Positions 1 to 64,000 of a DNA stretch of 64,000 nt are shown here, one piece after another (the stretch's first letter is position 1; the number at the start of each line of letters is the position of its first letter). Source of the stretch: Rebecca billardiae RCC1528 (lineage: Eukaryota; Protista; Haptophyta); NCBI GenBank assembly GCA_965240325.2, contig OZ251226.1, forward strand, positions 2,046,001 through 2,110,000, in the 5' to 3' direction. A model generated the notes under the pieces. The model saw nothing but the letters and a program-made list of their open reading frames with translations. It was not told the DNA's origin and did not search any database. The position numbers and the translations under genes are program-made.

Positions 1-424
1 AAGAGGATTTGGGTAAACGCCCAAACGGTCCGCCACTCTCCGATTGGACAACCAAACGAGCTGCCATCAAAAGGCGTCTGATTGTGGCACTGTGGCCAAA
101 GGAATAATAGAAAGTGGTTTGCTACCGTTTGGCGCCTGAAAACCCTACAGTATGTCGAGATTTCATCTACCGGTGCTAGACCGCCACCCTTCTTTTGAGC
201 TGACTCGCGTAGTCATACTCGCTCCCTCACGACAATGAGCAAGCACAACGAACTGGAATTGGGTAAGTAAGAAGTCTCCATCTGCCGAATGTTCGAAGTG
301 GCTCAGCAATTACCGCTGGTAAGTGCCTTACCCCCATACTGGGTTTCGTCGCCGGCTTTACGCGTCCGTACGGCGCGAGTGCTCCAAGGGGCAGCACACC
401 CCGGGCCCCGCCTCGGGGCAAGCT

Positions 425-2026
425 TCAGAGCAGCTCGGACCTCTGCGATGTCGCGGCCGAGCGGTGCTGGCGCGACGCGGCCGCGCCACCGCGCTGCGCG
501 CCGCCTGCGCGCGGCGGGCTGGCCGCCCCCGGCTGCTGGCCGTTGGCGCGGCCTCGCCTGCCGCGCCAGAAGCGGCGCTTGGGCTTGCCGTGCGTCTCGT
601 GTCTGGCCGCAATGCCCGCGACGCGCGCTCGCCAGCGCTGTTGGATGACCTCAGCCGCGAGCTCGCGGAGCGCGGACTCGTCCTTCTTCGACTGCTCGGG
701 CGTCACCGCGCCGGGGACGAGCGAGCCGAGGGCCCCGAGCCCCATGTAGCCCGCCCGCCCGGCCTCGAGGTCTAGCCTGGCCTTCCTGAGCGTGCCGCTG
801 CGCATGCTCGTGACGACGCTCCGCTTCCGCTCCGACTGCTGCCGCTTGCGCTGCACCGCCTGCTCCTCGGTCTCCGTCTTCTCGAAGATGTACGAGCGAT
901 AGCGCTCGTGGTCTCCGAGCACGTTGGTCGACAGCAGGTCGACGACGGTCTGCGCCGTGCCGATGATCACCATGCCCGAGGCGATGTGGATGAGGAGGAC
1001 CGAGAGCGAGAAGCGCGCCTTCGAGCCGGACTGGAACGCCTTGATCCGCACGCCCGTGCGGTGCACGTGCAGCCGCGACGTGTCCGTCTCCTCGCGCACC
1101 TCGTCGACCGAGAAGTCGCCCGAGAGCGTCCGCACGCTTAGCGTCCACGTCGGGTCGCGCTGCGGGAAGAAGTTCGAGCCCGCCTCGAAGTTGGAGTACG
1201 ACACCTCGATCGCGAGGATCAGCCCGGCATCGCGCCGCGTCAGGTTGAGCTCGTTGGGCATGTCGGGCGCGAGCTCGTCGAGCTCGACGCCCGCGAGGTC
1301 GAGCAGCTCGGAGATCCGCAGCGTGAGCGACTCGCCCGGCGGGATGTGCCTGCGCACGGCGCCCGTCGAGTCGACAATGTCGCCAGCGGGGTTCGTCGCG
1401 CGGTGGGCGATGCCCTGCTCGACGAGGAGGTCCAGGTCCTCGACGCCCAGCGAGTAGCTCACCCGGGCGGAGTTGGTCTGCCACAGCTCCACGTTGCACT
1501 CCGTCGCGTTCAGCGCGCAGCGGCGCTCCTGCCGCTGCTCGAACATGCTCGTGGTCACGAGCATCGCGCCGTCCTCGTGCGGCGGGAACACGAGGCCATG
1601 GCCGTCGCGGTACACGCACCCGATGCCCGAGTCCGCCTTCCGCGCCGCGCGGATGAGGGTGATCTCGCGATGCCACTCGGGGAAGATGTGCATGTCTGCC
1701 GTCGAGAACTGCTTCTCCGCGATCGACAGCTCCGCGGCGACGGAGTCATTCAGAGCGCGCGTCGGAGAGGTCGCGCAGTACGGGTAGCTCGACGTGCTGC
1801 CCAGCCGTTGCGTGCCTCCGACCAGGTCGAGCCGGATGCTGGCGACGATCGGCTCGTACTCCAGGTAGCCGTGGCGGATCCAGATCGTCTCGAAGACGAC
1901 ATAAAATACGGCGACAAAGACCGAGCAGTAGAACAGGAGGCCAAGGCGCGCGTCGCGGACCTGCACGCGCTTGTACGTGTAGTAGGACAGGAGGTCGTCT
2001 CCCAACACCTGCCGCAGGGCCTGCAT
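425..2026 (-). CDS. P2X purinoceptor-family cation channel with a C-terminal IQ-like motif
   Basis: N-terminal YxTxK motif (SYYTYKRVQVRDARLGLLFY) followed by TM1, Cys-containing ectodomain, GVRIKAFQSGSKARFS before TM2 (LLIHIASGMVIIGTAQTVVDLL), then YRSYIFEK. ATG at 2026 preferred to the upstream ORF extension. Confidence 0.88.
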   Translation of the reverse strand: MQALRQVLGDDLLSYYTYKRVQVRDARLGLLFYCSVFVAVFYVVFETIWIRHGYLEYEPIVASIRLDLVGGTQRLGSTSSYPYCATSPTRALNDSVAAELSIAEKQFSTADMHIFPEWHREITLIRAARKADSGIGCVYRDGHGLVFPPHEDGAMLVTTSMFEQRQERRCALNATECNVELWQTNSARVSYSLGVEDLDLLVEQGIAHRATNPAGDIVDSTGAVRRHIPPGESLTLRISELLDLAGVELDELAPDMPNELNLTRRDAGLILAIEVSYSNFEAGSNFFPQRDPTWTLSVRTLSGDFSVDEVREETDTSRLHVHRTGVRIKAFQSGSKARFSLSVLLIHIASGMVIIGTAQTVVDLLSTNVLGDHERYRSYIFEKTETEEQAVQRKRQQSERKRSVVTSMRSGTLRKARLDLEAGRAGYMGLGALGSLVPGAVTPEQSKKDESALRELAAEVIQQRWRARVAGIAARHETHGKPKRRFWRGRRGRANGQQPGAASPPRAGGAQRGGAAASRQHRSAATSQRSELL

Positions 2027-2271
2027 CTCGGATGGATGCGGCGCCAGGCGGTTGCGCGCGCACGGCCTCGATGGCCAAAGGCGCGCACGGCCGAGATATG
2101 ACCACGAGCCGGGGCGAGGGCGCTCGCCTTTCGGTTGCGTGCGCGCGGTCGCGCGCTGCTCAATGGCCAATAATAACTTCCAAGCGACGCCGCTGCTTCG
2201 ATGTTGAATTCGCGATCGATTGTACCAGCCGCTTCGGCTATTCGGCCAATATCCGCGGTGCTGGGCACCTT

Positions 2272-2304
2272 GCGAGATCATACTAAACCTCGCGAGATCA
2301 TACT
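2272..2304. promoter_or_regulatory. 13-bp direct repeat (GCGAGATCATACT x2) in the divergent P2X/TPC intergenic region
   Basis: Exact copies at 2272-2284 and 2292-2304 within the ~395-bp head-to-head spacer. A regulatory role is inferred from position only. Confidence 0.3.
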
Positions 2305-2421
2305 GTACCGTAGCAATATCTGTGGGTAACTTTAGCTATCCGACCGGGAGGGCGGGCTTTCGGGATCGTTCATCGTTGTTGATCACAAGGGCGGCTTGGG
2401 CGGGCCACCCGCCTGCTCATC

Positions 2422-5400
2422 ATGCCCGACGACGGCGAGGGAGGTGGCGAGGGCCGCGTGCCCGCGGCGGCGGAGTCGCCCGTCGTTGTAGGGTCGACTG
2501 AGCGTCCGTCCTCGACCATCGCGCGCCCCTCCTCGGTCTCCGCAGCCGCGTCGGCGGCAGCATCGGCGCTGCCGTCGCCCCGCGGGGCGGCCCGGCATCT
2601 GTCCGAGGGCGCGGCGCAGCCGCACGGGAGCTCGCAGCGGCTGAAGCGCGTGGTCTCGCACAAGACGGGCGAGTACCGATATGGCTACGGCACGACGCTC
2701 ACGCAGCACGGCTCGTACGTGCTCATGCCCGGCACGACGGCGCGCACAGAGTCGACGAAGCGGCCGTCGTCGCCGCGCTTTGGCGCGCTCAAGCGGAGCG
2801 CTTTCCTGCAGGCGCTGTGGACGGCCCCCGCGTCGGGGATGACGCCCGACGAGCTCAGCGCGTTCGAGTACACCTTCAAGCGCGAGCTGGACGACGCCGA
2901 GATCACGCGCGAGGAGTTCGACGCGCGGATGGTGGACGCGGCGAGTGAAGAAGCGTTCGAGATCAAGCGCGACACGTCGTCGCTAGCGATCGAGGAGCGG
3001 CTGACGCTGGGCGCGTACTTCCTGGACGACGCGGTCGCGCGGCGGCGGACGTGCAAGGTCCGATGGAGCGTGCCGCTCTACGTCACGCTCTACCGCATAC
3101 ACCGCCACCGCGCATGGTACCTGCTGATGAGCACGTGCTCGCTCGCGCTGTGCGCGCTCGCGGCCGCCGAGCCGGCGCAGACGTGGGTCACGCCGGCGCG
3201 CGCGAGCACGCTCGGGGTCGAGGCGGTGCTGGTGGCGATCACGATGGCGGACGTGCTCATGCCCACCCTCTACGTCGGCCCGCGCAGCTTCTTCGGCCAG
3301 GGCGCCGACTCGAAGGTGAAGGCGGCGACGGTGGCGCTGCTCGCGCTCGACGTGTGCGTGGCGGCCGGCGCTCACGTGTACGGCGTGCCGACCTTCCGCT
3401 TCTCGCGGCCGGTGCGGCCGATGCTCATCTTCTACTCGCAGAAGGCGGCGCGGCACAGCGTGTACGCCATCGCGTCGACGCTCCCCGCCCTCTCCGACGT
3501 CTTCCTGCTGCTCATCATCGTGATCACGATGTTTGCGATCGCGTCGCTCTCGCTGTTTGGCGCGGAGACGGCGGCGTGGCCGACCGCGGACGGCGAGTTC
3601 GGCGACACGTACTCGACGTTCTGGGCGTCGTGGCTGACGCTCTTCACGCTGATCACGAGCGAGAACTTCCCCTCGGCGATGCTGATCACGCTCGACGGCG
3701 GCGGCGGCTCCGCGCTCGCCGGCTCGCTCAGCGGGCGCGCATCGATTGTGATCGACTGGGTGGTGCACTCGGTGTACTTTGGCGTCTTCTTCGTGCTCAC
3801 CGCGTACATGATCCTCTCGGTGTTCGTCGCGGTGATCTTCGAGAACTACAAGCTGCACCACAAGCGCGTGGTGATCGAGGGCAAGCGCCGCGAGCGCCGC
3901 GCGCTGCTCGCCGCCTTCTCGATGGTCGACACGGACGGCGACGCGCTGCTGTCGCTCGGCGAGTTCTACCGGCTGATGAAGCGCTTTCGCGGCCGCTCGT
4001 CCACGCGGGAGGCGCGCGCGATCCACAAGATCCTGGACACGGACGCGACGGGGGACATCAGCCTGCACGAGTTCCTCAACGTGTGCGACCTGCTCGTCCT
4101 CCGCCCGCGCGAGCGCGTCGGCGTCTCGAGCGCGTCCGCGCACGCGTGCTGCGCGCCCGTGCCGGCGGCGCACTGGCTCGTGCACCGTGCCACCTTCCAC
4201 CTCCTCATCTACCTCACGATCGTGCTCAACGCGATCTTCGTGCTGGTCCGGCTGATCCAGGGGGACGGCGCGGGGATCCCGCCGCCCGCGTACCAGGTCA
4301 TCGACCGCGTCTTCCTCGCCGTCTTCTTCTCCGAGATGGTGCTCAAGATCCTCGGTCTCACGTGGCGCGGGTACATCTCCGACCCGTGGAACCGCTTCGA
4401 CATGGCGCTGGTGGTGGCGGGCGTGCTCTCCGAGGTGATCGAGGAGGTGGTGTTCGCCTCGTCGGCGGGCGGCGGGGGCGAGGCCGCCGCCGGCGCGCTC
4501 TCCGACTACCTGCTCCTGCGCGTCGTGCGCGTGCTCCGGCTGATCCGCGTGATGCGCACCGTGCGCGTCGTGACGACGTCGTCGCGGCTGCGCGCGCTCG
4601 TGCGCACGTTCCTCAACATGCTGCCGATGTTCGCATCGATCTTCTGGGTGATCGCGATGTTCATGTACGCGTTCGCGCTGGTCGGGCTGGAGGTGCTGCA
4701 CTCGGACACGCCGCTCGGCTCCGCCGACGACTACGGCGCGTACCCGCCGAGCTTCGCCGACCTCGTCTCCGTGCTGTGGACGCTCACGCTCGTGCTCGTG
4801 GGCAACGGCTGGGCGGACATCATGCTCACGACGATGAGCACGGTGCACCAGGCGCGCGTGGCGGCGGGCGACGCGATGGGCGCGTCGCTCGGCGCGTCGT
4901 TCGCCGCGCTGTACTACGTGCTCTACTTCCTCGTGCTCAACCTCGTGCTGATCAACCTGCTCATGGCGCTCGTGATCGAGGTGTACGCCGTCGAGGTTGA
5001 GAAGTCGGCCGAGCGCGCCGACGAGCGCGGCGCGGAGCTTCTGGACGCGCTGCGCGAGCAGGGCGTGGGCGAGGAGGGCGCGGGGGAGGGGGAGGGCGAG
5101 GGCGGCGGCGCGGCGGGCGGCGCCGCGACGCTCTCCGGCCGGCGCGGCTCGAGGGACATCGGCGTGCGCGTCGCGCACCAGATCTTCTCCGTGATGACGC
5201 AGAGTGTGCGCACGCTGTTTGCGAAATACGACCGAGACGGTGACGGGCTGATCCAGCCCGCGCAGTGCTTCCAGCTGCTGGCCGAGCTGGGCGCGGGGCT
5301 GAGCGAGGAGGAGCTGCGCGGCGTGGTCGCGCGGCTCGACATCGACCAGTCCGGCTTCATCGAGTTCCGCGAGTTCCTTGACTGGTGGCAGGAGCACGGC

Positions 5401-6805
5401 CTGCGCCGCGCGTTCACTGAGATCGACACGGACGGCTCGGGCGCCATCGACGCGTCCGAGCTCGCGGGCATGCTGTACCGGCTCGGGATCGTGCTCGCGG
5501 AGGCGGACGTGGAGCTGGCGCTGCAGCAGATGGACAAGGAGGAGGACGGGCGGATCACGCTCCCCGAGCTGATGCGCTGGTGGAACCGCTTCGACATCAT
5601 GTCCATCTTCGCCATGTATGACGCCGACGGCTCGGGCCGGCTCGGCTTCGACGAGCTCGCCGACGTGGTCCACGACCTCGGCCTCAAGGCGGACCGGCGC
5701 GACGTCAAGCGCGCGCTCGAGCTGCTGGACAGGGACAGGGACGAGGGCATCTCGATCGACGAGTTCTTCCCGCTGTGGGAGCTCCTCTCGAACCGGACGC
5801 GCGACCGCGGCAGCGGCGCGAGCGCCGCGCTGGGGCGCGGTGCCAGCGGCAAGTGGGAGGACAATCTCTTCCTGAGGCGCTCGCTCGGCGGCGTGGACGG
5901 CAAGGCGATCGAGGTGCGCGGCGCAGCGCGCGGCGCGTGCCGCCGAGCCGGCGCAGCGTGTGCCGGCGAGCCACACGGCGTGTGGCTCGGCGGCGTGGGC
6001 GAGGGGGCGCGCGCGCGCGCGCGCGCTGGCCGCCCACCGCCGCGCTGCCCGGTGCGCCCTGCGCTCCGCGCCCCCCGCGCCCCGCCCGCAGGCCAAGCTG
6101 CTGGAGGAGCTGCAGCGCGCGGAGGCGGAGCTGGGCGTGGCGGTCGGCGCGATCGCCGGCCGCGCGAGCGACATCACGCGCGCCGTGCTGCAGAGCCTCG
6201 CCTCCGCACACACCGGGCTCCAGGACTCGCACGAGATGGAGGACGAGTACAGGCAGCTGATGGACAAGGTGCGCTCGGCCGTCGACCGGGGCGGCGACGT
6301 GCACTCGACCATCGAGCAGGCCTTCTCCGCGCACTCGCCGACGAGGCGCGAGCGCAAGATCGCGGAGGGCAAGTCGTACGCGCTCAAGCTGACGGGGGAG
6401 GACGACTCGACGACGCTGCGCCAGGCCAAGACCGAGCTCTCGCGGCTTTCGGGCAAGGACAAGCCGGCGAGGGAGTCCAACGACAGCTCGGCGAAGACAT
6501 CGCCGCGACAGAGCATCCCGGGCCGGCTCGCCTCCGTGCTGCGCCGCGCGCCCTCGGCAAGCTCGCTCGGCTCGTCTGGCTCGCTCGGGAACGGCGGCCA
6601 AGATGGCGGCGGCGGCGCCAGCTCGGGAGCGCAGCGCAAGCGCGCAGTCCTCATGCGCGCGCGCTCGCACGACGGCTCGCAGGGCACGATGGCCAACCCG
6701 CTGCGCAGCTCGCATTCTCGCGTGCACCCCGACGCCGGCACCGACTCGGAATCAGCTGCTCGCCCAGCGGTGCCCGGCTCTGCAGCGGCCCGCGACCAGA
6801 ACTGA
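2422..6805 (+). CDS. Two-pore channel (TPC-like, 2x6TM) with 2 linker and 6 C-terminal EF-hands; exons 2422-5913 and 6092-6805
   Basis: Pore I FTLITSENFPSAM, S6 ILSVFVAVIFENYK, linker EF-hands (DTDGDALLSLGEF, DTDATGDISLHEF), domain II WNRFD, Arg-rich S4 RVVRVLRLIRVMRTVR, pore II LVGNGWADIM, S6 LINLLMALVIEVY. Predicted intron 5914-6091 (GTGCGC...CCGCAG) joins in frame to the 5960-6805 ORF. Confidence 0.88.
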
Positions 6806-7579
6806 GTGATGCTGACGCGGGCCGTCCGTGCGGTCGCGGGCCGCATCGAGCGCGACCGCACGGCCGGCCGGGGTGTTGCCACTATTGCCAAAGAGCAAGC
6901 TTGCTGAGATCGACCGAGTCGATATATCGGCGAATACTTCAGCACTAGCTATGGCGGGCCGTAGGTCCGCCCCTTGTAGTGCCCGGAGAAAAGATAAGAA
7001 AAGAACAGGCGGGAAAAGAAAATCGCCTCGCAAAGAAAAGAAAATCGCCTCGCTCACTGTTACCGGGCGCCCGCAGCTCCCACTGGGGACGCTCGGCCGA
7101 AAACACAGTACCGGGTGGCGCGGAGCGCGTGGGCCGCGCGCGCCAAATCCAACGCCGGCGCGGACATCGCGCGAGGATTCCCGAGACGTGTTTTCGCCCG
7201 ATTCGCGCTTGCTCCCCTCGTCGTCTCGCGTGCAGGTCGAACGGGGGCCAAAGTCGACGCGTTTGGAGGTACGCTCGGCGCGTCGACATGATCGTGCGAC
7301 CTGGGGCAGTCCTCGCCCGACTTGCACGTCGAGCGCTCGCACGGGCCATAGTATCAAGCGCTGTGCACGACAGCCACCTCGCGCGATCCATCACCGCGCG
7401 TCGGGCTCGGTGCGGAAAGGCCCTCATCACGAGGTGTCTCGCGGGCGGGAAGCGCCATCGCACGCGACGCAACACGCATGCAAGACTGTTGGCGCACGGC
7501 CTTCTGAACTCGATCGCCGGAATCCTCGCGCACCGGACTGTCGTCGCGGTCCCTCAGCCGAAAGCCCACGTCCGGCCTG

Positions 7580-8340
7580 CATGGCGTCGACGGTGACCAA
7601 TGCGACGGAAGCGCAGCGCCAACGGCGTACGACGCGCAGCGGACGCACCTCCCGGGTCTGTCGCCGTGGCAGCAACCGCGTCTTCGCGAGTTGGCGACCC
7701 TCGCCGCAGCGCGACACAGAAAAGCCCATGATGCCATCCGCAGAGAGATGAATCGTCGAGCATGCAACATCGACGCGCCATCCTCGTCCATGGCGCGGGC
7801 GCTGCGGGACGAGGCGGACGTCGTCACGCCGGTGACGGATGCGCTGCGATTCTTATGCCTGCTTGAGCAGCTCGTGCCCACTCTCGATCGCGAGTGGCAC
7901 ACGCTGTCGCTGTGCGCGCGCGCGCGCACAACCAACAGCTCCTCGTGACGCCAAACACGCGGGTGCCAGACCTGTCGAAGAGGCGAAGAGCGACGACCGC
8001 GTGAACGTCAACGCGCTCGTGCTCAGCGTGGCGGCCGTGTACGACGTCAACGCGACCTGCGCCGAGCCCATCATGCCCGGAGCGGACATCGGCAAGCGTC
8101 CTCGCGACGACCGCTCTCGGCTGGCGGCAGGAGGACATGCACACGATCTACTCTGGCGGCTTCGTCGGTGGCGAGGCGCTCGATTACGCCATCGCGGTCG
8201 AGATGCGGCACATACAGCGCGTACCCGCGCTCGCGCGGAGCAACGGGCTAATCGCCCCGCCCCGCGTGCTGCACATTCCCTCGTGGGTGTGGGCCTCGCT
8301 AGTCGCTGATGCGCACGGACGCGTACCGCACCGCGTGGGA
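7580..8340 (+). pseudogene. Fragmentary spliced coding remnant, possibly the N-terminal part of a Ulp1/C48-peptidase-like domain
   Basis: Short coding-like blocks bounded by splice-like signals (~7744-7911, ~7970-8091, ~8131-8340). DMHTIYSGGFVGGEALDYAI...VLHIPSWVWASL loosely resembles the C48 'D..L...WL.D..ID.Y...h.f.sff...L' pattern. No catalytic motifs seen. Confidence 0.25.
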
Positions 8341-8374
8341 GAACTTCACAGGTGTCACTGGGCCGACTGTCCGT

Positions 8375-8414
8375 CCAAGGGGCTTACAAAATACCACTTT
8401 TGTAAGCCCCTTGG
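8375..8414. repeat. Perfect 17-bp-stem hairpin with 6-nt loop
   Basis: CCAAGGGGCTTACAAAA-taccac-TTTTGTAAGCCCCTTGG. Confidence 0.9.
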
Positions 8415-8683
8415 TCCGTCACCCACGGCCACGAGCGAATGCTGTGGAAAGACGCGAACCCGCAGAGGAAACATATTGCAACAGCACCATTGGCCACGGC
8501 CCGCCGACCCGGCCCCGCCCGCCAGGGCACAGTTTATAATATATATATATATGTATATATATATAATGATAATAAAATATAGCATCAGTCATGCTGAGTC
8601 GCCATCAGCTGCGCTGCATGATGATACCACTACCACTATGAGCATGATACCAGCAGTCGATCTGTGATGACGGCCTACGTCAA

Positions 8684-11092
8684 TTATGAGCTCGTCATCG
8701 ACTTACTGTTCCGCATCCTCGGCATGCAAGGCTCGATGCCGTGTAGCTTGTCGAGGCGCACGTTCGGCACCGGGAGGCCTCGCCGGCGGAGGCGCTTGGC
8801 CACGTCGCGCTGCGCCTCACCGGCCGGATCGCTTTCCTGCAGCACCGTGCACGCCCGCTCGAGTGATCCATATGGCGACGACGGCAGCGACGACCAGGGA
8901 GGGCGTGCGGGCAGGCTTGGATTCAGGCCTGCGTTCAGCACGTTGGTCAGGTTGCACAGGCAGAGCTGGAGCCGCGCGAGCATGCCGATCCTCTCGTGCG
9001 CCTCGCCATGCACGCGCCCGAGCGCGCCTCGCGGCCGCAGCTGGTGTGATTGCTCGAGCTCGTCCAGCGCATGCATGAGCCGCAGATTGAGCACGTCCGC
9101 TGCCCCGTCGAGGCAGTAGTGCGTGCAGTCCACGCCAGGCTTGATGTGCGCGCTGTGCATCGGCAAGAGCGCGTCCCACACGCGCAGAATGCGCACGTGC
9201 GCCGCCGACGCGCCGACCAGCCGGTTGGCTAGCGCGTTGCGAAAGTTGAACTTGGCGTCTTGCCGTGTGGAATCCCCGATGGGCATGCACGCGTTGCGCA
9301 AGAGCCGTGTTGGGTCGTACTCAACAGTTGGAAAGTGCTGCGGCAACGTTTCGCGCCACAAGACGACCGGCTGCGGCACCTCGGTGTCGGGCGCACCGCG
9401 CTGCCGCCGCCGCCACGCGCCGACCTCGCCGAGCAGCGCGCTCAGCTGCGCCTGCAGGTCGGCTCGCGCAGCGACGTGTATGCCGATGTTGGCAACCACT
9501 ACGTCAGCCCATGGCAAGACGGAGCCAATCACCTGCGCGGCCGTGAGGGCCAGCAGGTTTGCACGCGCGGCCGAGATGTAGCACAGGGTAGTTCCGTCGC
9601 CGAACACCTCGCACTCGTACAGGCTGATCGGGCTGGGGGGCGCTGCGTTGCTTGAGCTCAGCTGCCTCGCCGCGGCGTGCGGCGGCGGCGTCACGCGGCC
9701 CATCGAGACGTTGTACGGCTCAGCAGCTGTGGTGGAGTTTGCAGCTCCCCATCCGCGCGCATATCGCCTCGCTGTGCATGACAGCAGTTGGTAGTGCTGC
9801 CTCGACAGCGAATCGCCGACGAACGCGATGATGCGGCCCTCGATCAGCGCCCAGAGCCGGCGCTCACAGCCCGTGCGCATGCCGAGCCCCGTCGGCCCCG
9901 CGCGCGGGTCGCACTGGAAGGGCAGCGTGACGCCCGTGCCTATCCGCTTGCACGCTTCGTGCGGCACGGCTCGGTCAGCGCGCGAGCTCTCGTTCGAAAA
10001 CGCGTCGACGCAGCATGCGTCGTCGGCGTCACACCCGGGGCTCTCGTCCGCCTCGGTGACCGCGGCCGTCGGCGTCTCGTCCGCCATTGAAGCCACGCGC
10101 GCAAAGCACTCGCGCTCCTGCCTGTCCAGCTCGACCGCCTGCGCATACAGCGCATAGTCGGCCGCGTGGCGCTTGCGCGCGAGGGCGACCACGTCGGCGG
10201 GCAGCTCATCCTCGCGCACGAGCGTCGCCTCCAGACGCCGGCAGTTCTCCACCGAGAGCATGCACTTTGAGCCGCCCACCGCCGCGGCGGAGCTGTTGAT
10301 GCGCGCGGCAGCACGCACAGCAGCGTGGTCGAGAGCAAAGCGGCTGTGTGGCGGCTGCGTGACGTACGCGACGCGCGCCAGGAAGGCGTCCACGGAGTCG
10401 GGGGCGCACAGCGCGCCGACAACGTCAAAGCCTCGCGCACCGAGCACCTGGCTCGCGGACTTTCGCGAGGACGCATTGCGCAGCAGCTCGGCTTGCAGGC
10501 TGAAGCGGCGCTCATGGCCGCCCGTCTCGACCCAGTGCCTCATCGTCGCGACTGGCTGGCACGGCACCTGGCCGGTGTTCGGGACACGGTCGCCGGGCTG
10601 GAAGCCGGTGCCTGGCGTGCAGAATCGCGGCCGCGCCGGATTGCACAGTGAATGCGTCGTGCTGGGGCGGCACACGCGCGGCCGCGAGTAGAATTGCAGC
10701 ACAGCATTGTACGACGACACGAGTCGTGAGAGCGGCTCGCGCAGCACAGTAATCCACACGATGCGGCGGTGCGAGAGCGAGTAGTCGCGCGGGTTCGCTA
10801 CGCGCCGATCCACCGAGGCGTGGCCGGCGCGGTACCACCGGCAGTCCGTCCTTTCTCCAGGGCCTGGACTCGCGTGGCAGCTGTAGGGGAGCGCGGCCGA
10901 CGGCAGCGCAGCTGGCCCGTGGAAACTGTGGCGCAGGAAGTCTTCAACGGCATTGCCCCCGGCCCTGGCGACGTGCACAAACTCCACGAAGGGCATCTGG
11001 GCCGCGCGCCGAGTTTGCCTCCAGCTCTCGGCGATCCGCTTGCACTCGGGCGTGGTGGCCACGGCAGCGGCGAGCAAGACCCGCACAACCAT
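8684..11092 (-). CDS. Sulfotransferase-like domain fused to a PC-esterase/TBL (SGNH) O-acetyltransferase-like domain
   Basis: Hydrophobic N-terminus; 5'-PSB-like FVHVARAGGNAVE; 3'-PB ITVLREPLSRLVSSY; HAADYALY; then IAFVGDSLSRQHY, VLWRETLPQHF and DCTHYC (GDS and DxxH motifs). Confidence 0.8.
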   Translation of the reverse strand: MVVRVLLAAAVATTPECKRIAESWRQTRRAAQMPFVEFVHVARAGGNAVEDFLRHSFHGPAALPSAALPYSCHASPGPGERTDCRWYRAGHASVDRRVANPRDYSLSHRRIVWITVLREPLSRLVSSYNAVLQFYSRPRVCRPSTTHSLCNPARPRFCTPGTGFQPGDRVPNTGQVPCQPVATMRHWVETGGHERRFSLQAELLRNASSRKSASQVLGARGFDVVGALCAPDSVDAFLARVAYVTQPPHSRFALDHAAVRAAARINSSAAAVGGSKCMLSVENCRRLEATLVREDELPADVVALARKRHAADYALYAQAVELDRQERECFARVASMADETPTAAVTEADESPGCDADDACCVDAFSNESSRADRAVPHEACKRIGTGVTLPFQCDPRAGPTGLGMRTGCERRLWALIEGRIIAFVGDSLSRQHYQLLSCTARRYARGWGAANSTTAAEPYNVSMGRVTPPPHAAARQLSSSNAAPPSPISLYECEVFGDGTTLCYISAARANLLALTAAQVIGSVLPWADVVVANIGIHVAARADLQAQLSALLGEVGAWRRRQRGAPDTEVPQPVVLWRETLPQHFPTVEYDPTRLLRNACMPIGDSTRQDAKFNFRNALANRLVGASAAHVRILRVWDALLPMHSAHIKPGVDCTHYCLDGAADVLNLRLMHALDELEQSHQLRPRGALGRVHGEAHERIGMLARLQLCLCNLTNVLNAGLNPSLPARPPWSSLPSSPYGSLERACTVLQESDPAGEAQRDVAKRLRRRGLPVPNVRLDKLHGIEPCMPRMRNSKSMTSS

Positions 11093-13390
11093 CACGCTAC
11101 CTCGAGCTTGAGAGCGTCACCATGCTGTGTGGAAATCAGGATGAGCGATTAAGGTTGTCGCTGGGAATCCGGACGCCGCCCGCCGAACCGTTCGAAGAGC
11201 ATGGCGCCGCCGCCCGGCGCACGCGCAAGGACACGCCGCAGGAGGACCTGGGCGTGATATGCCGCGATCTCGCGCGCGAGGCGGTGCGCGTGAGGAGCAT
11301 GCGCACCGGAGGAGACCTCACAGACGCGCGCGACATGGACAACGACCTGCGCAAGGCATCTGAGTTGGCGCTATCTGCATCATCAACTCAGATGCCTTGC
11401 GCTAGACAGAGCTAAGGACTAATGACTATCTGCACAATCAATTCGGACATACGGCTCAAACGACACCTCCCCAGGCGTATTAGCCATCATCGCCACCACT
11501 CTGCTTGCGTCCTACAGCGGCCCACGCCCAGACTTGATGCCCGACGTCGCACACATGCATGACCCCCTCTGCCTCCATCGCAGCACGAGTGAAATACAGA
11601 TTACAGGCGCCTCACAGCCAGGGCCAGTAGCCCAGACCCCAGCCCAGCTACTGGGCTCGCTGACAGTCCCCTCAGTCCCCTTCGGCCAGTTCCCCGCACA
11701 GGGGTCGGCTAGTGGCTGGCCCTCTGCCCGCACTGGGGCACCCTGGGGGGTGCCCCTTCTGCCGACTCGCCACTCGGCTCACACTCGATGCTCTCGAATT
11801 GCAAGGCAGTGCACTGCTTGTACCTGGGACCACCCCTGTGTGCGAATCAAGCCTCGACGGGCGTCGGCCAACCCGTCGGCCACAGGATGCCCACTTTTGC
11901 CCGTTCATCGGCCAGTGGCCGACTACGACGAATAAATGCATAAATGAATATATATATATATTCATTCGATCATCCCTTTGTCTTTTTCGGCAAAAGACTA
12001 TTCACCACTCGGGCAGAACGTATGGTACCCCAACGAGGTCGGCTTGACTCTGTCTGGGCATGATCTCGTCGCAGAAGCTGCTTGCAGCCGACTACTGTGC
12101 TGCGGCAGCCACCGCTCGTCCGCTCGCCGCGAGGCTGCCGCAGTCGCCGCGTCGGCAGACGTGGTCTGCGTGAGACGATGCCGCAGCGCTGCTGGCAGTG
12201 CAAGCGCGAGCCGTGGCAGAAGTAGGGGCGGTCGTGGGCGCGGGCGTGGGCGCGGTCGCGGGCGCGGGTGCGGCCGCTGACTCGCCCTCGGAGTCTCGCC
12301 GGGCTCGCCGCCTGCTGCACCTCGCGTCCTTCACTCGCCGGGCCGGCGCGCAGAATCGGCAAATACATCGCAATAGACATAGTCGCCTGTAACTGATATA
12401 GTATATCAGATTAACACACACAGGCACACACACACACCTGCCAAGCTCGGTCGAGACCGCCACTGGGGCTCAACAAGTCGTCCACCAGTTGGGTCGGCCG
12501 AGCCTCGGGGCCGCCCTCTCGAACTACGACCGTGCAGAATCGGACAGTGCTGCAGCCCGCGCGGCGTGCTCACGCGGCCATCGTCACGTCCACGATTCAC
12601 GCGCCGGCGCCGTGGCCGTGCCGTCCGGCGCGGCCTACGAGCAGTACGGCGGTCCGGCCGCCGGACGGCCATCGGCCAATACCCATCGGCCAGAGATGGA
12701 TGGTCGACCGCTAACCATCGGCCATGGCCGCCTAGCGGCCAATATCATCGGTCATGGCCGGCCATATAGGCCTTGATTCGCACATAGGACCACCCCACAG
12801 TGTTGGGCTTGTATGCTGTTGGCAATGGCATACCCCCGCCCCCTCTGGAGGCGGGCTGTCCACAGTGGCGTGGTGTCAAGGCGCTAGGTGTCTCGGTCAG
12901 TGGTGTCTCGGTCAGCCCTATCTGCTGACCGACTATCCGATAGTCGACCCTCGCTGAGGGTACACGCCCACGGCCTGTGTGTCGTATGGTGAGCATTCGT
13001 TGCCATCCGCCAACAAAGAGCGCTTCATAGGCCGCCCATTCTTATGACACGCGCGCCGGGCGACGGCAGTGGAGACTAGGTCTGTGGGAACGCAGGGCAC
13101 CCCTTTCTAGGCTCTCTCTTCGTGCGCACCACCCCGCCGTACCGGGGCGTGCACAGCCACCCGTGCTGAGCACGACGTCTGTCATCGCCAGCCTGTGTGG
13201 TGCCTCAGGCGCCGGGGATGGGGGCTTAAACGCGCCCGGGGATCGACCATGGCACATGCCGACCTGCCAGGCCTACACCATCGACACGTGCGTGTCCACC
13301 ACGCCCGCGCACGCACTTTTGTTGGCGGTGGGCGGCGGGCGGCCGGCCGCCATGCGGCCACAGCGTGCCAACAAAAGTTGACGGGGCAGC

Positions 13391-14779
13391 TCCCGGACTT
13401 GGCCCCCGAACCTTACTATATGTGGGGTTATTGGTACAATAACTGATTGTCTAAGAGGACGACAAGAACGCCGGGCGCCAGCGCCGCTCATCAGCCACAT
13501 CGCCCTCTACCAGACCATCGCCTCAAAGGGCGCTGCTCCCGGACAAACAGTCTGTCCGGGTTGTTCTGCCGCCCAGGAGATCGATTTCCGGCGCCGGCCT
13601 CTGCCGCCTGCTTCGCCAGGCGCGGCGTGCGAGATGGCTCCAGCCAAGCTCGTCCTGCGTCGCCGGCGGCGGCGGCTCGCACGCGGGTGGCGCGTCGCGT
13701 GCACCGACCAACATCTTTGTAAGCAACGCTCCGCATCGCGCCCCCTCGCGCTTCGGGCCACCGCCTCTTCTCTCTCTGTGTGCGTGCGCACCCTGTGGCT
13801 CTTCCGCACCCGCCCCGATCGCACCGTTCCCTCTTCGCCACATGCCTCCTCCTCCGTGGGTGCGCCCCCACGCGGATCGCTGCTCCATCTCTCCCGCCCT
13901 GCCTCGGGATCGCCCCGGTGCCAACGCCAGCCGGCTCCTACACAAGGACCGCTGGCGGCACACCGCGCGCCGGGCCCCGTGCGCACCCGCGGGCCATTCA
14001 CAGCATCCGCAAAGGCCGTCTAGCCTTCTCCTGCTTCCGCAGCGCCGCGCCTCGGGGCCGGCTGCCTGCTATCTCTCCTATTCGGGTTCCGTCTCACTCG
14101 CACTGCCCCACCTGCCCAGCCCCCGCTGGCCGGCCCTCGTGCGTGCGCGACTCACACGTGCCTTGCCCCCTTTCCTTCCCATCACTCAATGGGATTCTCC
14201 TCCACGCGGTGCTCCCCAACACACCATGAAACGGGATCACTCACGCACCGCGTCTCGTCGACGGCGAGCGGCATGCCCACCGCATCTGCTGCCGCTCGCC
14301 AAGGCATGAGGACACGTAAATCCCACTGAGTAGGAACACACGCAGCCGCCTCGGCATCGACATGCCAGGCGGCGTGCCCACCTTCGGCCAGCAGTTGGCG
14401 TCGGCGTTCACGAGGACGGCTAGACGTGGGGTTATTGGTACAATAACTGATTGTCTAAGAGGACGACAAGAACGCCGGGCGCCAGCGCCGCTCATCAGCC
14501 ACATCGCCCTCTACCAGACCATCGCCTCAAAGGGCGCTGCTCCCGGACAAACAGTCTGTCCGGGTTGTTCTGCCGCCCAGGAGATCGATTTCCGGCGCCG
14601 GCCTCTGCCGCCTGCTTCGCCAGGCGCGGCGTGCGAGATGGCTCCAGCCAAGCTCGTCCTGCGTCGCCGGCGGCGGCGGCTCGCACGCGGGTGGCGCGTC
14701 GCGTGCACCGACCAACATCTTTCGGCAACCCGCCCACCCAGGGCCCGTTCCCGGACTTGGCCCCCGAACCTTACTATAT
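13391..14779. mobile_element. Repeat element with permuted direct repeats (A-B...B-A), LTR-like or split-repeat retroelement remnant
   Basis: B is 297 bp, apparently identical at 13422-13718 and 14426-14722. A is 31 bp at 13391-13421 and 14749-14779. No recognisable RT or integrase. Confidence 0.6.
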
Positions 14780-15860
14780 ATATAGGCACATTTGCCTGGC
14801 TGGGTGGGCAGTGCCCGCTTGGGCAGGGGGCTGTCTTGCTGGGCTGGACTCGGAGAAGGCAGCCTGCGCCTTGGGGCTGCCAGGGGCCTGCGGCAGAGCC
14901 AGCAGGTGGCTGCGTGGCCTGCTGGCCAGTGCCCGACTGTGCAAGGCCGTTGGCGTTGTGAGCTCAGTGACCAGTGTGACTGCCCGCAGCTGGGTCGGGT
15001 TGGAGAACGCGAGGGCGATGTCCATGTCCTGCTTCGACGCGACCATGATCACGAGAACGGAGAGGGCCGTGCGGAGGTCCTGCGGCTTGAGGACGAGAGC
15101 GCGTGGCAGGAGCTGGTCACGCATGTCGCCACCCGGCGGCTCCGCCATGTCAAAGGGTGAAGAGAGCGACGGGGCCGTGAGGCCCGAGGCGTGACGGCTG
15201 AGGCTCGTCGGCGTGGGCGACGAGGAGGACGGTTCGACGTCGGGAAATGAACCACGATGGGAGCGTGACGGGATGCCGAGACTGATAATGAACGTCGGCA
15301 ATTGTAGTGTCCCGTGACGGTTGGTGATCCGGGTGCGTATGGACTGGAGAGCGAGTCCGGGTAACGTCGGATCTTGACAGGTGGCAATGCCACCTCTCTC
15401 GCCTGAGACTCGTCCCGTTTTCCGGCGGCGCTACCATCGGCGACGGCTTCATGGGCGGTGACAGTTGGCGGGCGTCAATCTCGCCTGCCTGAGCTGTGTG
15501 CGTCTCTTATTCTTAGTAAACTGTACGTCTTTGACTCTTTGCCGCTTTTGCGGCCGCGGCGCGCGCGCGGCGCGCCCGCCCGCGCCAGGCGCCCAGCCCA
15601 GGAAGGCGTGCGGCACTCCGCACTGCGGCCGGCCGGGCGCAAACCTGAAAACGGTCCCAGTAGTCCGATCCCGGTCCAGGCTGTGGTGACTGGTGACAAG
15701 GACACCCTTGCTGGTGAGCAGCGTCTGTGCAGCTGCGATACTCGTGTGTGGAGGCGCGCAGCACGTAGTGGCCGCGTGGGTTCGCAGCGCCTCGGTCGTC
15801 CCGGGCAGCCGCTCGGGCCGGAAATAGCGTCGACTTCGAGCGCGTGGTCCCGCTGGCATC

Positions 15861-16643
15861 ATGCGCGACGAGGCACACGCGGTCGAGGCGATGCGCAAGG
15901 AGTTCGCCGGCGTGGAGCCCCCTCCAAACATGCCGCTCGATGATCGTTGCTTGGCGCGCTACGCACGGGCGCGGAATCTCGACGTGTCGAAGGCATCGCA
16001 CCTCCTCCACCAGACGATCGCGTGGCGGAAGCGCTTCGGCACAGACGACCTGCTCGCTCCCGAGCGGTACGCCGTTATCAAACGGGAGGCGGCGACGGGG
16101 AAAACGTTCGTTCCACCTTTCACAGACAAGCAAGGCCGTGCGATCCTCGTGATGCGCCCGTCGCGCGAGAACACGCACGAGCACGAGGGAAACCTCCTGC
16201 ATCTGGTGTACCAGATGGAGCGCATCGTCGCCTCGATGGCACCCGCTGGCCCCGAGAAGCTGCTGCTTCTGATCGACTTCAAGGGCTACAGCATGCTCAA
16301 CGCGCCGCCCATGAAGACCAGCCGCGAGACGCTGAACATCCTCCAGCACCACTACCCGGAGCGGCTAGGGAAGGCGGTGCTCTTCGATGCGCCGTGGCTC
16401 TTCTCGGCCACGTTCAAGGCGCTCACCCCCTTCATCGACCCCGTCACCCGCGATAAGATCAGCTTCTTCTCCACGAGCTCGGCCCCTGACCTGGATGCCC
16501 TCGGTGAGATCGTCGACCAAGACCTGCTGGAGAAGGGGCTGGGTGGCCGAAATGCGAAGGATCTGTTTGATGCCAACGCGTACTTCGAGCCGACGGCCGA
16601 TCCGCTGGTCGCCGGCGGTCTAAGTCGGGAGGAACTCGGATGA
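15861..16643 (+). CDS. CRAL-TRIO/Sec14-family lipid transfer protein (Pdr16/Sfh3-like)
   Basis: CLARYARARNLDVSKA, DKQGRAILVMRPSRENT, LLIDFKGYS, LNILQHHYPERLGKA, PFIDPVTRDKI. Confidence 0.93.
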   Translation: MRDEAHAVEAMRKEFAGVEPPPNMPLDDRCLARYARARNLDVSKASHLLHQTIAWRKRFGTDDLLAPERYAVIKREAATGKTFVPPFTDKQGRAILVMRPSRENTHEHEGNLLHLVYQMERIVASMAPAGPEKLLLLIDFKGYSMLNAPPMKTSRETLNILQHHYPERLGKAVLFDAPWLFSATFKALTPFIDPVTRDKISFFSTSSAPDLDALGEIVDQDLLEKGLGGRNAKDLFDANAYFEPTADPLVAGGLSREELG

Positions 16644-17147
16644 TCGACGGCTGGGCCTGATCACATGGCCGCCGATAGTCATACTAGTAACTAGTTACTG
16701 CTACGTACCGGGCGCAGCCTGCCGCGACGCCCTGACCGAGTTTATATCATCAGCATATATTTGCCATCATCAGAATCTGTAGTAGTAGATCCGAGAAGCG
16801 CAGCCGTCCGCGAGCGCTGGTTGGCCGGCGGCACGACAGCACGTCTGATTCCCCTTACATGATGATATATTGATGACGCAATATTTCAGCATCTAATCGG
16901 GGCGCGCTGTATAGCTATGCCTGTATCAGTACTATGTCAGTGGGTGCTACCAACACCCACTGACCGTGACCGATACTTAATATGACAGCCCGCAGCTGCC
17001 TGTATTGAATATTACTGTATTGAATGCCGGCTGCCATACAGACAGGGCCCATCAACTACAGGCACAGCCGCTCCGCACAGCCCCACTCCCCCAGCCGCCG
17101 CCGCGGCACTGTTTACCAGCGCGCCGCCGGGCCCGAACTACCGCCAT

Positions 17148-17945
17148 CCGGACTATAGCAGGCCACCTGTATCACTGTATCACTGTAATCTGTATCTGCC
17201 TCAGGTCTGTATCACTGATAGTGATACCGGGGGGGGGCTCCTCAGTGCCAGCTGCCGCGCCGCGCGCGCCACCGTCCACCCGGCCACTGCCACCACCCGG
17301 ACTATACAGGCTACAGCAGCGGCCACCCGTGTATCAATGCTGTATCACTGATGTACTGTATCTGCCTGTATCACTGATACGAGGGGGGCTCCTCCCGGCC
17401 GCGGCGCCGCCGCGCCGCGCGCGTCCGCACCCGGACTGCCGGCCATCCGGACTACAGGCTACCTTTATCACTGTATCACTGTATTCGCCTGTCGTTATCA
17501 CTGATACTGTACTGGGGGCTCCTTCCTCGGCCGGCGGCGGCCGCCGCGCCGTCGCCTGGCGCGCGCCGCCCGCCCGCCGCCGGACTCGGCCGCCGCCACC
17601 CGCCTGAGCCGGGCTTGGCCACCCGGCCGGTACTCCGGAGTCCGGGTGGCGGCAATCCGTTCCGGGGCGGCGGGCGCGCGGCGCGGCGCGGTGGCCGGGA
17701 GGAGCCCCCCCGAGTATCATAATCAGTGATACAGGCACGGATACAGTGATACGGTCACGGTCAGATACAGGCCGGTGGCCGGGAGTCCGGGTGGTTGCAG
17801 TCCGGGCGGGCGGCTGCGCAGGCGGCGCGGCGGCTGGGTGAAGGAGGCCCCCCCGTATCAGTGATACAGGCAAGATACAGTGATACAGTGATACAGGTGG
17901 CCTGTAGTCCGGGTGGCGGCAGTCCGGGTGGACGGCGGCGCGGCG
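17148..17945. repeat. Foldback array of ~145-bp units rich in TGTATCAC and CCGGACT
   Basis: Three forward units (~17148, 17298, 17447) followed by about two reverse-complement units (GTGATACA, AGTCCGG) after ~17630. Confidence 0.75.
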
Positions 17946-18468
17946 GGCCGGGCCCGACGACCCCCACTCTCGAGCGCGACGACAAAGGCGCGCGTCTTCG
18001 CAGCTCGTGTGGGCGTGAGTGCTGGGCCGCGTCAGGGCGCGCTGGAGCCGTGGCGTGATGGAGACGTGGCGCCCGTGCGCTGTTCTGCGAGCCGCAGCGC
18101 GACAGCCAGGCATCGCTGCAGTTGTCGCCACGCCCGGCGCCGCTGACAGCGCGGCAGCCGCCGCCGGGTGCCACGCCAAGACTGGCACGCGCCCTTCGGG
18201 CCGAGCGCGCAGGCGAGAGCCGGCATCGTGCCTGTTGGCCGCCGCCATGTACACGTGCTCGCTGCGCGGAACCCACGCGGCGCACGGTACGCGTGGTTTG
18301 GCGTGGCTACCAGCGGCCGGCAAGGCCGCGCATCTGGGCCGCGTGCGTGCACGGGTCGGGACATGCGCAAGCAGGGCGCGGCCGGCGCCTCGCTCGCGCG
18401 CGCGCACGAGTGCACGCGCGTGCCGGCCGTCCCCACGCGCCGCGCTGGCGCGCTTACGCGTCCTGATA

Positions 18469-19558
18469 CTGCGGTCATGTTGAAGCCCCCCCCCCCATGT
18501 CCTTCTGTAGGGGGTAGGTGCACCCTGCTCGAAGGGCTGATGGGCTGCAGGGGGGGGGGGGCAACCTGCTCAAGCTCTAGGCTGGCAGGCTGCAGCCGCA
18601 GGGGGCGGGGTGCAGGCACCCCGACTTCAGCAGGCCCATGGTTGGGTGCTTCGCGCAGGCGCGCGCCGCGGGCACGGGCTGGCTGTCACAGTGTAGCAAG
18701 TGGTACCAGAATTCTCCGTGGAGAGCGCGCCTGCGGCGCAGGGAGTGACCTTCATATCATAGTAGTCTTCATCACGTATCCACCACCTCACGATATGCGC
18801 CTGCCCAGGGGCCACCGCACGTGCCTCGTGTCGGCGCTGCCCACCGTGCCGTCCGCGGACTGGCGACCGCAATCGTCGCCCCTGCCAGGGACTCGGCCGC
18901 CGACTCGGTATTCATGAGCGGCACCTAGCCTAGGGTGGTCGGCGCGTCGCTGCTCGCAAAGTGCCCACCCAAGTAGACGCCCCAGCCCGCCCCAAGCTCG
19001 GCCACTGCCATGCCACCGCGTGGCGAGCGCAACCGGTGCGCTCTGGGCTGACCAAGCCCGCAACGGCCGGGAGCGGCGCGGACGCCGCGCCACCGCGTCT
19101 GCCTGCCGTCGCGGTTGGATTGAGCACGGACCGTAGCACGAAGGCACGTGGCGTGCCAGCGCGCTGCCAGCCCACCAGCGCTCTCTGTTGCACGTACGCG
19201 CACAACGCACGGCTTGGCCGGGCGGCCGGGGGCCGCGGGGCGGAATCCAGCGCCGCCATCGCGCCTTCGCGCGGCGATGATGCTGTTCGGCCTTTATAGG
19301 AAAGCGCGCCAAAAAGGGCCAATAAAAATTTTCTTCGCCTCGGGCCGGCGGGGCCCCGGGGGACGCCCCCCGGACCCCCCGCTGTGGGTCCGGGGGCTGG
19401 CGCCCCCGGACTTCCGGTGCAGAGGGGGGGTCGCTACCGCCTCGGGGCCGCGAGACGCTCAGGAGGGGGTTGGTGCAACCTGCTCACACCCAGAAGCAAG
19501 GGCCGTACCAGAAGGGCCCACAGAAGGACACAGTGGCCGGGTTACAACATGACTGCAG
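18469..19558. mobile_element. Non-autonomous TIR DNA transposon (degenerate)
   Basis: Left CTGCGGTCATGTTG...TGTCCTTCTGT matches the reverse complement of right ACAGAAGGACA...CAACATGACTGCAG. Internal AAAATTTTC/GGGGG..CCCCCGGACCCCC motif. No ORF recognised. Confidence 0.55.
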
Positions 19559-22044
19559 AGTATGAGTCTGATCACCCTGTGCCCTCGCCTATTTTAGACC
19601 ATTGTCGTGTTATATTTATAATTTCGTTTTGCGCAATCGTACGGCTCGAGAGTAGCTAACGGGTAAACCCGTCTTGTACGTACCGGATAACTGTCAGGCA
19701 GCGCCATCGTGCCGACGTGCCCACGGCCGACGTGCGCGAATTTGTGCGACGGCGGCAGCGACGAGGTCGCGGTCCCCGGCCGCTCCGACGCGCTCTTGAC
19801 ATCCGCGTGGGCCGTGCGGATGTCAAGAACCCATCCTACTCTTCGACGGTGCCGACCTCGCCGCTAGCGGCGTCGCACAAATTTGATGATTGGTACCTCG
19901 GGCATGCCCGCGGCCCGCATGCCAGGTCCGCGCGGCGCTCTGTGGGCAAGCGAGCCAAGGGGCGCAGCGAGTCCGGTGCGGCTGTCGTACGGGTCGATCG
20001 CGAGCGCCGAGTCGCAGCCGCGCGCGCCGCGCCGCTGGCGCCGGGTCGCCCGGGGGAGAAGGCGCCGCTGCAGCGCTCCTTCTGCCATCACGCCGTAGTG
20101 ATCACGCGATCCGCCGGCAGGAAGGTCTACCTGACTTGCGCCCAGTTTTGACAAAAACGATGAATCTTCAACTCCGCGCGCTCTGGGTAAACCTGACAGT
20201 TATAGTGGGGCGGCCCTTTAGGGTCCAGGTTGCAGTTCTACGTCAGATTTCTAGCAGTTTGGCATGCCGCGTATAGACTACTATGGGGCGCCGGGCGGCC
20301 CGTGCGCATGCGCGGTGACTTACGTAGGGCCCCAAGCAGACTGTTCAAGCTACATACACAGGCCAAGTCCATATCGCTGACCTCGGCATGGCCCGTAGCG
20401 TACGCACAGGGCGTTCCCTGCCGCCATGGGGCCATGCACACCTCGCCCGAATGCTGCCCGTCGTAGCTTCTGTGGCCCCACGGGCTCGGCCCACGGAGTG
20501 CCGCCGACATCCGCGAGTAGGTGCACACCTCCGAAACAGCCTCGGCGCACGGTTCAAACGACTGGACGCACGTGTGCACGTCCGCCCCCGTACGCCCTGA
20601 CCACCTGGGCGGGCAGTGGCGCGCATACCCGATGCAGCGCATCCACCACGTCTGCACTGCTCGACACATGTGCATGCTGGTCCACGGCGACGGTCCACGG
20701 CTGAAGCATGAGGATAGACGCGACGAGCTCATCAGGGGGCGGGCCAGGAGGCCGGCGCACGTGCTTTGACCACCCGGCATGCGCTCCGGACCGTGCTGTA
20801 CGCGCTCGGCTCGCACGAGCCCCGAATCGGCGTGCGCAAGCGGCAGCCATGGCTGTTTAATATCCGATAATCTGGATCCCTTGGTCCTATCGTCTCTCGC
20901 TTATTCTCAACAGTTAGAAAACGGGTAGTAGATCGACCAAACCGAGGCTACCGAGCTCAGACGAACCGGAGTGTACCCATTCTATGATTTAACGACACAG
21001 GTAGGACGCCTAGGACGACGCGGGTCTCCTGATTCGTCGGCGGCAGTGCCCGATCGTCGACACGAAGTCGGCGTTGGTGGCAGAGCATAGCCTGCACCGC
21101 GATCGTAAAGCTTGAGCGCGGCCTTGAGCTGCTGGAGCGCGATCCACCTGCGCTGCGCGGCTCGCATGGCCCTGCTGTGCCCCGAGCGAGGGCGATGGTG
21201 CAGGTCCGGATGTCAGCTGGCAGTCTCAGCCGCTGGTAGCAGCTGCCGAGCTGGTCGAGCCTGCCCCGTGCTCCCCGAGCGGTCGCGTACGCGCCTGCCG
21301 CTCGAGCCAGCTGGCTGGCTGGCGGCGGCTGGCGCTGCGGCGTCGTCCAGGGTGCGCTTCGTCCGCTGCTGCGGCAGCTCCTCGTCGTCCAAGTCGTCGC
21401 CCGGGGGCGAGTCTCGGTCCTCGTGGAGCGGGGCAGCAGGGACTGGCGAGTGGGTGCAGCGGTCGGTGCCAGGCGCGCCGCCTTGCGCGCCTGGCGTTCC
21501 TTGACGGCGCGGCGCGTCGAGGAGCGACGGCTCGATGGAGAACAAATCCGTCGGCCCTCGGCATCGCGCCGTTGCCCGCGCGTCCCACGCCGGGGCTTCT
21601 TCTTCCGCTTCTGAGAGTGCTGCTGCTCGTCGTTTGCCTGCGGCATTCTCCTTCCTCAGCGTCCATGCCCTGCGCGGCGGGCGGGCGAACCGGCGGGGCC
21701 GGCTTGCGCGCTGCGCGCTGGGCGGTCGGCGGGGGAGCACGAGTAGGCGCGCCACGGCCTCCCTTGCGCCGCCGGCGGGGGCCGGCGGGTTTTCCCTGTG
21801 GAGAAGCAGAGCCATCCTCCTGCGTGGCCGAGTCCTGGCGATGCGGAGAGTGCGTCAGCCGCGTGCCATCCGGAAGCGTGATGGTCCACCAGCGCGAGAG
21901 GCCATCCGCGGCGGTGCGCTTCGATCCGTCACACAGTGCGCGGTCGGAGAAGCGCAGCTCGCCGGGGAAAGTCCCCTCGGGCTCGGTGTTCGTGGCGACG
22001 CTGGGCATCCTCGGTCACGTAGCCATGCTGGAGTCGACCGAGCT

Positions 22045-23681
22045 CAGGCGATGTACCATGGTGCATTTTGGTACACTTTGGTACAGGTTGGTACATTTTG
22101 CAAGTGTACCAACGTGTACCAAAATGCTGTACCAAATGTATCGAAGTGTACCAGTTCGCACCCACTCACCCAGATATACATGTACCAGGTGTACCAAATC
22201 CGACCAAAATGTACCAACTCGTCCAAAGAATGTACCAACGTATCCTAAAAGGTACCAAAAATGTACCAAATGTACCAACTCTCCCAAATGTACCAGCAAC
22301 GGAGCGATGGCGTCGCAAGCGGCGCATTCCACGTGCCTGGTCGGTCGACTGCACGCTCGCGCGGTCGAGCATGTGCTGGGCTGCGTACGCTGCAGCACAC
22401 ACGCGTCGTGCAGCGCGCGGTGTGCGCCCGCTCCCCGCCCCTGCTCCCGACGCAAGGGCCGCTGCGGCGGTCGTGGCTGCGTGCCGAGCCACGTGCACGC
22501 CTGGCACGAGTGAAAAGGCCGTGCGTGGGTGCGCGCACACAGTCACGCGCAGTGGCGCGGGCGCAGCGCATTCGAGCGATCGCGCACGCGTGCGCGTTCC
22601 GCTCGCCCACCGCGCGCGGCTTGCTGAGCGCGCACGCGCGCGCATGACGGCATCCGCCGGCCGGCGACCGCTGCGGCCGGTGCCCGTGGCGACGCACACG
22701 CGGCGCATCAGGCAGGCGCATCAGGCCGGCGCGGCCGACCTCGGCCTGCGCGTCGTCCGCCGGCGGCCGCGCCACATCTGCCCTTAGGCCGGGCGCAGCA
22801 GCGGGCACGCCACCTGTCGTGTGCGGCATGCTGGTGGCTGGCTGATGCAGCAGCCAAGCTGCCGCGTGCCTCGCGCTGCCGTAGTCAGCTTGCCGGGTGG
22901 CCAGGCGCGAGTAGAGAGGGGTGAGCACGGCATCGCCTTTCCCACCCTCCTTAGCCGTCCCCAGGCTTGCGAAGACGGGGTTGAGTCGGCGGATGTCCGC
23001 CGTCATCATGACGGCCTCGACACTGGTGTCGCGCTGTTGGACTTGGAGGGATTGCTCGAGCTCTGATACTTAGCAGGATAGCGCCCGCTCGGCACCCGCT
23101 CGGCCTCCCGCAGGGGCTCGTCGTGCTTGAGCTCGGGGTCAAAGTGGTCGTCCCACGTAACGTCGTCGATGTCGAGCGTGCCCGCCATGTCGATGATGGG
23201 CGCACTCGTGCCCCGCACGACTCGTCTAGCACATTGGGAAGCAGCCGAGTCAGCCGCGATCGCGGTCCGGCACCCTGATGTACCATCAGCGATTCTGAAT
23301 CTGGTACACTCATGAAGTGTACCAGCTCCGAATCGCTGGCTGCTGTGGTACATGTTGGTACATCTTGGGGATGAGTACGTTGGTACATTTGGTACATTTT
23401 TAGGCGACGTTGGTACATTCTTGGGAGGAGTTATTATTGGTATATTTTGGGAGCGCGGAGTTGGTACATTCAAAAATGTACCAAAATGTACCAAACTGTA
23501 CCAAACTGTACCAAAGTGTACCATGGTACACCCAATGACATTTGGTACATTGTCAGGATGCGTTGGTACACATTGACAGTACATAATTGCGCGTACACCA
23601 TTGGTACATTTGGTACATCTCTGACATGTACCAATAGTGTACCAATTCTGTACCAAAGTGTACCATGGTATACATCCGCTG
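22045..23681 (-). mobile_element. Internally deleted hAT-like DNA transposon with TGTACCA subterminal arrays
   Basis: Imperfect TIRs CAGGCGATGTACCATGGT / rc CAGCGGATGTATACCATGGT. Dense TGTACCA/TGGTACA arrays at 22050-22295 and 23280-23670. Internal minus-strand peptides VTWDDHFD...YPAK (BED-like) and ARHAAAWLLHQP (hAT 'HAAAyxLxP'-like), separated by a stop. Confidence 0.65.
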
Positions 23682-23852
23682 AGCTGAGAGCTCGGTATAG
23701 TTACACTCCTCATTCTGAGCTCGGTTTGGTGCCAACTCCCGTTAGAAAACTGTACTCACATCAACCAACAAATACTCACCAGGTCTCAGGGATCCATTCT
23801 ATTATTTAATTAACGACGCAATTAGGACCGGCATCAGGGCTATCATATCTAA

Positions 23853-24054
23853 TATTACCGATTTCGGGCAACCGAAATCGACAAACAAAAGAAAGCGGAA
23901 AAGTGAAAACCGATATCGAAAACGGAAAATATTTCTCGAAAACGAATAAACGATTTCGAGAAAACGAAAACGATTTCGAGAAAGAAAACGTTTTCGATTT
24001 CGATTTCTGGAAATCGTGTGTTGGCACGATTTCGGTTGCCCGAAATCGGTAATA
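23853..24054. mobile_element. MITE with perfect 28-bp terminal inverted repeat (outer TA may be the TSD)
   Basis: TATTACCGATTTCGGGCAACCGAAATCG at 23853-23880 and its reverse complement at 24027-24054; AT-rich interior with CGATTTCG/GAAAACG repeats. Confidence 0.85.
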
Positions 24055-26036
24055 AATTCCCCTTTATAGCGGGCTCCGGGTGATCAGACTAATTCTGATG
24101 TATGATTTAACTTTAGACACAGGCACGAGGGCGCAGCTCTCCTGATTCGTCTGTCGAAGTACTGATTGGAGACGACAGAGGGTGTGAGCGTGTTGGCCGC
24201 GGGTGAGGACCTAGTCGTCGCCGATGCTGATCACACGGAGGCAGTAGGCCGGTGTATAAGTAGGTGCCCAGGGATGCCGCTGTAGTATTTGCAGTCGTCG
24301 CCCGGGCCTTGGTCATCATGTACTGTTGTATTAATCCCGAATAATTTCCTACGTGCACGATTTCTTTTCCTCTCCAGGCGGTTGGCTCCGACCGTCCGGA
24401 TGGTCGAAGTACCCGCCGGTACTGCCTGCAGAGCTGCAGGCGAAAGCTGCGCTGCCAGTTACGTACTGTATGGCGGCCGTTTGCCCCGGCGCTGACCACA
24501 TTTCCGTGGCCCACCGCTTTTGCATCCGTTTCTGAGGACCTGCACCGCCCGCTCGTCCGCACGGACGGCGCTGCTGACGACGTCCGCAGGGATACTGTGG
24601 TAAGCCCCTGCGTGACAGGGGAACTGGTAAGGCGGAATAAACATCGGCATGTACTTGTACGCGTCGACGTTCCGAGGCCGTGTTCGAGTTGCGGATGCCG
24701 TGGTGCAGATAGTGGATGGGGTCGCCCTGGCCGGTGTGCGCGGCCTTGGTCTTGCCGAGTTGCGGAAGTAGTCGCCCTTGCCGTTGAGGAAGTCGTCGCC
24801 CTGGCCGTTGAGGAAGTCGTCGCCCTGGCCGCTGAGGATGCCTGCGCTGCCCAACCGGGCGCGTCTGGCGCGCCAGCGCCACGCGCGGCTCTACGCCAGC
24901 GACGGCGGCACGGCGGCAGCCGGATCACGGGGGGCTGCACCGGGGGGAGGGGCGGTGCGAGCCTGCTTGGCTGGCACTGGCGGCCGAAACCCGGCCCTTT
25001 CTTTGAGTAGCCGAACCAGATGCCGCCGCCGCCGCCCCCGAAGGGCGTCGGCAAGGTTGGTCGTCGTAGACGTGCTCGCTGCGATGACGCACTTGGTCGG
25101 GCAGACGCACAGCGTCCTTCTGCGCCGTCCTGCGCCACCAGACTCGCGTCTGCTCATGTCCTCCGCGCCTTGAGGATACGACCACGCACGTGCACTGCCT
25201 CTCGCTTCGCGCAAACTTGTATGCGCGCGCCGCGCGCCGAGCGCAACCCGAGCCCCGAGGCGCGCATCCCAGGAACGTCTGAGCCACGTAACAGTACAGT
25301 CGTAGACTCGCGCCGTGTGCCCAGCCACTTCATGCTCGTGCGTGCCTTTGCTCTGCCTCGGCAGACAAGGCGCCCTTGTCTCTGGCTGAACGTGGCCTGC
25401 GCCTGCGGCCAGCGGCGCAAAGGCCCGCTCTCATGACTCATCAGATGCTGATGCGGGCCTTCACTCTCCAGCTGATCGTCGCGGTGCGAGGTCGCAACGC
25501 GCTCGACGTGCAAGCTCGGCTCCAGTGGTTCCCCGCCTCGCTACCGCCCCGCTGGACCCCATTGGAATATCTACTAGGACTGGACGCGTGGCCACCTCAG
25601 GCCCTGGGGGGAGGAGCATCGCCATGTCGATGGGGCTCTGGTTCCGACGAACCGTAATTATTACATTTCACCACACCACTACAGTTTACTATTAATTAAG
25701 AGACGCACACAGCTCAGGCAGGCGAGATCACAGTACCTGTACTTTATCTATGACGGGCTCCGAGTAGTAAAGTAGACATCTAGTAGAGTAGTAGCAGACA
25801 ATAGTAACCGGCCGGATACAGGAGCCATACTACTTCATCTGATGCGAAATCTCCCTTCGCCAAAGGAATCCAAAGGATGCTCACACAAGCGAGTATCATA
25901 ACCTGATATACTATCTGATGCGAAATCTCCCTTCGCCAAAGGATTCGAAGCTCTCCAACTTGATGAAGAAGGATGCGCTCAAACGATGGTACAGTAACCT
26001 GATTTTTCCTCTGTCTACCCCCATACTGTATCACAG

Positions 26037-27411
26037 AGGCCACTTCACCGAAATCCAGGTTGGGGAGGATCTCCGCTGCACTGGTGGGGAGGATGTCATC
26101 CTCCCCCCCACGGCTGGGAAGGATGTCCGCCGCCAGGTCCGCCGCGCTGTCCGGTCTTTCGCCGCTGACAAAACTTTCGAAAACGAAAGTCGCGCCATGG
26201 CGGACCCGGTGTTCCCGCCCGGCGGCGAAAGGGGCGCGGGGCCGGTGGCTCGCGATCCGAAGGGCAGTAGCTCGCGACCTCGTTTGGGCGGTGGCAGCGG
26301 CGCTGTGGCACGGCGTGTACCATCCGCGCGGCTGTGCGCGATCGCGCGGTCCCGTTCGTCGCCACGCCGCGCGCGACCGTTCACGCCACAGTCTTTCCGC
26401 ACTGGCATGCACCCCTTGCAAGCGCATGACGGCGGAGAGCTCAGAGAGCCCGTCACGCGCGTGACGACCGTGTGCGTGACGACCGACAAGCTGTACAACC
26501 CATCCCACACGGTTGTACAGCCTGGGTCGGAGACGAGCACCGCTCGCATGCCCAGCCGCGTGCGCGCTCTGGGCTGGCCAAGCGCTTGCGCTCATCGGTC
26601 CGCGCTCACGCGCGGCGGACTCCCCGGCGTAGGCGTGGCAGAGGGCTATCCGACCCGCCCAGTCGGGCACGGCGCGGCCGCGAAGGCCGAGCTGCCGCGG
26701 CGGCAGCACCGCGGGCGGAGAGGGCGAAGCAACACATGCGCTGCAGCTGCGGAGCGCACGCGCGCCCTCGTCTGCGCCACGCGCGCGTGGCGCGACGCGG
26801 CGGCGAGTGATGAGGCACCAGCCGCAGCATCTGAGCAGCGGTCAGCTTTGCGCGCGCAGCGCGTGGCCGGGCCTGGTCACGAGCCGAGCTTGGCGCTTGT
26901 CGGTGGGCGGGCGTATGACATGAGCTACCTCGCACGCGCACGCGCCGCGCTGAAAGCATCGGTATCGGCTCGCCACGCGACCGCGCTTGCGACGCTGCAG
27001 CCGAACAGGGCGTCGCCGGCAGTCCGGCGGCCCGCGGCGGCGGAGGAGGCGCACACGCGCGGTTCCGCGGCGCGCGCGGGTTCGGTCCACCCAAGCGCCG
27101 CTGCGCGAGCGCTCGCGACGGCCCGTGATCGGCGCCGCGGACCGCGCCGGGCGCGAGACAGCGCGCGAGGGCGGCAGGCGGCGTTTGCTATGATCTCGCG
27201 CCAAATCGCTATGATCTCCCGGGCAGGCGCGCTGCCCGGTACGCCCTGGAGCGTACCGGGCAGAGGCCGGTACGCCCAGTGCGGGCGAAGGCCGGTACGC
27301 CGTGCGTACGCGACGGATTTCGGTGGAGTTCTGATCAGAGTGGACTGACTCCCAGTGCAGCGGAGATCTTGGAGATCCTCCCCATCAACCTGGATTTCGG
27401 TGAAGTGGCCT
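26037..27411. mobile_element. Non-autonomous PIF/Harbinger-like element, 1375 bp, CAG target-site duplication
   Basis: TIR AGGCCACTTCACCGAAATCCAGGTTG...GAGGATCTCC...GCTGCACTGG (~50 bp with indels). CAG flanks both ends (26034-26036, 27412-27414). A 3-bp CWG TSD is known for Harbinger elements. Confidence 0.8.
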
Positions 27412-27634
27412 CAGCCCGTTATAAATAATAAGGGGGAATTAAAACGAGCGATATTGGATACCCGCGAGGGCGACGAAGATGCGGCGCAGAGTTGACGAAC
27501 GGAGCCTCATCAAGGGCTGCCCCCATCGCCCTCGAGACGCGTGGCGCACCCACTCACCACTCGGCAGTTCCACGGGCGGGATCCCGCGCGTGCTAGCTCG
27601 CCATCGCTCTCGCTCGGCGGCACCGCTGCGTACT

Positions 27635-30600
27635 ATGCCCTCCTCCTCATCCTCATCCTCTTTTCGAGCTCCGTTGCGCGTCGTCGTCGCAGTGGGTGTG
27701 CTGTGTGCGCTCGCACGCGTGCCGGGCGTCACGGCGCAAAACCCGCCGCCGAGCCCGCCGCCCTCGCCTCCGCCCGGCGTGCCCAACTCGGCGGTGGAGG
27801 TGTCCCTCGGTCACGCGCACACGTGCGTGCGCACGCCCGGCACCACGGTCTGCTTCGGCCGGAACCAGTTCGGCCAGTCTGGCAACGGCGGTGCCGACCG
27901 GCTCTGGACGGCGCCGTATCCGGACGCGCTCAACGTCGACTTTGGCGGCGAGCTCATCGTCGACGCGAGTGCTGGGTACGAGCACACTTGTGCGGTGCTG
28001 GCCTCTGGTGAGGCGTACTGCTTCGGTGGGGGCTCGCGAGGCGAGCTCGGCCAATTCGACACAGTGAACTACCGCGCCGACACGCTGTACTCCACGCAGT
28101 ACCCGCTCGCCCTCGGTGGCGCGGGCACGCGCGCCCTCAAGGTGGCGGGCAGGCAGGACTTCTCGTGCGTCGTGCACGAGGCTGCTGGCACATCGGCGCT
28201 CAGCTGCTTCGGCATGAACAACGGCTACCAAATTGGCGTGGAGGCGCAGTCGACTGGGTCCATCCTCGCGCCGAGCGTGGTCAGCCTGGGCGCGGACGTG
28301 CTGCAGGTCGTCGACGTGGACTGCGGCGTGTACCACTCGTGCGTGATTGTGTCGCTGAGCGGCAAGACCGGCAACCGGCTCAAGTGCTTTGGTGCACGCT
28401 CGCGACGAGCCACGCGCGCGCACGTCCAGCGGGCCAGCCCTACGCACGGGGTGGCTGGCCGTGCGGCGCGACGAGCACTGCGCGCTGCGTGCTGACGCCC
28501 CCGCCGCCCTCCCTCCCATCGACCTCATCAATGCACTGCGCGCGCCGGACGGATCCGTCGCCCTACAGGCAAGAACAATCTGGGCCAGCTCGGCTACGAC
28601 GACAACGTTAGGCGTAGCAACGTGCCCAGTGTGATGGGTGACGCCCTGCCCGAGGTCGACCTCTCGCACAACGTGGGCGCCGACTTCCACGTGGTGCGCG
28701 TGAGTGCTGGCGCTGATGGGACGTGCGCGCTGCTGTGCGCCGCCCCGTGCAACCCCGAGGCCGACGTGCTGTACGCCAAGTGCTGGGGCTCAGGCTACAA
28801 ATACATGCTCGGCTACGGTACGTTGCGCGCGGACCTGAGCGCGAGCGTTGCCCTCGCCCTGCTCGCGATGCCTCGCGCCGGGCACGCATATCGCTGACGC
28901 ACACTTCCTTTGATGATTGGCGACACGCGCGCCCACCGTCGACGAGCAGGCAGCAGCACTGACAACCTGGGCGACGGGACCGGCGAGATGGGCGCGCTCG
29001 AGCCGCTCGCCCTGCTGCACGCAGGCGGGCAGCAGAGCGTTGTCGACGTGTCCATCTTCGGTTACGCGTGCGCGGTGTACTCGGACACGACCGACACGAC
29101 GAGCGGCAACAAGCTCAAGTGCTGGTGCGCGCCGCGGGCCACCCGAAGCAAGCACGCGCGCGCCTCTGTGTGCTGACCGCTTCCGCACTCGTGCGCCCCG
29201 GCACGCACGCAGGGGGCTCAACCAGTTCGCCAAGCTCGGCCTCGACGAGAGCGACGAGGCCGCTGAGTTTGCAAACGACGCGAGCCTGCCAACAGTGGAC
29301 GTGTCGCTCTCCACGCCGGTCTATGTGCTCCGCGTGAGCACCGGCCTGTACCAGACCTGCTGCATCTACACGGACGCGACCTCGCCGGATGCGTCGCTCG
29401 TCAAGTGCTGGTGCGCGCTCGCACACGCCCGCTCATGGCCGCTGCTGCTCCGCATATAGCTGCGCGCGAGCGTGTGCGCACGCGCGCCTGACTTGAGCAC
29501 GGCGCGTGCCGCGCGATGCCTACCGCGCAGGGGGTACAACGTTCACGGGCAGCTGGGGCAGCCGACTGCATCCGATCCGATCGGCTCGGGCGCCCCGACG
29601 CTGCTCGCAGACGTGCCGCCCGTTGCGCTTGGCTTCACCGACGCGCCTTTTCCGCCGCCGCCGTCGCCGCCGTCGCTGCCGGCGCCGCCACCAAGCCCGC
29701 CGCCGCCGCCAAGCCCGCCGCTGCTGCCCGTGCCAGACCCCACCGACGTGGCGATCGGCAGGGGCCACACGTGCGTCCTCTCGACGAGGGGCGCGGTGTG
29801 CTGGGGCGACAATAGGAACCAGCCGGTGATGGCAGCGAGCGGCAATGAACGGTACGTGTCCGCAGGGATGTCGCTGCTCGACGAGGACATTGTGGGCGCA
29901 GCGTACAGCGCAGACCCAGTCGTCCAAGTGAGCGCCGGGTTGGAGAGCACGTGCGCACTGCTCGCGAGCGGGGCCGCGTACTGCTTCGGCACCAACTCGA
30001 ACGGCATCCTCGGACAAGGCAGCTCAGCGAGCTGGAGGATTGGCCTCAACGTGGCGGCGAGCACTCCGCCCATCAACCTCGGCGGCAAGCGCGCGATGCA
30101 GATCAGCATCTCCGAGTCGCACACGTGTGCCTCCGTGGATGCGGCGAGCGCCGGGTACGCGACTGAGCTGTACTGCTGGGGCAGAAATGCCGACGGCGAG
30201 CTCGGCGTGGGCTCGACGACGGTTCTGTACGAGCCTCAAGTCGCTGCCATCGAGCTGGGCTCGGGCGTGACGCGCGTGTGGCAAGTCGCAGCCGGCGTGT
30301 ACACGACGTGCGCCGTGCTCTCCTTGCCAGATCCTGCCGTGAGCGGCAGCACCGGCCGCCGGCTCAAGTGCTGGGGTGCGCGCACGCGCGATGCGGGGCG
30401 CGGCGCCGACACGCGCGCCCCCCGCACGGTGGAGCTGATGCGTCCGGCGTGCACGTTGACGCGACGCTCACGCGCACCGCACCCTGCATGCTGATGGGCG
30501 CCACTGCGCTGCGTGCGCGCCCTTGCGTGTGTCGCGCCGCGCAGGTAGCAACGCCCAGCATCAGCTCGCCAATCTGGTTCCGAGTACGGCGGACAAGCTT

Positions 30601-33600
30601 GGCGACGCGCCCGGCGAGATGGGCGACGCGCTGCCGATCATGGACCTTTCGAACGACGTCGTGCCTGCGGGTACGGACTACGATGTGCTGAGCGTCGCTT
30701 TGGGCTCACGCAGCTCGACGCCGTGCGCAATCGTGCAGGCCTCCGGCGAGCCACGAAAGCTCAAGTGCTGGGGGGCTTTGGGTTCCTACGCGTACTGTGC
30801 GCGCCCTCGCGCCCGCGGACCGCATTGCGCACGTGCCAGCCCGCAGCTCGCGCCGCGCCCCGCAGCGTGTGCGCACAGGGCGGAAGCGCCGCTCACGCGG
30901 CTCATGCCCATCACACCGCGCACGCGCAGTCAACGACGCGAGCGTGGGCCTCTCCGGCGAGCCGACTCACCCGGTGAACGACCTGAGCACGCTGACCGCG
31001 GTGAAGATGCTCTTCACCGCGGACGGGAGCGCGCTCGACATGCCCAACCAAGACGTCACCCATGCCGCCACTGACATCTCCACCATCTGCGCAGCGTACC
31101 GCAACATGTCTGCCCCAGCCGAGGACGACGCGGTCAAGTGCTGGTGCGTGCACTCGCACACACGCGTGCACGTCAGGCGCGCCGATGATCCCCATCGCAT
31201 GCATGCGCCCGCACGAGGGCGGGGGCGTGCACTGCGCGCGCTCATCGGCTGTTGGTGCACCGCAGCGCGCATATGCCTCCTGCTGCGCGCTCATGATGTG
31301 TCGTGCGCGCGCGTCGGCGCATGCGGGCGCGTGTCACACTGCAGGGGATACAATAATTACAAGACGCTCGGCTGGCCCCAGCCCTATCCTGACGCCCAAG
31401 GCTCGAGTTGGGCAGGGTACCATTCAAACTCAGCCACCGCGGGCAAGGTGTCCATCTCCGTGTCCCCGCCCGTGCGCGTGCTCAAGCTGGCCACCAGCAC
31501 AAAAGCAACGTGCGCTGTGTACACGGACGGCACGTCGACTGACGGCGGCGCCGAGCCGCACCTGAAGTGCTGGTGCGCGCGCAAGCGGCCTTGTTCCTCT
31601 CCGCCCTGCTGCGTGCGCCCTGCACACGGCCAGGGTGGCGTGAGCGTCTGCATGCGACGCTCACCAGTTCTCCGGGCCGCGCGCACGCGCCCGACTGCAC
31701 CAGGGGAGCGAATGACAAGGGCATGCTCGGCCAGCCGAGCACATTCATCGAGCCAAGGCCATACGTGGTGGCGAACATCCCGCCGGTGGACTTTGCGTTC
31801 CCGCTGCACCCGCCGTCTCCGCCGCCGAGCCCGGCCCCGCCGCCCTCGCCTCCGCCGAGCCCGCCGCCGCCGGCGCCACCGAGTCCGCCGCCCTCGCCTC
31901 CGCCCGGCGTGCCCAACAAGGTCACTGACGTGACCATCGGCAGGCACACTGTGTGCGCGAGCACGCCGAGCACTACGGTGTGCTGGGGCATCAACACCAA
32001 CGGCCAGGTGGGCAGCACCATGGGCAGTCGGATGTGGGCGCCGCCGTATCCTGCCGCGCTCAACACGGAGTTTGGCGGCGAGGTCATCGAGCACGCGAGC
32101 TCTGGGAAGATTCACAGCTGCGTCGTGCTCGCGTCGGGCGCTGCGTACTGCATTGGCTATGGCTACTGGGGCCAGCTGGGGCAGGGTGACACGGTCAACC
32201 ACCTGGCGGACGATCTGTACGCGGCGAGTCAGCCGATCGCGCTCGGCGCGGGCGCACGCGCGGTGCGCGTCTTTGCTGCCTGGCAGCACTCGTGCGTGTT
32301 GCACGAGAGCAGCGGCACGCGCGCGCTGAGCTGCTTTGGGCACAACAATGGCGGCCAGGTGGGCAGCTGGAGCGCGGGGGATACGATCCTCGTGCCCACA
32401 CTCGTGCCGCTCGGTTCGGACGTGCTGCAGGTCGTCGACGTCGCTGCGAACAAGGAGCACACGTGCGCGATCGTCTCGCTGAGCGGGAAGAGTGGCGACC
32501 GCCTCAAGTGCTGGGGTGCGCGCGCGCCGCATACCCGCGAGTGCCGCCCATGCGCTTGGCTGCAGTCTGCCGATGCTCGCGCGACGCGCCGACGGTGCGA
32601 CCCTGCGCCTGCGTTGCTCGCTCGCCTGCGTGCATCAGGCACTGGCGGCAGGGGTCGTCTCGGCTACGACGATGCGCTCTCTCGCGGCCTGGACAGCGCC
32701 GTGATGGGCGACGCCCTGCCCGAGGTCGACCTCTCTCCCAACGTGGGCTCCCACTTCCACGTGGAGCGCGTGAGTGCTGGCACGGAGTCGACGTGTGCGA
32801 TGCTGTGCGCTGCGCCGTGCACACCCGAGACGGACACGATGTACGCCAAGTGCTGGGGCTACGGCCTCTTCTCCAGGCTCGGCTACGGTGCGCAGCGTTG
32901 CACGCGCTGTGTTGGCACGCGCTCGGCGTGCGCACAGCTGCTCAGCTGCTTTGGCGCACGCGTCGCGCCTTCCCTCGCGAGCAGGCAACAGCAACCTGGA
33001 CGTGGGCGATTCCGTCGGCGAGATGGGCTCATTGGCGCCAATCGATCTGCACACAACAGGCACGCAGAGTGTGCTCGACGTCTCCAGCTTCGGGACATAC
33101 TCGTGCGCAGTCTACTCCGACTCGAGTGCGCCGAGTGGCAACAAGCTCAAGTGCTGGTGAGTGCTACAGTGAAGCACTGCGTGCGGCGCGCACACCGACA
33201 GCGCATCCCATCCTCACCTGTGCGCGTGATGTGTGCTCTGCACGGCGCGCAGGGGGCGCAACGGGGATGCCGTGCTCGGTCTCGACGAGAGCGACCTCAC
33301 TGCCGTCTTCCCCAATGACGCCAGCCTGCCCGCAGTGGTGGTGTCGAGCGCCGCACCAGTGTCTGTGCTGCGCGTGTGGGCGGGAGAGTTTGTCGCGTGC
33401 TGCCTCTACACGGACGCGACGTCGCCTGTCGATTCGCTGCTCAAGTGCTGGTGCGCGGCACTGCGCACCGCGCGGCGCGGCGTGGTGCATGGCTCGTGCT
33501 TGCATGCGCGGGAAGGCAGTTTGCGTGCGCTCCGGAGCTCGGGCGGTCAGGGGCTGAGAGCGCCCGCGCACGCCCCCGCTGCGCGCGCCATCGCAGGGGG

Positions 33601-36600
33601 CGTAACGATTTGCCTCGGCTCGGCCAGCCGTACACGGGTGATATCATAGGCACGGGCAGTCCGCCGCTGGCAGAGGTGGAGCCGGTGGCGCTGGGCTTCG
33701 CTGACCTGCCGTTCCCACCGCCACCGTCGCCGCCAAGCCCGCCGCCGAGCCCGCCTCCGCCACCGAGCCCGCCGCCGAGTCCACCGCCGCCGGCGCCACC
33801 GAGTCCGCCGCCCTCGCCTCCGCCCGGCGTGCCCAACTCGGCGGTGGAGGTGTCCCTCGGTCACGCGCACACGTGCGTGCGCACGCCCGGCACCACGGTC
33901 TGCTTCGGCCGGAACCAGTTCGGCCAGTCTGGCAACGGCGGTGCCGACCGGCTCTGGGCGGCGCCGTATCCGGACGCGCTCAACGTCGACTTTGGCGGCG
34001 AGCTCATCGTCGACGCGAGTGCTGGGTACGAGCACACTTGTGCGGTGCTGGCCTCTGGCGAGGCGTACTGCTTCGGTGGGGGCTCGCGAGGCGAGCTCGG
34101 CCAATTCGACACAGTGAACTACCGCGCCGACACGCTGTACTCCACGCAGTACCCGCTCGCCCTCGGTGGCGCGGGCACGCGCGCCCTCAAGGTGGCGGGC
34201 AGGCAGGACTTCTCGTGCGTCGTGCACGAGGCTGCTGGCACATCGGCGCTCAGCTGCTTCGGCATGAACAACGGCTACCAAATTGGCGTGGAGGCGCAGT
34301 CGACTGGGTCCATCCTCGCGCCGAGCGTGGTCAGCCTGGGCGCGGACGTGCTGCAGGTCGTCGACGTGGACTGCGGCGTGTACCACTCGTGCGTGATTGT
34401 GTCGCTGAGCGGCAAGACCGGCAACCGGCTCAAGTGCTTCGGTGCACGCTCGCGACGAGCCACGCGCGCGCGCGTCCAGCGGGCCAGCCCTACGCACGGG
34501 GTGGCTGGCCGCGCGGCGCGACGAGCACTGCGCGCTGCGTGCTGACGCCCCCGCCGCCCTCCCTCCCATCGACCTCATCAATGCACTGCGCGCGCCGGAC
34601 GGATCCGTCGCCCTACAGGCAAGAACAATCTGGGCCAGCTCGGCTACGACGACAACGTTAGGCGTAGCAACGTGCCCAGTGTGATGGGCGACGCCCTGCC
34701 CGAGGTCGACCTCTCGCACAACGTCGGCGCCGACTTCCACGTGGTGCGCGTGAGTGCTGGCGCTGATGGGACGTGCGCGCTGCTGTGCGCCGCCCCGTGC
34801 AACCCCGAGGCCGACGTGCTGTACGCCAAGTGCTGGGGCTCAGGCTACAAATACATGCTCGGCTACGGTACGTTGCGCGCGGACCTGAGCGCGAGCGGTG
34901 CCCTCGCCCTGCTCGCGATGCCTCGCGCCGGGCACGCATCTCGCTGACGCACACTTCCTTTGATGATTGGCGACACGCGCGCCCACCGTCGATGAGCAGG
35001 CAGCAGCACTGACAACCTGGGCGACGGGACCGGCGAGATGGGCGCGCTCGAGCCGCTCGCCCTGCTGCACGCAGGCGGGCAGCAGAGCGTTGTCGACGTG
35101 TCCATCTTCGGTTACGCGTGCGCAGTGTACTCGGACACGACCGACCCGACGAGCGGCAACAAGCTCAAGTGCTGGTGCGCGCCGCGGGCCACCCGAAGCA
35201 CGCGCGCGCCCCTGCATGCTGACCGCTTCCGCACTCGTGCGCCCCGGCACGCGCGCAGGGGGCTCAACCAGTTCGCCAAGCTCGGCCTCGACGAGAGCGA
35301 CGAGGCCGCTGAGTTTGCAAACGACGCGAGCCTGCCAACAGTGGACGTGTCGCTCTCCACGCCGGTCTATGTGCTCCGCGTGAGCACTGGCCTGTACCAG
35401 ACCTGCTGCATCTACACGGACGCGACCTGGCCGGATGCATCGCTCGTCAAGTGCTGGTGCGCGCTCGCACACGCCCGCTCGTGGCCGCTGCTGCGCCGCA
35501 TAGCTGCGCTCGAGCGCGTGCGCACGCGCGCCTCACTTTAGCGCGGCGCGTGCCGCGCGATGCCTACCGCGCAGGGGGTACAACGTTCACGGGCAGCTGG
35601 GGCAGCCGACTACATCCGATCCCATCGGCTCGGGCGCCCCGACGCTGCTCGCAGACGTGCCGCCCGTCGCGCTTGGCTTCACCGACGCGCCTTTTCCACC
35701 GCCACCGTCGCCGCCGTCGCTGCCGGCGCCGCCACCAAGCCCGCCGCCGCCGCCGAGCCCGCCGTTGCTGCCCGTGCCGGACCTCACCGACGTGGCGATC
35801 GGCAGGGGCCACACGTGCGTCCTCTCGACGGCGGGCGCGGTGTGCTGGGGCGACAACAATAACAACCCGGTGATGGCTGCGAGCGGATCGTCACGGTACG
35901 TGTCCGCCGGGATGACGCTGCTCGACGAGGACATTGTGGGCGCAGCGTACAGCGCAAACCCAGTTGTGCAAGTGAGCGCAGGTTGGGACAGCACGTGCGC
36001 ACTGCTCGCGAGCGGGGACGTGTACTGCTTCGGGCTCAACTCGAACGGCATCCTCGGGCAGGGCAGCTCAGCGGGCTCGACGATTGGCCTCAACTCGGCG
36101 GCGAGCACTCCACCCATCAACCTCGGCGGCAGGCGCGCGATGCAGATCAGCATCTCCGAGTCGCACGCGTGTGCCTCCGTGGATGCGGCGAGCGCCGGGT
36201 ACGCGACTGAGCTGTACTGCTGGGGCAGAAATGCCGACGGCGAGCTCGGCGTGGGCTCGACGACGATTCTGTACGAGCCTCGAGTCGCTGCCATCGAGCT
36301 GGGCTCAGGCGTGACGCGCGTGTGGCATGTCGCCGCCGGCCTGTACACGACGTGTGCCGTGCTCTCCTTGCCAGATCCTGCCGTGAGCGGCAGCACCGGC
36401 CGCCGGCTCAAGTGCTGGGGTGCGCGCACGCGCGATGCGGGGCGCGCCGCCGACACGCGCGCAGCCCGCACGTTGGAGCTGATGCGTCCGGCGTGCACGT
36501 GGACGCGACGCTCACTCGCACCGCGCCCTGAATGCTGATGGGCGCCACTGCGCTGCACGCCCTTGCGCGTGTCGCGCTGCGCAGGTAGCAACGCCCAGCA

Positions 36601-39600
36601 TCAGCTCGCCAATCTGGTTCCGAGTACGGCGGACAAGCTTGGCGACGCGCCCGGCGAGATGGGCGACGCGCTGCCGATCGTGGACCTCTCGAACGACGTC
36701 GTGCCTGCGGGTACGGACTACGATGTGCTGAGCGTCGCTCTGGGCCCACGCAGCGTGTCACCGTGCGCGATCGTGCAGGCCGTGCAGGCCTCCGGCGAGC
36801 CACGAAAGCTCAAGTGCTGGGGGGCTTTGGGTTCCTACGCGTACTGTGCGCGCCCTCGCGCCCGCGGACCGCATTGCGCATGTGCCAGCTCGCAGCTCGC
36901 GCCGCGCCCCGCAGCGTGTGCGCACAGGGCGGAAGCGCCGCTCACGCGGCTCATGCCCATCACACCGCGCACGCGCAGTCAACGACGCGAGCGTGGGCCT
37001 CTCCGGCGAGCCGACTCACCCGGTGAACGACCTGAGCACGCTGACCGCGGTGAAGCTGCTCTTGAACGCGGACGGGAGCGCATTCGACATGGCCAACCAA
37101 GACGTCCTCCATGCCGCCACTGACATCTACACCGCCTGCGCAGCGTACCGCAACATGTCTGCCCCAGCCGAGGACGACGCAGTCAAGTGCTGGTGCGTGC
37201 ACGCTCACACGCGCAGATCGTCAGGCGCGCCGATGATGCCCATCGCACGCGTGCGCCCGCACGAGAGCGGGGCGTGCACTGCGCGCGCATATCGGCTGTT
37301 GGCGTGCTGCAGGACGCATATGCGTCCTGCTGCGCTCTCATGCTGCGTCGTGTGCGCGCGGCGGCGCACGCGTGTCACTGCAGGGGATACAATTTTCACA
37401 AGACGCTCGGCTGGCCTCAGCCCTATCCTGACGCCCAAGGCTCGAGTTGGGCAGGGTACCACTTAAACTCTGCCATCGCGGGCAAGGTGTCCATCTCCGT
37501 GTCCCCACCCGTGCGCGTGCTCAAGCTGGCCACGAGCACAAAAGCAACGTGCGCTGTGTACACGGACGGCACGTCGACTGACGGCGGCGCCGAGCCGCAC
37601 CTGAAGTGCTGGTGCGCGCGCAAGCGGCATTGCTCTCATCTGTCCGCCCTGCTGCGCGCGTCCTGCACACGGCCAGGGCGGCGCCAGCGTCTGCGTGCGA
37701 CGCTCACCAGCCCTCCGTGCCGCGCGCGCGCGCCCGACTGCACCAGGGGAGAGAATGACAAGGGCATGCTCGGCCAGCCGAGCACATTCATCGAGCCGAG
37801 GCCGTACGTGGTGGCGAACATCCCGCCAGTGGACTTTGCGTTCTCGCCGTACTCGCCGTCTCCACCGCCGAGCCCGCCGCCGAGCCCGCCGCCGAGCCCG
37901 CCGCCATCACCGCCGCCAAGCCCGCCGCCAAGCCCGCCGCCAAGCCCGCCGCCGAGCCCTCCACCCCCTCCGCCGCCGTCACCACCGCCGAACCCGCCGC
38001 CGAGCCCACCGCCGAGCCCGCCGCCGAGCCCGCCGCCGAGCCAACCGCCGAGCCCGCCGCCATCGCCACCTCCAAGCCCGCCGCCGAGCCCGCCGCCGAG
38101 CCCTCCACCCCGTCCGCCGCCGTCACCACCGCCGAGCCCGCCGCCGAGCCCGCCGCCGAGCCCGCCGCCGAGCCCTCCGCCAAGCCCGCCGCCAAGCCCG
38201 CCGCCGAGCCCTCCACCCCCTCCACCGCCGTCACCACCGCCGAGCCCGCCGCCGAGCCCGCCGCCGAGCCCGCCGCCGAGCCCGCCGCCAAGCCCGCCGC
38301 CATCGCCACCTCCAAGCCCGCCGCCAAGCCCGCCGCCGAGCCCTCCGCCACCTCCGCCGCCATCACCACCCCCAAGTCCACCGCCGAGCCCACCGCCGAG
38401 CCCACCGCCGAGCCCACCGCCGAGCCCGCCGCCGAGCCCGCCGCCATCACCGCCGCCGAGCCCGCCGCCAAGCCCGCCGCCATCACCACCCCCAAGTCCA
38501 CCGCCGAGCCCACCGCCCAGCCCACCGCCGAGCCCGCCACCCAGCCCGCCGCCATCACCACCTCCAAGCCCACCACCGAGCCCGCCGCCGAGCCCGCCGC
38601 CATCACCGCCGCCAAGCCCGCCGCCGAGCCCACCGCCGAGCCCGCCGCCGAGCCCGCCGCCCAGCCCGCCGCCAAGCCCGCCGCCGAGCCCTCCACCCCC
38701 TCCACCGCCGTCACCACCGCCGAGCCCGCCGCCGAGCCCGCCGCCGAGCCCGCCGCCGAGCCCGCCGCCAAGCCCGCCGCCGAGCCCTCCACCCCCTCCG
38801 CCGCCGTCACCACCACCGAGCCCGCCGCCGAGCCCGCCGCCGAGCCCGCCGCCGAGCCCGCCGCCGAGCCCGCCGCCAAGCCCACCGCCATCGCCACCCC
38901 CGTCGCCGCCGCCTTCTCCGCCGCCCTCACCGCCGCCCTCGCCGCCGCCCTCACCGCCGCCGAGCCCGCCACCAAGCCCGCCGCCGAGCCCGCCGCCATC
39001 GCCGCCTCCAAGCCCGCCACCGTCACCGCCGCCATCACCGCCGCCCAGCCCGCCGCCATCGCCACCGCCATCGCCGCCGCCCAGCCCGCCGCCCAGCCCG
39101 CCGCCGAGCCCTCCGCCATCGCCACCTCCAAGCCCACCGCCAAGCCCGCCCCCGAGCCCACCGCCGAGCCCGCCGCCGAGCCCGCCGCCGAGCCCGCCGC
39201 CATCACCACCCCCAAGTCCACCGCCGAGCCCACCGCCGAGCCCACCGCCGAGCCCGCCACCCAGCCCGCCGCCATCACCACCTCCAAGCCCACCACCGAG
39301 CCCGCCGCCGAGCCCGCCGCCATCACCGCCGCCAAGCCCGCCGCCGAGCCCACCGCCGAACCCGCCGCCGAGCCCGCCGCCGAGCCCGCCGCCGAGCCCA
39401 CCACCAAGCCCACCGCCCAGCCCGCCGCCCAGCCCGCCGCCTTCGCCACCCCCGTCGCCGCCGCCTTCTCCGCCGCCCTCACCGCCGCCCTCGCCGCCGC
39501 CCTCACCGCCGCCGAGCCCGCCACCAAGCCCGCCGCCGAGCCCGCCGCCATCGCCGCCTCCAAGCCCGCCACCGTCACCGCCGCCATCACCGCCGCCCAG

Positions 39601-42600
39601 CCCGCCGCCATCGCCGCCGCCATCGCCGCCGCCCAGCCCGCCGCCCAGCCCGCCGCCCAGCCCTCCGCCATCGTCACCTCCAAGCCCACCGCCAAGCCCG
39701 CCGCCGAGCCCACCGCCGAGCCCGCCGCCGAGCCCGCCGCCGAGCCCGCCGCCGAGCCCACCACCAAGCCCACCGCCCAGCCCGCCGCCCAGCCCGCCGC
39801 CTTCGCCACCCCCGTCGCCGCCGCCTTCTCCGCCGCCCTCACCGCCGCCCTCGCCGCCGCCCTCACCGCCGCCGAGCCCGCCACCAAGCCCGCCGCCGAG
39901 CCCGCCGCCATCGCCGCCTCCAAGCCCGCCACCGTCACCGCCGCCATCACCGCCGCCCAGCCCGCCGCCATCGCCACCGCCATCGCCGCCGCCCAGCCCG
40001 CCGCCCAGCCCGCCGCCCAGCCCTCCGCCATCGCCACCTCCAAGCCCACCGCCAAGCCCGCCCCCGAGCCCACCGCCGAGCCCGCCGCCGAGCCCGCCGC
40101 CGAGCCCGCCGCCATCACCACCCCCAAGTCCACCGCCGAGCCCACCGCCGAGCCCACCGCCGAGCCCGCCACCCAGCCCGCCGCCATCACCACCTCCAAG
40201 CCCACCACCGAGCCCGCCGCCGAGCCCGCCGCCATCACCGCCGCCAAGCCCGCCGCCGAGCCCACCGCCGAACCCGCCGCCGAGCCCGCCGCCGAGCCCG
40301 CCACCGAGCCCACCACCAAGCCCACCGCCCAGCCCGCCGCCCAGCCCGCCGCCTTCGCCACCCCCGTCGCCGCCGCCTTCTCCGCCGCCCTCACCGCCGC
40401 CCTCGCCGCCGCCCTCACCGCCGCCGAGCCCGCCACCAAGCCCGCCGCCGAGCCCGCCGCCATCGCCGCCTCCAAGCCCGCCACCGTCACCGCCGCCATC
40501 ACCGCCGCCCAGCCCGCCGCCATCGCCGCCGCCATCGCCGCCGCCCAGCCCGCCGCCCAGCCCGCCGCCCAGCCCTCCGCCATCGTCACCTCCAAGCCCA
40601 CCGCCAAGCCCGCCGCCGAGCCCACCGCCGAGCCCGCCGCCGAGCCCGCCGCCGAGCCCGCCGCCGAGCCCACCACCAAGCCCACCGCCCAGCCCGCCGC
40701 CCAGCCCGCCGCCTTCGCCACCTCCGTCGCCGCCGCCTTCTCCGCCGCCCTCACCGCCGCCCTCGCCGCCGCCCTCACCGCCGCCGAGCCCGCCACCAAG
40801 CCCGCCGCCGAGCCCGCCGCCATCGCCGCCTCCAAGCCCGCCACCGTCACCGCCGCCATCACCGCCGCCCAGCCCGCCGCCATCGCCGCCGCCATCGCCG
40901 CCGCCCAGCCCGCCGCCCAGCCCGCCGCCGAGCCCTCCGCCATCGCCACCTCCAAGCCCACCGCCAAGCCCGCCGCCCAGCCCTCCGCCGGACTCGCCGC
41001 CGAGCCCTCCGCCATCGCCACCGCCCAGCCCACCACCGAGCCCGCCGCCCAGCCCGCCACCTAGTCTACCGCCAAGCCCGCCACCCATCCCGCCGCCCAG
41101 CCCGCCGCCCAGCCAGCCGCCATCGCCACCGCCCAGCCCGCCGCCCAGCCCGCCGCCCAGCCCGCCGCCCAGCCCGCCGCCACCTCCCCCGCCGTCACCA
41201 CCTCCACGCCCACCGCCGAGCCCGCCTCCGAGCCCGCCGCCCAGCCTCCCGCCCAGTCCGCCGCCGAATCCACCCCCTAGCCCGCCGCCCCTGCCATCTC
41301 CTCCGCCGTTGCCACCGCCCCGCCCTCCTCCGCCCTCTCGCCCTCCGCCGAGCCCTTCGCCTGGCCCGCCTCCACCCTCTTCTCCGCCAGACGCGATCTC
41401 GTCGCCGCCATCCCCGCCGCCTACGCCGCCGCCTGCGCCCAGCCCGCCCTCGCCCGGTGTGCCGAACACCGTCTCGGACGTGCTGGTGGGTGTGTACCAC
41501 ACCTGCGTGAGCACGGCGAGCACGGCGGTCTGCTTTGGCGACAACGACCTCGGCAGGGGCAAGGTGGGCAGCGGTGCGAAAACCATCGTGTGGGCTCCGC
41601 CGTACCCGAGCGCGCTCAACTCGGAGTTTGGCGACGGGGCCATTGCGCAGGGGAGCGCTGGCTTCCAACAGACATGCGTCGTGCTTGCGACGGGCGACGC
41701 GTACTGCTTCGGAGGGGGCGAGTACGGCCAGCTTGGCCAGGGCGATGAAGAGGACAAGCGCGCGAACAGTCTGTACAGCAGCGGGCGGCCCATCGCCCTC
41801 GGCGCAGGCGCGCTGGCACTGCAGGCCGCCGCGCGTTGGGATCACTCGTGCGTGCTGCACGCGAGCGCGGCCGGCGCCACTGCGCTCAGCTGCTTTGGGC
41901 GCAACACCGACGGGCAGGTGGGCGGCGGCACACCGGACGCCGCTGTCCTCGTGCCAACCCTCGTCGCGCTCGGCTCGTCCACGCTGCACATCGTGGCCGT
42001 CGACGCGGGCGTGGCGCACACATGCGCGATCGTCGCCGTCGACGGCAAGGCCGGCGACCGCCTCAAGTGCTGGGGTGCGCGCAGTGCGCGACGGAGCAGC
42101 GCGCGAGCGAGAGCGCGCCTTCCCTGCGTACGGTGCGCGACGGTGGGCCCGCCGCACGCGCGCTCGCGATGCTCACACCGCCGCTCTATGCCGCGTGCCC
42201 CGCGCCCATCGCGCAGGCAAGAACAGCTGGGGCCAGCTTGGCTACGACGACACGACTGCGCGCGGCGCGGCGGCCAGCGCCATGGGCGACGCCCTGCCCG
42301 AAGTGGACCTCGCGAGCGGCGTGGGCGCCGACGTCCACGTGGTGCGCGTGAGTGCTGGCTCGGGCGCCACGTGCGCGCTGCTGTGCGCCGCGCCGTGCGC
42401 CCCAGAGGCCGCTGCCGAGCTGCGGGCCAAGTGCTGGGGCGTGGGCAGCTTCTCGCGGCTTGGCTACGGTGCGGCGCGTGCGCGCGGCGCTTGCGCGCGC
42501 TGCGCCCCCTCCCGTCTCCCCGCGAGCGTCGTGCGCGGCGTGCTCTCACCACGCGCGCACGCTCGGCGGCCGCGACCCCCGCACCGGCAGGCACGAGCTG

Positions 42601-45600
42601 GGCGAACATCGGCGCGGCCGCCGGCCAGATGGGCGCGCTGCGGCCCATCGAGCTGCTGCACACGCCCGGCGCGCAGCAGAGCGTCATCGACCTGTCCATC
42701 TTCGAGGACCACGCGTGCGCCGTGTACGCCAACGGCTCCGGCGCGCCGAGTGGCGGCAACGAGCTCAAGTGCTGGTGCGCGCGGCGCGCCGGGTTGCACG
42801 CGGCGCGCGCAGCCTGGCTGACCCTCCCGCCCGCGGATCGGCGCGCGCCGCCACGGCTGCACGCGCAGGGGCCGAAACCGACACGCCAAGCTCGGCCTCG
42901 ACGAGAGCGATCTCGCGGCCGTGTACGCCAACGACGCCAGCCTGCCCGCGGTGCGCGTGTCGAGCTTCGAGCCGGTCTCGGTGCTCCGCGTGCGCGCTGG
43001 GGCGTCGCACACGTGCTGCCTGTACACGGACGCCACGTCGGCCGTCAAGCCGCTCGTCAAGTGCTGGTGTGCGGCCGCGCGCGCCCTCCAGCCGTGGGCA
43101 CGCGGCGCGGCGCGCTCCGCGCGAAGCGTGATGGCCGCCGCGCTGGGCCGAGCACGGGAGACGCGGCGCACGGCACCTGCTGACCGTGTGCGCGCCCACC
43201 TGCCCCGCGCGCGCGCTCACAGGGGGCGCAACGACTTTGGCCAGCTCGGCCAGCCCTTCACGGGGGAGCCGCTCGGCGCGGGAGGCTCCCTGCTACTCGC
43301 GGACGTGCCGCCAGTCGCGCTGAGCTTCAGCGACTCGCCGCTCCCACCGCCTGCCCCGCCGTCCAGCCCTCCGCAGCCGCCGTCGCCCCCGCCGCTGCCC
43401 AGCTCGCCGCCAGCGCTGCCGCCGAGCTCGCCGCCGCAGAGTCCGCCGCCGCCGCCTCGCGCCGCGCCGTTTCCGCCGCCGTCGCCACCGTCACCGCCGC
43501 CGCCGCCGCCGAGCCCGCCGCCCAGCCCGCCGCCCAGCCCGCCGCCCAGCCCGCCGCCCGACGCGCCTCCGAGCCCGCCCCCGTCGCCGCCGCCCTCGCC
43601 GCCACCGCCGCTGCCGCCGCCGCCGCCGCGCTACTCGACCGGCCACGCGTACGACGGCTACCTGGGCGACTGCACCGTCTTTGTCGACCTGGACGGCGAC
43701 CTGAAGCTCGGCCCGGGCGAGCCGTCGTCCGACACGGACGAGAGCGGAGGATTCCTGCTGCTCAACGAGCTGCGTGAGTTTGGCAACGCGCCGTACGTGC
43801 TCACGGCCTCGGACGGCGGCTCGTGCGTGGACGCCGACTCGGGGCTCTCCGTCAAGATCCCGCTGATGGCGGGCGCGAGGCAGACCTCGATCTCCTCGAT
43901 CACGACGATCGTGCTGCTCGCCGCGCGCGAGCTCGAGGCGCGCGGCGTCGACGCGGCGGCAGTCGCCATCCTCTCCGGCGGCTCGGCCTCGAGCGAGGCC
44001 GCGTCCGACCTCGAGCTCGCCACCGAGCTGGCGATCGGCGACTGCCTGAGCCTGGACGTGCTCGCGACGGGCGGGCTCGCCGACCCGTTCCCGAAGCTGT
44101 GGATGGGCGGCGAGCAGTCGAGCGCGCAGGCGGCCCTGGTCGAGCAGACAGCGGTGCTGCACGCCGTGACGACGCTCGTCGCGGGCGCGATCGCCGCGTT
44201 CGAGAGCAGCGACCCGGCCGCGGCCGCGACGCCGAGCAAGATGGCGCCGCACGCGCTGCGCGTGCAGAGCGCGATGTCGCGCGTGATGGCCGGCGCGCTC
44301 GAGGCCACCCTGCGCAACGCGTCTGTGAACCTGACGAGCGGCGAGCTGCTCATCGGAGGCTCGGGCAGCGCCGCTGCGCTCAACATCTCGTGCGAGCTTG
44401 ACCTCGGCTCCGACGCGACGGTGCGCGAGATCATCGACGCGGCCAACGAGCAGGAGGCGCCCGAGCGGCGCGTGCCCGCGGAGACGGTCGCGCCGCTCGC
44501 GCAGGTGGTCTCCGGCGGCGTGCGCTCTGTGCGCTCGTTCGTGCAGCCGGCGGCGATGGATGTGCGCGCCTCCCTCAACGCAACGACCAACGCCACCTCG
44601 GCCGTCTCGTCGTACGTGCGCCGCGTGAGCGCGGGCGGCAGCTTCCTGCAGTCCTCGCTGCTCGGCCTGGTCGCCGCGCCGTTCGCCTTGCTCCGGCAGC
44701 AGAACACGTCCGCGCTGCCGTCCAACGGCAGCGCGGCCACGAACGCGACCAACGGGACCGCTGGCGAGGAGGCGGGCGGTGGCGGCCTGTTTGGCGGCGG
44801 CGGCGGCGGCGGCGGCGGTCTGGGCGCGACGGTGAGCGCACTCGGAGACATCTTCAGCCAAGTGGCGGACGAAGGCGCCAGCCAGGCGAGCCTGGAGGCG
44901 GAGCTGGAGATCGTCGCCGTGAAGGGCCTGGCGGGCAACTGCCCGGAGACGGCGTGGTGCGCCCCGCCGGCGAGCCCGCCGCCACCGTACTCGCCGCCGC
45001 CCGCGCCGCCGCCGCCGGTGCCGCCGTCGCCGCCGAGAAGCCCTCCGCCTCCGAGCCCACCGCCGCCGCCAAGCCCTCGGCCTCCGCCGCCGCCCACGCC
45101 GCCGCCGCCGAGCCCGCCGCCGCCGCCCGTGCCACCGCCGCGCTTCGAGCCGTTCCCGCCGCCCAGCCCGCCCGGCCCAGCGCTCGCGCGCGCCAAGCTC
45201 ACCGGCGTCAGCCCGCGCGGCGCGGCGATCGGCGCGCCGACGGACGTCACGATCGAGGCGAGCGGGCTCGGCCCCGCGCTCGAGCACCGCGAGTCGCTCA
45301 CGTGCGCCTTCTACGTCGAGGGCGACGAGGAGGTGCTCGAGGTGGGCGTGCGCGAGATCAGTGCCACCGCCGTGCGCTGCGAGCCGATCGTCGCGCCCGG
45401 CTTTGCGCTCGCCGTCGTCGTCGAGCTGCGCGCCGCGGGCTCGGAGCCGGCCGCGCTGCTCGCCAGCTCGTCCTTCATGTGGTTTAGCCCGGCGGCCATC
45501 GTGCTGGGAGCGGTGGAGCCGGCGGGCGTGCCCGCCGGCGTGGAGGGGCGCGAGGTGAAGGTGCTCGGCACCGGGCTGCTCGACCTGGGCGCGCTCACGT

Positions 45601-48600
45601 GCCGCTTCGACGGCTGGGCGCTGGCGCCCGCGCAGCTGCGCTCGGCGACCGAGGTGCGGTGCACGCTGCCGCAGCTCGGCGGGCTCGGCGGCGCGGGCAT
45701 GCGCTACGCGGCCGTCGAGCTCTCGCCCAACAACGTCACCTTCGCGCCGACGAGCGCGAGCCTCGCGCTGTACACCGCGGCGGTGACGGCGAGCGAGCCG
45801 GCTGCCACGCCCGCGGGCGCGCCCGCGCCCGTCACGCTGCGCGGCGTCGGCTTTGCGCAGCTCGGCGACGGCGCCGCGGCGGTGTGTGAGTATGCGCGCG
45901 CGGACGACGGCCCGGCCGAGCCCTTCTACAGCTCGGCGCTCGTGCTCGACAACGCCACCGCGCGGTGCGGCGGCATGGCGCCCGCGCGCGCCGTCGCCGG
46001 CGCGCGCTACTCGGTGCGCCTCTCTCTGAACGGCGACGCGCGCGACCTCGTCCTCAGCGCGCGCGGCGAGATTGCAATCTCGACGTACGACCTGAGCGCC
46101 GTGCGCATTGACGCGGTGGAGCCGCTGGGCGGGCCGCTCGGCGCCAGCACGCGCGTGACGCTCACCGGCGTCGGCTTCGGCGGCGAGCTCGCGCGCGACG
46201 GGCTGTGCTGCGTGCTCGACGGCGCGTGCGTCGCGCCCGCCACGCTGCTGCTCAGCGCGCGCGGCGCGAGCGTCGTGCGCGCGGCGTGCACGCTGCCGGC
46301 GGCGGCTGGCGCGAGCCGCGGCGGCGCGCGTTCGCTCGAGCTCTCGCTCGCTCATGGCGCGCCCGGCACGACGACGAGCTTCGGCCACCAGTTCGCGTAC
46401 TACGAGCAGCCGTACTTGAGCGCTGTCTCGCCCGCGCTCGGTGCGCCGACCGGCGGCGAGCTCGTGACGATCACGGGTGGCGGGTTTAGCGAGCTCGCCA
46501 ACGCAACCAACTTGTCGGCGGGCGCGCGCGGCGCAGCCGCGCGCGCAGTGCGCGTGCGCTTCGGCGACGTGCTCGCGCCGCCGCCGCTGCGCGTGACGGA
46601 CGAGCAGATCGTCGTCGCCTCGCCGTTCGGCGCGGCGGGCTCGACGGCGCTCGTGCAGGTCGCGCTGAACGGCCGAGCGTTTGTGAGCACCGAGCCCGAG
46701 CCGTCCGCCAACGCGGCCAACCTCTCGTTCGCGTATGGAGAGGGGCTGCACGCGCCCGCGCTGCTCTCGGCGCGGTACAACGCGGAGGCGACGGCGCTCG
46801 TGCTCCAGCTCGACGCGCAGCCCACCGACCGCGCGGGCATGTCATCGGGCCTCGCGCCGTGCAGCGCCGTGCTCGACGACGCCACCGTGTCGCGCATCCG
46901 CGGCGCCGAGCCGACGGCGCCGCTCTGCTTTTGGGAGGACGACAGCATGCTCGTTGCGCGGCTCGGCCCGCTGACGCAGATCGCGCCGGGCGACGCGGTG
47001 GCGCTACGTGCGGGCACGCTCCGCCCACGCGCCGCGCCGCCGCCGCCCGTCGGAGGCGGCGCGTGCGCCGACGGGCTCTGCGCGACCGACGCTTCGGTGC
47101 TCATTCCCCTGGACGAAGACAGCGCGTGCGTGGGCGGCTGCCCGCTGCCGAGCGCGCGCATCGTCGGCCCGGAGAGCGTCTCCGCGTGCCCAGGCCAGCC
47201 ACTCACGCTGCGCTCGACCGGCTCAGGGGGCGGCGGGATCGCGCCGCTCGCGTACGAGTGGAGCGTGGACACGACCACCCTCGGCGCGGCGGCGGCCGCC
47301 GAGCTCCTCGCCGCCGTCTCGTCGTCGGGCACGCCTACGCTCAGCGTTGCGCTGCCGCCGGGCGACGTATTCGGCTTTGGCCTCCGCGTCTCCTCCTTCC
47401 TCGGCTTCGCCTCCGAGCGCACGGCCTTCACCGTGCGCCGCTCGGCGGCGCTCGATCCGGTCGTCACGCTCCTCGGGCCCGCGCGGCGCGCCGTGCGGCC
47501 AGGCCAGCCCGCGGTGCTGCGCGTGAGCGCGCGGCCTGCGAGCTGCTGGCCGCCGCCGCCCGCAGAGGGTGAGGCGGCAGCGTCGAGCGCGATCGGCTTC
47601 GAGTGGAGCATGGTGGCCGCCGTGCCGACCGACGGCTCGGCCGGCCCGACGCCGCCAGTCCCCTTCGACGCAGCCGCGGCCGCGCTGGACAAGCTGGCGC
47701 TGCAGCCATGGTCGCTCCGCGCAGGGTACACGTACACGCTGCGCGTGACGGCGAGCATGACGGCCGACGCGGCGCTGAGCGCGGCCGCGCAGCTCGAGCT
47801 CGTCGTGCAGCCGCAGCCGGTGCGCGCCGTGATCGCGTCGGGCGACCGCACCGCGTCGACTGCGGCCGCGACGATCACCTTCGACGGCTCCGGCTCCGTC
47901 GACGAGAACGTGGGCGACGGTGAGCAGCTCGAGTACAGCTGGGCGGTGTCGGCTGCTCCCGTGGCAGGCGCCGAGTCCGCGCCGCCGCCGCCGCCGCCGC
48001 TCGTGTCGGCGAGCGGCAGTGGACCAGGCTCCTCGACGCTGTCGCTCGCGCCGGCGGAGCTCGGCGGCAGCGCGGGCGAGTACGTCGTCACGCTCACCGT
48101 CTCGAGCACCGACGGCCGCTCCGACGGCGCGAGTGTCGCGCTCACGCTGCTCGCGCCGAGCGCGTCAGGCGTGCCGCTCGCGCAGCCTGCGCTTTCGCTC
48201 GGCCGCGGCCCTCTCGCCAAGTTCGGCACAGAGTGGGACGCGCCCGAGCAGTCGATCGCCGTGCTCGTGGGCCTCGACCCGCCCTCGCGGCAGCTGCAGG
48301 CGCAGGGCGTGGTCACCTACACGTACGCGTGGAGCCTGTACGAGCGCGCGGGCGCGGGCGCGCTCGTGCCCGCGCGCGCGGCCGACGGCTCGGCGCTCGA
48401 TCTGGCCGACGAGATCGGCGCGACGACGACGGGCGCGGCCAAGCCGTCGCTCGTGTTCCGCAGCGGCGCGCTCGTCGCCGGCGTGACGTACGCGCTGCGG
48501 CTGGAGGTGCGCGCCGGCGCGGACGACGCGCAGCCCTCCGTCTCGCAGCTCGAGCTCGTGACCAACCGGCCGCCGTACGGCGGCGCGCTGACGGCCAGCC

Positions 48601-51600
48601 CGACCGAGGTTGATCTCTTTGACAGCCTCACGCTGCGCGCGGACGGCTGGACGGACGACGCGGACGACCTGCCGCTGCGGTACCGGTTCGGGTACGCGCC
48701 GACCGGCTCGACGGCGGGCGCGGGCGTGGCGCAGCTGCTGGGCAGCGCGCCGAGCCTCGACACGAGCGCGTCTGTCGTGCTGCCGCAGGGCGAGCACGAC
48801 GCGACGCTCACCGTCCTCGACCAGTTTGACGGCGTCGCGAGCGCGGCCGCGGCCGTGCGCGTGCGCCAGCTGGGCGCCGAGGAGCAGACGGCGGAGGTGG
48901 CGCAGCGCGGGCTCGAGAGCGCGGCGGGCGCGCTGGGCGTGGGCGACGTGGACGCCGCCCTGCAGCTCGTCGTCGCCGTCGCCGACGCCACCGCGCCGGC
49001 CGTCGCGTCAAGCGACGCCGCCGAGGGCAGCGCTCTCGTCGGGGGCCTGCTCGAGCTCACGCGCTCCGCGCTCGGCGGCGTCGTCGACGACACGGGCCGC
49101 GCGCAGCTCTCGAACGCGATCGCGACGGTGCTGCGCGCACGCGCCGCGCTCGACGGCGACGCGCGGCTCGAGGGGCTCGCGCAGGTCGCCGCCCTCGCCG
49201 AGGGCACCTCCGCCGCCTCGTCCGCGGGGCTCGACAGCACGAGCGCGCGCAACGTCATCTCCAGTCTCGACAGCGTGCTGCTCTCGACCGACGGGGCCGA
49301 GCCGAGCGGCGCCGAGGACGGCGGCGCGGAGGCGGGGGCGGAGGACGAGGCGCTCGACCTCGCGGTGGAGCGCGCGTCGGGCGCGCTCGCCGACGCTCTC
49401 CTCGTCGGGCTGCTCCCCGGCGAGGCGTCGCGCGAGCTGACGAGCGCGCGCGTCAACCTGACGGTCGCTCGCTCGTTTGGCTCGGCGCTGCAGAACTCGA
49501 CGCTCAGCTCGGCCGGTGGCGGCGGCGGCGTGGCGCTGCCGTCGGGCGTGTTCGCCGGCTCCGAGCTGACCGACCCGCTGAGCGAGGCGGTCGACGTGCA
49601 GCTCGTGCTGCTGCAGCGCAACATCCACGCCGACCCGCGCGCGTTCAGCGCGGACGGCGGTCGCGAGGACGACGGCGGCGGCGGCCGGACGCTCTTCGGC
49701 GGCGTCGAGTACGCGCTGGGCGACATGCAGGCGCTGCAGTCGCCCGTGTTCAGCTTCAAGCTGCGCCGCGCGGCCGAGCCGTCGCCGCTCTCGATCAGCG
49801 GGCTGGCCGAGCCGGTCGAGCTCGTCATCCCGCTGCTCGGCCCCGACGAGCTCGCGACGCTCGGCGACGCGCAGCCGGCCGCGCCGGAAGGCGACGTGTG
49901 CGCGACCGACGCGGACTGCGCCGCGCCGAGCGACGTCATGCCGCGGGGCGCGTGCAACTACACCACGCCGAACGCGACGGCGCGCAGCTGCGTGTGCGAC
50001 GACGCGTACTACGGGCCGACGTGCGCGCACCTCGTCACGTGCACCTTCTGGAACGAGACGGAGGCGCGCTGGTCGAGCAAGGGGTGCCGCGCGCGCAGCG
50101 TGAGCGGCGGTGCCATCGTGTGCGCGTGCGACCACCTCACGGACTTCGCCGCCCTCTCCGTGGCGATCGCCGAGGTGGCGAGCGGCGAGGACTCTGGCGA
50201 GGTGAGCGTGAACCAGGTCGAGACGCAGGACCTCGAGGGCGAGTCGCCGAGCGGCGTGGTGCGGGTTGTGGCCGGGCGGCTTGCGGCCAACTTTTGGGGC
50301 GTGGTCGTCGTGTGCGTCGTGCTCGGGCCGATGCTGCTGCTTCTCTTCGTCGCGCACCGCGTCGACCTGCAGATCGAGCGGCAGCCGTCGGTGCCGCAGT
50401 GGAAGCTGCGCGCGGCCCAGTCGATCTGGTGGCGCGCGGGCGCGCACATGCTCACGCGCTCGACGCTCACCTCGTGGCTCACGCGGCTGCCGGGCGACCC
50501 GAAGAGCGCGAAGATGCGCGTGCTGCTGCTGATGAACGTGACGCTGGTCGAGCTCTTCGTGATGGCGCTCTTCATCGGCCAGGCGGAGGACCTCTCCGCG
50601 ACGCAGCTGATCGTGAGCGTGGCGGTGGGCATCGCGTCGGGCTACCCGTACGAGGCCTTCTTCCTCGAGCGGCTGCTCGAGTGGAGCGTGCGCAGGCGCG
50701 GGCTGCTCGAGGAGCGGCCCGACGGCGTCGACCCGGCGGACGCGCAGACGCGCCGCGCCGCGCTGCGCATGGCGGCGGTGATCGAGCCGACGACCACGTC
50801 GACCAGTGCGGCCGCCGCGGCGAAGAAGGCGCGGGACGCGGCGAAGGCGGCGCACGACGCGGTGCAGGGCGCGGCCCACGCCGCGGCGCACGCCGCGCAC
50901 CTCGACCGCCACGACGCCCACCATTCCAAGGACAGCGAGTCGGAGGAGGCCGAGCCTGTCGCGCACAAGCTGCGGTACGTGCGGCCTGAGAACGTCAAGC
51001 TGATCGAGGCGGACGCGGTGAGCGCGATCGCGGCCAACGAGGCGGCGGGCGGGGAGGACGCCGGCACGCCCTCGCCCCCGCCCTCGCCGAGCGCGCAGCC
51101 CTCGCCCATGCCCCTGCCCCGGCCCCAGTCCCTCGGCGTGATGGCCTACCTCGGTGGCGGCCCCACGGAGTCGCCCCCGCCCTCGCCGAGCGCGCGGCCC
51201 TCGCCCCTGTCTCGGCCGCAGTCGTTCGGCGGCGGCTCCGCCGCGTCGCCCGCCGCGTCGCGCGGCGCGGCGGAGTCGGGCGCGCGTGACAGCAGCGGCA
51301 CGGGGCCGAAGCCGCGCGCGCTCGTGCGCCGCGCGAGCTCGATGACCCAGCTGGGCCGGTTGCGGGTCAGGGACGCCGATCTCCCGCCGGGCGCGATGAC
51401 GGTGAGCATGCCAGACCAGGCACTCATCTCGATCCCGCAGGACGAGGGGCAGATCGTCGGCTTCTTCGTCGCGCGCACGTGGCAGGAGACCGTCATCAAG
51501 ACGGTGATCCCTCCGCCCAACAGGCCGTCCATCCTCTCCGAGATGGCGGGCGTGCGGCTCCACTTTGACCGCGGGCAGCACGAGCTGCTGGAGGAGGCGC

Positions 51601-52472
51601 ACCGCACGCTCGACTTCCACGACGGCGTGCCCGACGTGCGCTTTGTGCAGGCGGAGCGCGTGTACCGCCGCGCCCCGATCCCCGCCGACCAGGCGCAGCA
51701 CACGTACGGCCTCGTGAGCATGCGCACGCACGCGCGGCGCGGCTCGACGGCCGGAGGCGCGGCCAACAAGACGCGGCTGGGCAGCCTGAAGGCCGGCCTG
51801 TCGCGTGGAGACAAGGAGAGCGGGCCGATGGCCAAGATGGTGCAGGTCGTGCACCTCACCAGCCCGTACATCGACGGCCGGCAGATCCTGCCCACCGACG
51901 TGATCGCGCAGCCCAACGTGGCCGCGCGCGCCGCCCTCGACGCGTACGACCAGGTGCACGGCCACGGCCACGGCCACGGCCACGGCCAAGCCGAGGCGCA
52001 CGCCGCGGAGGGTGGCACAGCGAGCGCGAGCGCGAGTGCCGAGCCGGTGACACGGCATCGCGTGCACGAGCGCGTGCGCCTCACGCGCTTCGAGCTGGAG
52101 CACGCGCAGTGGTGGGCGAACAAGCCGAAGGCGTGGAAGCTGCGGACGGCGACCACTGTGAACGTGCTCCTCATCTGCGCCGTGGCGTGCCTGCTGCTCA
52201 CCTTCTCCATCCTCGGCGGCGCGGGCGTGCGCGACCCCGAGGTCTGGCGGCAGGAGATCCTGGTCGCGTGGCTCATCGAGACCGCGTTCAAGCTCGCGCT
52301 CATCGAGCCGGGCGTCGTGCTCGCGCGGCTGGTCATCGACCTCTTTGTGAGGACGTGCGTGCCAGAGGCGTACCGCGACTGGGCGATCGAGGTGTTCGTC
52401 GAGCCGTTCCTCCACCAGCTGCGCAAGCCGAAGAAGCTGTTCAAGGACGTCCTCGGCTTCGACTTGTGCTAA
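27635..52472 (+). CDS. Giant polycystin-1/REJ-GPS-like surface receptor with RCC1-repeat modules and SPPP stalk (~24 introns, roughly 7,000 aa)
   Basis: Signal peptide (LRVVVAVGVLCALARVPGVTA-Q). RCC1 repeats (GHAHTC, CFGRNQFGQSG, KCWG.N..GQLG) linked by GT-AG introns, e.g. 28392-28568, 28818-28949, 29125-29212, 29411-29530, 43067-43222. Final exon has five IPT/TIG repeats, REJ hallmark NRPPYGG...GWTDD..LPLRYRFGY, EGF-like CVCDDAYYGPTC, GPS CTFW...WSSKGC...CACDHLTDFA and 5 TM segments. The single-gene model is inferred; not every junction was checked. Confidence 0.8.
27750..37855 (+). repeat. Intragenic ~4-kb near-identical duplication (27750-31800 vs 33800-37855), introns included
   Basis: Sequence at 27841 recurs at 33891 (offset 6050); exons and introns match almost letter for letter. 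Confidence 0.92.
37858..41455 (+). repeat. Coding 12-bp tandem repeat encoding (SPPP)n, about 300 units
   Basis: AGCCCGCCGCCG-type units with synonymous variation; the frame stays open as SPPP between RCC1 modules. Confidence 0.95.
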
Positions 52473-53129
52473 GTAGCTGAGAGCGCAGGCTGCTGCGCCT
52501 TGAAGCGCAGCGTGAGCGGGCGGTCTGACAGTCCGCCGTTCGTTGATGGCAGCTCTTGATGCCGCCGGCAGCTGCATGAACCGACTGACGAGTGACGATG
52601 CCACACGCTTTCAGTCGTGATCATCATCACTGGCATCTCAATTCTCATCGCGTCGTCGTCACAAATTTAATAATATAATTTTATAAATTTAATTATAATT
52701 ATTGTAATAAATGCTGCTGCCGCGGGTGCATGCTGTTGTGGCATCATATCATCATCACCGACTGCTAGCTTAGTTACGGAGTACTACCGCCATGTACTGC
52801 TGCTGCTATACTACATATATACGCGTATATGATCTAGAACTGCTATATCGTCTGAGCATGCAGTCGATCGTCATTGACGATATATAGCTATGACCGCGTT
52901 CCACGGTCCTTTTCCGTAGAACGAACGTAGCAGTTCGGGGCCCGCGGTGGCGGTGCACCCTCCGTCGCAGTCGTCCCGTACGTAACTAGACTCCATCCAG
53001 CGGCGCGCCGCCCAGCGGCGCGCCGCCGCCGGCCCGGCCGGCCGGCCGGGCGCGGGCGCGTCGGCGGCTGGCGTGCGCCGAGTGTGGATGTCGGTCGTCG
53101 GCCGAGCTGCCCTCATCACAGACGGCCCT

Positions 53130-53680
53130 TACCTGACCCCCTGCGCGTGCGCGACGGCCGACAGGCGGATGCGACTCGGCGTGATCGACGCACGAGCGCG
53201 ACTCTTGCACGCCAGGCCACCGGCGGAGCTGACTGACAGCCAGGGAGCCGACGGCGCGGGACCGCGGATTCGACTTCGTTCGGGCCTGCCGCTGACCGTC
53301 GTCGCCGCGACGCCAGCAGCGCAGGAGTAGATGATCTGCAGGTCAGTAGGGTTCGACCTGCGCGCCTGCGCGACGGCCGACAGGCGGGCGCGAGGCGTGA
53401 GCGACGCATGAGCGCGCCTCTACGTGCACACCAGGCCCACGCGGCCGAGCTGACTGACCGAGCCAGGGAGCACGGTGCGAGCAGCCATGCAGCACCGGTG
53501 CTTGCGCGCGCCGCGCGTGCACGGGGTGACACACCTCGGTCAGGCTCGGCACGCGTCGCAGAGGCACGGCCAGCTCTGGGCACGCCAGGCGCGTGAGGCG
53601 CCCAGGCCACGCGGAGCTGACAGCCACGGGGAGCCGACGGCGCGGGGCCGCGGCCAGTTCGACTTGCGCCTGCTCTGAAG
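53130..53680. repeat. Degenerate ~200-bp tandem repeat (about 3 units)
   Basis: GAGCTGACTGAC..GCCAGGGAGC recurs near 53226, 53447 and 53614; CGCGACGGCCGACAGGCGG near 53150 and 53370. Confidence 0.55.
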
Positions 53681-55208
53681 AAGAGTTCTGAAAGACCCTG
53701 GCGGAGAGGCATGGCAAGGGGGGCGTGTGGTGAAGTCGGAGACTCAGAGATCGATCAGTCCGGCATCATGCGCCGCTGCCCCCGAGCTTGCGAGAGCCCG
53801 AACACAGGGCGGCGGCTGCGGCGGCGGCTCGCGGCCGCGCGGCCGGCCGCGCAGGCATCGACAGGGCGCGGCAGGGGCGTGCGGAGTGACTAGTGAGCGG
53901 GCACGAACGCGATGTCGACGGCCGTCGGGACCCGCCGCAGACGCGCGCTCCAGGCGCCACTCGGCACTCGCCACGCGCACCTGCCCATCGAGCGCCCCCT
54001 TGGACCGTTGGACGCCGAGAGTCGTCGCGGCTCGCTCGCCACCCCGAAGAAAACCTGCACACGTCCTTGCGACGGCGGCAGGTTTTGAGCTCGCCAGCTC
54101 GGTAAGTCAGTGACTATGGAATGGGCTGGCAACGAATAGCTGCGCGGGTATTTTCAATAAGGCTTGCGGGTTTTAGACTCTAGATACCAACCGCCGCGAA
54201 GCCAAGTTCGTAATATTCATCAAGGCGGAGGCAAACCATGATGCAGCGAATACGACCCCGTGATGAAGATTTTGCCGCTAACGATGTGTAAAAATAGCCT
54301 CAAAGAAGCTGACGCTTGTATTGGACTTGTAACCGTCCTACTTCACACTCACGCCCGGCCGTCCACGATTGATTAGGGGAATCTCGTGGGCGCGGTTTTT
54401 TCTCGAAATGCATGTGTAGAGAGGGTCTCAAAAATCGAAACTCGGTCTCCGCCAGCCCTAAAAATCGGCCCCCGTCCCTTTTTCTTGCGCTGACGATCAA
54501 AGATCTTTTTGAAACGTGGTTCGGGCCCGCAGTGCGGGCTCCACGCTGCGCGCTCCGCCCTGCACCGCGGGCCATCATCAGTCGTCGTTGCTGCCATCGA
54601 TACCAGGCCCAGCTTGAGCTCGTCAACATAGCTTACTGCCCGACATTCACATTCGCGACGGTCACTCGCCCTCGGCAGGCCACAGAGCGCCGGCATCATC
54701 GCCGAATGCCCGCCGATCGCGAGACGACACGACCCGCATGCCGGGCGCGCGGAACCGGGCACATATATGCTGACGACTCGTCATTTTATATATATTATAA
54801 AATATAACGATTATAGGTGCTACTAACTACTGATGATGCGCTGCCGCCGCTGCGAGCACGGCTGCTGCTGCTGACCAGCACGCGCAGTGTCATATAGTTA
54901 CGAGTATGCCATGCACTTACAGTGCAGTGGCGGCTGTCCTCGCCTGTCCTGTAACGAGGGCAGATTGCCATCAGATATAAGTGCTGTACGCGTCTGCATT
55001 GTCATGGCACCGCGGACATATCGCGGCTGGTCGTCGACACGGAATCAGTGTGAAGCTGGTGCGCCACCAAGCAGCCCGGTGATGACAACGGGCGCTCCTG
55101 CTTGTGAACGAAGCAGCCATGCTCGCACGACGCGCAGCGCGACAGCATGACACATGTCCACGGTCGTCGCGGGGCGCCCCTCGCGCCCCTGCGCCGCACG
55201 CGCCTCGC

Positions 55209-58200
55209 TCACACCGCCTGCAGCTCGAACACGACGAGCGCGCTCTTGCGCAGCAGCGCGAGCAGCGCCTGCAGCCGCGCGCGCGGGAAGTGCGAGTACA
55301 GCCGATAGTGTTCGTCCGCGACGAGCTCGGCGACGAATTGGAGCGCGTGCGTCGCGTACTGCGCGTCGGCGGAGAGGCGCGCGGTCTGCAGCAGCGTCGC
55401 GTGGAGCAGCTCGACCATCTGCGGCACGCACGCGCGCTGCAGCCGGCGCAGCTGCGCGCAGCGGTCGCGCGCCTCCGCCTCCGCGTCCGCGCCGGTCGCG
55501 GGCACGCCACCATCGTGATGGTCTTCAAGCCATCCGTGCGGCGCGCGCAGCGTCTGCTCGAGCGCGTGCGCGGCGGCCTCGGCGAGCCGGCGGAGGGTGG
55601 CGCTCCACTCCGCCGCCTGCGCGGGCGGGGTCGTTCGCGCGCGCGCGCGCGCGGTGAGCCACAGCCAGCGCGCAGCGAGCAGCCCCAACACGAGAGCGAC
55701 CTGGCCGCGCGCGCGCGCGCTCGCGTGACGGGGGCGGCGCGGCGCGCGCACGCGCACGCACCCGATCAAACTGTCGAGGGTCCGAGGCCGCGGCTGCGCG
55801 CAGGCCGGGGGGCTTGGTGCCCGAGGCGAAGGACCACCTGCGCGGCGGGGGCGCGGAGGCGTGCGCGTGAGCGCGAGCTCGGCGCACCGCAGGGCCTCGC
55901 CCGCCCGCGCCGCCGCACCGCAGCGGCGCGTCGGGCGCGGCGGGCGCGGCGCATCGGGCGCGGCGCCGGCGCGTCCGCAGCGGCCGCGCGCAACGCACCA
56001 CGCGTGATAGGCGGCGAGCGCCTCGAGGTACGCGGTCCAGCCCAGGAGCTCGGCGACGGCGTTGTTCACGCGCTGCTCGTACGCGCTCGTCGGCTCCGCG
56101 CTCCACAGCGCGCTCGCCGCCTCGAGCGGCAAGAAGCGCTCAAGCAGCGGTCGCAGCGGCGGCGCCGCGTCCGCGGCCGCGGCCGCGGCCGCGACCGCGT
56201 CCGCGGCCGCGGCCGCTCCTGGTGCCAGGCCGACCGAGCTCGGCGGCAGCGGCTGCTCCGTGCCCGCGGGCGCGAGGAGCTGCGAGGCGAGGCCGCGCTC
56301 GACGAGGGCCGCCGTGAGCCGGTTCGCGTGCACGAGCGCGTGCACCAGCCGCGTGCGCGCCAGCGCCTCCGGCTCGGCGCGCACAGGCAGCGTCAGCCAG
56401 CTGAGCGCGCGCAGCGAGCGCGCCGGGTTGGTGGCGTCGGCCGCGCGCGCGCGCGCGGCCTCGTCGGCGGCGGCGCGCCACCAGCCGTCCTCGAGCGCCT
56501 CGATGCCCTCGAGCGCGGCGCACGCGGCGGCGCACATGCGCGCGTGCCCCACCGCGCCCGCGCCCGCCTCGAGGCACGCAGCCATCGCGCCCCTGGGCGC
56601 GCACGCCGCGAGGCGCCGCAAGTAATCCCGAAGTACGCGCACGCCCGCGTCCGCACGGCCGGAGCTTGCGCCCGGGTCGCGCCGGGGGTCGGCGGGGAGG
56701 GCGCCCTCGGCGTCGTCGGCGTCGGCGTCGGGGGCGAGCTTGGACGCGAGCAGCGCGACGCTCGGCGCGAGCAGCGCCTCGTCCTCGCCGCCCTCCTCCT
56801 CCTCCGCGCCGTCCGCGCCTTCCGCGGTGCGCACGCTCGCAAGCCGAAGCGCTAGCAGCTTTGCGTATGCGCACTGCAGAGCAGACTCGGCGGCGGAGGG
56901 CGCGGGGTGCGCGGCGGGCGCGTCGGTGCGCACGGCGCGGCGCAGGAAGAGCGAGAGGTGCGCGCCGAACCGGCTCAGGTGCCGCCGCAGCACCGCGTGC
57001 CCGAGCGCGCCCGCGTCACCCTCGGCGGCCGCGGCCGCGTCCGCGCGCGCCACCGCTCCCGCCAGCTGCCGAATGTCTGTCGCCGCGGCGCCGCGCGCCG
57101 AGCCCTCGGCGCCGCCGGGCGTGGGCGCGGCGCGCGGCGTGGCGAGCGAGTCGACGCCGGGCGAGCGCAGCTCGAGGAGCCGCGCCGCGCCGCCCGCGCC
57201 CTCCCGCCCGCCCTCCGCGCCGCGCCCCTCCGCGCGCAGCAGCTCGGCCGCCAGCGCGTCAGCGACACTCTTAACGCGCCCGCACGCGTGGCCGGCGCCG
57301 CGCCGCAGTCGGTCGAGGACCAGAAGCTTCTGCACGCGGCCGTGGAGGGCGAGGAGCGCGGAGGCGCCGGGCGCGGCGCGGGAGGAGGGCTCGACGGCCC
57401 CCGCGCCCGCGCCGCCCGCCGCGAGCACGTCGCCGCGCGGCGTGCTCGCCCCGTCCGGGGCGCCGCGCGCGCCGGCGCCGCCGGCCGCGGGGGGCGCGAG
57501 GCCGTAGTCGTCGTCGGCCGGAGCCGAGCCCGCGCCGTCGGCGCGGGCGGCGGGCGCGCAGCCAAGGGCGCCCATCACCTCGAGCTCGGTGAGCGGCGCC
57601 GCGCCCGGCGGCGGCGCGTCCGGCCGCGCGCGGCACGCGCCCAGCCACTCCTCGACGCGGCCGTGCACCAGAGCCTTGAGCCGCGCCCACGCGCTGTCCT
57701 CGGCCGAGGCGGAAGCTTCGAGCATCGCGGGTACGTCGCCGCAGAGGCAGCCGTAGATGGCGCGCTCGAGGGGCGAGTCGGCGCTGGCGGCGAGATGGCG
57801 GCACGACTCGAGCCACAGCTGGCGGTGCGGGTTGCCCGCCCACGCGTCCATCGCGCCCGCGCGCCCGCCGCCCGCCGCGGCGCCCAGCTGAACGACGTGA
57901 GCGGCCTCGGCGTCGGCCGCGGCCGCGCGCACGCGGCCCCACAGCCGCCCGCCGTCGAGGGTGGCGGCGCGCCAGGGCTGGCGGCACTCGTGGCACAGGG
58001 CCTGCGCCTCGTCCACGCGCCCCGCGCGCAGCAGCCCCCACACGCCGCGCAGCAGCGCGCGCTCCTGCTCCGCGTCGTTCTCGTCGAGCGGCAGCGCGGT
58101 GCGCGCGGGCGCGTCTGGGTCGATCATCGGGCACAGCCCGTCGGTGTCGATGGCGGAGGCGAGGCGGAAGAGGGTGTTGCCGTGCAGCGCGTCCTGGCCC

Positions 58201-58655
58201 ATGTAGTCCACCTGCTCGTACGCCATCGACTCGAACCACCACACCACCGCCTGCGCCGTCGCGAGCGTCGCGTCGTGCTCGAAGATGTGCTCGACTAAAC
58301 TCTGCTCGTCGGCGCACGCCCACGCGAGCGCGCAGCCGTCGGCGGGCGGCGGCGGCGCGGAGGGCGGGGTCGTGCTGCGCGGCCAGTCCTGGAACAGCCA
58401 CTCCAGCAGGTACCACGTGTTCCGCTCGGCGCGCAGCACCGCCGCCTCGTGCTGCAGCGCCGCGCGCGCCGCCAGGCTCAGCCTCTCGCCCGCCGCCGCG
58501 CTCAGCCGGCCGTCGATCTCACTCGCTGCCTGCTGGCACAGCTCGGTGTACTTGCGGAAGAGGGTGATGTGCGCCGGCGGCGACTCGCCGTCGGTCGCCT
58601 CGCTCGCCTCGTCGAACCGCCGCAGCGCCTCGGCGAAGCGCGCGTCGAGCGCCAT
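55209..58655 (-). CDS. NUP107: Nuclear pore complex protein Nup107/Nup84
   Basis: ERNTWYLL, VVWWFE, DPDAPAR...LRAGRVDEAQALCHECRQPWRAATLDGG, GNPHRQLW, ERAIYGCLCGD, VADEHYRLYSHF. Probably two introns near the 3' end (~55998-55838 and ~55761-55617). Confidence 0.92.
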   Translation of the reverse strand: MALDARFAEALRRFDEASEATDGESPPAHITLFRKYTELCQQAASEIDGRLSAAAGERLSLAARAALQHEAAVLRAERNTWYLLEWLFQDWPRSTTPPSAPPPPADGCALAWACADEQSLVEHIFEHDATLATAQAVVWWFESMAYEQVDYMGQDALHGNTLFRLASAIDTDGLCPMIDPDAPARTALPLDENDAEQERALLRGVWGLLRAGRVDEAQALCHECRQPWRAATLDGGRLWGRVRAAAADAEAAHVVQLGAAAGGGRAGAMDAWAGNPHRQLWLESCRHLAASADSPLERAIYGCLCGDVPAMLEASASAEDSAWARLKALVHGRVEEWLGACRARPDAPPPGAAPLTELEVMGALGCAPAARADGAGSAPADDDYGLAPPAAGGAGARGAPDGASTPRGDVLAAGGAGAGAVEPSSRAAPGASALLALHGRVQKLLVLDRLRRGAGHACGRVKSVADALAAELLRAEGRGAEGGREGAGGAARLLELRSPGVDSLATPRAAPTPGGAEGSARGAAATDIRQLAGAVARADAAAAAEGDAGALGHAVLRRHLSRFGAHLSLFLRRAVRTDAPAAHPAPSAAESALQCAYAKLLALRLASVRTAEGADGAEEEEGGEDEALLAPSVALLASKLAPDADADDAEGALPADPRRDPGASSGRADAGVRVLRDYLRRLAACAPRGAMAACLEAGAGAVGHARMCAAACAALEGIEALEDGWWRAAADEAARARAADATNPARSLRALSWLTLPVRAEPEALARTRLVHALVHANRLTAALVERGLASQLLAPAGTEQPLPPSSVGLAPGAAAAADAVAAAAAAADAAPPLRPLLERFLPLEAASALWSAEPTSAYEQRVNNAVAELLGWTAYLEALAAYHAWCVARGRCGRAGAAPDAPRPPRPTRRCGAAARAGEALRCAELALTRTPPRPRRAGGPSPRAPSPPACAQPRPRTLDSLIGCVRVRAPRRPRHASARARGQVALVLGLLAARWLWLTARARARTTPPAQAAEWSATLRRLAEAAAHALEQTLRAPHGWLEDHHDGGVPATGADAEAEARDRCAQLRRLQRACVPQMVELLHATLLQTARLSADAQYATHALQFVAELVADEHYRLYSHFPRARLQALLALLRKSALVVFELQAV

Positions 58656-58805
58656 GTCCGCCGCGCCCTTGGTCGGCGTCGCCGCCCTCAGCTTCGGCGA
58701 GCGCGAGGGCTGCGCGCCTGCGCAGCTCGAGCCGGACTCTGCTGAGCGTAGCCGGACCGCAACGGCGGGCGGGGGGAACGGACGACATCACGACAGCGGT
58801 CCTCT

Positions 58806-61448
58806 ATGGTGGCCGGGTCGTGCGATCTTGGCACCAATCGGCCGCCGCCGCGCGCGGCGACGATACGGCTAGTTGCGCACGGTTGGGAGAGCCACTCGGT
58901 CGCCACCTCCCTCATCTCGGTGCTGCTGGCCTCGGCCCTCTCGTACAACGTCGAGCGCGAGCGCATCACCACGGGCGCAGACACGTTTGACGCGCTCGCG
59001 CGTGGGCGCGTGCACGTCGACGCCGAGGCGTGGCCCGACTCGCAGGCGTCAGCGTACGAGGAGTACGTGGTGAGGCGTGCGTCGGTCACCTCGGCGGGTC
59101 CGATCGGCTACTCAGGGCGTTCGGGCCTCTACGCCACCGAAGCGCTGCTGCGCGGCGACGATTGCGACACGTGGCGCGCGCTGCGCCGCGCGTCCGTCAT
59201 CTCGCGCCTACCGACGGTGGACGAGCTCGGCGAGAGCGACACGCCGGTGCACACGGGCGAGTACGCCGCGTGCGCCGGCCCGCCCTCCCGCCCGCCCTCC
59301 GCGCGCGAGCCCGGCCCGTGCGCCGCGCTCGTGCACGTGAGCCACGCATACGACAGGGACCTTGTGGAGGCACTGACGGATGGACTCCGGCTCAACCTGA
59401 GCGTGTGGTACGCCGGCACGGTGGGCGCGCACGAGGGGCTGGTGCGCGACGCGGCGGAGTGGGGCGGGCCGATGCTCGCGTACGCGTACCGCCCGTCCAC
59501 GCTGCTCGCCACGCTGAACGCGACCAGCCTGCGCCGGCTGAGCCTGCCGGAGGAGGCGCGCGTGTGCGCGCACAGGCTGAGTGCAGACAACGGGCGCCGC
59601 CTCGAGTGCGACTTCCCGTCGCAGGCGCTGCTCACACTGCACACGCGCGCGCTCGCGCGGACGCACCCGACCGCCGAGCGCCTGCTCCGCGCCGTCTCCG
59701 TGCCCGCCGACGCCGTGGACGAGATGCTGGGCTGGCTGCACGCGCGAGACTTGGGCCGGCCGGGCGGTGGCGGCGCGCCCTCGCAGGCCGAGGCGGCGGC
59801 GGCGGCGGCGGCGGAGGCGGAGGAGGACGAGTACGCGTGGCCGGACGCGGTGGCGTGCGCGTGGCTGCGCGAGCACCGCGAGCAGTGGGAGCCGTGGGTG
59901 CAGGCCGCGCTCGGCGAGGACGCGAACGCCGCGGCTACCACCGCACTCGCCGCCGCGCTCGTTGGTCTGACCCTGTGCGCGTGCGGCTGTTCTTTCGCGT
60001 ACGCGCGCGCGAGCCGCCGGCTGCGGCTCGCGAGGCGGATGGGTGTCGACGCGAACGAGGCGCTGTTCGGGCCCGCGGAGGGCGGCGCGCGCGGCAAGGC
60101 GCGGCGCGCGACGAGGCTTGCCGCGTTTGCGCTCGGCTGCGCCGGCCCCGCGGCGCTGCACGCCGATGAGCCGTCGCCAGCGCCGGCCGGCGTGGCGGCG
60201 GCGGGCGGCGCCGAGCGCGCTGACGGCGTGCGCGGCGCGGGGTCCGCGGCGCAGGCGCAGTCGGAGCCGCAGGGCGAGGGCGCGGCCGACGGCGGCGGGA
60301 GCGCGCGGCGCTTCGCCATCTCCATCGTGCTCATCGGCGCGGCGCTCGGCATCTCGGTCGGCACGTACGGCTCGCTCGAGGGCTGGTCGGCGCTCGACGC
60401 GGTTTACTTTGCGATTGCCACGCTCACTACCGTGGGGTACGGTGACCTCACGCCGAGCACGGAGGCGGGGCGCGGCTTCACGATCGCGTTCGCGCTGGCG
60501 AGCATGGGCGTGCTCGGCTTTGCGCTCGTCGCGTTCGTCTCGGGCCTGCTCGAGGCGCAGGAGGCGGCGCGCAGGCGCGTGGTGCACCTCTCTGTGCGCA
60601 GCATGTACCGCGTGCGCGACAGCCGCGCGCTGCGCCGGCTCAGCGGTGCGGGTGCGGAGTCGAGCGCCGAGGCGGCCGCCCACGCCGCGGCGGCGGAGCG
60701 GCTGCGCGCGGCGGAGCAGGCGGAGGCGCGCGAGCAGGCCGAGCCCGAGACGCCTGCGCAGTTCGTGCGCGCGCTGCTGCGGCTCTCGCAGCCGCTGGTG
60801 GTGTGCCTGACGGGCGGGGTGGCCCTGGGCGCGCTCGTCGAGGGCTGGAGCGCGGTGGACTCGCTCTACTACGCCGTCATCACCGTGACGACGATCGGCT
60901 TTGGCGACCTCTCGCCGCAGACGCTGCTCGGCCGCGCGCTCGCGTGCGCGTTCCTGCCGCTCTCGGTCGCGGGCGTGGCCAAGGCGGTGCAGGACATCGC
61001 GCAGCACGCCTCGATGCAGTGGACGCTGCGCCGCACGCAGGACGTGGAGGCGCTGCTGCGCACCGCGGGTGTGGCCGAACTCAACGAGGCCGACTTCTTG
61101 CTGCACGTCGTCTCGCAGCTGTACGGCGTCGACCCGCGCGTCACGAGCGCGATCCGCGCGCAGTTCAGCCGGCTCGACGTCGACGGGAGCGGCACGGTGG
61201 ACTACGGCGACGTGAAGGTGATGCTCGAGCGGCAGCGCGCCGCGCGCGAGGCGGCACGCCGCGCGTGCGAGCAGGGCGGCACGTCGGCCGCCGCCTCGGA
61301 GGGCGGGCTGCTGCTGGGCGGTTTGAGCCCCGTCGCAGGCAGCCGCGGCGCGGGCGAGGGCGGCGGGTACGCAGGGCTGGAGATGCGCGGCGTCCTCGAC
61401 GAGACACCGCCGGGCCTCCGGAGCGCGGAGATCTGGGTCGGCGTCTGA
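58806..61448 (+). CDS. OpuAC/ProX-type substrate-binding domain fused via a TM helix to a two-pore-domain (TPK/K2P) K+ channel with EF-hand
   Basis: IRLVAHGWESHSVATSLISVLL...FDALARGRVHVDAEAWP...IGYSGRSGLY...ACAWLREHREQWEPWV (betaine-binding protein pattern). Pores TLTTVGYGDLTP and TVTTIGFGDLSP. EF-hand FSRLDVDGSGTVDYGDV. One uninterrupted 880-aa ORF. Confidence 0.85.
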   Translation: MVAGSCDLGTNRPPPRAATIRLVAHGWESHSVATSLISVLLASALSYNVERERITTGADTFDALARGRVHVDAEAWPDSQASAYEEYVVRRASVTSAGPIGYSGRSGLYATEALLRGDDCDTWRALRRASVISRLPTVDELGESDTPVHTGEYAACAGPPSRPPSAREPGPCAALVHVSHAYDRDLVEALTDGLRLNLSVWYAGTVGAHEGLVRDAAEWGGPMLAYAYRPSTLLATLNATSLRRLSLPEEARVCAHRLSADNGRRLECDFPSQALLTLHTRALARTHPTAERLLRAVSVPADAVDEMLGWLHARDLGRPGGGGAPSQAEAAAAAAAEAEEDEYAWPDAVACAWLREHREQWEPWVQAALGEDANAAATTALAAALVGLTLCACGCSFAYARASRRLRLARRMGVDANEALFGPAEGGARGKARRATRLAAFALGCAGPAALHADEPSPAPAGVAAAGGAERADGVRGAGSAAQAQSEPQGEGAADGGGSARRFAISIVLIGAALGISVGTYGSLEGWSALDAVYFAIATLTTVGYGDLTPSTEAGRGFTIAFALASMGVLGFALVAFVSGLLEAQEAARRRVVHLSVRSMYRVRDSRALRRLSGAGAESSAEAAAHAAAAERLRAAEQAEAREQAEPETPAQFVRALLRLSQPLVVCLTGGVALGALVEGWSAVDSLYYAVITVTTIGFGDLSPQTLLGRALACAFLPLSVAGVAKAVQDIAQHASMQWTLRRTQDVEALLRTAGVAELNEADFLLHVVSQLYGVDPRVTSAIRAQFSRLDVDGSGTVDYGDVKVMLERQRAAREAARRACEQGGTSAAASEGGLLLGGLSPVAGSRGAGEGGGYAGLEMRGVLDETPPGLRSAEIWVGV

Positions 61449-61576
61449 CTTGTGATGAGCACGCTTACGTGAAGTATGATGATACTGTACGACTGTGTGT
61501 GGGTGTGTCGGTCAGCCATTGTGGAATCTGCAGGCGAGTCCGGAGCAGCACGTGCGTGCGGCGCGTGCAAACCACG

Positions 61577-63899
61577 ATGTCGAGGAGCGGCACGCCAGAC
61601 ATCGAGCACGACGCGCTGTCCAAGGCGCTGCTGTACGTGCTGATCAGCGTGGACTCGGAGGTCGATGGCGTGCCCGAGATCCTCTTCACGGAGACGGAAG
61701 GGAACAAGAGCGCGCTCGCCAACTTTGGCGGCCCTCCGCCGCCGCCAGGCGCGCACGACCCGTCGGAGCTCTTCGTGAACCGCGACGCGTACGCGCGCGC
61801 GCGCGGCCGGCTGCTCGACAGCTCGCTGTGCTCGCAGCAGGGGGCCGCGCTGCGCGCCGTGGACGCTCGCCTCGCGCCGACCGACGGCGACGCCAACATC
61901 CGCGCGCTGCTCGAGTGCGTGCTGCACTGGCGCTTTGTGAGCGAGGTCGGCTGGGGCGTGCCCGGCATGCGCCGGCTCGCGCCGCTCGCCGCGCCGGTCG
62001 AGGCGATGGTGTCCGACGAGCGGCTGACGGGGATCACACGCGCCTCGTTCTGCGCCGCGCTCGGCTGCTTCCTCGCCGAGGTCGCGGGCAAGCTGCCGCA
62101 GGCGGCGTACTACCTGAAGGAGGCGCTCGAGGCGAAGGAGACGGAGCTTGGCGCCGACCACGAGGAGACGGGCGCGGCGCTCAACGAGCTCGGCGCGTGC
62201 CATCGCGCGATGGGGCAGTACGACGAGGCGGAGGCGCTGCTGCTCCGCGCCGCCGACGTGTGCGCGCGCCACGGCACCACCGAGGCGCGCCTCGCCGTCG
62301 AGCACAACGTCGCCACCGTGTACGCCGCGCGCGCGCAGTACTCACTCGCGGAGGAGCGGCTCAAGGGCGCGCTCGACACGGCCGGCCGCGCGCTCCCGGC
62401 GGACCACCCGCTCGTGGGCTGCCTGCTCGTGGCGCAGGCGCAGCTGCTTGTCGCCATGGTGCGCGCCGCGCGCGGTGCGCCGCGCCACGCCGCGCGCTCA
62501 CGCGCGCGTGCCACGATCTCCCACGATCTCGCACGATCTCCCACGATCTCCCACGATCTCGCACCAACTCTCCCCCGCCCCCCGCCCCGGCTCTGCCGCG
62601 CGCTTTCGCGCGCCGTGCCGGCCGCAGGGCCAGCTTGAGACGGTGGACGGCTTGCTCACGCGCGCGCTCGGCGTTTTCAACGGCTCGGCCGCGACGCTCG
62701 CGATGCAGCAGGCGGCCGCCTCCGCCTCCGCCTCCGCCGAGCTCCCGTCCGCGCTCACCGCCGGCGACAAGGCGGCGCGCGCCCGCGGCGTGCGCGTCGC
62801 GATCGCCACGCAGCAGATCGGGCAGCTCACCCTCTCGCTCGGACGGCTCGTCGACGGCGAGAAGCAGCTGCTCTCGGTGCGCGCGCCGCGGCGTGTCCGT
62901 GTGTGCCCCTGTGTGTGTGTTACGTGCGTGCGCGCGCGCGGCTCGCGCAGCCGAGCGCCGGGTCTGTCTCATCCGTACCGCCCCCGCCGCACCCCCGCCG
63001 CGGCACGGCGCGCGGCGTGCTGTGCTCGTGAGCAGGCGCTCGCCATGCTGAACGAGCAGTGCGATGCCGGGCATGTGCGCGTGCTGTCCGCGGCCAACGC
63101 GCTGGCCGTGGCCTTCCACAACCAGGGCCGGCATGACGAGGCGCACGACATTCTCACGCGCGGGCTGGCGGCGTGCGAGACGCAGCGCCTCGGCACACAC
63201 CCGCTGATGGCCGCCACCCTCTCAAACCTCGCGGCCGTCGAGCTGGACCGCGGGCAGCCGGCGCAGGCGGAGCCGCTGCTGCGGCGCGCGGCCAACGTCG
63301 TGACCGAGGTGCTGGGCGACGCGCACCCGATGTCCGCGGCGGCGCTGCACAACCTCGCGGACGCGTGCGAGGCGAACGGCCGGCTGGACGAGGCGCTTGA
63401 GCTGTACACGCGCGCGCTCGAGCTCGCCGAGTCCACGCTCGGCGCCGAGCACGTCGCGAGCGCGCGCACGCGCTCCAACCTCGGAGTGCTGCTGCGCAAG
63501 CGAGGCGACGCCGACGGCGCGCGCGCGCACTTTGCGCGCGCGCACGAGCTGCTGCGCGCGCGGCTGGGCGAGCGGCACCCCGAGACGGCGCGCGCGCTCG
63601 CCAACGTCGGGTGCGCCGCGGCGGACGCGCAGCGGTACGACGAGGCCGAGCGCGCGCTGCGCGCCGCCCTCGCCGTGGAGGAGGAGGTGCTCGGGCCCGT
63701 CCACCTCGAGACCGCGGGCACGCTCACCAACCTCGGCGCCGTGCTCGCCGAGCAGCCCGGCCAGTCGGACGAGGCGGCGGCGACGCTGCGCCGCGCGGCG
63801 CGTGCGTTCCGCGGCACGCTCGGCGCCGGCGCGCTGCAGACGCGCGCGGCGCTCGGCTGGCTGAAGCTCGTGGAGGCCCGCCGAGCGGGCGGCCGATGA
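61577..63899 (+). CDS. Tetratricopeptide-repeat protein (kinesin-light-chain/nephrocystin-3-like TPR); exons 61577-62458, 62628-62876, 63036-63899
   Basis: Repeated LG.DHP.TA..L.NL(A/G)...G.YDEAE.L..RAL units; two GTGCGC...CAG introns restore the frame. Confidence 0.88.
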
Positions 63900-64000
63900 A
63901 GCATTGACTACCGTGGTCGTCTTGCGTCGTCGTCACCTGTCACCTGCGTCAAAGTGACGACCACGACGATATCGCGCCCCAAAATACAGGGGTCTCAACA

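Follow-up and report, generated by a model that had tools for sequence, protein, structure and literature searches.

Does a stretch of about 24.8 kb in the GC-rich genome of the haptophyte Rebecca billardiae RCC1528 encode a single, very large surface protein, and if so, what kind of protein is it? The locus lies within a window of 64,000 nucleotides, the whole stretch of DNA that was analysed. A preliminary description had read it as one chimeric receptor combining RCC1 propellers, a proline-rich stalk and a polycystin-1-type membrane base.

Gene model, propellers and rod

The exon-intron model was derived from genomic sequence only, by dynamic programming followed by hand correction toward consistency among paralogous modules. 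This gave one model on the forward strand (27635-52472) with 25 exons and 24 GT..AG introns, in the domain order that had been described (Table 1). The 21.6-kb spliced model encodes 7,191 aa without an in-frame stop, corresponding to a predicted protein of ~725 kDa before modification. Its introns are 84-201 nt long (n = 24), mostly with the donor GTGCGC, and have a GC content of 0.75 versus a GC3 of 0.88 for the model. The six propeller modules share one intron pattern, each being interrupted four times at homologous sites in phases 1, 1, 2 and 2. The linkers between modules, the rod, and the junction from propeller C' to the IPT-REJ-GPS-TM portion all lie within exons, so continuity requires splicing of within-propeller introns only. 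The last strand of each propeller shares an exon with the next linker and the next module, and the final exon opens with the last strand of C'. At the N-terminus, Arg residues are followed by a hydrophobic core (aa 16-30) and a small-residue site preceding QNPPP. The locus appears from these features to be one nuclear gene whose 25 exons encode an N-out membrane protein of ~7,191 aa. This protein was not found in the protein collection searched, an absence attributable to the introns and repeats.

Table 1 Features of the gene model, in window positions
Feature	Positions	Strand	Details
Start codon and signal-peptide-like N-terminus	27635-27736	+	aa 1-34; ATG at 27635; judged by inspection
RCC1 propeller A	27776-29636	+	aa 48-495; exons 1-5; 7 blades; 4 introns
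Introns of A	28392-28568, 28818-28949, 29125-29212, 29411-29530	+	GT..AG
RCC1 propeller B	29727-31800	+	aa 526-1005; second propeller type, ~35% identical to A/C
Introns of B	30376-30544, 30797-30929, 31144-31344, 31573-31703	+	GT..AG
RCC1 propeller C	31906-33699	+	aa 1041-1484; A-type, 59% identical to A
Introns of C	32516-32638, 32888-32984, 33157-33252, 33451-33596	+	GT..AG
RCC1 propeller A'	33826-35680	+	aa 1527-1974; 99.1% aa identity to A
Introns of A'	34442-34618, 34868-34999, 35175-35258, 35457-35574	+	GT..AG
RCC1 propeller B'	35771-37843	+	aa 2005-2487; 91.7% aa identity to B
Introns of B'	36420-36584, 36846-36978, 37193-37383, 37612-37746	+	GT..AG
Ser-Pro3 rod	37865-41368	+	aa 2495-3662, 1,168 aa; whole B'-C' linker 37844-41455
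RCC1 propeller C'	41456-43328	+	aa 3692-4144; membrane side of rod
Introns of C'	42075-42216, 42469-42590, 42775-42868, 43067-43222	+	GT..AG
Pro-rich linker	43329-43631	+	~100 aa; translation
Orphan extracellular region	43632-44993	+	~450 aa; without database match
Pro-rich linker	44994-45197	+	translation
Five IPT/TIG-like units	45198-46760	+	Pfam TIG and alignment to relatives
REJ module	46761-48974	+	Pfam REJ (PF02010) E 6.4e-34; 117.8 bits, cut-off 25
Weak PKD-like stretch within REJ module	47841-48143	+	Pfam below threshold
Helical then beta region, possible GAIN subdomains A and B	48975-49892	+	AF2 model, pLDDT 50
EGF-like Cys-rich motif	49893-50033	+	Pfam EGF_2 E 0.13
GPS motif	50034-50153	+	Pfam GPS E 1.1e-10; His-Leu/Thr at 50133-50141
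TM1	50292-50381	+	hydropathy 2.89; AF2 helix at model residues 52-81, pLDDT >90
TM2-TM3 hairpin	50508-50690	+	hydropathy and AF2
Cytosolic TM3-TM4 loop	50691-52130	+	~480 aa; low-complexity part, then conserved alpha/beta domain 51381-52118
TM4-TM5 hairpin	52131-52358	+	hydropathy, alignment, AF2
Short basic cytosolic tail and stop codon	52359-52472	+	stop 52470-52472; relatives terminate at same place

Six RCC1 modules were recovered in the proposed order, five before the rod and one after it. Seven RCC1 repeats per module were assigned from blade motifs in the translations, with Pfam matches in the large exons of A (exon 1: RCC1 3.7e-14, RCC1_2 2.7e-11, RCC1-like domain 3.4e-21), B (exon 5: RCC1 5.7e-17, RCC1_2 3.2e-16), C (exon 9: RCC1 2.6e-16) and C' (RCC1 5.3e-13, RCC1_2 1.1e-9). 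C' is an RCC1 module as labelled, but the label's implied affinity to C specifically did not stand, as it is ~59% identical to A and C alike. Pro-rich linkers of 30-42 aa join the first five propellers. In a self-blastn comparison, A-B and A'-B' are 94.7% identical across 4,163 nt, introns included, and the differences (~5% of positions) are scattered along the whole block. Judged from the sequence, this is a recent internal duplication of 6 kb. The dN/dS ratio is 0.15 for A/A' and 0.53 for B/B'; the value of ~0.5 points to rather relaxed constraint on the propellers. The gene illustrates how modules multiply via recombination in proline linkers, one of which grew into the rod. Extracellular RCC1-repeat proteins are also known from bacteria and algae, and the blades here share 30-34% identity with RCC1 domains found in multidomain surface proteins of bacteria and in a gametolysin-RCC1 protein of Chlamydomonas. 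None of the 70 matches from the RCC1 search (793-2,523 aa) combined RCC1 with REJ or GPS in one protein.

The stalk, expected at ~1,200 aa, was found close to that length. TRF identified a repeat with a period of 12 and 285 copies; 266 of the 292 units are perfect SPPP, the Pro content is 75%, and the rod accounts for 16% of the protein. It sits within exon 21, which also encodes the final strand of B' and blades 1-4 of C'. There are 53 distinct 12-nt units, many coding the identical SPPP peptide, and Ser is encoded by both AGY (190) and TCN (88) codons. Such a range of synonymous units, drawing on both Ser codon families, argues that the SPPP rod is kept at the peptide level. The assembly may have miscounted the copies of the 12-nt repeat. 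Translation of the rod showed no Tyr cross-link motifs. Given the expected rise of ~1.24 nm per Ser-Pro3 tetrapeptide, this segment would form a stiff polyproline-II rod of ~0.36 micrometre, probably hydroxylated and glycosylated. The earlier proposal of propellers held away from the membrane by a few hundred nm suits five of them, but not the sixth, C', which lies between the rod and the membrane.

Extracellular core, GPS and five-TM base

Membrane-proximal to C' and its linker, the orphan region had been called a bacterial-type domain. This assignment was not borne out, with no relative in Pfam, NCBIfam, Atlas or a word search. The five IPT units that follow are unequally backed. Unit 5 is the sole one above the Pfam threshold (TIG 1.2e-9; 3.7e-15 in the whole-exon scan), units 2 and 4 match TIG weakly (3.3e-3 and 4.8e-3), unit 1 is marginal (TIG_2 0.22), and unit 3, which has no Pfam match, was assigned by its pattern and its conservation in relatives. 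The whole array aligns to the relatives P0001 (46% identity) and P0002. In the REJ module, previously described as PKD/REJ, the REJ part is well above the Pfam cut-off and the PKD part falls below threshold in this protein; the homologous stretch of relatives matches REJ profile positions 13-452. The region after REJ has helices and then strands, which is the GAIN order, at a pLDDT of 50, and the GPS strands alone match GAIN entries, weakly. The proposed EGF motif is likewise below the Pfam threshold in this protein, and is somewhat better backed by relatives (EGF_Tenascin/Teneurin 8e-4) and by a profile comparison with the reelin and selectin EGF domains (3e-3).

The GPS, as predicted, is well matched and has an intact HL/T triad, ~50 aa upstream of TM1. 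Its profile also matches the adhesion-GPCR GPS (E 1.3e-7), and the C, W, G, C and HLT residues are invariant among six homologues. Autoproteolysis at this site is plausible from the motif. Cleavage at the GPS is known for both PC1 and suREJ3 (PMC1934368), and a tethered-agonist role has been proposed for the PC1 stalk (PMC9672506).

For the membrane base, hydropathy and the AF2 model agree on the arrangement described earlier, with TM1-3, a large loop and TM4-5. The AF2 TM helices have pLDDT values of 85-93, the ~55-aa TM1-TM2 loop is helical in the model, and the charge distribution fits an N-out, C-in topology. The TM2-TM3 hairpin is 35-41% identical to relative P0026 and to the L001 gene. 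The TM3-TM4 loop contains conserved blocks in the alignment with relatives, with pLDDT up to 94, and Pfam and further searches found no family for its domain. The best VIA-align match of the AF2 base is polycystin-1 (8z6b_A) residues 3068-3610, which we take to be TM1-TM5, with Z 16.5 from one AF2 model and an 18-row alignment, on a scale where helical bundles may reach Z ~14 by chance (rmsd 3.8 Å, 183 aligned; rank 2 has Z 6.3). As modelled, the bundle of five helices is similar to TM1-TM5 of polycystin-1. Sequence similarity between the TM base and PC1 was undetected, and Foldseek of the model found nothing. PLAT went unmatched both across the last exon (E<=1) and in the part after the GPS (E<=10), Pfam gave no PKD_channel match, and the protein ends ~40 aa past TM5. 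The polycystin-1 likeness proposed earlier holds for the REJ-GPS-TM core and the 5-TM fold match; PLAT and the channel half of polycystin-1 are missing.

Relatives and known systems

Relatives of the 5-TM base are rare, with only 15 among 1.84 billion representatives. A relative encoded on genomic contig L001 shows 46% identity over the stretch that runs from the IPT array to the end. Diacronema lutheri KAG8459354.1 (3,751 aa; listed as hypothetical or as an "EF-hand domain-containing protein") is an IPT-REJ-EGF-GPS-5TM protein with EF-hands in the TM3-TM4 loop. Together with metagenomic P0001, P0003 and P0026, it shares with our protein a common IPT x5-REJ-EGF-GPS-5TM cassette at 34-46% identity, but the N-terminal heads differ, that of KAG8459354.1 being without RCC1 and without the SPPP rod. 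P0026 runs from GPS and TM1-3 into Sec7 and PH domains, then the conserved loop domain and TM4-5. Neither the EF-hands nor the Sec7-PH of these relatives' loops is found in the Rebecca billardiae protein, whereas the conserved cytosolic domain beside TM4 is present across all aligned relatives. The gene is a member of an apparently undescribed family of REJ-GPS-5TM proteins. Particular to this copy are the six-propeller array, the internal rod and the recent duplication.

PLAT helps define the PKD1 family, and PKD1-type proteins have 11 TM helices in all. Members such as human PC1 and sea urchin SpREJ also have a large modular ectodomain leading to REJ and then a GPS with HL/T before TM1, and polycystin-1 has the N-out topology and large cytosolic TM3-TM4 loop predicted here. 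In contrast to polycystin-1, our protein lacks PLAT/LH2 after TM1, the TM6-11 PKD2-like channel half and the C-terminal coiled coil. It also lacks LRR, WSC and C-type lectin domains and firm PKD repeats, and has RCC1 propellers and the (SPPP)n rod instead. The number of TM segments in SpREJ proteins varies from 1 to 11 (PMC1934368). Adhesion GPCRs resemble our protein in the GPS motif, in a C-terminal fragment that begins with T-x-F-A-x-L and in having a long ectodomain of adhesive type. Their seven-TM class B2 bundle was ruled out, since there are five TM helices here and GPCR folds scored Z <=5.7.

In Chlamydomonas MST3, a PPII rod spans hundreds of nm and a PKD-like domain serves as its anchor (PMC11015965). 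MST3 (Mstax) and other SIP-dependent PKD-like surface proteins follow the same design as the protein here, with distal N-terminal globular domains, a PPII rod and a polycystin-related C-terminal anchor (PMC11015965). The MST3 anchor is an incomplete PKD2-like channel domain completed by a separate protein, SIP (PMC11015965), whereas the anchor here is REJ-GPS plus, according to the model, PC1-type TM1-5, with no channel-like domain. A TM domain of the MST3 type was ruled out on the lack of a PKD_channel match and the fit of the base to the PC1 N-terminal TM bundle. The hosts also differ, MST3 belonging to a green alga and our gene to a haptophyte. Long Ser-Pro3 tetrapeptide runs occur as well in extensin-type hydroxyproline-rich glycoproteins and TLP-4 glycofibrils (PMC11725842); in our protein, unlike in those, the run is embedded within a predicted membrane receptor.

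Proposed function and alternatives

From the sequence and the structural model, we think it probable that this single gene encodes a channel-less mechano- or contact receptor of the polycystin-1/adhesion type. The rod would keep binding propellers, arranged like beads on a string, off the cell or flagellar surface. The protein would be cut at HL/T, with the two fragments remaining associated. Ligand binding or a pull on the rod could then strain or shed the N-terminal fragment, and the 5-TM base would relay the signal inward through the conserved cytosolic TM3-TM4 loop domain; the corresponding loop of relatives houses EF-hands or a Sec7-PH Arf-GEF.

The protein could instead be a purely structural surface fibre, such as a flagellar or body hair or a scale tether, with REJ-GPS-5TM as its anchor and the propellers binding the cell's own surface material. 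Pavlovophytes, which this haptophyte resembles, do bear flagellar hairs and knob scales, which counts for this reading, as does the large share of the protein devoted to the rod. Free tetrapeptide-repeat glycofibrils occur in nature (PMC11725842), and the closest functional precedent, MST3/Mstax, forms the core of a ciliary hair that looks passive and is built from hydroxyproline-rich PPII helices (PMC11015965). However, the cytosolic domain beside TM4 is kept in all relatives, the GPS motif is strictly conserved, and the EF-hand and Sec7-PH signalling domains at the loop site of relatives are hard to square with a mere anchor. We consider a structural fibre unlikely, though a serious contender. 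A gamete or cell-cell recognition receptor of the agglutinin or suREJ kind, acting only at a sexual or other rare stage, seems improbable. REJ proteins do work in sea urchin sperm-egg recognition (PMC1934368), and an Ectocarpus REJ-GPS protein is male-gamete-specific and positively selected (PMC4700764); the relaxed or diversifying propellers (dN/dS ~0.5) and the recent module duplication would also suit such a role. Slightly less probable still is that the locus is not one functional gene but at least two, with a REJ receptor encoded separately from an RCC1/HRGP protein, that it is a pseudogene, or that the duplicated block and the repeat were misassembled: no matching protein was found in the collection searched, and near-identical A-B/A'-B' blocks and a simple 3.5-kb repeat are both hard for assemblers, but the spliced model is stop-free, any cut between modules leaves broken propellers because of the shared exons, the differences spread along the duplicates are unlike a collapsed or doubled assembly, and the rod is under peptide-level selection.

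A broader and more tentative idea concerns the polycystins. Leaving the channel half aside, what TM1-TM5 contribute to polycystin-1 is poorly understood. It is possible, though we would not yet bet on it, that REJ-GPS-5TM is an ancient self-sufficient receptor module, that animal polycystin-1 is the same module fused to a PKD2-like channel subunit, and that haptophytes use it channel-free, with force or ligand capture at the tip of a sub-micrometre proline rod acting on the GPS junction and the output passing through whichever effector occupies the TM3-TM4 loop, be it the conserved alpha/beta domain here, EF-hands in Diacronema or a Sec7-PH Arf-GEF in another relative. If this is true, the function of the TM1-5 bundle of PC1 would be directly testable in a simpler setting. 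A modelled PC1-like TM1-5 half stands alone here, far from animals, and is conserved along with a loop that accepts varied signalling domains, an arrangement in which nature would have separated the receptor part of PC1 from its channel part. The design of globular head, polyproline rod and polycystin-type anchor is extended from green algae (MST3) to a haptophyte with a different anchor, and by analogy this suggests that sub-micrometre cell-surface antennae built in this manner may be widespread.

Gene model and intron positions

Here we modelled the gene on the plus strand of a GC-rich window (57-83% GC), in which extended open stretches run from 27.5 to 52.5 kb in alternating frame and the final two ORFs of the gene region are very long (37187-43183 and 42921-52472, both +). 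The gene body resembles those of eukaryotic algae. Exon boundaries follow a recurring pattern: the RCC1 blade ends in K-C-W/F, with an immediate GT donor, mostly GTGCGC, and the acceptor is YAG, often preceded by CTGAC, after which the next blade resumes at G-x-N-x-x-G-Q-L-G. A dynamic-programming search with codon statistics taken from the last exon gave the initial model, and the junctions were then made paralogue-consistent across the modules. The predicted gene has 25 exons and 24 GT..AG introns, each of 84-201 nt, with a GC3 of 0.88 compared to an intron GC of 0.75. The preliminary description had proposed a continuous chimeric receptor and named stop codons in the spliced model as a sign against it; the predicted CDS of 21,576 nt encodes 7,191 aa with zero internal stops.

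Four introns occupy homologous positions in all six propeller modules (A, B, C, A', B' and C', from N- to C-terminus), with phases 1, 1, 2 and 2. Because positions and phases match even between modules whose proteins share only 35% identity, the introns are older than the module duplications. An introner-type origin was rejected, as likeness between introns is confined to the recently duplicated blocks. Among the modules, dN/dS ranges from 0.15 to 0.53. The inter-module linkers, the entire rod, and the junction from C' to the IPT-REJ-GPS-TM region are all exon-internal in the model; exon 21 (4,328 nt) holds the last strand of B', the rod and four blades of C', and exon 25 (9,250 nt) runs from the last strand of C' to the stop. 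Since linkers share exons with parts of propellers, a split of the gene between modules would yield incomplete propellers.

Intron 24 (43067-43222, 156 nt) and part of intron 19 (37193-37273) are in frame and stop-free, so a splice-blind gene caller would read through them, adding spurious Arg/Ala-rich residues within a propeller blade. All database and fold searches were run exon by exon, and the joined spliced protein served for the frame and stop check, coordinates, and dN/dS. Downstream of the gene, in a stretch of ~81% GC, is a single 1,148-aa ORF (55209-58655, -) in which Pfam recognizes a Nup84/Nup107 nuclear-pore domain (E 1.5e-68). Upstream, 22000-26000 has a GC of 57-60%, markedly below its surroundings; no Pfam family matches the long ORFs there, and the region is possibly intergenic or repetitive.

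Features of the gene located in the window
Feature	Position	Strand	Size or basis
Recent internal duplication (~6 kb), homologous blocks	27744-31892 and 33794-37929	+	DNA self-comparison
SPPP rod	37865-41368	+	1,168 aa, 75% Pro; between fifth and sixth propellers
Proline linker	directly after C'	+	~100 aa
Conserved cytosolic alpha/beta domain before TM4	51381-52118	+	in 15 of 15 relatives of the membrane base; pLDDT up to 94

RCC1 propellers and the SPPP rod

The Pfam families RCC1, RCC1_2 and RCC1-like domain match the large exons of A, B, C and C', and seven blade motifs are readable in the translation of each module. The propellers fall into two types. Identity is ~59% within the group of A, C, A' and C', and ~35% between this group and B or B'. 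A-B and A'-B' are recent internal duplicates: their DNA, with the introns, is 94.7% identical across 4,163 nt, and the copies are spaced 6,050 nt apart. At the protein level A and A' are 99.1% identical, and B and B' 91.7%. The duplicated block begins and ends inside proline-rich linker DNA, suggesting that linkers recombined unequally with one another. On the right, the homology stops at 37929, which coincides with the start of the rod. As the rod stands at the site of an ordinary 35-aa B-C linker, it looks like an expanded inter-propeller linker. Module C', which lies between the rod and the membrane, may be left over from this expansion or serve as a second binding site close to the membrane.

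Within the rod, 266 of the 292 tetrapeptides are SPPP. Its DNA is built from 53 different 12-nt units, many of which translate to this same peptide, and Ser is encoded by both AGY (190) and TCN (88) codons. Such varied units, and two Ser codon families for one peptide, argue for selection on the peptide rather than a slipping microsatellite. Polyproline II (PPII) rises by ~0.31 nm per residue. Computed from this rise, or from the 1.24 nm per tetrapeptide measured in the TLP-4 glycofibril (PMC11725842), the rod would be about 0.36 micrometre long.

The RCC1 domains of multidomain bacterial surface proteins and the RCC1 part of a Chlamydomonas gametolysin-RCC1 protein are both 30-34% identical to the blades of the window's protein. 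None of 70 hits in the 793-2,523-aa range combined RCC1 with REJ or GPS, and the protein itself was not found in the protein collection searched.

The membrane-proximal cassette and polycystin-1

Beyond the proline linker lies a region of ~450 aa that had been labelled a bacterial-type domain. This label finds no support, as Pfam, NCBIfam, Atlas and a word search gave no relatives or usable match; the top word-search hits span 3-13% of the query, and a pairwise check returned E 1.1. The five IPT units that the preliminary description placed next hold in part: the fifth alone exceeds the Pfam threshold and the whole array is alignable with relatives, but three units are weak and one is recognized by pattern only. 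The REJ and GPS assignments are both confirmed, the former by Pfam (E 6.4e-34) and the latter by Pfam (E 1.1e-10) and a profile match to adhesion GPCRs (1.3e-7). An EGF-like motif is weak in the window's protein and better supported by the relatives and a profile. Ahead of the GPS, a poor AF2 model (pLDDT 50) shows helices and then beta structure, which is the GAIN subdomain order; a Foldseek search with this model was uninformative.

The GPS cysteines, Trp and His-Leu-Thr do not vary among six homologues. From the predicted cut site onward the sequence reads T-D-F-A-A-L, which we take to fit the T-x-F-A-x-L pattern of adhesion-GPCR tethered peptides. A related gene on a genomic contig of another organism (L001) shares 46% identity with the window's gene from its first IPT unit through to the C-terminal end, and in the stretch 5087-5339 it has an intron exactly between HLT and DFAA of the GPS, the boundary that is the predicted autoproteolysis site; unlike this gene, the window's gene has no intron there. 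In metagenome contigs, the IPT-to-GPS protein gave 74 pattern matches, of which 0 were confirmed.

Based on hydropathy and an AF2 model, the membrane base after the GPS opens with TM1, followed by a basic loop of ~55 aa and the TM2-TM3 hairpin; a loop of ~480 aa then leads to the TM4-TM5 hairpin and a basic tail of ~40 aa. The charge distribution fits the predicted N-out, C-in topology. When the 777 post-GPS residues were compared exhaustively, by phmmer, with 1.84 billion representatives, only 15 proteins were returned, with no long animal-type PKD1 among them. In the alignment of these relatives, conserved blocks follow TM1 and cover TM2-3, the alpha/beta domain immediately before TM4, and TM4-5, and the AF2 model made from it reaches pLDDT 85-94 across the conserved parts. 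For the alpha/beta domain, Pfam, NCBIfam and the Atlas feature search returned no family.

Foldseek found no match for the base in the PDB, and TM scores in the Atlas shape search were at most 0.14. VIA-align, which is independent of Foldseek and covered 48,161 chains, ranks polycystin-1 (PC1) first, matching residues 3068-3610 of 8z6b_A, the PC1 chain of a PC1/PC2 complex, to model residues 43-729 (183 residues aligned, rmsd 3.8 Å) at a Z of 16.5, on a scale where ~14 is possible for helical bundles without kinship. The runner-up scored 6.3 and GPCR-type bundles 5.7 at most; a second VIA comparison was limited to Foldseek-ranked entries, which did not include PC1. The matched PC1 segment presumably comprises TM1-TM5, the first loop containing PLAT and the TM3-TM4 loop measuring ~220 aa. 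The match carries weight because of the 10-unit gap in Z, because it is exactly the PC1 segment after REJ-GPS, and because the position of the large loop agrees. The base is thus predicted to be a PC1-like TM1-5 bundle. Exhaustive phmmer and a profile against PDB sequences gave no sequence link between the two, and the PLAT domain and channel half are both absent from the window's protein. The polycystin-1 architecture of the preliminary description is supported for REJ, GPS and the predicted bundle. We place the protein with the PKD1/REJ family; two of that family's defining features, PLAT and the channel half, are missing from it.

Loop domains of relatives and a proposed mechanism

The closest named relative of the cassette is the Diacronema lutheri protein KAG8459354.1 (3,751 aa), which has the same IPT-REJ-EGF-GPS order and five TM helices. 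It differs in its N-terminal part and in carrying EF-hands in the TM3-TM4 loop, where the window's protein holds the conserved orphan domain instead. A JGI metagenome protein (P0026, 1,459 aa) is 35% identical over GPS-TM1-3 (E 1e-33); after TM3 it continues with Sec7 (E 6e-45), PH, the conserved juxta-TM4 domain and TM4-5, an arrangement that would make it a membrane receptor with an integral Arf-GEF. From these comparisons, the cytosolic TM3-TM4 loop is an insertion site for differing signalling domains.

We found no description of this architecture in the literature on haptophytes. The features set out here for the gene are six propellers that fall into two types, the position of the rod after the fifth propeller and before the sixth, and the recent internal duplication. 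The orphan loop domain, the Sec7-PH relative and the quantitative structural match to PC1 TM1-5 are further additions.

The domain order, topology, conserved GPS triad, predicted PC1-like bundle and conserved cytosolic domain are the established points on which a mechanism can be drawn. The rod would be a stiff PPII helix, probably modified. At its tip, proline linkers of 30-42 aa would join the five distal propellers, like beads on a string, into a binding array that measures ~70 nm. Putative cleavage at HL|T would resemble that of PC1 and suREJ3, which are cleaved at the GPS (PMC1934368). Binding, or drag on the rod, could then strain or remove the N-terminal fragment and alter the 5-TM base, much as in the tethered-agonist model proposed for adhesion GPCRs and PC1 (PMC9672506). 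The cytosolic loop domain would relay the signal.

The main rival explanation is a passive hair or tether resembling the Chlamydomonas mastigoneme core MST3, in which a PPII rod is likewise held by a polycystin-related anchor (PMC11015965). The main argument for a receptor is that relatives insert different signalling domains in the TM3-TM4 loop, which points to the base as a signalling device and not a mere anchor. A role in mating recognition, with parallels in suREJ and an Ectocarpus REJ protein (PMC4700764), would be a special case of this receptor function.
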